From a bacterium (GTDB lineage: Bacteria; Patescibacteriota; CPR2; UBA1875; JAJYID01), in NCBI GenBank assembly GCA_021790235.1, contig JAJYID010000001.1:1-41130 (forward strand): a stretch of DNA of 41,130 nucleotides. The letters are read 5' to 3'. This document shows, in pieces, positions 1-41,130 of this stretch. Both the position numbers and the translations under genes were made by a program. The notes under the pieces are model-generated. The model was not told the DNA's origin, did no database searches, and worked only from the letters and a program-made list of their open reading frames with translations. Numbering within the stretch: position 1 is the stretch's first letter; every line of letters starts with the position of its first letter.

Positions 1-117
1 ACATACAATACGTATCGGCCGCATGAATCTTTGGCCAACAAAACACCACTACAATATTTAAATAGTTTAGAAGGATTTGAAGGTTCAAATTTAGATTTCA
101 GTGTCCTAAATGTCTAG
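1..117 (+). mobile_element. 3' end of an IS481/IS3-type DDE transposase (integrase core C-terminus), truncated by the window edge
   Basis: Frame 1 translates to TYNTYRPHESLANKTPLQYLNSLEGFEGSNLDFSVLNV* (TAG 115-117). YNxxRPHxSLxxxTP is the typical end of the rve integrase core. Not in the ORF track. Confidence 0.8.
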
Positions 118-354
118 ACCCTGCACCTGAGATGCAGACGTTGAAGTACAAGGAAGTAAAAAGAGGCAAGACGACCAGTTTAGTCAGAAATAAAACGGGG
201 TTTGAAGACTATGCGGAGAGCTTATCTAGGTGCTGTTTTAGGTCAAGTAGAGGGGATTGCCCATTTGTAGTATTGTAATAGCGTAGTACTTAGTCTATCT
301 ATAAAATTTTTAAACTTTTATATAATCTAAAATAATGTGTGTTAAAATTAAGCT

Positions 355-1698
355 ATGTTTAGCAAATTTTTAGCTTTTGTAAAAGAAAATAAATTAATCG
401 AAAAAAATGACAGCGCCCTCATTGGAGTTTCCGGCGGAGCCGACTCTGTAGTTCTTTCTAATCTTTTATTTAGTTTAAAAGATAAGTTGAATCTGAAGCT
501 TGCAATCGCTCATGTAAACTATGGCCTTAGAAAAGAGTCAGACAGCGACCAGAGGTTTGTAGAGAATCTGGCGAAGAAATATGAGATCCCTATTTTTGTA
601 AAAAAAGTGAAGATCCGAGGCAGCAACTTAGAAGAACAAGCTCGAGAAATCCGATATAGTTTTTTCAGTGAAATATCAGAAAAAAGAGGTTTTAATAAGG
701 TTGCAGTTGCTCATCACCAAAATGATCAGGTCGAAACATTTCTCTTCAATATTGCGCGTGGGACAGGGCTCACCGGATTGACTGGAATAAAGCCAAAAAA
801 TAATCAAACCATACGGCCGATGCTTTTTGCTTCAAAAGTTGAGATTTTGAAATATGCAAAAGAAAAAGGGTTAAAGTATGTTGAGGATACAACAAATAAA
901 GATCTATCATTTAAACGGAACCTTATCCGCCACAAAGTGATACCAGCTTTAGAAGAAATTAACTCCTCGCTGATCAGAACTGTTTCCAGTGAAATCGAAA
1001 CGTTAAAAGAAGCAGAAGATATGCTCGAAGAAGAGGCTGAACAGTACTACAAAAAGATGGTCGTGGAAGAAAGGGATTCAGTAAGTTTCGTTGCCCAAGA
1101 CTTCATTAAACTATCCGCATACTTAAAAGCTATGATCCTGAGAAAGGTTTTTTCTCATCTTACTGAAAATACAAAAGATTTTTACAAAAAAAATACCCGG
1201 GAAATCCTTCAACTCATTGATAAAAAAGCCAGTGGCACAAAAAAAATTTCCCTTCCCGGGAAGTTGATTGCCGAAAGGATCTATGATAAGATTACTATCA
1301 GAAAAGATTCTAAAAAGCTTTTTAAAGAGCAAAAAATCATCAAGCTAGAGTCAGACAAAACTGTAAACTTCGGTTCATGGAAGCTTTTTTTCGGTAAGAA
1401 CAAAAAAGAAAAACTAAAAGAAAGCAAATATTTAGTACATTTAAACATTCAAAAAGAACTTAAGCTTTTGGTAAGATGTAGGAAACCGGGTGATAAGATT
1501 GCAATAGGCGAAAATCAATCAAAAAGTATCCAAGATCTTTTTGTAGATGTAAAAATTCCGAAAAATGAAAGAGACAGTTATCCGCTGATTGTAAACACTA
1601 AAAATGAGATTGTCTGGGTACCCGGCCTTAGATTAAATCCCTTATATAAAGGAGAGAACCAAGGGTATTTTATAAAAGCAAAGAAGGAGAGAAATTGA
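355..1698 (+). CDS. tilS: tRNA(Ile)-lysidine synthetase
   Basis: PP-loop SGGADS, EEQAREIRY, AHHQNDQVETFL, IRPML and RNLIRH motifs; C-terminal TilS domain; adjacent to ftsH. Confidence 0.97.
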   Translation: MFSKFLAFVKENKLIEKNDSALIGVSGGADSVVLSNLLFSLKDKLNLKLAIAHVNYGLRKESDSDQRFVENLAKKYEIPIFVKKVKIRGSNLEEQAREIRYSFFSEISEKRGFNKVAVAHHQNDQVETFLFNIARGTGLTGLTGIKPKNNQTIRPMLFASKVEILKYAKEKGLKYVEDTTNKDLSFKRNLIRHKVIPALEEINSSLIRTVSSEIETLKEAEDMLEEEAEQYYKKMVVEERDSVSFVAQDFIKLSAYLKAMILRKVFSHLTENTKDFYKKNTREILQLIDKKASGTKKISLPGKLIAERIYDKITIRKDSKKLFKEQKIIKLESDKTVNFGSWKLFFGKNKKEKLKESKYLVHLNIQKELKLLVRCRKPGDKIAIGENQSKSIQDLFVDVKIPKNERDSYPLIVNTKNEIVWVPGLRLNPLYKGENQGYFIKAKKERN

Positions 1699-3524
1699 AA
1701 AAGAACAATAGGAATATAGCGATATTTATCATAATTATACTGGTTATAGCCGCAGTTTACTCGTTTTTTATTCCAACAAAAACTACTGAACAGATCGATA
1801 TCAGCAAAGTTGCTCAGGAAGTGAAGAATAATCAAGTAAAAAAGATAGACCAGGAAGGTACGAAAATCACAATTACCCTAAACGACGGTAAACAGCAGGT
1901 TGCTCACTTAAATGATACAGAGCGCATTACCGACATGCTGAAATTTAATGGTGTAAATAACATTGACCCCAGTAAAATCCAAATATCTTCAAACCCATCA
2001 AGCTCCAATTCTTTCTGGATTATGCTTTTAGTACAGGTACTTTTACCGGTAGTTTTAATTGGCGGGATATTTTACTTTTTTATCCGCCAGAGTCAAGGTG
2101 CCTCAAACCAAGCGATGGGGTTCGGCAAATCAAAACCGCAAGTGTATGATAAAACCAAGCAGAAGGTAATCTTTGGAGATGTGGCCGGCCTTGAAGAAGC
2201 CAAAGATGAGCTGGAGGAAATTGTAGAGTTTCTAAAGTATCCTAAAAAGTTCTTAAATCTTGGAGCCAAGATACCTAAAGGTGTTCTGCTCTTCGGCAGT
2301 CCCGGAACCGGTAAAACCTTGCTGGCAAGAGCGGTAGCCGGTGAAGCTGATGTACCCTTCTTTTCGATATCGGGTTCTGAGTTTGTTGAGATGTTTGTGG
2401 GCGTCGGCGCAAGCAGGGTGCGCGATCTTTTTAACCGCGCCAAGAAAAATGCCCCTTGCATCATTTTTATCGATGAAATAGACGCGGTCGGCAGACAAAG
2501 AGGCTCAGGGCTTGGCGGTTCACACGATGAGCGCGAACAAACATTAAATCAAATACTGGTTGAGATGGACGGATTTGAAAAAGGCACAAATGTTATCGTT
2601 ATGGCTGCCACAAACAGGCCCGATGTCTTGGATCCAGCTTTACTTCGCCCCGGCCGTTTTGACCGCCGAATTGTTCTTGATATGCCGGATTTAAAAGCTC
2701 GGGAAGAAATCTTGAAAGTCCATGCCAAAGGCAAACCACTTGCCAAAGGAGCAGATCTTAGCATTATTGCCAAGCAAACCCCAGGTTTTTCAGGTGCTGA
2801 TCTAGAAAACCTAATGAACGAGGCGGCTATTTTAACTGCCAGACAAAATAGAAAAGAAATTACCTTGGCTGACATCACGGCCGCAACCGAGAAAGTCTTG
2901 CTCGGCCCGGAGAGAAAAAGCAGTGTCCTATCAAAAAAGGAAAGGGAAATCACGGCCTATCATGAAGCCGGTCATGCTATTGTCGGTCATCTTCTTCCCC
3001 ACACTGATTCCATCCACAAAATTTCCATAATTTCGCGCGGTATGGCCGGCGGCTATACATGGAGTCTGCCAAAGGAAGATGTGAAATTATATTCTCGTAG
3101 CAAAATGTATGATGAGATCGCCATGTCGCTTGGCGGACGTGCAGCAGAAGAACTTGAATTTAATGAGATGACCACCGGCGCATCCAATGACCTTGAAAAA
3201 GCCACCAAAATGGCACGGGACATGGTCGTTAGATACGGCATGAATGATCGCCTCGGCCCTCAAGTCTACGGCCACCGCGAAGAGCAAGTCTTTCTCGGCA
3301 AGGAATTGGCCGAGCATGACAAGAATTACTCCGAAGAAACAGCGGCCGCCATTGACAAAGAAACTAACAAGATTATCGTTGAATCTCACAATAAAGCTGC
3401 CAATATCTTGAAGAGAAATAAAGCCAAACTAGATCTAATAGCCAAAACCTTAATCGAAAAAGAAACCATCGAAGGTGAAGACTTCGAAAAATTAATGGGT
3501 AAAATAGACAAGATAAAAGACTAG
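1695..3524 (+). CDS. ftsH: ATP-dependent zinc metalloprotease FtsH
   Basis: Two N-terminal TM segments, Walker A GSPGTGKT, Walker [36 protein letters not shown] zinc motif; TTG start preceded by AAGGAG. Confidence 0.98.
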
Positions 3525-5143
3525 TGAAAACCAAGGTTAAAAAATTCTTCTACTACATATGGGATAAAAAGATGACCGTTTCTTCGGCGGCCATCATCCT
3601 TGGCACCACTGCTCTCTTGTCAAATATACTTGGTTTATTCCGCGACAGATTAATAGCCGGACACTTCGGCGCCTCTAATCAGACCGACATTTTCTACGCT
3701 TCTTTTCGCATTCCCGACCTCATTTTTAATCTTTTGATTTTGGGCGCCTTGTCCAGCGTTTTTATTCCTATTTTCATTGAAAAGTTGACTAAGGAGAAAA
3801 AAGATGAGGCCAATCACCTGGCCAGTTCTTTCCTAAACTTCCTGCTCATCTGCACTCTTGTTTTTGGGGTTGTAATCTTCATCCTGGCCCCAAAACTTGT
3901 CCCGTTTCTGCTCCCCGGATTTTTTAATCGCAGTATTCACACTAACTACAATGTTTTTCAAACTACGGTCAACTTGGTTAGGCTTATGCTTTTGTCCCCG
4001 ATCTTCTTTGCCATATCGGGAATATTTAGCGGTATTTTAAATTCCCACAAAAGATTTGTAGCCTATTCACTTGCCCCCATTATTTATAACTTGTCCATAA
4101 TTTTTGCAATGGTCTTTCTTGTTGACAAGTTCAATCCACAAATATATGCTCCTGCCATCGGCGTTGTTTTAGGAGCCTTGCTGCAAGTCCTTATCCAGCT
4201 TCCCTCGACTCTTAGAACCGGCTGGAGATGGCGCCCGACAATTGACTTCAAGCAAGGCGAAATAGCCAGAATGATCAAGATGATGGCACCGCGCACTTTG
4301 GCAATAGGCGCCAGCCAGATCAATTTGGTAGTTGATACCATAGTCCTTTCCTATCTTGCCGGTGGGATAAGCGAATTTTATTATGCCAACAATATTCAAA
4401 CCGTCCCTACGGTTATCTTTGGCATTTCTATCGCTACAGCCATATTTCCAGCCCTTTCTGCTTCCTATACCAAAAAAGATATGGGCGAGTTTATGAACGG
4501 CTTTTCCTGGAGCGCAAGGAGAATTTTATTCTTTATGATCCCAGCCACTATTGGCATCATAGTTCTGCGCGCTCAGATAATTCGTTTAATCTTTGGCATT
4601 GGCAACTTTGACTGGTCTGCTACTTACTGGACTACCAAGACCCTTCTCTTTTTCTCTTTCGGCCTTATTGCCCAAGGGCTGATACCGCTGCTTTTAAAAG
4701 CATTTTACGCCATCCATGACACCAAAACCCCATTTTTCATCGCCATCGTGGTAATGGTGATTAATGCAGTTTTGTCAATCACTCTTCCCTTCATTCCCTC
4801 GCTTGGACTAGGCGTTGCCGGTGTGGCCTTGGCATTTTCCATCGCCGGCATCGTGAATGCTGTTTTGCTTGCTATCTGGCTGCATGACAAACTGGGCATT
4901 CTGGATCCGAATCACAGAATATTTGAGTCAACAACCCGCCTAATTATCGCCTCTGTTTTTATGGGTATTGTCATTCATTATTCCCTATACCTTTTTGACA
5001 TCGTCACAAACACCTCTAAGGTAGTAGGACTTTTTGCCCAGACATCAGGGGCAATTGTTCTAGGGACCATTACATACTTTGGTCTTGCTTGGCTCTTTCA
5101 GTGTGAAGAGATCAAATTTGTCCTCGAAAAAATCCGGCGATAA
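3524..5143 (+). CDS. murJ: Lipid II flippase MurJ (MviN)
   Basis: SNILGLFRDRLIA, ASFRIPD, GALSSVFIPIF and AFYAIHDTKTPF motifs; many TM helices. Confidence 0.95.
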   Translation: MKTKVKKFFYYIWDKKMTVSSAAIILGTTALLSNILGLFRDRLIAGHFGASNQTDIFYASFRIPDLIFNLLILGALSSVFIPIFIEKLTKEKKDEANHLASSFLNFLLICTLVFGVVIFILAPKLVPFLLPGFFNRSIHTNYNVFQTTVNLVRLMLLSPIFFAISGIFSGILNSHKRFVAYSLAPIIYNLSIIFAMVFLVDKFNPQIYAPAIGVVLGALLQVLIQLPSTLRTGWRWRPTIDFKQGEIARMIKMMAPRTLAIGASQINLVVDTIVLSYLAGGISEFYYANNIQTVPTVIFGISIATAIFPALSASYTKKDMGEFMNGFSWSARRILFFMIPATIGIIVLRAQIIRLIFGIGNFDWSATYWTTKTLLFFSFGLIAQGLIPLLLKAFYAIHDTKTPFFIAIVVMVINAVLSITLPFIPSLGLGVAGVALAFSIAGIVNAVLLAIWLHDKLGILDPNHRIFESTTRLIIASVFMGIVIHYSLYLFDIVTNTSKVVGLFAQTSGAIVLGTITYFGLAWLFQCEEIKFVLEKIRR

Positions 5144-5238
5144 ATTTCACAGCTTCTAAAACTTAAATAAATCAAAATTGGCAATCTGCTCTTGATCGAC
5201 CATCACTTTATATGAACCTCGAAAAAATACCCGTTTTT

Positions 5239-5247
5239 TGCTATAAT
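5239..5247 (+). promoter_or_regulatory. Extended -10 promoter (TGcTATAAT) for lepA
   Basis: tgctataat lies 8 nt upstream of the lepA ATG; no Shine-Dalgarno in between. Confidence 0.65.
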
Positions 5248-5255
5248 TTACATCT

Positions 5256-7034
5256 ATGGATCAGGAGAAAATCAGAAATTTTTGTATCATTGCCCATATC
5301 GATCATGGCAAATCCACCTTGGCTGATCGCTTTTTGGAAGTGACCGGTACTATCGAAAAACGCCAGATGAAGGAACAGCTGCTTGACACTATGGAGCTGG
5401 AGCGCGAACGCGGTATTACGATCAAGCTTCAGCCAGCTAGGATGAAGTATAAAGATCATGTTTTAAATCTTATTGATACGCCTGGACATGTCGATTTTTC
5501 CTACGAAGTTTCCCGCTCCCTTTCGGCGGTGGATGGTGCCATTTTAGTAGTCGATGCTTCCCAAGGTATTGAAGCCCAGACTTTAACCACCTTGACTATG
5601 GCAATAGACCAAGGTCTGGAAATCATTCCGGTTGTCAATAAAATCGATCTTCCTCATGCAGAACCCAAAAAAGTAGCCAAAGAGATCATAGATTTACTTG
5701 GCATAAAAGAAGAGGAAATAATTTTTGCTTCCGGCAAAACCGGTGAAGGAGTTGAGAAAATCTTAGACGCCGTAATTGAAAAAATCCCCTCTCCGAGAGG
5801 CAATCCGGCCAAAAATACAAAGGCACTCATATTTGATTCATTATTTGACAGCTATCGTGGAGTGATTATCTATGTGCGGATTTTCGACGGGCAAATCAAA
5901 AAGGGCGAAAAAATTAAGATGATGGCCACAGGCACTGAGGGCGAAGCTTTGGAAATCGGCTATTTGAAACCTGATTTCAGCGCTCAAAAAGAGCTAAGCT
6001 GCGGTGAGATAGGCTACATTGTCACCGGCCTGAAAAATGTAGCAGAAGCTCGCGTCGGCGATACCGTTACTCTTGCCCCTAATCCGACAAATGAACCCCT
6101 GCCCGGCTATAAAAAGATTACTCCTTTTGTCTTTACCGGCCTCTTTACCGTCTCCGGTGAGGATTATCAAACTCTCCGTGAGGCCTTAGCAAAACTGCAA
6201 CTGTCTGACTCATCTCTTGTTTATGAACCGGAAAACTCAGCTTCGCTTGGCTTTGGCTTTCGCTGCGGATTTTTGGGATTGCTTCACATGGAGATTGTCA
6301 AAGAAAGGCTTGAGCGGGAATTTAATCTGGACCTGATAGTGACGACACCAAGCGTGTCTTATGACATTACCAAGACAAGCGGAGAAGATATGCTGATTAA
6401 AAATCCGTCCGAAATACCGGATAGGTCCGAAATTGCCGAAATTCGTGAACCGTGGCTGAAGCTTGAGGTTGTCACCCCCAAAGAATATGTCGGTAAAATC
6501 ATGGAGCTAACCCAAAACAGGCGCGGATTTATGAAAAATCTAAGCTATCTGGAAGAAAGCACTGCCCTTATCACTTTTGAAGCGCCGCTTTCGTCTATCG
6601 TCACCGACTATTATGACGACCTAAAAAGCGTATCAAGTGGATATGCCTCCCTTGGCTATGAAATGATAGGTTTTAGAGCTTCGGAGCTTGTGAAAATGGA
6701 TATTTTAATCTCGGGAGAAACTATGGATACTCTTTCCGTAATCGTCCACAAAGACGAGGCCCATACTCAAGGCCAAAAAATGGTTAAAAAATTAAAGGAC
6801 TTGATCCCCAAACAAGCATTTAAAGTCACTCTCCAAGCTGCCATCGGTGGGAAAATAATTGCCCGCGAAGACATTACCCCATATCGAAAAGATGTAACCG
6901 CCAAACTATACGGCGGTGATGTCACCAGAAAGAGAAAGCTGCTTGAAAAACAGAAAAAAGGTAAGAAGAAAATGGCCCAAATCGGTAGAGTCTCTATTCC
7001 CGGTGATGTTTTTGTAAAGCTTTTAAAAAAATAA
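5256..7034 (+). CDS. lepA: Translation elongation factor 4 (LepA)
   Basis: IRNFCIIAHIDHGKSTLADR, DTPGHVDF, GFRCGFLGLLHMEI and RKDVTAKLYGGDVTRKRKLLEKQKKGK motifs. Confidence 0.98.
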   Translation: MDQEKIRNFCIIAHIDHGKSTLADRFLEVTGTIEKRQMKEQLLDTMELERERGITIKLQPARMKYKDHVLNLIDTPGHVDFSYEVSRSLSAVDGAILVVDASQGIEAQTLTTLTMAIDQGLEIIPVVNKIDLPHAEPKKVAKEIIDLLGIKEEEIIFASGKTGEGVEKILDAVIEKIPSPRGNPAKNTKALIFDSLFDSYRGVIIYVRIFDGQIKKGEKIKMMATGTEGEALEIGYLKPDFSAQKELSCGEIGYIVTGLKNVAEARVGDTVTLAPNPTNEPLPGYKKITPFVFTGLFTVSGEDYQTLREALAKLQLSDSSLVYEPENSASLGFGFRCGFLGLLHMEIVKERLEREFNLDLIVTTPSVSYDITKTSGEDMLIKNPSEIPDRSEIAEIREPWLKLEVVTPKEYVGKIMELTQNRRGFMKNLSYLEESTALITFEAPLSSIVTDYYDDLKSVSSGYASLGYEMIGFRASELVKMDILISGETMDTLSVIVHKDEAHTQGQKMVKKLKDLIPKQAFKVTLQAAIGGKIIAREDITPYRKDVTAKLYGGDVTRKRKLLEKQKKGKKKMAQIGRVSIPGDVFVKLLKK

Positions 7035-7046
7035 TAGAATTGGATT

Positions 7047-7562
7047 ATGGAAGAAGAATATGCATTCAAATATTGCCCGGTTTGCGGCACGAAGTCATTA
7101 ACCGACGGGAAAATAGACGGCCTAAAATGTACTTCATGCAATTTTGATTTCTTTTTGAATCCAAAGCCAGCATCAGTTGGTATCATCTTTAATACAAGGG
7201 GAGAAATTTTGTTGACCCAAAGAGACATAGAGCCCTTTAAGGGATATTGGGATTTTCCGAGCGGATTTATAAAAAAGGGAGAAACTGCAGAAGAAGCGCT
7301 AAGAAGGGAGCTAAAGGAAGAGTTGGATGTCGAACCGTTGATTCGAGAGTCTTTTTGCTCGGCCTCCGATGATTACCTATACAAAGGCTTGTTATATACC
7401 GCGTTAGATTTTGCTTTTATATGCACATTTAAAGGAGAGCTAAGATCTCAAGCTGAAATATCTGATTTTAGTTTCTTTTCAAAAGACAACCTTCCCGAGA
7501 AGATATCACCCCATCACATGCAATTCATAGAAAAACTTCTTGAGTCTAAAAGGCTGGCTTAG
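7047..7562 (+). CDS. Nudix hydrolase with N-terminal zinc ribbon
   Basis: FKYCPVCG...CTSC zinc ribbon; Nudix box GFIKKGETAEEALRRELKEEL. Confidence 0.9.
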   Translation: MEEEYAFKYCPVCGTKSLTDGKIDGLKCTSCNFDFFLNPKPASVGIIFNTRGEILLTQRDIEPFKGYWDFPSGFIKKGETAEEALRRELKEELDVEPLIRESFCSASDDYLYKGLLYTALDFAFICTFKGELRSQAEISDFSFFSKDNLPEKISPHHMQFIEKLLESKRLA

Positions 7563-7571
7563 ATATTCAAA

Positions 7572-7600
7572 TTGAACTCTTTCTCAAAATAAGCCATAAT
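7572..7600 (+). promoter_or_regulatory. Sigma70-type promoter for the ZIP transporter gene
   Basis: TTGAAC-17 nt-CATAAT, then 7 nt to ATG 7608. Confidence 0.6.
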
Positions 7601-7607
7601 CTTTATT

Positions 7608-8333
7608 ATGGCAGTTTTGTTTACTATCTTCACTTTCTTCTCAACCCTCTTAGGCGGGCTGGCCAGTATCAAGTATAAAGATAAAATTCACTTGATTCTC
7701 GGCTTCACCGCCGGAGTAATTCTTGGGCTCGTTGCTTTCGACATTTTGCCTGAGATTTTTAGCCTAACTATGAAGACATCGATCAATCCCAAAATACCGA
7801 TGATTGCCCTTGTCATCGGCTTTCTGATCTTCCATATTCTCGAGAAAACCCTCCTGATCCATCACGCACAAGAAGAAAACTATCCTACACATCACCACCC
7901 ATCAGTTGGTATTATGTCTTCGCTTGCGTTAATCGGTCATTCTTTTTTTGACGGCATTGGGATTGGGCTCGGCTTTCAGGTTTCGCCTGCGATCGGCATC
8001 TTGGTGGCTATCGCCGTTATCGGACATGACTTTGCCGACGGTTTAAATACCGGTTCTTTAATGATCATAAACAAAAATAGCACAAAAAGAACCGTCAACT
8101 TCATCTTTGCAGATGCATTTGCACCGATTGTAGGAGCTGCTTCAACTCTTCTCTTTCACCTCCCAGATAGATATCTGGTCATATATCTCGGTTTTTTTAC
8201 CGGCTTCCTGCTCTATATCGGTCTTGAAGACATTTTGCCAGAGGCCCATTCGAAAGCTTTTTCCTTGAAAACAGTGTACATGACCATTTTTGGATCCATT
8301 TTTATATATCTCATTACTCTCTTTACTCCATAG
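7608..8333 (+). CDS. ZIP family divalent metal transporter
   Basis: GFTAGVILG, His-rich loop, HSFFDG, HDFADG and DILPEAH motifs. Confidence 0.92.
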   Translation: MAVLFTIFTFFSTLLGGLASIKYKDKIHLILGFTAGVILGLVAFDILPEIFSLTMKTSINPKIPMIALVIGFLIFHILEKTLLIHHAQEENYPTHHHPSVGIMSSLALIGHSFFDGIGIGLGFQVSPAIGILVAIAVIGHDFADGLNTGSLMIINKNSTKRTVNFIFADAFAPIVGAASTLLFHLPDRYLVIYLGFFTGFLLYIGLEDILPEAHSKAFSLKTVYMTIFGSIFIYLITLFTP

Positions 8334-8396
8334 AATTATTTTGATAATTTTAGAGACTATGCTAAAATTACTTTAGATAAATCAAGGAGAAACTTA

Positions 8397-8762
8397 ATGT
8401 CAAAAGTACTGATTATCGGGCCAGATCAAACCACTATCAAGTTATACCAAGCTGCAATCACTTTTCAGGGGTTGGAGACAATCACAACCTCTAGTGTAGG
8501 AAGTGCTTTGGGGATGATTCAACAGAAACCTAATTTAATTCTATTAGACATTACTACACCGGATATTAAAGATATTAACCTAATCAAGGAAATCCAAGAA
8601 AAAGACAATGTTCCTTTAATAATTGTTGCGGATATCAAAAAACATCACGCTTTAAGCGAACATTCCATAGAGGGCGTGTGCGAATATCTTTCGAAGTCTA
8701 ATACCTCGGTTGGTGAAATTATAAAAAAGGTTAGGAAAGTTATCGATCAGGGTAAATGTTGA
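8397..8762 (+). CDS. Stand-alone receiver (response regulator) domain protein, atypical
   Basis: KVLII...PNLILLD...PLIIV...YLSK pattern; RBS AAGGAG and upstream TGcTAAAAT. Confidence 0.75.
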   Translation: MSKVLIIGPDQTTIKLYQAAITFQGLETITTSSVGSALGMIQQKPNLILLDITTPDIKDINLIKEIQEKDNVPLIIVADIKKHHALSEHSIEGVCEYLSKSNTSVGEIIKKVRKVIDQGKC

Positions 8763-8777
8763 AAAGGTTTTATGGAA

Positions 8778-9266
8778 CTATGAAACAGCCTTAGGGCTGT
8801 TTTTTGTTATAAGCCAGGAGTTGCCTCGGCTGCCATAGTGAGTTTTAACCAGAGAGTATCTGCCCTGCAATTTTGTGCCGTTTAGAATAAACTCAACTAC
8901 TTTAGCGTCTCTTTTGAAAAGTTCAAATGTGCCCTGATCCCATATTTTGACCGTTCCGGCTCCATAGTTGCCCTCCGGAATCACCCCTGCAAAATCAATG
9001 TAACTAACCGGATGATCCTCAACTTCAAGCGCCAGTTTCTTGGTACCAATTTTTTCCGGCATTCCTTTGGGGACAGCCCAGCTTTTTAATACAATTTCTT
9101 TTGAGTTCGGTTCTGCCGGCATTTCCAACCTGAAATCATAATGCAGACGAGAGGCATTGTGTTCCTGAACAACAAAACGATTCTCACCCTTTTGCTCGAC
9201 ATTTGCTTCCGGCTCGGGTGTGGCACTGAAATTTCTCTTTTTTTCGTACTTTTCTAAAATCATCAT
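8778..9266 (-). CDS. Stand-alone DNA 3'-phosphoesterase (LigD PE domain)
   Basis: YEKKRNFSATPEP, FVVQEHNASRLHYDFRLE, SWAVPKG, VEDHP and YGAGTVKIWDQG motifs. Confidence 0.93.
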   Translation of the reverse strand: MMILEKYEKKRNFSATPEPEANVEQKGENRFVVQEHNASRLHYDFRLEMPAEPNSKEIVLKSWAVPKGMPEKIGTKKLALEVEDHPVSYIDFAGVIPEGNYGAGTVKIWDQGTFELFKRDAKVVEFILNGTKLQGRYSLVKTHYGSRGNSWLITKNSPKAVS

Positions 9267-9378
9267 CTTAAATCTTTAATTCTCAATTCTAATCAGTTAC
9301 TAATTTAAAAAATCTAAATTTTAATCATTTGGCATTTAATTTATTAGAAATTGGATATTGCTGAAAAGTTATTTAAAA

Positions 9379-9972
9379 TCAAGGGCATTTTTTGATATTT
9401 TTCAATTCTTCTAAGATATATTGCCAATTCAGGTTATCAAACCATGCATCAATATAGTTTTTTCTTTTCGTCCCAAAGTCTATAAAATATGCGTGTTCAT
9501 AAACATCTAGGGCCAAAATCGGCTTTGCATTCCAAACTCCTCCGTGCGAATGCCAGTCACCAAGTCCATTATAAAGCCTTTTTTCGTCAAAATCATAGTA
9601 GAGAACTGCCCAGCCGCGTGATGCCATGCCTAAACCATAAAATCTCTCCTGCCAATTTTCAAAACTACCAAAATTTTTGGCTAATATCTTTCTCATTTCA
9701 TCAGGCACTGCGCCATCACCGCCAAGACCCAGGAAATAGATTTCGTGCAGCTTTACCCCATTTAGAGCAAAGCTTTCCTCAAGCTTCAGTTCTCGAAAAT
9801 AATCGTATGTGGCATTGGGCAACGCCTCAAACCCATCTTCCGCCTTGTTGCGAATTGCATTTACCTTACTCACATATCCTTTATAGAGCACTTCAAAATG
9901 CTCGGCAATTTGCTCATGAGAAATCCCTTTTAGTTTTTTATAAGGCAGCTCGATGGCTTCAAACCTTCCCAT
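9379..9972 (-). CDS. Fe/Mn superoxide dismutase
   Basis: Metal ligands in EHF..LY.GYV, NGVKLHEIYF and LDVYEHAY. Start moved from 10092 to ATG 9972, which has a GGAGGA RBS. Confidence 0.92.
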   Translation of the reverse strand: MGRFEAIELPYKKLKGISHEQIAEHFEVLYKGYVSKVNAIRNKAEDGFEALPNATYDYFRELKLEESFALNGVKLHEIYFLGLGGDGAVPDEMRKILAKNFGSFENWQERFYGLGMASRGWAVLYYDFDEKRLYNGLGDWHSHGGVWNAKPILALDVYEHAYFIDFGTKRKNYIDAWFDNLNWQYILEELKNIKKCP

Positions 9973-10058
9973 TTTATCCTCCTTTGTTTCAATTTTAATC
10001 TTAAAGAAATTGTAATCATTATTAATGTTTACAATTGCATGGATCTCACACCCTCTTC

Positions 10059-10182
10059 TGTCATCTCGAGCGATTGCTTGAGGACAAGTCAAGAGACCTC
10101 TTAATCCATTTGAAGTTCAAGAAAAAGAGATTCCTACGCTCGTAGTCTGCCCTGAGCGTAGCTGAACGGGACCGAAATGACA
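10059..10182. repeat. REP-like imperfect palindromic intergenic element
   Basis: Ends TGTCATCTCG...CGAAATGACA form a 9/10 inverted repeat; internal GAGATTCCTACGCTCG and GCCCTGAGCGTAGCTGAACGGG motifs; GC-richer than the flanks. Confidence 0.6.
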
Positions 10183-10233
10183 AGCAGATAGAGTTTTAGA
10201 AGCACATTTAATAAATATCCAAATTTTATTGAA

Positions 10234-10623
10234 TTACTTGTGCTGTTCAAGCCATAACTTTAGTGTATCTTCTTTCTGAAAACCAACGACTCTCGCCTGA
10301 TCTTTTTGGGAAATAAAAGTCGGAGTACCTTCAATGTTGTATTGTTTAGCATAGTCCGGATGATCCAAGATATTCATCGGTTTAACCCTGTAGCCTTGTT
10401 TTGAAAGGTCGGTTAACACCGATTTTTCATCTTGGCAATGTGAACAGTTCGGCGAATAGAAATACATCACTATAGCATTTTGATCAAAATATGGCTCGTT
10501 GTCACCAATAGTGGTTGTATTTTGAGGTTGAACCGGGCTTTCTTTAAATTTCACATAGCCGATAAAGCCGATAAGGCCAACGACCAGAACCCCTATAATG
10601 ATGTATGGAATAAACTTTTTCAT
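10234..10623 (-). CDS. Membrane-anchored thioredoxin family protein
   Basis: N-terminal TM, FYSPNCSHC (CxxC) and cis-Pro loop EGTPTF. Confidence 0.9.
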   Translation of the reverse strand: MKKFIPYIIIGVLVVGLIGFIGYVKFKESPVQPQNTTTIGDNEPYFDQNAIVMYFYSPNCSHCQDEKSVLTDLSKQGYRVKPMNILDHPDYAKQYNIEGTPTFISQKDQARVVGFQKEDTLKLWLEQHK

Positions 10624-10703
10624 TGTTTGCAGGTTAAGTAGGAATTAGTAATTAGTTGATTGGAATCCCGCCTCATTACCTAGCCCATAATATCCTAATT
10701 GCC

Positions 10704-11375
10704 TCACACATACCACCTAAATATTATCACACCCAAAACAATCATTATCAAACCCATTATCAGCTTCATGTGATTTTTTTCCCGCTCCTGCCAGTCCATC
10801 ATTTTCATAGCTACCTTCGGATTTGCCGTAACTATATAAATAATTATGAGAGGCGTAACAAACATTAGGTTATACAAAAGCAGGTATAAAAATCCCTGAA
10901 TGTATGTAGATTTCTGCGAAAGCAAGCCAAGAGTTGCCACATAAATGCCACCGGCACAAGGAAAACCGGAGATCCCGACCAAGACTCCCACAACTGCAGC
11001 AGCCGGCCAAGAAGCTTTGTGTGCCCATTTTAGGATTAGTTGTCTTGATTTATAGGGAATTTTTGTTGAAAAACGGCTGTTTGGGAAAAAGTAATCTTTA
11101 ATGGAAAGAAGGCCGACAACGACAATTATGATTGCACCAATAAAGGTTATTAGGTGTGGTACTCCGAAGAAGAATATGACCCTAATGAGCCCAAGGCCGA
11201 TCAAAAGGTACAAAAGGTAAATTGATAGGATGTAAGCCAAGCTTATCTGAAAAATTTTGATCTTTTCCTTTTTCATGGTGATGAGCATGGAAAGGAAAAT
11301 CAAAAAGATCCCGATTGCGCACGGATTGAAACTATCTATAAGCCCATTTACGATAACCAGCGGCAGCATTCCCAT
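10704..11375 (-). CDS. CcdA/DsbD transmembrane domain-like thiol-redox membrane protein
   Basis: DSFNPCAI and GFPCAGG (two Pro-Cys sites), about 6 TM helices, LYNLMFVTPL; upstream of a thioredoxin. Confidence 0.85.
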   Translation of the reverse strand: MGMLPLVIVNGLIDSFNPCAIGIFLIFLSMLITMKKEKIKIFQISLAYILSIYLLYLLIGLGLIRVIFFFGVPHLITFIGAIIIVVVGLLSIKDYFFPNSRFSTKIPYKSRQLILKWAHKASWPAAAVVGVLVGISGFPCAGGIYVATLGLLSQKSTYIQGFLYLLLYNLMFVTPLIIIYIVTANPKVAMKMMDWQEREKNHMKLIMGLIMIVLGVIIFRWYV

Positions 11376-11406
11376 TAATCAAGATTAAGCCAGATTCAAT
11401 ATTTTT

Positions 11407-11529
11407 TCAAGAAAAAGCACTGGTATCGGCATTGGTGGAAATAGTCACCGAAGCTGCCTGCACCCATGGAACTGAAATGAAACCCAGACAAAGAATAAAT
11501 CCAAAAATGATTAATAAAAGTTTTTTCAT
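11407..11529 (-). CDS. 40-aa ORF consisting mostly of a signal peptide (small exported peptide or remnant N-terminus of the CcdA-like gene)
   Basis: MKKLLLIIFGFILCLGFISVPWVQAASVTISTNADTSAFS*, preceded by AAGGAGG; below the ORF track cutoff. Confidence 0.6.
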   Translation of the reverse strand: MKKLLLIIFGFILCLGFISVPWVQAASVTISTNADTSAFS

Positions 11530-11559
11530 GCCCCTCCTTTAAAGTATTAAAGCAAAATA

Positions 11560-11709
11560 ATGAGAATAAAAAAACTCATTTTTGAACTTAAAACACCCTT
11601 TGATACAATCGCAGAGTGTTCTAATAGTTCTCTATGGCTCCCGGTAGTGGACGATGTTAGAACGGTTTTCACTAAATTAGAGGAGTATGTTTATATCCCG
11701 TCACTTTAA
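11560..11709 (+). pseudogene. Remnant C-terminus of a tRNA-targeting large serine recombinase, including the att core
   Basis: MRIKKLIFELKTPFDTIAECSNSSLWLPVVDDVRTVFTKLEEYVYIPSL*. The WLP codons (TGGCTCCCGG, 11635-11644) match the tRNA-Asn 3' end at 12361-12370. Confidence 0.6.
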
Positions 11710-11710
11710 T

Positions 11711-12277
11711 CTACTCTATAACATCTTTATTATCTGTAAGAATAATCACACCAGTATTATCAAAATAGGGTGTCTTTAATGCTTCTTCCCAAGTCCATTT
11801 GTGATAACTCGCTTGTATCATTTTTGCAATATCGCCGTGGGTAGCAAGTAGGATATTCTTATCGGGATATTCCTTACTAAGTTTTTCGAGTAATTTTTTG
11901 CCTCGCTTCAACAATTCTGGGAAAACTTCACCTTCTTCTAAAAAATAATTTATTTTATCACCTTTATAAACCTTCTTTGCCAATATTGGAATATCCGCAA
12001 CAGGTTTCCCTGTAAAAATTCCAAAATCTCTTTCAATCAACAAATCTTCTTTTATTGGTTCAGGAAAGTCAGCAACTTGTGAAATTATTTGTGCAGTTTC
12101 GAAAGCCCTTTTTAGAGGAGAAGCAAAAACAACATCTATATTTTCACCTTTCAGTTTCAATCCGGTAGTTTTTGCCTGTTCTCTGCCTAACTCGGTCAGC
12201 GGTTTATCTCTGTGACCATTTAGAATTCCGTTAGCATTGTCTTCATCTTGTCCGTGTCTCACAATAAATATTTTCAT
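11711..12277 (-). CDS. Histidine phosphatase (phosphoglycerate mutase-like) family protein
   Basis: IVRHGQ, LTELGREQA, SPLKRAFETA, ERDFG and LATHG motifs; ATG 12277 preferred over TTG 12283. Confidence 0.92.
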   Translation of the reverse strand: MKIFIVRHGQDEDNANGILNGHRDKPLTELGREQAKTTGLKLKGENIDVVFASPLKRAFETAQIISQVADFPEPIKEDLLIERDFGIFTGKPVADIPILAKKVYKGDKINYFLEEGEVFPELLKRGKKLLEKLSKEYPDKNILLATHGDIAKMIQASYHKWTWEEALKTPYFDNTGVIILTDNKDVIE

Positions 12278-12332
12278 AAACAAATTTTACCACAATTTTA
12301 ACGGTTCTAACTCACGACTTGGGGTATAAAAA

Positions 12333-12354
12333 TAATGGCTTTATTTAGCCATTA
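12333..12354 (-). terminator. Intrinsic terminator downstream of tRNA-Asn
   Basis: taatggct-ttattt-agccatta hairpin followed on the minus strand by TTTTT. Confidence 0.6.
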
Positions 12355-12360
12355 AATTTT

Positions 12361-12435
12361 TGGCTCCCGGGGTCGGATTCGAACCGACGACCAATTGGTT
12401 AACAGCCAACTGCTCTACCACTGAGCTACCCGGGA
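12361..12435 (-). tRNA. tRNA-Asn (GTT)
   Basis: Reverse complement TCCCGGGTAGCTCAGTGGTAGAGCAGTTGGCTGTTAACCAATTGGTCGTCGGTTCGAATCCGACCCCGGGAGCCA folds as a cloverleaf with GTT anticodon and encoded CCA. Confidence 0.98.
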
Positions 12436-12543
12436 TTAAATTTTGAAGTACAAATACTGGAATATTATAGCGAAAATAGCGCAAAAAATCAATTCTAAAA
12501 GATTTTGGGCTGCCTAACATAAAGCCAGGCAGCCCTTGGTGTT

Positions 12544-12756
12544 TCATTTCGAAACCTCCTGTTCGATTTCGGCAAAAAGGGCCCGAATCTCCTCAACTGT
12601 GTAACTGGCAAGAAGTTTAATTAATCTGTAACCGGGTTTTTGCATTCTCTTAAACTTGCCTTCCGTCCTTGCTAGAAGAAATTGATAGGCATAATCCTCA
12701 ACCGTTAAGGAATCTTCGGTCGGTATTGGTGCATTCTCACACCCAATGTAGAACAT
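12544..12756 (-). CDS. Hypothetical small protein (70 aa)
   Basis: ATG preceded by GAAGGGAG; lies 11 nt downstream of the upstream ORF; no recognisable motif. Confidence 0.6.
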   Translation of the reverse strand: MFYIGCENAPIPTEDSLTVEDYAYQFLLARTEGKFKRMQKPGYRLIKLLASYTVEEIRALFAEIEQEVSK

Positions 12757-12767
12757 CTTTCTCCCTT

Positions 12768-13010
12768 CTATCGGTTTACTTTGGCATACTCTTCATTAAG
12801 GATTACCGCAAGACGTAAACTACTACCTCGATCATGAATGTATTTTGCAGACAAATCTGCAATTCTTATTAGCTGCTCAGCTTCACTCCCGGATTTTTGA
12901 TAATCCCGAATGGCTTGTCTCAATTCACGTTCGATTTCCTTCAACCTTTCTTCCACCTCCGATATAGCATTCCCCCTAATTTTTAATGGCCCATGGCAAA
13001 ATGCGTTCAT
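12768..13010 (-). CDS. Hypothetical small helical protein (80 aa)
   Basis: ATG 13010 preceded by GAAGGGAG (preferred over TTG 13040); coiled-coil-like EVEERLKEIERELRQAI. Confidence 0.6.
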   Translation of the reverse strand: MNAFCHGPLKIRGNAISEVEERLKEIERELRQAIRDYQKSGSEAEQLIRIADLSAKYIHDRGSSLRLAVILNEEYAKVNR

Positions 13011-13081
13011 CTCTTCTCCCTTCTTCCGAAATCTTTCCAAGGTACAAAAATGTCCAGCAAACGCAAATAGCTACTTTTTTG

Positions 13082-13111
13082 AAATAAAAAATAGCCCCGC
13101 TTTGCAGGACT
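13082..13111 (-). terminator. Leader (attenuator) terminator hairpin
   Basis: Minus strand AGTCCTGC-AAA-GCGGGGCT followed by ATTTTTTATTT, between a promoter and the two small ORFs. Confidence 0.7.
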
Positions 13112-13146
13112 CTTACTTTTGATTCAACAAATAGAAACCCGCAAAG

Positions 13147-13185
13147 CTAAGCCTTGAAGGTAAACCAGTATTTTGTTTGAATCAT
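13147..13185 (-). CDS. Putative 12-aa leader peptide MIQTKYWFTFKA
   Basis: ATG ATT CAA ACA AAA TAC TGG TTT ACC TTC AAG GCT TAG, directly after the promoter and directly before an antiterminator segment. Confidence 0.5.
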   Translation of the reverse strand: MIQTKYWFTFKA

Positions 13186-13204
13186 TTTTCTTTTCACGAA
13201 AGTT

Positions 13205-13233
13205 ATTATAATACAAACATAAAATCTTTACAA
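13205..13233 (-). promoter_or_regulatory. Near-consensus sigma70 promoter
   Basis: Minus strand TTGTAA-17 nt-TATAAT. Confidence 0.75.
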
Positions 13234-13249
13234 TATTTTTTTCGAATAC

Positions 13250-13277
13250 TGCTACACTAGACTGGTTTAGTGTAGCA
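13250..13277. other. Inverted repeat downstream of the VanW gene (possible terminator or operator)
   Basis: tgctacacta-8 nt-tagtgtagca perfect 10-bp stem; no immediate U tract. Confidence 0.45.
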
Positions 13278-13365
13278 CGCATTACATTTTTAAAAATTTA
13301 GGTTTGAGATTTGGTTTCATGTCTGCCGCGAAACAAGGAAATTGTTACTTGAAAATTGAAAATTT

Positions 13366-15114
13366 TTAATGCGGGTATTTGTCCGGAGAATCGTACTTAG
13401 AAACCCAGAAATTTTTCTTGATGAGATTGCCGGCAGTATCATAGATAAACCTGTAAAAAGTGGCTGTAAAAGATTTGGGGCCACGCACGTCTTGCTCAGT
13501 GATGGTCGGTGTTATCCCTTCTACTGTAGGTGAAACCCCCTGGGTTCCATCTGCATTCCCGGCAAATTTGATTGATCCCGGTTTCTTGGTACCGTAAAAA
13601 TCAAAATAAAGTTTGTTGTCCAAAATCCGGGTTTGAATCAGGATATAGCCAGGGGTATCATTTTTGAAAATTAAATCTGGCGACGGCAGGTAGATTGTTG
13701 CATCTACGCCATAAGGCTTGTAATAACCTACTGGATAAGCATGGGCGGCACGCTCTAGGATGGGCAGCCCGGCATTCAAGGCGGCTCGAAAAGCAGTTGT
13801 GGATACCTGGCAAAGCCCGCCGCCGTACTCCGGCACCGTTTTGTCTTTCAAAATAACCAGTTCCGGCAGATAACCGGTTGAAGCATCAACATTTCCCAGG
13901 GTATCGTCAAAAGAGAAATCTTCGCCTGGCTTAATCAAAACCCCATTGAATCTGGCTGCTCCAACATCAATATTATGAATTCTGTTTGATGGTGAACCGG
14001 AGAAGTCCGTCCAGCCAGTCGATACCAGTTCTTTAATACCTAATTTATCAAGGTTGTCACCGGTAACATCCGGCCTGGTTACCACAGTCGGAATATCTAT
14101 ATTATTGTCCCCTCCTTCTAAGGCCTGCCTAATGTCACCAACCAAGTCGTCAACCTCTACTTTTTCGCCATTTACGCTAGGCACAACAACCATAAGCTTA
14201 TCCCCATCCATAGCAAGCTTCGCATTTTGCGGGGATTTATTAATATTATTAGAAAAAGATATTACCCAGCTATTAATCGCATCATCTCTAAATGCCAATC
14301 GAACCATTTGATCCAAACTTGAAAAAATCTGAGAGAAGTTTGTTTTATATGCCAAAGATTCACCACTTTCTGTTTTGAAACCCATAAAACCAGTTATATC
14401 ATCATCACTTAAAGTATAGTCCACTCCATCGCCCTTTAAGCTTATTTTGCGGGTAAGAGCATCCTGAATTTGATTCCTTACCAAGTTTATATCATCTTCT
14501 GTAACACTTGGTTTTATCACCGCAACTTTTAAACTAAACTGGTTCTGAAACCTACCTAAACCGTTTTCTATCATTTCAATATTCTCTCCTAAAAGAACCC
14601 GCCTGCCCAAATGTTCTTTTTGAACTTTAATCTTACCATCTTGCATGGAAATGCCAGCCTCGTCAACTTCCTGATTTTCTTTTTGAGTAGCATTGAAGAG
14701 AGCTCCCGTTAATTTATCTTGATCAACTTTAACTACTGCGGGAATATTCTCGTGATACTCCTTGATAGGGTTTAGGCTATTATTTCTGCCTATTTGGAAA
14801 GCATTATCTGCGCTCTTTTGAATATCATAGCTCACACCCAGACTGTCTTGAGAGTATTTATATTGGTTTTGGCCACTCAAAACAATATTATCCGGTAAAC
14901 CTTTTATTTTTTTTGAAAGACTTTTTGCCGCTTCTGCTCTTGTTTCCCCGCCAAGATCGACACCCGCGACCTTTACACCAGGGTAAATTCTGTTTTCATA
15001 CTTTGCGGAGTTAAAAAATAGAGTTCCAACATAAATAAAAGCTAAGACAAACAAAGCAATGTAAACATACATCACTATCTGTTTGCTTGATAATTTATTA
15101 TATTTCTTTGCCAA
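13366..15114 (-). CDS. VanW/YoaR family protein with peptidoglycan-binding domains
   Basis: N-terminal TM, IYPGVKVAGVDLGG, NRIHNI, FSFDDTLG, YGGGLCQVSTTAFRAALNAGL, GVDATIY and DLIFKNDT motifs. Confidence 0.93.
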   Translation of the reverse strand: MAKKYNKLSSKQIVMYVYIALFVLAFIYVGTLFFNSAKYENRIYPGVKVAGVDLGGETRAEAAKSLSKKIKGLPDNIVLSGQNQYKYSQDSLGVSYDIQKSADNAFQIGRNNSLNPIKEYHENIPAVVKVDQDKLTGALFNATQKENQEVDEAGISMQDGKIKVQKEHLGRRVLLGENIEMIENGLGRFQNQFSLKVAVIKPSVTEDDINLVRNQIQDALTRKISLKGDGVDYTLSDDDITGFMGFKTESGESLAYKTNFSQIFSSLDQMVRLAFRDDAINSWVISFSNNINKSPQNAKLAMDGDKLMVVVPSVNGEKVEVDDLVGDIRQALEGGDNNIDIPTVVTRPDVTGDNLDKLGIKELVSTGWTDFSGSPSNRIHNIDVGAARFNGVLIKPGEDFSFDDTLGNVDASTGYLPELVILKDKTVPEYGGGLCQVSTTAFRAALNAGLPILERAAHAYPVGYYKPYGVDATIYLPSPDLIFKNDTPGYILIQTRILDNKLYFDFYGTKKPGSIKFAGNADGTQGVSPTVEGITPTITEQDVRGPKSFTATFYRFIYDTAGNLIKKNFWVSKYDSPDKYPH

Positions 15115-15115
15115 A

Positions 15116-15346
15116 TTATTCTTCCTTTAAAACTTCGTTAAGTACCTCTTTAGCTAAAGACTCTTGATCCTGAAGTTCAGTATGTTCATCCTTAATTTCA
15201 ATAAAAAGATTATCGCCTACTTCTACTCTTCCCGGTAGCATATCTTGAGGGATTTCAAAACTTCGCCCATCGCTTTTCAATGTTGCAGAGCTACCGTCAA
15301 TACTTTCTAAGATAACTTTTGCTTTTTTCATTATATTCATGTTCAT
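15116..15346 (-). CDS. Small conserved protein (DUF3006-like)
   Basis: LESIDGSSATL...IPQDMLP...GD pattern with C-terminal LAKEVLNEVL; 1 nt from the VanW start. Confidence 0.55.
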   Translation of the reverse strand: MNMNIMKKAKVILESIDGSSATLKSDGRSFEIPQDMLPGRVEVGDNLFIEIKDEHTELQDQESLAKEVLNEVLKEE

Positions 15347-15395
15347 AATATCACTTTAAGATACTGTTCGTAAACGCTAAGCGCTTTACCAGGCT

Positions 15396-15424
15396 AAAAA
15401 AGGACCCGAAACCGGGCCCTTTTA
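15396..15424 (-). terminator. Intrinsic terminator of hppA
   Basis: Minus strand AAAAGGGCCCG-GTTT-CGGGTCCTTTTTT. Confidence 0.8.
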
Positions 15425-15442
15425 CTGGTTGCAAAACAAACC

Positions 15443-17461
15443 CTAGAACATTAAGCTTACCAAAAGGAGAGCCACAATGTTTAAAATCTTAATCATTGGA
15501 TTAATAGCCGGTCCTGCAGTATCTTTGTAAGGATCTCCAACTGTATCCCCGGTCACAGCAGCCTGATGAGCCAACGATCCCTTGCCGCCAAAGTTTCCGT
15601 CTTCTATGTATTTTTTGGCATTGTCCCATGCCCCACCGCCTGAAGTCATACTTATTGCTACGAAAATTCCGGTAATAATAGAGCCTACCAGCAAACCGCC
15701 GATCATTTTCGGCGCCACTTCATCACCTAGTGATTTACCGATAAGAACTATGAAAATAGGCGCAACCACAGGGAGAAGTGCCGGTACAATCATTTGTTTG
15801 ATAGCAGACTTTGTCACAATATCGACGCATTTTCCATATTCAGGCTTGCTTTTACCGGTCATAATACCTTTAATCTCTTTGAACTGTCTCCGCACTTCCG
15901 TCACTACAGCGCCAGCGGCTTTCCCGACAGCTTCCATAGAAAGAGCAGCAAAAATATAAGGCAGAAGTCCGCCAAGGAATAGTCCGACCAAAACATAAGG
16001 GTCAGAAATAGTAAAGTCTATATTTACTCCACCGGCTTTTATAAGCTCTTCAGTGAAGGCAGAGAAAAGAACTATCGCTGCCAACCCGGCAGAAGCTATA
16101 GCGTAACCTTTAGTTACAGCCTTGGTTGTATTACCGACAGCATCTAAAGGATCAGTGATTGCCCTAACCTTAGCAGGAAGCTCGGCCATCTCTGCTATTC
16201 CACCTGCATTATCTGTAATAGGTCCATATGAATCAATAGTTATAATAATTCCAGCCATCGAGAGCATACTCATAACTGCCACAGCCACACCGTAGATATT
16301 GGCTAAACTGAAGGAGATAATAATAGCCACACCTATCAAAAGAACAGGGAGAACAGTGGATTTCATACTAACGGCTAAACCGGTAATAATATTTGTACCA
16401 TGACCATTCTCAGAAGATGCGGCAATAGACCTGACTGGCTTATACTTAGTTGAAGTGAAATATTCGGTAATTAACACCATACCTGCAGTCACTGCCAAAC
16501 CAACTAATGAAGCAAGGAATAGATTTTCAGGCGTATATAAACCATTCCCGGCCATCAGCTTTTGGGTAACAAAATAAAACATTAATGCTGAAATGCCGGC
16601 AGAAACTATTAAACCCTTATAAAGTGCGCCCATGATATTTTTGCTATTACCTAACTTGATGAAAAATGAACCAATAATAGAGGCAATAATGGAAACTCCG
16701 CCGATAACAAGCGGGAAATAAACAGCATTTTGGAAATCACCAAATACAAGTGTGCCGAGAAGAATTGCCGCCACCGCTGTAACTGCGTAAGTTTCGAAAA
16801 GGTCCGCCGCCATACCGGCACAGTCACCAACATTATCACCTACGTTATCCGCGATAACGGCAGGATTTCTGGGATCGTCTTCCGGAATACCTGCTTCAAC
16901 TTTACCGACAAGATCAGCCCCTACATCAGCCCCTTTGGTATAAATACCGCCGCCAAGTCTGGCAAAAACTGAGATTAAGGACCCTCCAAAGCCAAGACCC
17001 ACGAGAGCTTTTGCATCATGCGTAACCATCCAAAAAAGCGTAATAACAAGAAGCGCGAGCCCGACTACTAGAAATCCGGTTACAGCCCCGCCTTTCACGG
17101 CCACCTCTAGGGCTTCTTTCATACCTTTCTTAGCCGCCTCAGTCGTTCTGACATTAGCTCTTACCGAGATATTCATACCAATGTAACCAGCCAGAGCAGA
17201 AGCCGCAGCGCCGATTAAAAATCCGAAGGCAGTGTTTACCCCTAAGGTGAAAAGAAGAACCCCAAAGACAACTACCGCTACTAAAAAGATGGTTTTGTAT
17301 TGCCTATTTAAATATGCTTTCGCACCTTCCTGGATCGCGGATGCGATTTCCTTCATCTTTTCATTTCCCTCGTCTTTGCTTAAAATCCATTTAATAAGGT
17401 ACACACCGTATAAAATACTGATCACTGAAGCACCAAGCGCAAACAGAAGATAACTGTTCAT
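15443..17461 (-). CDS. hppA: Membrane-bound ion-translocating pyrophosphatase (K+-independent H+-PPase type)
   Basis: [46 protein letters not shown] and [14 protein letters not shown] motifs. Confidence 0.97.
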
Positions 17462-17575
17462 TCCTTCTTTTCTCCTTTCAGAAAATATATAAATTTATTT
17501 TGTATTTAAAAAAAGCTTTCCCTTTCGAAAACCCTCGTGAATTTATCCTAGCACAAACTCAAAGAAGATTCCAGA

Positions 17576-18583
17576 CTATTTTTTCGGCCGGTGCTGACGG
17601 GCCAGCATAAAAGACAGGGCCACTATGATTCCAACGGTTATGATAAAAAGGATCACGGCATCTTTAGGCTTCAATCTAGTTGAAAAAATAGCCACAAAAC
17701 CGAGAAGGACAGTTACATAATAAATGAAAGTGACTGCCTTTCTTTCTGTAAATCCAAGGTCAAGCAGCCGGTGATGAAGATGGCCCCGATCTGCCACAAA
17801 GATTTTTTGGCCGTTTTTAGTACGGCGAACTATAGCAAAAATGGTATCAAAAATAGGAATAGCTAATATCATAACCGGCGCCAAGATGACAAATGTGGCT
17901 GCAACTTTGGTCACTCCGAGGATAGCCAAACCGGCAAGAGAAAAACCTAAGAATTGAGATCCAGTATCTCCGATAAACATTTTTTTCTTCTTAGCAAAAT
18001 TATGGGGCAAAAATCCAACCGTAGCCGCAGCCAATATGAATGCTATGGCAGCTACATCTCCTCTGCCTTGCCCTAGAGCCACTATCCCAAGCACCACAGC
18101 CACGATTGCTCCCACTCCACCAGATAGACCATCTAAACCATCAATTAAATTTATGGCATTAGTAATGCCAAGAAGCCACATGAAAGTGAGAGGTATGGAC
18201 AATATACCTATATGGATTATACTGTCATGTCCCGTTACAAACTCAATTGTCAGCCCTAGATACATCGCAAGACCGGTTGCAATTATTTGTCCGAGAAGCT
18301 TATACCGGGCTCGAATATCGAAAATATCATCAATAAGCCCCATAAAAAACATAAGAGTCGCCCCGACATAGAAACCAAGGAACTCCCCGTGCGAGCCCAC
18401 AAACAATAAAGAAGCTAAAATAACCGTAATAAAAATAGCTATTCCCCCACCCTCCGGAATAGCCTCCTTATGAACCTTCCTTTCGCTCGGTGCTGCCAAA
18501 ACATTGAAACGTATCAGAGCTTTTCTGACAGCAATACAAAGAAGATAGCTAAGCACAAAACTAAAAACCAAAACTTCTATCAT
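17576..18583 (-). CDS. Undecaprenyl-phosphate GlcNAc-1-phosphate transferase (WecA/TagO, MraY family)
   Basis: RKVH..IP..GGIAI, GLIDD, NAINLIDGLDGL, FIGDTGS and DRGHLHHRL motifs. Confidence 0.93.
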   Translation of the reverse strand: MIEVLVFSFVLSYLLCIAVRKALIRFNVLAAPSERKVHKEAIPEGGGIAIFITVILASLLFVGSHGEFLGFYVGATLMFFMGLIDDIFDIRARYKLLGQIIATGLAMYLGLTIEFVTGHDSIIHIGILSIPLTFMWLLGITNAINLIDGLDGLSGGVGAIVAVVLGIVALGQGRGDVAAIAFILAAATVGFLPHNFAKKKKMFIGDTGSQFLGFSLAGLAILGVTKVAATFVILAPVMILAIPIFDTIFAIVRRTKNGQKIFVADRGHLHHRLLDLGFTERKAVTFIYYVTVLLGFVAIFSTRLKPKDAVILFIITVGIIVALSFMLARQHRPKK

Positions 18584-18721
18584 GTAAGAGTTATTATACT
18601 ACTTTTATGCTTATTTTACCACAGCAAACTTACGAGTAAATCTTGCAAATCTTCATTCATATCTCTAAAGGAATTTCCGAGTAGTTAATCTTTCAATGTG
18701 TCAGGTATAAATTACCCAAAG

Positions 18722-20710
18722 TTAAGGATAAGTATGAAGATATGTATTGGCATCCTTGGCTGTCGCTGCCAGTTTGACCCGAAAATTATGGATACCCGGC
18801 TGAACATTATACGTGAGAGTTATCTGTTTATCAGCATCTTTTAGAATATCGCCAACGTTCAAAGGAAGAGACGTCAGGTTTGAAACCCCTTGGGAATTAT
18901 TGCTAGCGGTCAGAACTACCTCATGCGCGTCGTTATCACTAGAGTTTCTGATCGTAAAATCAACCGATAATTTATGCGCTTGATAATCAGCATAACTTGC
19001 CCAATAAGCCCTGGAAAGGATTAAAGCCAGGTGCAGGTCGAGCGGCTGAATCGGAATGTCTGCCAACGAATTAACTGTCCGGACATCGCTAGGATAGTAG
19101 AAGTCACCATCATCCGGATCAATGTTATCAAAACTGCTCAAGGTCTGTCTTTTCCCACCTTTCATAAGCCAGATATCAGACGATCCTTTTTTCTGAAGTA
19201 AGATATTATCATGTGTATTTAGCCAATTAATATCAGGTACCACCCTGCCAGAAGGGATCATGTCAACTATGCCTTGATCAATATCAATAATATTTTTCGC
19301 CTGTAAATTTCTTGATTGTAAAGTTTGAAGATTTGGTAAATGACGTTTTTTGTTACATTCAACAACATATACATCTAATGTACCTATTGGCCTTAATAAT
19401 TGCTCATTCCATACCATGGGCGTTCCTGTGGAGATCTGGTTAACTTCGGCATCTGTTAAAACTCTAACATCAGAGGAGTAATAGAAATCCCCGTCATTCG
19501 GATCGATCTGATCATATGTGAATAAGTATCTTTTCTGCCCTGCTTTCATAACATATGTCCAATCTTTGGAAACTCCTCTAATTAAGATGCCATCAGCTGT
19601 ATTCGACCATGTTATACTAGGCACACCTCTTCCTGTAGCCATTGTGTCTACAGCTCCTTGTGGAATATCATGTATAACCTCAGGTTTAAAGCCCCTAGAT
19701 TGCAAAGTTTCAAGGTTAGGGACTAAACGTTTTTTATTTCTATCCATGAGATATACAGCTAGAGATGATGATCCACGTGCTAGTTGGCCATTAAGATATA
19801 GAGCAGGACCAAAGGGTATACTGTTAAATTCTGTTTGTGAAATAACTCTTATATCAGAAGGGTAATAGAAATCCCCATCACCCGAATCGATCTGATCAAA
19901 GTTAAAGAGGTATCGTTTGAACCCATGACTCATTAGAAAAATAGCATTATCTGAAGAAGTTTTTATCAACACATAATCTGCCATATCTGACCATGTAATG
20001 CTTGGGACTCCCCTACCAATAGGATATCCATTTAAAATACTATCAGAAACATCCTTTATATTACCCCCAAATTCATTATCCAAGTAATCTAGAGTTTCAG
20101 GGTTAGGTATCAATCTCTTTTTGCCACGTTCTATAAAATAAACTGCTAGGCCAGAACCTCTACATCGGTCATGTTCATTACACTGAGTTACTGTAGGTGC
20201 CACAAAAACCGAATATATAAAGTGAATATCGGAATACATGGTGACATCTCTTGTATCTTTACACCACCTGCCACATGACCAATTCATTTCCGTAACTTTG
20301 AAAGAATTCGGAGAATATACCTGTTCCACAAATGCTACATGACCAGTACCTCCTCCTACATCTGATCCCCAGACAGCAACTGAACCATTTTTCGGCACCG
20401 ACCCTGTCACCATTCCGTGCTTCGCGGCATAACCAAGCCACTGCCAAGCATCACCATCTACTTTTAACTCTTCATTGGAATGGACTTCATGCCATCTGGC
20501 ATATACCCAATCTGTACAGAAGCCACCATACCCAACCCAAGAAAGTCGAGTAGGAATTTCAAGAATGTTTTTATTTAATGGAGCTAGACAAAATGGGATA
20601 ATCAATACCCATAAGACTATCACCAAAAACAGATGCCCTTTTAGAAAACGTAATAACCCTGAGGCTCTTTGCGATACTTTACCACTAAAAAATATTTTTC
20701 CTGCTTTCAT
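18722..20710 (-). CDS. Secreted CHAP-domain peptidoglycan hydrolase with three tandem 128-aa repeats and a C-terminal Ig-like domain
   Basis: Hydrophobic N-terminus; CHAP motifs FCTDWV, GDAWQW, GHVAFVEQV, VTEMNW; GDFYY motif recurs at an exact 384-nt period (19094, 19478, 19862). Confidence 0.85.
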   Translation of the reverse strand: MKAGKIFFSGKVSQRASGLLRFLKGHLFLVIVLWVLIIPFCLAPLNKNILEIPTRLSWVGYGGFCTDWVYARWHEVHSNEELKVDGDAWQWLGYAAKHGMVTGSVPKNGSVAVWGSDVGGGTGHVAFVEQVYSPNSFKVTEMNWSCGRWCKDTRDVTMYSDIHFIYSVFVAPTVTQCNEHDRCRGSGLAVYFIERGKKRLIPNPETLDYLDNEFGGNIKDVSDSILNGYPIGRGVPSITWSDMADYVLIKTSSDNAIFLMSHGFKRYLFNFDQIDSGDGDFYYPSDIRVISQTEFNSIPFGPALYLNGQLARGSSSLAVYLMDRNKKRLVPNLETLQSRGFKPEVIHDIPQGAVDTMATGRGVPSITWSNTADGILIRGVSKDWTYVMKAGQKRYLFTYDQIDPNDGDFYYSSDVRVLTDAEVNQISTGTPMVWNEQLLRPIGTLDVYVVECNKKRHLPNLQTLQSRNLQAKNIIDIDQGIVDMIPSGRVVPDINWLNTHDNILLQKKGSSDIWLMKGGKRQTLSSFDNIDPDDGDFYYPSDVRTVNSLADIPIQPLDLHLALILSRAYWASYADYQAHKLSVDFTIRNSSDNDAHEVVLTASNNSQGVSNLTSLPLNVGDILKDADKQITLTYNVQPGIHNFRVKLAATAKDANTYLHTYP

Positions 20711-20745
20711 ACAGAAAAAATAATATCATAATAAAGCTTATGCTA

Positions 20746-22209
20746 TCAAGGACTTTTTAAGTTTGGCAAAGCTAAAAGAATCCCTAAAAATCCAAAAATC
20801 GTTAGTGACATTTGGGGAAACTGGAGGGTATCTGTGAAAATACTCTGCACCAAAAAGGCAAAAAACGCTGTAGTAATCCCTAACGCTAACATCTTTAAAA
20901 ACTTATCATTCATACGCTCATAAATTATAAGTCCGGAATATAAACCTGCTAAAGCAAAAAAGACAAATGCAATGATGCCAACTATTCCTTGCTCTATTAA
21001 AATCTGTAAAAACTGATTATCGGTGTTTTGTATTGGCACGGCCCCTCCTTGAATACCTTCCATATAAACCATAGATGGGTTGATCTTAAAAGCTACTTCT
21101 CCGCCATACATTCCCGGACCGACTCCAAAAATTATATGATGGGGGAGAATATGGAAAACGTTATGCAGAGTCCAGGCTCTGCCGGAAACAGAGGAAATAG
21201 CATTATACCGGCTATCAAAGATATCAGTAAGACGATAAAAATAACTTTTTGGGATCACAAGAAGAGAGAATATGGAAAGCGGAATAAACCCCAAAATATA
21301 CTTCGGCTTATAGATAAAAAAGAAAAAACCCGCGCCCAGTGCCAATCCTATCCAGCCGCTTCTCGAGAAAGTCAGAACTAAAGCGGCTATAGTAACACCG
21401 AAGAGCGGCAAAAATAAAAGTTTATTTCTGAGACGCTTTAACCCAAAAAATATTCCAAGAGCTATAAAGAAAAAGATATCAAGATAACCGGATAAGATTA
21501 TCGGGTTATCGAGTGTCGAGAAAACTCTGGTTTTTATAAGTTCAAAGCCTTCAATCCACTGAGGCGTCTGGACACCCGACACTAACTGGCCAATTCCTAT
21601 TAGCGCAACGATAAAGACAATGGATAAGTTGAAAATCAGGAAAACCTTTAGTTGCCTTTTTGTCTGAAAGATTGTCCGGCCGATATAGAAAATAGTAAAA
21701 TATGAGAGCCAAATAAAGCTTTCGTAATATACATTTTTTACCTGCCCGTAAGTTACAACGCTGGCAACAGAAGAAACTAAAATACTGAAAATCACAAAAA
21801 TTATCCCAAAATCAGCTAAGGTAAAGCACGCGTTTTTCGTCCCTTTCCTGACAAAAAGCAAAACGGCGATCAAAACTAGGACTACAGGCACAAGGAATGT
21901 ATAAAAATGCGAAGGAAAGGCATTTTTTAGCCAACTTTTGAAGGGTGTAAAGATAAATATGAAAAAGAAAAGAGAGAGCGTCAGCTTGTCTAGAATTTCG
22001 GACTGAACTTGGGGCCTTAACCGATCAAACCCAGATGATATAGCATTAAAAAATCTGCTATTTCTCCAAAGTTCCAGATGATTCAGCCGGCTGGCCTTGA
22101 AATATTCTCTTTGCTTAAAAATGAAGCTATTTTCACAGAAAAAAGAAAGCTTCCGCATAAAAGAAGCAAACTTACTGCTTGCATAGATATTTTGAAAATT
22201 CGCTTTCAT
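20746..22209 (-). CDS. O-antigen ligase/polymerase (Wzy_C, WaaL-like) family protein
   Basis: RVFSTLDNP, LTFSRSGWIG, GVGPGMYG and DNQFLQILIEQGIVG motifs; multiple TM helices. Confidence 0.9.
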   Translation of the reverse strand: MKANFQNIYASSKFASFMRKLSFFCENSFIFKQREYFKASRLNHLELWRNSRFFNAISSGFDRLRPQVQSEILDKLTLSLFFFIFIFTPFKSWLKNAFPSHFYTFLVPVVLVLIAVLLFVRKGTKNACFTLADFGIIFVIFSILVSSVASVVTYGQVKNVYYESFIWLSYFTIFYIGRTIFQTKRQLKVFLIFNLSIVFIVALIGIGQLVSGVQTPQWIEGFELIKTRVFSTLDNPIILSGYLDIFFFIALGIFFGLKRLRNKLLFLPLFGVTIAALVLTFSRSGWIGLALGAGFFFFIYKPKYILGFIPLSIFSLLVIPKSYFYRLTDIFDSRYNAISSVSGRAWTLHNVFHILPHHIIFGVGPGMYGGEVAFKINPSMVYMEGIQGGAVPIQNTDNQFLQILIEQGIVGIIAFVFFALAGLYSGLIIYERMNDKFLKMLALGITTAFFAFLVQSIFTDTLQFPQMSLTIFGFLGILLALPNLKSP

Positions 22210-22649
22210 TAGTTAATTTTCATTACGGTTGTCTCAAGTTCGTAAGTGGACCTAAGCCAAACCTTTTCGCCCAAAGACACTCTCTGATTATCAAAATATG
22301 CCCCGTCATTATAAACATATCCGGTTCCGGATAAAGTCACCCGTACTTCTTTAAAGTCAGTTCTGCCCGATCCTTCCGGCATTGGCAGAACATCAACTTT
22401 TGAAACAGAGGTTTTGACGAGGCCCCGCCCAAAATAGACTTGCTTTACTCCCTGCATGCTGTTAGCTATATCAGGTTGAATGTCATCAACATAAACTGTA
22501 ACCGTCATGGGTTTGGAAGATTTGGCGAGGGAACCAGTTTGCAGAAATTTAAAGCCGATGAGCCCAGCGATAATGACAAGAAAAATAAGAACTAAAAAAT
22601 CTAAAACATTAACTTTGCCGAAAAGCCGGCCTTCTTTATCTACTATCAT
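22209..22649 (-). CDS. DUF4330-like membrane-anchored protein
   Basis: N-terminal IVDKEGRLFGKVNVLD followed by a TM helix. Confidence 0.75.
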   Translation of the reverse strand: MIVDKEGRLFGKVNVLDFLVLIFLVIIAGLIGFKFLQTGSLAKSSKPMTVTVYVDDIQPDIANSMQGVKQVYFGRGLVKTSVSKVDVLPMPEGSGRTDFKEVRVTLSGTGYVYNDGAYFDNQRVSLGEKVWLRSTYELETTVMKIN

Positions 22650-24592
22650 GAACTAATCCTTTCCTTCATCACATTATAAAAGAATTTTGGCAAAACGAGA
22701 AATCTGCCCAGCCTTTTAGGGTTTTGGATCAAGCGCCAGATCCCTTCCAAATACATTTTTTGAATAACTTTCGGGGCTCTTTTTTCAACGCCCGACCAAT
22801 ACCGGAACGTACCACCGACTCCGATGCAGACCGCACCGAGTTCGCTTCTGTGCCGCACAATCCACCTTTCCTGCTTCGGGCATCCCAACCCCACAAAGAT
22901 AAAGCTAGGCTTTAGCTTTTTAATTTCCTTAATAATTTCGCTGTTTTTTTCAAATTTACCATCTAGACTACACCTGCCCCCATCTTTGTAACCCACAATT
23001 TTCACCTTCGGATATTTGACACGGATATTTTTAACCGCCTGATCGAGAATTTTCTTGGTAGCTCCCAAGAAATAAAAACTCAAATCCTCTTTAGAACCCT
23101 CCTGAATTAATATTTCGGCCAAGTCTGCTCCCCCAACCCTTTCAGGAAAATGCCTACCCAAAATCTTTCCGGCCAGAACCACTCCCGAGCCGTCGGCTGT
23201 CACCATATCAGCTTGAGCAAAAGTATCGTTTAGAGCTTTATCTTTCGCTCCTTTTGAAACTATCTCCGCATTTGCCGTCACTATGAAAAATCCTTCTCTT
23301 TCTCTGGCAGCATTCATAGCTTTCTCAACCGATTCACTGAAAGAATGCGGGTCAACTCCGACTCCCAGTATAGAATATCTTTTCTTTTTTTGCGTCTCCA
23401 GCCGCTTAATGATTTCCTCGGTTCTTACTTCCCAGGTATTTTCCTTTGCCTCCTTTAAAACCAAGGCCTGAAACTTCGGGTCGTCTTTCAACTTTATGGC
23501 TTTATCCAAATTCTCAACAAATTCTTCCTTTGACTTTGATGCCAGAACACTCCCATATTTTTTGCATTCCCGCATATCGGTGGTGACAATGGGTTTGCCT
23601 GCCGCCATGTACTCGAAAAGTTTTAAAGGTGAAATGGACTGAGTAACCTTATTTAGGACAAAGGGCACCATGCAAACATCGAAGAAATGAATTCTTTTGG
23701 CCAAATCTTCATATTTAGGAACTGTTCCGATAAAGTGGATATTTGGATAGTCGCTCCATCTATGCACGCCGTTTGAGGTATCGAAGTCAAGCGGTCCGCT
23801 AATTACGAAGTTATAGTCCGGTCGAGCTTTGGCCGCATACTTTAAAAGGTCATAGTCGAAACAGCTTTCTATTAAAGAGCCAAAGTAGCCGATTATCGGT
23901 TTCTTGCCGATTAGCTTTTTCATTTCGCTGTCCGGCTTGATGCGCTTGCCGACCAAATGCCAAACCTCAAACAAAACGGCATTGTGAGACAAGAATGCGT
24001 CAGGTCTTTTATCTTTAATCCCATCTAAGAGCCGGCTGGCTGTCACGGGAATGATGTCTGCCTTTTTCAGAAGCTCGTTGTGACACTTGTAGATTTTGTT
24101 GCCCAGAAGAGGAAACATTTCAAGATCATCTACGAAGTCATAAATGATCGACTTTACCCTGTATTTTCGGGTATAGAAACTATTAGCCGCCCAGGTGAGA
24201 TACAAAATCGGACCTTTAATGTCTTTTAAAACCTCGAGCTGGTTAGTTAAATAGAGATTTTTCTCAATTTTTTCAAATCCCTCAACTTTGTCATAGCGCA
24301 GATTATGAGTGCCATAGAAAAAAAGATAACCTGCCCTTGAGAATGTTCTGGCCAGATGATTAAACCGCTGAGTAAGCGGCATGTTCCAGTCGGAGATGGA
24401 AGGGTAAATAATAATCCCTTTGGCATCTTTGTGCTTATTTAAAATCTTTTGAAGTTCGACCTGGTATTTTTTCTTTTCAAAGTAGTTTTCTCGCCCTGTC
24501 AGATATGGATGTTTGCAAAGAAAAATTTTAAGAGAGTTTCGGACCTTAATTCCAAACATTTTTTTGCTTAACTTGATCGCCAATTCTTTCAT
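22646..24592 (-). CDS. Fusion of a GT4 (TuaH-like) glycosyltransferase and a WecB/TagA/CpsF (GT26) glycosyltransferase
   Basis: N-part QRFNHLAR, YDFVDD, SPLKLFEYMAAGKPIV; C-part IVTANAE, ADGSGV, ERVGGADL, GLGCPKQE, KRAP. ATG 24592 overlaps the upstream stop (ATGA). Confidence 0.9.
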   Translation of the reverse strand: MKELAIKLSKKMFGIKVRNSLKIFLCKHPYLTGRENYFEKKKYQVELQKILNKHKDAKGIIIYPSISDWNMPLTQRFNHLARTFSRAGYLFFYGTHNLRYDKVEGFEKIEKNLYLTNQLEVLKDIKGPILYLTWAANSFYTRKYRVKSIIYDFVDDLEMFPLLGNKIYKCHNELLKKADIIPVTASRLLDGIKDKRPDAFLSHNAVLFEVWHLVGKRIKPDSEMKKLIGKKPIIGYFGSLIESCFDYDLLKYAAKARPDYNFVISGPLDFDTSNGVHRWSDYPNIHFIGTVPKYEDLAKRIHFFDVCMVPFVLNKVTQSISPLKLFEYMAAGKPIVTTDMRECKKYGSVLASKSKEEFVENLDKAIKLKDDPKFQALVLKEAKENTWEVRTEEIIKRLETQKKKRYSILGVGVDPHSFSESVEKAMNAAREREGFFIVTANAEIVSKGAKDKALNDTFAQADMVTADGSGVVLAGKILGRHFPERVGGADLAEILIQEGSKEDLSFYFLGATKKILDQAVKNIRVKYPKVKIVGYKDGGRCSLDGKFEKNSEIIKEIKKLKPSFIFVGLGCPKQERWIVRHRSELGAVCIGVGGTFRYWSGVEKRAPKVIQKMYLEGIWRLIQNPKRLGRFLVLPKFFYNVMKERISS

Positions 24593-25485
24593 TTGGTTTC
24601 TTCCCACTTTATGCCCCACTTTTCCTCAAACTTTTTCTTGTTCTCCTCAAATAACTCATTATACTTGCCTTTACCTAAACTAAAAAGGGAAATTTGTCCA
24701 AAATGATGCACAAAAACATCCTTAGCCACAACGATCTTATAACCTGATTTTACTACCCTTAAGCAATAATCATCATCTTCAAACATTCCAATACCAAATC
24801 TCTCATCAAGTTCACCGATTTTTCTAATTAATTCTGTTCGAGCTGCCACACAAAAGAAGGCAATATCGTCAGCTTCCCTGACTTTGCCTTTGTTTCGATT
24901 TGTAACGACACTCGATTTTTTTAGCATAGCACCTAGCGATCTATAGAAAATATCGATTTCCTGGTGGTTCCACATAAAGTTTGTTAGAGGTCCGACTAAT
25001 CCAACTTTTTTGTCTTTAAGTGGCAGAATAAGTTTTTCTACCCAGCCCGGCGTCACAATAGTATCGTTATTTAGAAAAATGATGTACTCTCCGGTTGCCT
25101 TTTTAATTCCCTGGTTACAACCGCCCGAAAACCCTTTGTTGGTTTTATTTAAAGTCAGCTTGACGTTTTTGTGTTCTTCTGCAAAGTTTCCCAAGAATTC
25201 TGGCGTTCCGTCGGAAGAATTATTATCTACTATGACTAGCTCAAGATCGCAGGTATCAGAATATGCCAGAATGCTGTAAAGACAGGCTTTGGTGTACTTA
25301 AGGTTGTTGAAGGTAAGTAAAATAATACTGACCTTCGGTTTTCCGAGTCCTTCTTTCTTCCGATTTTCAGTGCTTTTTTTGAGATTAGAAATCGCATCAT
25401 CAATATCTAACGGCATGTAGCGTTTTCGCACTATTTTTATGGTCTTTTTGGGTTTTAGAGCTGCCCTGACTATTTTTTTGATCAT
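24589..25485 (-). CDS. Glycosyltransferase family 2
   Basis: VSIILLTFN, VDNNSSDGT, FLNNDT, FEDDDYC and VHHFG motifs. Confidence 0.93.
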   Translation of the reverse strand: MIKKIVRAALKPKKTIKIVRKRYMPLDIDDAISNLKKSTENRKKEGLGKPKVSIILLTFNNLKYTKACLYSILAYSDTCDLELVIVDNNSSDGTPEFLGNFAEEHKNVKLTLNKTNKGFSGGCNQGIKKATGEYIIFLNNDTIVTPGWVEKLILPLKDKKVGLVGPLTNFMWNHQEIDIFYRSLGAMLKKSSVVTNRNKGKVREADDIAFFCVAARTELIRKIGELDERFGIGMFEDDDYCLRVVKSGYKIVVAKDVFVHHFGQISLFSLGKGKYNELFEENKKKFEEKWGIKWEETK

Positions 25486-26417
25486 TTTGCCACCCGTTTC
25501 TTTAGCTCTTGAAAATCAAGCCTTAGAAGTAAGCTTATACCTGTCACTGCCTTATGAAAAAATCTGTAACAAAAACCAGGAATTTGTAATATGAGCGGTT
25601 TTTGATCGTAGAAAATATTGTAATATTTATTAACTAGTTCCCGGTCCTTTCGATAAAGCCAACTTCTCCCATCCTCCTTGTAATATTTTTGCTCGTCAGG
25701 CTCCTCATTTGACCATTTTTTTAGAAATAGTTTGTTATTTTTAATGTCATAATCGTGGCGTCCAGGAGAAACGCTTTCATGGTGGATAATTACACTTTCC
25801 GGGCAGTAAATAATTTTGTATCCTTTGTTAAATATCTTCAAACAAAGATCAACATCTTCCATGCTGTTAAAATAGGTTTCGTCAAAGCCGCCCACCTCTT
25901 GGAAAATATCCCTTTTTACCGCCAAACAAGCGGCCGTTACAGCCTTAAATTCCCTTTGTTTGTTAACATAAGGCCTGTCCGGTGACTCGCGATAGTAAAT
26001 CGGGCGAGGGATGCGGTCATTTGCGATCACTATCCCAGCATGTTGAATAAGACCGTCCGGAAATAAGAGTTTAGAGCCGACTACCGCAACATCTTTCTTC
26101 TCTAGTACTTTAAGCAGGGACTCTAGCCATCCTTTTTGCACTTCGGTATCGTTATTTAAGAAAAGCAGAATGTCTCCCTTGGCTAACTTAGCGCCCTGGT
26201 TACAACCCTTGGCGAAACCGGTGTTAATCTTGTTTTCAACAAAGTTAATCCAGTCAATTTTTCTAAGATATTCCTGCGTCCCATCGGAAGATTTGTTATC
26301 TATAATAATGATGTCTTTTAAGAATTCTTTCGGCGTATTTTTCCTAAGCGCCTCTAAACATTTCTTAGTATAATCAAGCTTGTTGTATGTGAGAATAATA
26401 ATGCTAATATTAGACAT
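25482..26417 (-). CDS. Glycosyltransferase family 2
   Basis: IDNKSSDGT, FLNNDTEV, IQHAG, EDVDLCL and HHES motifs; ATG 26417 chosen (track start 26429). Confidence 0.93.
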   Translation of the reverse strand: MSNISIIILTYNKLDYTKKCLEALRKNTPKEFLKDIIIIDNKSSDGTQEYLRKIDWINFVENKINTGFAKGCNQGAKLAKGDILLFLNNDTEVQKGWLESLLKVLEKKDVAVVGSKLLFPDGLIQHAGIVIANDRIPRPIYYRESPDRPYVNKQREFKAVTAACLAVKRDIFQEVGGFDETYFNSMEDVDLCLKIFNKGYKIIYCPESVIIHHESVSPGRHDYDIKNNKLFLKKWSNEEPDEQKYYKEDGRSWLYRKDRELVNKYYNIFYDQKPLILQIPGFCYRFFHKAVTGISLLLRLDFQELKKRVAK

Positions 26418-26433
26418 ATTTTTTCTCAAAAAT

Positions 26434-27336
26434 TTATCTTTTAATCTTCTTAAAAAATAAAATGACTTTTATCCATTTTAAATATATCTTTCTAAACTTT
26501 AGAATATTATTTGGAACCGTTCCGTACTTGTCTGGCACATACGCCATATATTTAATATTGAAAAAAAATATTTGAAGCCTATTAAAACCATCTTCTTTGA
26601 AATAGATATTAGCATCACTTAAAGTTTCCCACCATCTAGATATAAATAAATCAAGATTCCTTATTGTATATCTATGTCTATCTAAACTAATGCTTTCATG
26701 ATGTGTGACAACACTTTTTGGTTCATAAATAATTTTATAGCCAGCCTTGCCAATTTTAAGACATAGATCCATATCCTCATAGCCATTTTTATAATATTCA
26801 TCAAAACCACCAACTAAATCAAATACTTTTTTTGGTATTGCTATACATGCGGCACTAACAGCCTGGAATGTTCTCTTCTTATTAACATATTTTTTATTAG
26901 CCGGACTAAGGCGATATATATGTTCAGGTACCTTACTATCAAATATAGCTACACCTGCATGTTGTATAGTACCATTAGGGAAAAGGAGTTTAGCTCCAAC
27001 AGCTCCAATCATTTTTTCTTTTTTTAGTACATTGATTATAGGTATCAACCAATTATCATGAACTTCTGTATCATTGTTTAAAAACAATAAAACTTCATTT
27101 TTCGCAATATGGGCCCCTTGATTACAGGCACCAGAAAAATTATTATTTTGCTTATTTAAAATATAAGTAATATCCTTCTGGTCTTTTAAAAAACTTTGAG
27201 TACCATCAGTAGAAGCATTATCAACAACTATCATTTCATATAGATCTTTTTTAGTTTTTTCCCTAATTGCTTTTAAACATTTTTTTGTATAGCTAAGATT
27301 ATTATATGTGGGTATAATAATGGATACTTTTTTCAC
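26434..27336 (-). CDS. Glycosyltransferase family 2
   Basis: VSIIIPTYN, VDNASTDGT, FLNNDTEV, IQHAG, EDMDLCL and HHES motifs. Confidence 0.93.
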   Translation of the reverse strand: MKKVSIIIPTYNNLSYTKKCLKAIREKTKKDLYEMIVVDNASTDGTQSFLKDQKDITYILNKQNNNFSGACNQGAHIAKNEVLLFLNNDTEVHDNWLIPIINVLKKEKMIGAVGAKLLFPNGTIQHAGVAIFDSKVPEHIYRLSPANKKYVNKKRTFQAVSAACIAIPKKVFDLVGGFDEYYKNGYEDMDLCLKIGKAGYKIIYEPKSVVTHHESISLDRHRYTIRNLDLFISRWWETLSDANIYFKEDGFNRLQIFFFNIKYMAYVPDKYGTVPNNILKFRKIYLKWIKVILFFKKIKR

Positions 27337-28544
27337 TTCAAACCATCCTTTATAGCCTGTTCTATAATTCTGGCTGATTTTTCCCAGCTTAAGTTCTTAA
27401 CCTGTTTTAGAGCATTATCTGACAATATTTTTCTCTTATCTTCGTTTTCAATTAAATCATTTATTACTTTAGCCATATCCTTAGGATTCAAGCTAGAAAG
27501 TGTTATATAATCATTATCCTGACCAAAAACAGCCCTAGTATTATCTCCATCAGCCTCGACAACGGGTAATCCGCATGCCATCATTTCTTGTGGTAAAAGA
27601 GAGTAGTTTGTTAAAGAAAGACTTATCCCAATCATGCTTTCTCTATAAAGATCAGCAAGTTCTTCATGGGTAAAGACTCCTCCATTCGTATACTCAAAAG
27701 TAACTTCTGGACTTTCTTTTTGACCAATAAATATTATTTCTATCTCAGGATGCTTCTTTTTTACCTGTTCGAGTGCTAACATAGCTATTTCAAAGCCCCT
27801 CCTAGGTGTAATTTGTCTACAATAATAGAGTATTTGCGGCTTTCTCTTGGCTTTCACTTTGGTATTATATATTTCTGGATCATACGCTAGATCATAATAA
27901 GTAGAGTTATTACCATACTCCTGCATTTTTTTTGTAAGCCATTTGCCTGCAGTTATACAGTTAAGTCCCATTTTATAAGTATTTTCAGCAAAAATATATT
28001 GACTACCCATTGGGAAAAATAATGGCTCAAAATCTTGAACAAAATAATATTTTGCCTTAGAATTTTCGTTTTCATGTACTATGTATGCGGTCTCCCAAGA
28101 GGTAGCTATTACTGCATCAGAATCTACCATATCTTCACAATTATCAAAAATGTCAGCTTGGAGTTCAAAGAAATTTTCATTAATAACAATTTTTGCATCT
28201 TTTGCAGTGCCAAAACTCGTACCACCATAAATGTATATATTACACTTGTGGCCAAATGACTCTAAATATTGAATTGCTCTAAAAATATTAAAGTGACCAC
28301 CAGATCCAATATAAAAGTCCGGTATAACCCAGTTGATTGTAAGATGATCCTTGAACACCTTTTCTTTTTTAACCTCTTTGGAAATTTTCTTCTCAGAAAG
28401 ACTGACATCACCAATAAAATTATATGGAAGTACAACTTCTCTAGGTCTTTTATCTCTTTTAGACCAGGCGACTGTTTTTTTTACAGCAATTAATAATCCT
28501 TGTTTTTTTACAATTTGAAAAAACTTTTTCATATATCTAAACAT
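27333..28544 (-). CDS. GT4 glycosyltransferase, WsaF-like (probable rhamnosyltransferase)
   Basis: INWVIP..GSGGH.NIFR, ATSWETAY, YFVQDFEPLF, TPRRGFE and TNYSLLPQEMMACGLPVV motifs. Confidence 0.85.
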   Translation of the reverse strand: MFRYMKKFFQIVKKQGLLIAVKKTVAWSKRDKRPREVVLPYNFIGDVSLSEKKISKEVKKEKVFKDHLTINWVIPDFYIGSGGHFNIFRAIQYLESFGHKCNIYIYGGTSFGTAKDAKIVINENFFELQADIFDNCEDMVDSDAVIATSWETAYIVHENENSKAKYYFVQDFEPLFFPMGSQYIFAENTYKMGLNCITAGKWLTKKMQEYGNNSTYYDLAYDPEIYNTKVKAKRKPQILYYCRQITPRRGFEIAMLALEQVKKKHPEIEIIFIGQKESPEVTFEYTNGGVFTHEELADLYRESMIGISLSLTNYSLLPQEMMACGLPVVEADGDNTRAVFGQDNDYITLSSLNPKDMAKVINDLIENEDKRKILSDNALKQVKNLSWEKSARIIEQAIKDGLK

Positions 28545-29535
28545 TTATCCTCCTTTTCATAGATAACTCCATAGAAATTCTATTTATTAAAAATTGTGGC
28601 ATCTTTTCATATCTGGCTCCCAAATATGCTCCCATTTGTCTATAAACATTCATAACAAATGCCTGACATAAATACTTTATTAAATTTTTGAATGGATATT
28701 CTTGTGCTTTTATATAGCATGCATCATTTATAAATTTTTTGATAGCATTTGGGATTATTTTTAAAATAGTTACACTATCAACAAATCCTATAGACTCTTT
28801 TAGACCCCTATATTCATCAAAATACCTACCAAGATATTCGCTTGTTGGATATGTGTGAGAATGGAAAACTGAAGCCATTGGACAATAAGCTTTTTTATAA
28901 CCAGAAAGAAGTATTTCTTTTCCCATTATTTGGTCTTCGGCATAGGAGACTTCTTTATAGGGGTGTTTTAACCAATAATTTTTTTTTATACTGGCGTTTA
29001 CATCTGAAAAAAACCCCACTATTCCTTCTATTTCTTCTCCTTTCTTTATAGACTGAATTACCGGGATGTCGTTTGAACCAAAATTTTTGAAGTGATTTTC
29101 CATATCTCTTTTAATAACTGGATTACAATTTTCTCTTGCTATATGGGGTCCAAATGTAGCTACTACTTTATTGTCTAAATCGTATGCACTTATAAGATTA
29201 GTAAGCCAGTTACCTGATATTGGAGTAGCATCCTGTGTTAAAAAAGCAACAATTTCAGACTTAGATTCTTTTATGGCTAAATTTCTTGTTTTACCATGAC
29301 CAAAATCTGTATTTTTTATTTTTATGACTCTAAATTCTTTGTTCTTTTTACTAAATAACTTATCGTACTTATTCACTATGTCTAAAGTTTTATCTTTTGA
29401 ATCAGAGTCTATAACAAGAACACTAAAGCTAAACTTTGTCTTTTGCTTTATTAAAGTTTTTAATATTTCTTCCAAATATTTCTCGCCATTGAACGTCAAT
29501 ATGGCAACTGTAACTTTTATATTTTTACTAGACAA
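28537..29535 (-). CDS. Glycosyltransferase family 2 (rhamnosyltransferase-like)
   Basis: IDSDSKDKT, FGHGKTRN, FLTQDATP, FFSDVNA, AEDQ and VFHSH motifs. Confidence 0.88.
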   Translation of the reverse strand: MSSKNIKVTVAILTFNGEKYLEEILKTLIKQKTKFSFSVLVIDSDSKDKTLDIVNKYDKLFSKKNKEFRVIKIKNTDFGHGKTRNLAIKESKSEIVAFLTQDATPISGNWLTNLISAYDLDNKVVATFGPHIARENCNPVIKRDMENHFKNFGSNDIPVIQSIKKGEEIEGIVGFFSDVNASIKKNYWLKHPYKEVSYAEDQIMGKEILLSGYKKAYCPMASVFHSHTYPTSEYLGRYFDEYRGLKESIGFVDSVTILKIIPNAIKKFINDACYIKAQEYPFKNLIKYLCQAFVMNVYRQMGAYLGARYEKMPQFLINRISMELSMKRRINV

Positions 29536-30901
29536 TTTTTTTCCCCATAATCTTCGCTAAAATATTTCTCATTTTCCATATTCCAGAATTTTTAATTACA
29601 TTACTCTCTAATTCTAGTGTCTTTTTTTCTAACTCTAGCTGGTTAATATATTTGTGAGCATTTATATTATCATTCTCTAATTCGTTCTTCTCTAGTCTTA
29701 AAAAATGGTTTTTATTAGAAAGTTTTATTACTTCCAAGTCTAATTTTTTTCTTTTTTCCTCCAGCACCATAATTTGCGAATAGTATAAATCTGGTGCGAT
29801 ATCAGGATTTGATTTGCCAGCCACAGCAGACTTAATCGCCAACAAATTACTATAACCACTCTCTTTATCTGGCTCGATGTGACACCCTTCACCCCATTCA
29901 TTCCATGCATTTAAAAATACAAACTTTTCTTCAACATTAAGTACTTTATTTTTCTGAGTATTTTTAATTTGCTTTGAGACAAAGTACTGAAATATCTTTG
30001 CATTGCTACCCCAGAAAATCGCCCCCTTGCTCCCTCTTCTTGGCGTATTATCCCAAGATGGAAAAGCTCCTCTGAAATACTTATATTCAGGCACTTCCCT
30101 AGATATCATATTATTTACTACTAAATTATAGTCATAAAGCTCTGGGCCTTTTCCACTAAATACTTTCTTATCTTTAATAAAGTCTGAGTACATGTTTTCC
30201 TGAGTATTTACGGATGTCTCTTTTAGTCTCCAGTCAGGCGCAAACTCTATAGCTGCGTCAAAATTAATTTCTTTAGGATCTATAGAATCTTCTAGTCCCT
30301 CAACCCTCACTAGATATAAACCTTCTAAGCCAGCTTTTTTCACAGCCTTTCGCCAAATACTAGCTGATTTCTTTATATCAGGGAAGAGACTAGTTCTATA
30401 AATAACTAGTAAAGGCTTCTTATTAATTTTTATATAACGGCTATCTTTAAAAGTAGGTATTAAATCATTGATAAAAGCTAGATCATCTTTATCACTATGT
30501 TTTTGAGATATTAGGATTTCATCATCCTGTCCGTCCCATCGCCTTGTCCAGTTCTCGTTTGCCCAGCAAACACAAAAAGGAATATCTATTTTTTTAGAAG
30601 CTAAGACGTTTTGTAATGGGGTTTCAAGCAATTTTTTACCACCAAACCAATAATGATAAAAACAAAAACCATGAACACCATTTTCTTGAGCCATTTTTGA
30701 TTGCTTTTCTATAGTTTCTATATTTTTCAAATCATAGTAACCAATATCTTCAGATGGTTGATGTGGTTTATGGCCATTAAAGAAAGATTTGGCTTTTTTT
30801 ACATTTGTCCAATCAGTGAATCCCTCTCCCCACCATTTATCATTTTCCGGTATTTGGTGATATTGTGGCAAATAAAATGCAATTAGTCTTACCTTAATCA
30901 T
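29528..30901 (-). CDS. WbsX / glycoside hydrolase family 99-like domain protein with C-terminal coiled coil
   Basis: IAFYLPQYH.IPENDKWWGEGFTDWTNV, CWANENWTRRWDG, SWDNTPRR and NAWNEWGEGCHIEPD motifs. Confidence 0.9.
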   Translation of the reverse strand: MIKVRLIAFYLPQYHQIPENDKWWGEGFTDWTNVKKAKSFFNGHKPHQPSEDIGYYDLKNIETIEKQSKMAQENGVHGFCFYHYWFGGKKLLETPLQNVLASKKIDIPFCVCWANENWTRRWDGQDDEILISQKHSDKDDLAFINDLIPTFKDSRYIKINKKPLLVIYRTSLFPDIKKSASIWRKAVKKAGLEGLYLVRVEGLEDSIDPKEINFDAAIEFAPDWRLKETSVNTQENMYSDFIKDKKVFSGKGPELYDYNLVVNNMISREVPEYKYFRGAFPSWDNTPRRGSKGAIFWGSNAKIFQYFVSKQIKNTQKNKVLNVEEKFVFLNAWNEWGEGCHIEPDKESGYSNLLAIKSAVAGKSNPDIAPDLYYSQIMVLEEKRKKLDLEVIKLSNKNHFLRLEKNELENDNINAHKYINQLELEKKTLELESNVIKNSGIWKMRNILAKIMGKKIV

Positions 30902-33785
30902 AACTATTGTCCTCCTCTAAAGCATCTTTTGTTGCCTGTAAATACGCATAACCATATCTCATGTCAGGCTCTAGATGTGCACCCTCAGCCCACTCATTCC
31001 AGGCATTAATAAATACAAACTGTTCGTTTTTCTGATTATGATTTTTAGTATATTTGATTACTCCACATAACCATTTTTTATATTGTAACGGACTTAGATT
31101 GTAAACACCTGCTCCAGTATAGGCCTTTCTAGGTGAGTTATCCCAACTTGGAAAAACAGTTTTAAATAAAGTATAATCCGTTTTATACTCGTATTTTTTC
31201 TCTTCAACATATTGATTCATGTCAACAATGGTCCCATCAAAACAAGGATTTATAAAGTCCTCTATCTTCTTCGTCTGGGTAACACTAGCAAGTGTATGAG
31301 GTGGAAATTCAACCACGGCATCAAGCCCCCATTCATTTGGGTTACCCTGAAAACCATGAGAGTTCGCGGTTACAAGATACAAGTCTGAAAAGCCATTCTC
31401 TTTAGCAATTTTCCTAAAATTATCAAACAAGCGTTTTGCCCGTTGTTGTTCAAACAAATGAGGTCTATAAATAATAAGAACAGGCTTATCATCGATTTTT
31501 ATATATCTTTTATCCTTAAAGAATGGAAGTACATCTTTCATAAAAAGCTTATCATCATCTTCGTTAAGTTCCTGTTTTATTAGCAACTCTTTATCACCTC
31601 CGTCCCAAAGTTTTGACCAATTCTCATTAGCCCAACATAAACAGAAGGGGAAATTAATTTCTTTATTTTCCAGCCAATTTATTATTGGCCTCTCAAGTAC
31701 TTTCCTGCCAGAAAACCAATAATAGTGAAAACAAAAACCATAGATCCCGTACATTTTAGCTAGTTCAACTTGTCTTTTCATGGTATCAATGTTCCTCAAG
31801 TCATAAAAACCAACATCATATGGTATCTGCGGTTGATAATGACCTATAAATTGAGGTGTTGCACTACTTACATTCGTCCATTCTGTAAATCCCTTCCCAT
31901 ATTGCTTATCATTTATATCAATGGGGTGGAATTGAGGTAAGTAAAAAGCAATCAATTTGGTAGACAATTTCCCTTTATAGGGGTGTTGTGTAATTTCAAC
32001 AAAATCCTCAGATGGGACAATATTTTGCTCGAGTAAAAATTGCAAATATTCATCTCTAGACTTTCTATCTTGTATTTCTTTTTCACTACTTTGTAAAAAG
32101 TCGGGTGTTGGAAGAACAGAATGAGAAGGGGTTATATAATGTCTTAATTTATGATATTCCTCGTAAAGTTTCCAAAACTTCGAGGACTTTATCCACGCTA
32201 TTTCCTGTTCTTTATCTCGCAGAGGTTTTTCTAATAGCTCAGCATGAGAGGCTGTTTCTTTTAAATCATCATTTCTTAAATCAAGTAAGCCCTGAGGTGC
32301 ATTATTCTCATCAAGCTTTATCATTCTGATATTTTTTGTTAGCGTTCTCTCATAATCAGTGTTAGTTTTTTTCACTTCCAAAACATATTGTAAAACATAA
32401 GAATGTAAGTCTCTAAATATACAGTCCTTTACAGTTACCTCTAATGAGTCATATGGGTTTGTCCCTTGAAAGCCGATTTTATCCCAGTAAGTATATTTAC
32501 TCTTTTTAATTTCTAGACCAATCTTGGCAAGAAATGGTGGTATAGATTTTTGGGTAAAAAATTTTACATGAGTTTCATCCAATAATCCTATTGGTGTATA
32601 AGTAAAATCGTCCAATAATAAATTGGCTTTTATACTTGAGTGAGCCAAATTTGGTATTGAGAGAACAAAAGAACCATTATCTTTTAATAAGGATTTTAAT
32701 TTCTCCAGTGTTTCCTGTGGAGCATATAGGTGCTCTAAAACGTCTCCAAGAAAAATATAATCAAAGTAGCCAGAAAATTTTAAGAATTCTTCTGCTTTGA
32801 ATTCATTTAAATCCACTTGGAAGATATCCTTAAACATATTTGTAGCTTTAGCAATCTTAATGCTAACCGAGTTATATTCCATGCCCCATATTTCTGCTTC
32901 CTTTTTTTGCTTCAGAACAATTGCGAAATCACCACAAGCACATCCTACATCAAGAATCTTTTTGGCAGGTTTTATATATTCAATACTTATATACTTTGAA
33001 TCATTCTTTGAAATTACTGGATTCTGATAAATTGTGCTCCTGTCTTCTTCTTTTACTTTTTTTATAATTAAATTTTTAGTTTTAATTTTTTCTGTATTTT
33101 TACCAATATTCAGAGTTATACCTGCAAAAGTATAATCTTTATATTTATTGTTTATATAAGGATATTTATCCGTACAAGTTGGTCTTTCAGAAATATTATC
33201 GAGCTGAGACCAATGACAAACAGCAAGCTTTAATACTTTAGACTTTATTTTATGTTTGATAAATGCATTTAAACAAAAGTCTTCCACATACAAATCCCAA
33301 TCAAGATTTTCATCAAACCTCAGGTCAAATTTTTTTATTAAAGAAGAGTGAACTATCAAGCTTTGGCAATCAAGAACATCTACAGTTGTGAGGTTTTTAA
33401 AACTAGATCCTAATTTTCTGTGATTTTTATTATCCCTAGTACAATCCAAAATTTCCCCTATGTAATCTCGCGACAAAATACCCTTGGATTTAGTTAACTT
33501 CGCCCCAAAGACACCGTACAATCCTTCTTTATTCAACTTTTTTATTTTAGGTGCAATATTTTCAAGAATTTCCCAGTCTTCATGGCAAAAAACAAACCAA
33601 CCAGGATTTGAAAAATCATAACTGTCTAAAAATTCATTATATCTTTTTGATAGCCCAATGTTTTCTTGACTGTTATCAAGTAGTTTTAGAATATTTTTAT
33701 CGTCTATAACGTGGGGGTTATCTCTTATAACCCTATTATACATATCAAAATCCCTGACCACTGAAATAAAAATTATATTGTCCAT
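30894..33785 (-). CDS. Multidomain protein: GT2-like domain, SAM-dependent methyltransferase, short helical linker, WbsX/GH99-like domain
   Basis: WFVFCHED and WDLYVEDFCL; ILDVGCACG, GDVLEHL, GLLDETHVKFFT; IAFYLPQFH and NAWNEWAEGAHLEPD. Confidence 0.88.
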   Translation of the reverse strand: MDNIIFISVVRDFDMYNRVIRDNPHVIDDKNILKLLDNSQENIGLSKRYNEFLDSYDFSNPGWFVFCHEDWEILENIAPKIKKLNKEGLYGVFGAKLTKSKGILSRDYIGEILDCTRDNKNHRKLGSSFKNLTTVDVLDCQSLIVHSSLIKKFDLRFDENLDWDLYVEDFCLNAFIKHKIKSKVLKLAVCHWSQLDNISERPTCTDKYPYINNKYKDYTFAGITLNIGKNTEKIKTKNLIIKKVKEEDRSTIYQNPVISKNDSKYISIEYIKPAKKILDVGCACGDFAIVLKQKKEAEIWGMEYNSVSIKIAKATNMFKDIFQVDLNEFKAEEFLKFSGYFDYIFLGDVLEHLYAPQETLEKLKSLLKDNGSFVLSIPNLAHSSIKANLLLDDFTYTPIGLLDETHVKFFTQKSIPPFLAKIGLEIKKSKYTYWDKIGFQGTNPYDSLEVTVKDCIFRDLHSYVLQYVLEVKKTNTDYERTLTKNIRMIKLDENNAPQGLLDLRNDDLKETASHAELLEKPLRDKEQEIAWIKSSKFWKLYEEYHKLRHYITPSHSVLPTPDFLQSSEKEIQDRKSRDEYLQFLLEQNIVPSEDFVEITQHPYKGKLSTKLIAFYLPQFHPIDINDKQYGKGFTEWTNVSSATPQFIGHYQPQIPYDVGFYDLRNIDTMKRQVELAKMYGIYGFCFHYYWFSGRKVLERPIINWLENKEINFPFCLCWANENWSKLWDGGDKELLIKQELNEDDDKLFMKDVLPFFKDKRYIKIDDKPVLIIYRPHLFEQQRAKRLFDNFRKIAKENGFSDLYLVTANSHGFQGNPNEWGLDAVVEFPPHTLASVTQTKKIEDFINPCFDGTIVDMNQYVEEKKYEYKTDYTLFKTVFPSWDNSPRKAYTGAGVYNLSPLQYKKWLCGVIKYTKNHNQKNEQFVFINAWNEWAEGAHLEPDMRYGYAYLQATKDALEEDNSYD

Positions 33786-33787
33786 TT

Positions 33788-35020
33788 TTACTTACCCCAC
33801 CTATAATCTATATTTATTATCCCTTGATTTCTATCTACAGAAACTACTTTAAAAAAATTTGATTTTTCAAGGAGGTCGAGTGGCATTTCCTTTTTACTGC
33901 CCCAAATACCAACCTTTACATAGTATGAATTTGTTCTTAGAGGGATACCATCATACTCAACTTGAAAATAACCTTTTCTAAGATAAACAGATGTATCAAT
34001 TTTATCGAAAGAGGTATGTATCCCAAATATATAGTTTCCTTCACTATTATAAATAGCTACACCAAATTCTAAATTACTGATATTCTTATCTTTCTTAAAA
34101 TAAACTCGGACTTTAAGATTTTCACCAGTTTTGAAAATATTTTTCGGTTTTTCTGCTTTGTCTAGAAACTGAACTTTTGTTATCGATGCTTTTTTTGTTG
34201 GTTTCTTTTTATCGGAATTACTATCTGCTTTTTTTAAATCTTCACTATAGATTCTATTTTCTTCATCTTTTATGTTGTCCTGTGAATATTTATTCGCTAC
34301 TTCCTCGGCTCTACCAATTTTCATAACCTTTCCATTTCGGAGTAGCATCACTCTATCACAATGCTTCTGTACAGTGTTGATATCGTGAGAAACAAGAACA
34401 ACTGTCTTCCCTTGTTCCTTGTATTTATTAAACTCATCTATACATTTGCTTTGAAAATTAGTATCGCCAACCGCTAAAACCTCGTCCATCAAAAGTATTT
34501 CGGCATGAGCGTTTATCGCAAGTGAAAATGCTAAGCGTACTTGCATACCTGAAGAGTAGTTTTTCAGTTTCATATCTATAAACTCTTCCAGCTCAGAAAA
34601 CCTCACTATCTTATCGAATTTATCAGCTACCTCTTGTCTTGTGAGTCCAAGAATGGCTCCCCCTAAAAACAGATTTTCACGTCCAGTAAGTTCAGGGTTG
34701 AATCCTACCCCCAATTCAAGAAATGGAGAGAGTTTGCCGTGAATCTCGACTTTTCCTGTTGTTGGGACATAAATACCAGCTAGTATCTTTAGTAGCGTGC
34801 TTTTACCGCTACCATTTCTACCTATTATCCCAAAAAATTCACCTTTTTTTATCTCAAAAGACACATCTTTCAATGCCTTAAATGTTTCGTATGAGTTCTT
34901 TTTAAACATATTGATCGCAGCGCCCTTTAGATTGTTACGTTTTTCATGAGGAATACTAAATATTTTTGACACATTCTCCACTCGTATTGCTACCTCACTC
35001 TTATCTATATTTTTCTTCAT
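33788..35020 (-). CDS. wzt: Polysaccharide ABC exporter ATP-binding subunit with C-terminal carbohydrate-binding domain
   Basis: GRNGSGKST, LELGVGFNPELTGREN, YSSGMQVRLAFS, LMDEVLAVGD; about 150 aa C-terminal extension. Confidence 0.95.
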   Translation of the reverse strand: MKKNIDKSEVAIRVENVSKIFSIPHEKRNNLKGAAINMFKKNSYETFKALKDVSFEIKKGEFFGIIGRNGSGKSTLLKILAGIYVPTTGKVEIHGKLSPFLELGVGFNPELTGRENLFLGGAILGLTRQEVADKFDKIVRFSELEEFIDMKLKNYSSGMQVRLAFSLAINAHAEILLMDEVLAVGDTNFQSKCIDEFNKYKEQGKTVVLVSHDINTVQKHCDRVMLLRNGKVMKIGRAEEVANKYSQDNIKDEENRIYSEDLKKADSNSDKKKPTKKASITKVQFLDKAEKPKNIFKTGENLKVRVYFKKDKNISNLEFGVAIYNSEGNYIFGIHTSFDKIDTSVYLRKGYFQVEYDGIPLRTNSYYVKVGIWGSKKEMPLDLLEKSNFFKVVSVDRNQGIINIDYRWGK

Positions 35021-35040
35021 ATCTATTATTTAATTTATTT

Positions 35041-35829
35041 TTATACTTCCTCAGCAAACTTTGCTGCCATTTTCTGGAAAACCATATAACTAATACCAAG
35101 AATAGTTATCACCAAGATAAAAGGAATGACGGAATACCAACCTAAAACACTCCAAGAAGTAGTTATATTACCAGAAATAATTGTTGATCTTGCTCCTTGA
35201 ATAACCTGTGCCAAAGGACTCAACATTAAAATTTTCAAGAATCTTGTTGGCACTAAACTGGTAGGATAAAGGATGGGTGTTGCATAAAATAAACCTTGTG
35301 CTATAACTTCCCAAATAGGACCAATATCTCTAAACTTTACAAATATAGCTGCTAAGAAAAGTGACACAGAGATAGTAAAGATATAAAACTCTACTAAATA
35401 TAAAGGTAATATAAAAATATTAAATGTAAATGGTACCTTACTAAACATAGCAAAACCTGCTACCACGACCAGATTAAGTATCAGAGTTGCAAAAGATGTA
35501 AGACTTATAGCAATCGGCATAATAATTCTAGGAAAATAAACCTTTCTAATAAGGTCTCCATTACCAACTATAGAACCCATACACATAGAAGTTGTCTCAA
35601 CAAAAAATTGAAATAATGTAATACCTAAAAGTAAATATACCGCATAATAAGGGATGGTTGAACCAAGTTTAAAAACATTATTAAAAACTATGTATAGAAT
35701 AAGAAAAAGGAATAAAGGCTTCATCAGTGACCATAAATAACCAAAAAAAGACCCCTGATACTTCATCTTAAAACCTGTTATTGCCAACTCTCTGGTAAGG
35801 TCATAGTATTTAAGCTTATTTATTTTCAT
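35041..35829 (-). CDS. wzm: Polysaccharide ABC exporter permease
   Basis: KYQGSFFGYLWSLMKPL, LIRKVYFPR, KFRDI and FYATPILYP motifs. Confidence 0.95.
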   Translation of the reverse strand: MKINKLKYYDLTRELAITGFKMKYQGSFFGYLWSLMKPLFLFLILYIVFNNVFKLGSTIPYYAVYLLLGITLFQFFVETTSMCMGSIVGNGDLIRKVYFPRIIMPIAISLTSFATLILNLVVVAGFAMFSKVPFTFNIFILPLYLVEFYIFTISVSLFLAAIFVKFRDIGPIWEVIAQGLFYATPILYPTSLVPTRFLKILMLSPLAQVIQGARSTIISGNITTSWSVLGWYSVIPFILVITILGISYMVFQKMAAKFAEEV

Positions 35830-35946
35830 AATCTGTGATATTTTAGCATATTTAAGTGCTTTTTAAAAGTAATTTGATACATCTTGAAAATATTCTGTTT
35901 TAGTATAAAATGAAATGGTATTGTTTATTACTAGATAAGGATAATT

Positions 35947-36930
35947 TTGACTTTAAAAAATCATTATAGTAACTCAAATGTACTTATAACTGGCGGCAAT
36001 GGGTTCATTGGTGCAAACCTTACGGAAATATTAGTCAAGCTTGGTGCTAATGTAACAGTGTTTACGAATATCGCGCAGCCAGGTTGGGAAAAGAAATTCA
36101 AAATTAATGGTAAAACAAACACTGTCATAGGAGATATTACTTCAAAAAAAGATACTGAAAAAGTAGTACAAAATATGGATTTTGTTTTTCATTTAGCGGG
36201 TATATCCGGAGCTACTGAAAGTAATGAGAGATCACTTTTAGATATGCAGATAAATTGTGGTGGAGTATTAACTTTACTAGAGGCATGTAGAAAAAAAAAT
36301 CAAAGAGCACGAATTCTTTTTCCTAGTTCACAACTCGTATATGGTCAGGCTAACAAATTACCTGTGGCTGAAAGTCACTCAACAGAACCTACTAGTATAT
36401 ATGGTATACACAGATTAACAGTTGACAAATATATCGTACTTTACAATAAAGTTTTTGGACTCAAAACTGTCGCTCTTAGAATTCCTAATCCATATGGTCC
36501 AAGACAAAGTATGGATCATACCTATGGGATTGTTAACTATTTTATTGGCAGAGTACTTGCTGGTAACAATATTACAATCTATGGAGAAGGAAATCAGATG
36601 AGAGACTATATTTATATTGAAGATTTAATTGAGGCTATGTTAATTTCAAATGCTAGTCCAGAATCAATAGGCAAAGTATACAATGTAGGTAGCGGGAAAC
36701 CTCATCAATTCAAAGAGATGGCAGAGAAAATTACTAAAGTTATTGGGATTGGTGATATCAAGCATGTCGAATTCCCCAAAAATGCTGCAAAGTCTGAGGT
36801 TGGAGACATTTATTTAGATATTGGAAAAATTAAAGAAGAACTTGGTTGGGAACCATCAACAAAACTTGAAGATGGCATTAGAAAAACAATAGCTTACTAT
36901 AAAAAATCCTCTATTGAATCCTTGGCATAA
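35947..36930 (+). CDS. NAD-dependent epimerase/dehydratase (extended SDR)
   Basis: VLITGGNGFIG, VFHLAG, NPYGPRQ, RDYIYIED and YNVGSG motifs; transcribed divergently from wzm. Confidence 0.93.
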   Translation: MTLKNHYSNSNVLITGGNGFIGANLTEILVKLGANVTVFTNIAQPGWEKKFKINGKTNTVIGDITSKKDTEKVVQNMDFVFHLAGISGATESNERSLLDMQINCGGVLTLLEACRKKNQRARILFPSSQLVYGQANKLPVAESHSTEPTSIYGIHRLTVDKYIVLYNKVFGLKTVALRIPNPYGPRQSMDHTYGIVNYFIGRVLAGNNITIYGEGNQMRDYIYIEDLIEAMLISNASPESIGKVYNVGSGKPHQFKEMAEKITKVIGIGDIKHVEFPKNAAKSEVGDIYLDIGKIKEELGWEPSTKLEDGIRKTIAYYKKSSIESLA

Positions 36931-36939
36931 AAAAAGTCT

Positions 36940-37478
36940 TTAACTCACATCCGCCCCATTGGGCAAGGCATTTAAAGTAGCCGGATCAGAATCATAAACA
37001 TCATACCAATTATAGCCATGCTCATTAAAAATGGTAATCGTAGGAATATAACACTTAGCACCACTTTCGATTAGATAAATTTTCCCGCTAGAAGGATCTC
37101 TGGCTAGTTTGGTTACTAAGTATCCATTTGAATATCCATCTAGATATGCATCATTAGGCGTGAAAAGAATATTGTTCCAATTAAACCCCCAGTTATTAAA
37201 GGTGTCTGAGCTGTTGATTGCTCTTTTTTCATGATTTTCGATAAAATAAACAGCCCCGCCATAAGAATGTGCTACTAGTTGCGGCAAGGTTATATCTGAT
37301 CCATTAGCCAACAATGAGAGAGTGTCAGAAGAAGCATCGCTAACTTCATCCCAATGAAATCCATAAAAATTGAATGTTTCTGGACTGTCTATCCATTGTT
37401 TGCTCCCATTAGTTACAAGATAAATCTTGCCATCAATTGTAGAGTTAGGCAGACGGGTAAGGGTTGGGGAAGTAGAAA
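36940..37478. repeat. Direct repeat, copy 1 (539 bp; 3' end of the S8 peptidase gene)
   Basis: Matches 38937-39475 at offset 1997; by eye a single difference (36952 C vs 38949 T). Confidence 0.95.
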
Positions 37479-38931
37479 AAGGGATAAGTACATTCTCTGT
37501 GGACCATCCTACGTCAGACCAGTTAAAGCCCCAGTTATTAAAGGTGCCCACGCTAGCTATAGCGTATTTTATATTTTGGCTGCTGAGAAAGTAGATCCGA
37601 CCAGTGTCCTTTGCCCCAACAAGTTGATGATTGAATATTGATTGCTTGATATTTATCCTTCCATAGCCATACTCTTGGCTAAAAACCTGTCCATTCATAT
37701 TTGGTACTTTATCAACCCAAATTTCGATTTTTGATACTATCTGATCATTTGTGAGGGTATTGTCTTGCGCCAGAAGTAAGCTTGCTTCACCGGTCACTTC
37801 AGGAGTTGCAAGTGATGTACCATCAGCAGTGGCATAACTATTTGAAGAGTATGAATTACCATCCCAAATTGTGGAAGACGATGTTATTGAAACTCCCGGA
37901 GCCGTAACATCAAGTTCTGGACCATAATTTGAACCCCAGCCATAATTTGCTGTTGTCACTCTTCTATCTTGGTTGTCTGTTGCACCGACAGCGATAACGT
38001 GAGGTTCGGCTGCCGGGTAATCGACTCCTTGCACATCATCATTACCGGCAGCAGCCACCAAAACAACCCCCTTCCCATAAGCATAATTTATAGCATTCTC
38101 TAATACTGTATCCGGCCCTAAGGCGTGTGATTCTCCGAAGCTCATATTAATAACCTTTGCTCCATTGTCTGCTGCATATTCTATAGCCGCGGCTACATTA
38201 ACACTGTTCCCACCGCCATTGTTATCAAGGCATCTAACAGGCATGATTTTTGCATTCCAGTCTATACCGGCTATACCCTTGCCGTTGTTGGCATTTGCAG
38301 CAATAACACCAGCTACCAATGTTCCGTGCATGTAAGAAGTGCCGCCGCCGCTTACTGGAGAAGGATCATTATCATTGTCAACAAAATTCCAACCGTATTT
38401 GTCATCTATATATCCATTATTATCATCGTCAACACCAGTTACACCATTTATTTCGGTCTGATTTTGCCAAATTCTCCCGGTAAATTCTTCATGAATCGGA
38501 TGGGCGCTATCCATACCCACATTTATGCCTGTATCAAGTACTGCAACGGTCACTGAACTACTACCTGTTGCTCCGGCAGCCCATGCTTGATCTGCCTTTA
38601 TCTGTGGTATATTCCACTGGTTTGGATAATCAGGGTCGTTAACTGTTGTTGCTTTATAATATTTGATTGGTTTTTTGTCTTTAATCAATAGGGGTTCGGT
38701 AACAATCCCCAAAATACTCACACTTTTTCTTTGAATTTTATATAGTCCGGGGGATGATTTGAGCTTGAGGTCTTTGACATCATAACCTTCATTTTTTAAT
38801 GTTTGTATGTTCTGAGGAGCTATTTTGCCAAAGAATGCAGATGAGTTGTCTGCTGATACAAGTTTAACACTTAAAATCAAAGTCAACGATAAAACAACGA
38901 ATAGAAATAATGCACAACGATAAAGCCTCAT
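36940..38931 (-). CDS. Secreted S8 (subtilisin-like) serine peptidase with four C-terminal repeats
   Basis: Signal peptide; triad VAVLDTG, HGTLVAG, GTSLATP; oxyanion AAAGN; DDDNNGYIDD loop. Confidence 0.93.
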   Translation of the reverse strand: MRLYRCALFLFVVLSLTLILSVKLVSADNSSAFFGKIAPQNIQTLKNEGYDVKDLKLKSSPGLYKIQRKSVSILGIVTEPLLIKDKKPIKYYKATTVNDPDYPNQWNIPQIKADQAWAAGATGSSSVTVAVLDTGINVGMDSAHPIHEEFTGRIWQNQTEINGVTGVDDDNNGYIDDKYGWNFVDNDNDPSPVSGGGTSYMHGTLVAGVIAANANNGKGIAGIDWNAKIMPVRCLDNNGGGNSVNVAAAIEYAADNGAKVINMSFGESHALGPDTVLENAINYAYGKGVVLVAAAGNDDVQGVDYPAAEPHVIAVGATDNQDRRVTTANYGWGSNYGPELDVTAPGVSITSSSTIWDGNSYSSNSYATADGTSLATPEVTGEASLLLAQDNTLTNDQIVSKIEIWVDKVPNMNGQVFSQEYGYGRINIKQSIFNHQLVGAKDTGRIYFLSSQNIKYAIASVGTFNNWGFNWSDVGWSTENVLIPFSTSPTLTRLPNSTIDGKIYLVTNGSKQWIDSPETFNFYGFHWDEVSDASSDTLSLLANGSDITLPQLVAHSYGGAVYFIENHEKRAINSSDTFNNWGFNWNNILFTPNDAYLDGYSNGYLVTKLARDPSSGKIYLIESGAKCYIPTITIFNEHGYNWYDVYDSDPATLNALPNGADVS

Positions 38932-38936
38932 TTCTC

Positions 38937-39475
38937 TTAACTCACATCTGCCCCATTGGGCAAGGCATTTAAAGTAGCCGGATCAGAATCATAAACATCA
39001 TACCAATTATAGCCATGCTCATTAAAAATGGTAATCGTAGGAATATAACACTTAGCACCACTTTCGATTAGATAAATTTTCCCGCTAGAAGGATCTCTGG
39101 CTAGTTTGGTTACTAAGTATCCATTTGAATATCCATCTAGATATGCATCATTAGGCGTGAAAAGAATATTGTTCCAATTAAACCCCCAGTTATTAAAGGT
39201 GTCTGAGCTGTTGATTGCTCTTTTTTCATGATTTTCGATAAAATAAACAGCCCCGCCATAAGAATGTGCTACTAGTTGCGGCAAGGTTATATCTGATCCA
39301 TTAGCCAACAATGAGAGAGTGTCAGAAGAAGCATCGCTAACTTCATCCCAATGAAATCCATAAAAATTGAATGTTTCTGGACTGTCTATCCATTGTTTGC
39401 TCCCATTAGTTACAAGATAAATCTTGCCATCAATTGTAGAGTTAGGCAGACGGGTAAGGGTTGGGGAAGTAGAAA
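38937..39475. repeat. Direct repeat, copy 2 (539 bp; 3' end of the 715-aa gene)
   Basis: Matches 36940-37478. Confidence 0.95.
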
Positions 39476-41084
39476 GAACACTTAGTATAGGGGAATATGA
39501 GATTGTAAAAACATCATTCTGATTAAATCCCCAATTTAAAAAGGTATTATAATTATTTATCAAGTGTTTAGAACCATTTCCAATAAGGTATATGCCAGGG
39601 CTCCCTTCTTGTTCAGCAAGATTTGATAAATTATTACCAGAAGGCAGTTCTTGCATTGTACTGTCATTTAAAGTATTAATAGTCGAAGCGTCAAACTTCC
39701 AGTCATTAAAAACTGTTGTACTTGGAATATAGCGTTTTCTACCTTGGTCTAAAACAAATTCATCTACCCCACTGCCTTTAATAAGGAAACTACCAAAGTC
39801 ACTACCAGCACTCAATGTGTTTAACAAGTCAGAAGAAATTATACAGATATTTCTTGCTGGAAAGCCAAGATGACCCAACAACCCTGAAACAAGAATGTGA
39901 TGTTTTACACCATTATCAACTAAGTATATATCAGTAGAAGGATCAGGGCCTTTCACTAGATATGAAAAATTCATCCCATTCGGTAAATAACCTAAAGTAA
40001 CTGAGCTAATGTGTAAAATATCGGCTCTATTAAAACCCCAAATATCGAATGCCGCCCAATCTGGTACCCAATGTTTACTCCCTGCATCGATAACATAAAT
40101 TGCACCTGCATCATCAGCAGCATAATTAGTTAGTGCAGTAGATGTCGTATAACTATTTAAAACATTTGAATCAATATAATTTACCGGATATTTGTTTAGG
40201 CCCCAATTAACATATTCACTACTGGAAATATATCTTTTTACATTGTTATCCAATAAATAAAGTGCTTTTGGATCTGGTGAGGATGAATCAGCAATGATGT
40301 TAGGCCCTTGTACCAAAAGTGATCCAAACCACGATGAGTAAATATTAGTAAAATCTGTTTGGATATGAGGTGTATAACGATATAGCGCTGCCGTTGCACC
40401 ATTACCTAAATATATTGACTGCCCATCTATAGGCACAGTATTACCTGTCCAATATATACCCGCATGCGAATCATGAGTATTTGCCCAAATGGCCCACTGT
40501 GCCAGGCCACCCGACCCCCAATCTACCTGCATAGCAAAGCCAGCACATGACCCACTTGGATTATAATTAGTGCTAGTACCACATGTAGCATTAATCCCAC
40601 TTTCGGTATAAGCATAGCCCATGGCCCACATAACATATCCATACCAAGGGCTAGAGTTATAAGTCACTAGACTTGACTCCTTCTGAAGGGTTGTAAGAAT
40701 AACCATGGGATTAATACCATACCACTGTGAATCCATATAAATTAAGTGAGCAGCACTCCATCCCGTGGCATCAACTTCCTGCCCAACTGGCCCAACCCAA
40801 GTTCCCTCATAATAATTCACACCCTGATATGTTTCATATCTGGCAGCTGGAACTGTATAATTTGCTAGATAACTACCATGGGAAACCAAAAAATTCTGAA
40901 TTGTTTGCTCAGTCATAGAGTTTTTATTGAAAAAAATGCTATCATCAATCACTCTACTATTATCAAATGCGAATGTTTTTTGGGGATGGGCGAATATAAA
41001 AAAAGGGCCAAGGACTAATAGTAGAAGTGTTGGCACCCCCTTGCCCTTGGATAGCAATCTGAACAGTATTTTAATGTTGAACAT
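38937..41084 (-). CDS. Secreted protein with a putative lysozyme-like N-terminal domain and eight C-terminal repeats
   Basis: Signal peptide; GINPMVILTTLQKESSLV, AMGYA, GFAMQV, NGATAALYRYTPH; repeated IYLI..G.K..I.....F..WGF units. Confidence 0.75.
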   Translation of the reverse strand: MFNIKILFRLLSKGKGVPTLLLLVLGPFFIFAHPQKTFAFDNSRVIDDSIFFNKNSMTEQTIQNFLVSHGSYLANYTVPAARYETYQGVNYYEGTWVGPVGQEVDATGWSAAHLIYMDSQWYGINPMVILTTLQKESSLVTYNSSPWYGYVMWAMGYAYTESGINATCGTSTNYNPSGSCAGFAMQVDWGSGGLAQWAIWANTHDSHAGIYWTGNTVPIDGQSIYLGNGATAALYRYTPHIQTDFTNIYSSWFGSLLVQGPNIIADSSSPDPKALYLLDNNVKRYISSSEYVNWGLNKYPVNYIDSNVLNSYTTSTALTNYAADDAGAIYVIDAGSKHWVPDWAAFDIWGFNRADILHISSVTLGYLPNGMNFSYLVKGPDPSTDIYLVDNGVKHHILVSGLLGHLGFPARNICIISSDLLNTLSAGSDFGSFLIKGSGVDEFVLDQGRKRYIPSTTVFNDWKFDASTINTLNDSTMQELPSGNNLSNLAEQEGSPGIYLIGNGSKHLINNYNTFLNWGFNQNDVFTISYSPILSVLSTSPTLTRLPNSTIDGKIYLVTNGSKQWIDSPETFNFYGFHWDEVSDASSDTLSLLANGSDITLPQLVAHSYGGAVYFIENHEKRAINSSDTFNNWGFNWNNILFTPNDAYLDGYSNGYLVTKLARDPSSGKIYLIESGAKCYIPTITIFNEHGYNWYDVYDSDPATLNALPNGADVS

Positions 41085-41130
41085 AAATTTTATATTTGTT
41101 TACTCTTGCATTTTAGCACGACTCAGCACA

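Follow-up and report, generated by a model that had tools for sequence, protein, structure and literature searches.

The window analysed here, a stretch of 41,130 nucleotides from a patescibacterium with a tiny genome, encodes on its minus strand three exported enzymes that share a tandem repeat with a unit of about 57 amino acids, set among the genes of a glycan locus (Table 1). Each of the three proteins carries one N-terminal hydrophobic segment. In the CHAP protein this segment is a transmembrane-like anchor, followed by the CHAP domain (PF05257, 47.4 bits against a cut-off of 26, with GFCTDW and GHVAFVE readable in the sequence), six repeat units and a C-terminal domain of about 97 amino acids that is common to P0011, P0025 and P0027. 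The subtilase is assigned to PF00082 with 168.6 bits and its LDTGI, HGTLVAG and GTSLATP motifs are readable; the same combination of subtilase and repeats is also encoded by G001, a genome of the same genus. The third protein, of 715 amino acids, has no Pfam match at E ≤ 10. Its N-terminal domain has a predicted fold like that of lysozyme and the GH73/GH23-type peptidoglycan glycosidases, and the protein is plausibly a hydrolase.

Table 1. Positions of the repeat-bearing genes, their domains and the surrounding glycan genes in the window.
Feature	Position	Strand	Basis
GT4 polyprenyl-phosphate sugar-phosphate transferase (WecA/TagO-like)	17576..18583	-	Pfam Glycos_transf_4, E 3.4e-36
CHAP peptidase gene, 662 aa	18722..20710	-	ORF; Pfam CHAP aa 60-143, E 2.9e-12
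CHAP repeat array, aa 188-572, three A/B pairs, sixth unit degenerate	18995..20149	-	Alignment, external HMM, A/B alternation
Wzy_C "ligase"	20746..22209	-	Pfam
DUF4330	22209..22649	-	Pfam
GT1+WecG/TagA fusion	22646..24619	-	Pfam
Three GT2s, WsaF-like GT, GT2, WbsX, methyltransferase+WbsX fusion, Wzt (with Wzt_C), Wzm	24589..35829	-	Pfam
NAD-dependent sugar epimerase/dehydratase	35947..36930	+	Pfam Epimerase, E 9.5e-53
Subtilase (S8) gene, 663 aa, signal peptide and 4 C-terminal units	36940..38931	-	Pfam Peptidase_S8 aa 125-424, E 2.5e-49
Subtilase repeat array, aa 445-663, 4 units	36943..37599	-	HMMs; external HMM 35.3-56.0 bits
539-bp direct repeat, copy 1, 3' end of subtilase gene	36940..37478	.	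Near-identical to 38937-39475
539-bp direct repeat, copy 2, 3' end of 715-aa gene	38937..39475	.	Near-identical to 36940-37478
Gene of 715-aa exported protein, lysozyme-like N-domain, then 8 units	38937..41084	-	ORF; N-terminal hydrophobic segment
N-domain of 715-aa protein, aa 30-273, predicted lysozyme-like peptidoglycan glycosidase	40266..40997	-	Invariant QKE motif
Repeat array of 715-aa protein, aa 274-715, 8 units	38940..40265	-	HMMs; external HMM 35.1-55.8 bits

The neighbours named by the initial annotation (TagO/WecA, TagA, DUF4330, a ligase and Wzm/Wzt) are all present according to Pfam, and a single locus brings together Wzm, Wzt with its Wzt_C domain, an initiating GT4 and serial glycosyltransferases, the components of an ABC-transporter-dependent glycan pathway of the Wzm/Wzt kind. 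The trio of Wzy_C, DUF4330 and GT1+WecG/TagA is also found in G001, and G019 has the order Wzy_C, a 132-aa protein and TagA. Beyond the window the locus carries on with sugar-nucleotide genes and so encloses the genes of the subtilase and the 715-aa protein.

The passages of PMC2943079 on the slg cluster of Geobacillus stearothermophilus describe Wzm/Wzt, WsaE with a methyltransferase domain, WsaF and the Wzy_C O-oligosaccharyltransferase WsaB, which glycosylate an S-layer protein; on that description the window locus has the matching set, with its methyltransferase-GT fusion, WsaF-type GT, Wzy_C protein and flanking sugar-nucleotide genes. It differs in starting with a WecA/TagO-like GT4 and TagA instead of WsaP, and in containing DUF4330, WbsX-type GTs and the three hydrolase genes. 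If the locus were a protein O-glycosylation system of this kind, with the repeat proteins as substrates or processors of the glycoprotein product, co-location would say nothing on the ligand of the repeat. We regard this as very improbable. Pfam shows no LCP-type ligase in the window, as the idea would have it, but wall-linked polymers are usually primed by TagO/WecA together with TagA, and no S-layer gene was identified.

A repeat family with its own consensus

The initial annotation had counted 18 units on the three proteins: 8 in the 715-aa protein, 4 in the subtilase and 6 in the CHAP protein. An HMM for which the 715-aa protein alone supplied the units, 8 in number, recovered all four subtilase units (iE 6e-15 to 2e-27) as well as three CHAP units (residues 189-233, 318-361 and 446-489; iE 3.5e-8 to 5.5e-7, 17-21 bits). 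With a second HMM, derived from 528 units of 147 proteins that all come from outside the window, the 12 units of the 715-aa protein and the subtilase scored 35-56 bits and CHAP units 1 to 6 scored 46.2, 28.5, 42.1, 25.5, 37.6 and 1.0 bits, against a top score of 7.8 bits for 300 shuffled sequences. Of the 18 units, 17 are therefore secure; the last one of the CHAP protein, its sixth (residues 513-554), is degenerate, leaving five clear ones in that protein. The consensus of the outside sequences, VYLIENGKKRHIPSPETFNAWGYSWSDVVTVSDSELNSIPTGPPL, agrees with the motif initially proposed. The suggestion that units occur in pairs holds clearly for the CHAP protein, where the alternation of A and B units repeats every 128 amino acids or so (mean BLOSUM score 125 for units of the same parity vs 33 for different parity), but the effect is weak in the 715-aa protein (68 vs 59).

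The genes of the subtilase and the 715-aa protein share a direct repeat at their 3' ends, the two 539-bp copies differing at a single position, with 300 nt at 100% identity in a repeat search of the window; beyond the copies, identity falls sharply to about 30%. As units 2-4 of the subtilase are 100% identical in protein sequence to units 6-8 of the 715-aa protein, the subtilase adds only one independent unit.

No model in Pfam or NCBIfam covers the 57-residue repeat. At E ≤ 10 the only Pfam matches on the three window proteins were CHAP and Peptidase_S8, with none to SLH, CW_binding_1, CW_binding_2, LysM, SH3b, LGFP or PG_binding, in line with the early remark that the repeat is not recognisable as an SLH, CWB2 or choline-binding module. 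SLH, CWB2 (CW_binding_2), choline-binding (CW_binding_1), LysM, SH3b and LGFP modules are likewise non-catalytic repeats that end exported wall enzymes, but they differ from this one in unit length and predicted fold; in one relative, P0005, LGFP stands alongside the 57-residue repeat. Among 1.84 billion proteins the family comprises 4450 cluster representatives with E ≤ 1e-3, a number that falls to 1806 for E ≤ 1e-10 and to 188 for E ≤ 1e-30. Of 300 further genomes from the phylum, 41 have matches to the repeat. The repeat unit is also matched, at 64.1 bits, by phrog_9616, a family of phage proteins of unknown function; a tblastn search of 50,697 phage records returned no match to the repeat.

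Fusion partners and fold of the unit

We propose that the repeat is probably a non-catalytic module that targets enzymes to the cell wall, with a fold like that of the EccB repeats and PlyCB. The architectures of relatives bear on this proposal, with the proviso that the 150 best of the 4450 representatives were picked with a window-derived profile, so that the counts cover the nearest part of the family only. Among these 150 the array extends to the C-terminus in 113, with a median of 5 units and a range of 3 to 16, and an N-terminal hydrophobic segment was found in 100 of 148, compared with 3 for a control stretch. Of 65 representatives scanned, 23 contain a domain of a known peptidoglycan enzyme, the Pfam domains including Amidase_2 (13), SpoIID (9), CHAP (4), M23 (3) and Glucosaminidase (1), and 12 more of the 65 have the lysozyme-like N-domain. 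The 31 repeat ORFs collected from the phylum include five S11 DD-carboxypeptidases along with CHAP, Amidase_2, SpoIID, S8, two M11 and two C39_2 proteins. The expected attachment to varied exported catalytic domains is thus borne out, in the window as in its relatives, and since the partners are mostly peptidoglycan enzymes they indicate the wall as a whole rather than any single polymer. Against a wall-targeting role we count the 22 of 65 representatives that have no Pfam domain whatever, and the S8 (a further 3 of the 65), CAP (2) and M11 partners, which are not peptidoglycan enzymes.

Over their repeats, 8 of the 65 representatives match EccB (PF05108), at up to 61.4 bits (cut-off 27). The profile positions matched, about 160-250 or 417-460, correspond to the EccB1 repeats R2 (185-241) and R4 (391-445) as delimited in PMC4769845, and all eight stretches overlap repeat units. 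Neither the three window proteins (E ≤ 10) nor the source genome, which is 64% complete, gave a PF05108 match, and the link in sequence to EccB therefore runs through relatives. Structure prediction led to the same protein. An AF2 model of units 5-8 of the 715-aa protein (pLDDT 91.1, pTM 0.69) shows a unit of about 50-57 amino acids with a four-stranded sheet and two helices, as in EccB R1-R4 (PDB 4kk7, 3x3m, 5cyu, 7nps; PMC4769845, in the part describing the repeats), and the top 11 Foldseek matches were all EccB1, EccB3 or EccB5 (E 2.2e-5 to 5e-3), followed by phage endolysin wall-binding domains. When PDB sequences were searched with the profile of the repeat, no hit had an E-value lower than 0.48. 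The global TM-scores of the model against EccB are low (0.22-0.25) and the relative arrangement of the units is unlike that in EccB (rmsd 11.8-25 over about 110 residues).

The repeat is thus a remote homologue of the EccB repeat domains, for which structures have been solved, and its fold is not entirely new; it belongs to a very large family. We also considered whether the window proteins could themselves be EccB and rejected it. EccB, a core component of the type VII secretion machine, has an N-terminal membrane helix and behind it a central six-stranded core domain flanked by exactly four repeats, which are set in a fixed quasi-twofold body, whereas the window proteins have open tandem arrays of 4 to 8 units (8, 4 and 6) behind lysozyme-like, S8 or CHAP domains, without the core domain. 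A full-length PF05108 match is absent, the relatives reaching the profile over single repeat units only.

[quoted passage not shown] The endolysin domains of the PlyCB/Lys170/LysIME-EF1 type (PDB 4f87, 7d55, 6ist), which bring peptidoglycan hydrolases to the wall, provide the nearest single-unit matches outside EccB, although they share no detectable sequence similarity with the repeat. Domains of this type act as oligomers of single domains and not as tandem arrays in one chain.

It is unlikely, in our view, that the array is instead a ligand-free rigid spacer or oligomerisation scaffold that projects or assembles catalytic domains across the envelope, much as the EccB repeats build an elongated periplasmic body. 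The defined packing between units in the AF2 model and the wide variation in unit number would suit such a role, as would the assembly formed by EccB periplasmic domains in the ESX-5 complex, as far as the entries 7nps and 7np7 describe it. However, binding modules of peptidoglycan hydrolases are classically laid out as tandem arrays at the C-terminus, the matches nearest to a single unit outside EccB are wall-binding domains, and the conserved exposed aromatic motif would suit sugar binding better than spacing.

Because the repeat resembles known wall-binding modules, it is probably an ordinary wall anchor. As we picture it, each unit would fold as β-hairpin, helix, strand, helix, strand, the same small α/β domain as EccB R1-R4 and similar to PlyCB/Lys170-type domains. 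Arrays of such units, usually C-terminal and fused to exported enzymes, would keep these at the wall and thereby make the catalytic domain act locally; in the window, the module would serve the CHAP protein as a peptidoglycan peptidase, the 715-aa protein as a lysozyme-like glycosidase, and the S8 protease. We infer from these likenesses that the module binds the wall, most likely through peptidoglycan or a wall-attached glycan, with the conserved aromatic W-G-F/Y-x-W patch as a candidate sugar-binding site.

Association with the glycan locus

The initial annotation went further and saw in the repeat an anchor to the organism's own polymer or, if the organism is an epibiont, a means of targeting a host wall. 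Anchors of the SLH and CWB2 types are encoded close to the genes for the polymer that is their ligand. A comparable arrangement, in which the repeat is a lectin for the glycan of the surrounding locus and polymer and anchored enzymes form one cassette, as with SLH and pyruvylated wall polymer, is a possibility that we entertain tentatively and for this lineage only. In the three genomes of the order with long enough contigs, every repeat match falls inside the Wzm/Wzt-TagA-Wzy_C locus: 18/18 in G000, 9/9 in G001 (C4:51.6-56.6 kb) and 10/10 in G019 (C108:132.3-135.8 kb). The pair in G019 consists of an M11 protease and a lysozyme-like protein in place of S8 and lysozyme-like proteins, and still occupies the same site, beside Wzm and next to rmlC/rmlD. 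The embedding of the subtilase and 715-aa genes by the sugar-nucleotide genes outside the window points the same way. Among the likely fold relatives, which include proven wall-binding domains, PlyCB binds the polyrhamnose backbone of the streptococcal wall polysaccharide, according to bioRxiv 10.1101/2021.03.19.436156, and the window locus has a WsaF-like glycosyltransferase of rhamnosyltransferase type.

On the other hand, G000 and G001 share ancestry, and the association so rests on about two independent lineages. Across the phylum, the proposed co-occurrence with TagA failed: TagA is present in 32 of 41 repeat-bearing genomes and in 198 of 259 without the repeat, a tally that takes in the unpublished genome G174, and is not commoner with the repeat. 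In family f16 all 4 genomes have the repeat and none TagA, and in family f3 all 10 have TagA and none the repeat. Of 34 genomes, 8 have a repeat gene at a distance of about 10 kb or less from TagA. In all four genomes of other lineages whose TagA neighbourhood was annotated (G264, G301, G209 and G048) TagA stands alone in a housekeeping block (M23, GltX, TagA, ClpB, repeat protein, Memo, AMMECR1, PriA, Def) and not in a glycan locus. The link to the organism's own glycan thus has partial support, and the mostly peptidoglycan-directed partners weaken it too. Moreover, an island for surface biogenesis may house enzymes without their anchor binding its product. In its full form, which we put forward with equal reserve, the repeat would recognise the Wzm/Wzt-TagA-Wzy_C glycan, possibly a rhamnose-containing one, within a self-contained display cassette of tethered protease, muramidase-like enzyme and CHAP peptidase, and EccB, too, would grip the mycobacterial wall glycan by means of this module.

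To equip hydrolases with a wall-binding repeat at the C-terminus is, by itself, an ordinary design. The cell-wall-targeting module that we favour is of wider concern as a domain family of thousands of sequence clusters without a Pfam or NCBIfam model of its own. It accompanies the chief enzymes of wall remodelling in many ultra-small bacteria, a group with a hardly known envelope biology. A profile for the repeat would annotate the "hypothetical" tails of many autolysins and would offer a testable function, the binding of wall glycan or peptidoglycan, for the repeats of EccB in type VII secretion. Should the repeat in this lineage indeed have the locus-encoded glycan as its ligand, the two would make a new pair of anchor and polymer, to be compared with SLH and pyruvylated wall polymer.

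Repeat units of the three proteins

The initial annotation had proposed that a single tandem repeat occurs in 18 units on three proteins, six in a CHAP protein, four in a subtilase and eight in a 715-aa protein, and profiles built from separate sets of units bear out that all three carry the same repeat. Trained only on the 715-aa protein's own eight units, an HMM matched all four subtilase units (iE 6e-15 to 2e-27) and three CHAP units (iE 3.5e-8 to 5.5e-7), and one 57-column block accommodates all 18 proposed units. A second HMM, from 528 units of 147 proteins of other organisms, gave 35–56 bits on the twelve units of the subtilase and 715-aa arrays and 46.2, 28.5, 42.1, 25.5, 37.6 and 1.0 bits on the six CHAP units, with at most 7.8 bits on shuffled controls (n = 300), so that 17 of the 18 are solid, the exception being the sixth CHAP unit, which is degenerate. 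The proposed pairing of units holds for the CHAP array, which consists of three A/B pairs, but is only weak in the 715-aa protein. Each protein has one N-terminal hydrophobic segment, implying that all three are exported or membrane-anchored. The C-terminal domain that follows the CHAP repeats has no Pfam match and is kept at 47–52% identity in three other CHAP-repeat proteins.

Features of the repeat genes and the surrounding locus (window positions unless stated otherwise)
Feature	Position	Strand	Description
CHAP gene	18722-20710	minus	662-aa product, CHAP domain aa 60-143
Subtilase gene	36940-38931	minus	663-aa product, Peptidase_S8 aa 125-424
Gene of the 715-aa protein	38937-41084	minus	no Pfam match
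Near-identical 3' ends of the subtilase and 715-aa genes	36940-37478 and 38937-39475		539 bp
Domain after the CHAP repeats	18725-19015		~97 aa, aa 566-662
VanW + PG_binding_4 protein	13366-15114		candidate wall enzyme
Trio of glycan-locus genes	20746-24619		TagA, small DUF4330(-like) protein, Wzy_C protein
Low-G+C stretch	26000-36000		central glycosyltransferase and Wzm/Wzt genes
Locus, WecA/TagO to TagA genes			WecA/TagO-like GT4; Wzy_C 'ligase'; DUF4330; GT1+WecG/TagA fusion
Locus, glycosyltransferases			four GT2; WsaF-like GT; two WbsX-type GTs, one fused to a methyltransferase
Locus, export and sugar genes			Wzt with Wzt_C domain; Wzm; epimerase
480-aa protein, contig beyond the window	L060:155-1597		~11 membrane helices

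The subtilase and 715-aa genes are neighbors whose last 539 bp show a single mismatch, beyond which the two sequences part sharply at an in-frame boundary; units 6–8 of the 715-aa protein are identical to subtilase units 2–4. The pattern suggests that gene conversion or duplication recently spread 3.2 repeat units between the tandem genes, an assembly artefact being less likely. A genome of the same genus (G001) independently encodes an S8 protein with four repeat units of its own, which shows that the subtilase-repeat architecture is real.

Extent of the family and its enzymatic partners

No model in Pfam (E ≤ 10) or NCBIfam (E ≤ 1) matched the repeat in the three window proteins, the sole stray NCBIfam row being TIGR01459 at 18.1 bits, far under its cut-off of 103.75. 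Among PDB sequences, the repeat profile reached an E-value of 0.48 at best, the enzymes matched being unrelated, and the 715-aa protein had no match; nor did four units when compared by tblastn with 50,697 phage records. Among the PHROGs, a phage family of unknown function, phrog_9616, matched the unit at 64.1 bits, and the Atlas provided, as leads only, clusters with Myxococcota, Actinomycetota or phage members (scores 0.92–0.94).

The family is very large: at E ≤ 1e-3 it counts 4450 cluster representatives, and at E ≤ 1e-10 there are still 1806. It was found in 41 of 300 other genomes of the phylum (listed at ~0.5–2.1 Mb, mostly near 1 Mb) and in 6 of 40 genomes of close relatives, while the 18 units are the only copies in the window's own genome, which is 64% complete. 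The array extends to the C-terminus in 113 of the 150 best representatives, with a median of five units, and an N-terminal hydrophobic segment is present in 100 of 148, compared with 3 in a control stretch. A Pfam scan of 65 representatives found a known peptidoglycan enzyme domain in 23 (with overlaps, Amidase_2 in 13, SpoIID in 9, CHAP in 4, M23 in 3 and Glucosaminidase in 1), S8 in three, CAP in two and no Pfam domain at all in 22; in another 12 of the 65, the 715-aa protein's N-domain is present. Among 31 ORFs of the phylum, the partners include S11 DD-carboxypeptidase (five), M11 metalloprotease (two) and C39-like peptidase (two), as well as CHAP, Amidase_2, SpoIID and S8.

The N-domain of the 715-aa protein (aa 30–273) is common to 28 other representatives and 21 phylum ORFs, including a family of ~470-aa proteins made of this domain and 3–4 units, and ~750-aa proteins with an added S11 carboxypeptidase. 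Foldseek gave no match for it at E ≤ 1e-3; its assignment as lysozyme-like comes from VIA-align, and the domain is probably a peptidoglycan glycosidase. The earlier description of the three proteins as different hydrolases therefore stands, the predicted lysozyme-like domain probably being the third enzyme.

Predicted fold of the repeat and its relation to EccB

Units 5–8 of the 715-aa protein were modeled from a 26-row alignment (pLDDT 91.1, pTM 0.69), each unit being predicted to fold as hairpin–helix–strand–helix–strand. When this model was compared with the PDB by Foldseek, ranks 1 to 11 were all EccB1, EccB3 or EccB5, proteins of type VII secretion (E 2.2e-5 to 5e-3), and rank 12 was chain C of the endolysin LysIME-EF1. 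The same relation appears in sequence, where the repeat region itself scores to the Pfam family PF05108 (T7SS_ESX1_EccB) in 8 of the 65 representatives, at up to 61.4 bits for a cut-off of 27 and at profile positions ~160–250 or 417–460, all eight stretches overlapping repeat units. The main alternative to a role in wall binding, that the repeat is a pure scaffold, takes EccB as its precedent; the EccB repeats have themselves been likened to the endolysin component PlyCB, according to an excerpt of PMC4769845.

The window proteins are nevertheless not EccB, since they are without the core domain that EccB has, PF05108 is not reached on any of the three (Pfam, E ≤ 10) and the window's genome, at 64% completeness, has no PF05108 match. 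Weak PF05108 matches also drew attention to the ~470-aa phylum proteins as true EccB homologs, a candidacy that was rejected, as they consist of the lysozyme-like N-domain and 3–4 repeats. The literature found on EccB-like domains or folds concerned mycobacteria only, mostly ESX-5 type VII secretion structures, and no description of free-standing EccB-like repeats was found in it. The repeat has no Pfam or NCBIfam model of its own; its predicted fold is not wholly new, as the EccB repeats have solved structures.

The glycan locus and its possible tie to the repeat

Past the window end, the contig encodes an 11-helix membrane protein, an FAD enzyme, GtrA, two further sugar-nucleotide dehydratase/epimerase genes and two nucleotidyltransferases; as glycan-type genes continue there, the locus, at about 17.5–48 kb of the contig, encloses the subtilase and 715-aa genes, which are not at its edge. 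The membrane protein, of 480 aa, adjoins GtrA and lacks a Pfam match; it may be a glycosyltransferase of the GT-C type that decorates the glycan outside the membrane. The VanW protein lies just upstream of the locus, beside a membrane pyrophosphatase. The G+C content falls to 0.30–0.35 over the central genes, compared with 0.37–0.45 in the flanks, and low G+C has likewise been reported for O-antigen and S-layer glycan clusters.

The locus has a WecA/TagA primer, of the kind typical of wall-linked polymers. The locus also resembles, as far as an excerpt of PMC2943079 describes them, the S-layer glycosylation clusters of Geobacillus, which comprise Wzm/Wzt, WsaE, a WsaF-type GT and the O-oligosaccharyltransferase WsaB: it shares Wzm/Wzt export and a WsaF-type GT, its methyltransferase-GT fusion is similar to WsaE and its Wzy_C protein to WsaB. 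By analogy with this gene set, the glycan could be attached to protein rather than to the wall.

The repeat had been expected to co-occur with such loci. At the genome level there is no tie to TagA (scored as PF03808), which is present in 32 of 41 phylum genomes with the repeat and in 198 of 259 without it, the latter 198 including the unpublished genome G174; one family (f16) has the repeat in 4/4 genomes and TagA in 0/4, and another (f3) has TagA in 10/10 and the repeat in 0/10. In 8 of 34 genomes, from five taxonomic families, TagA and a repeat gene are no more than ~10 kb apart, and six of these loci were annotated, resulting in two kinds. In four of them (G264, G301, G209 and G048), TagA stands alone in a conserved housekeeping block that is not a glycan locus (M23, GltX, TagA, (UppS), ClpB, repeat protein, Memo/LigB, AMMECR1, PriA, Def, Fmt). 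The repeat protein of this block has a lysozyme-like N-domain and repeats, sometimes with S11 DD-carboxypeptidase, and its gene is suggested to be a core wall-maintenance gene.

In the other two, repeat genes adjoin Wzm/Wzt in a true glycan locus, both in G001 (rml-like genes, S8-repeat, 964-aa repeat protein, Wzm, Wzt, GTs, GT1-TagA, DUF4330) and in G019, from another family of the same order (Wzy_C, TagA, six GTs, ABC ATPase, Wzm, M11-repeat, lysozyme-like-repeat, RmlD, RmlC). All repeat matches in these two genomes and in the window's own fall in this locus, and although the position is shared, the protease there differs between the two lineages (S8 or M11). The expected association is real locally but lineage-limited, and it rests on roughly two independent lineages. 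The trio of TagA, DUF4330(-like) and Wzy_C proteins is kept in the window's genome and in G001, with Wzy_C-132 aa-TagA as its counterpart in G019, and DUF4330 may function in the glycan pathway.

That the repeat binds, in this order, what the locus around it makes gains some color from PlyCB, which, according to an excerpt of bioRxiv 10.1101/2021.03.19.436156, binds a polyrhamnose wall polysaccharide; we regard this as unlikely. Concerning the 'undescribed surface display system' initially suggested, free-standing EccB-like repeats were not found described, but the module is of a known kind and not a new kind of system. We consider it probable that the repeat is a wall-targeting module with an EccB-repeat/PlyCB-like fold, which would keep exported enzymes on the wall, with peptidoglycan or a wall glycan as its candidate ligand.
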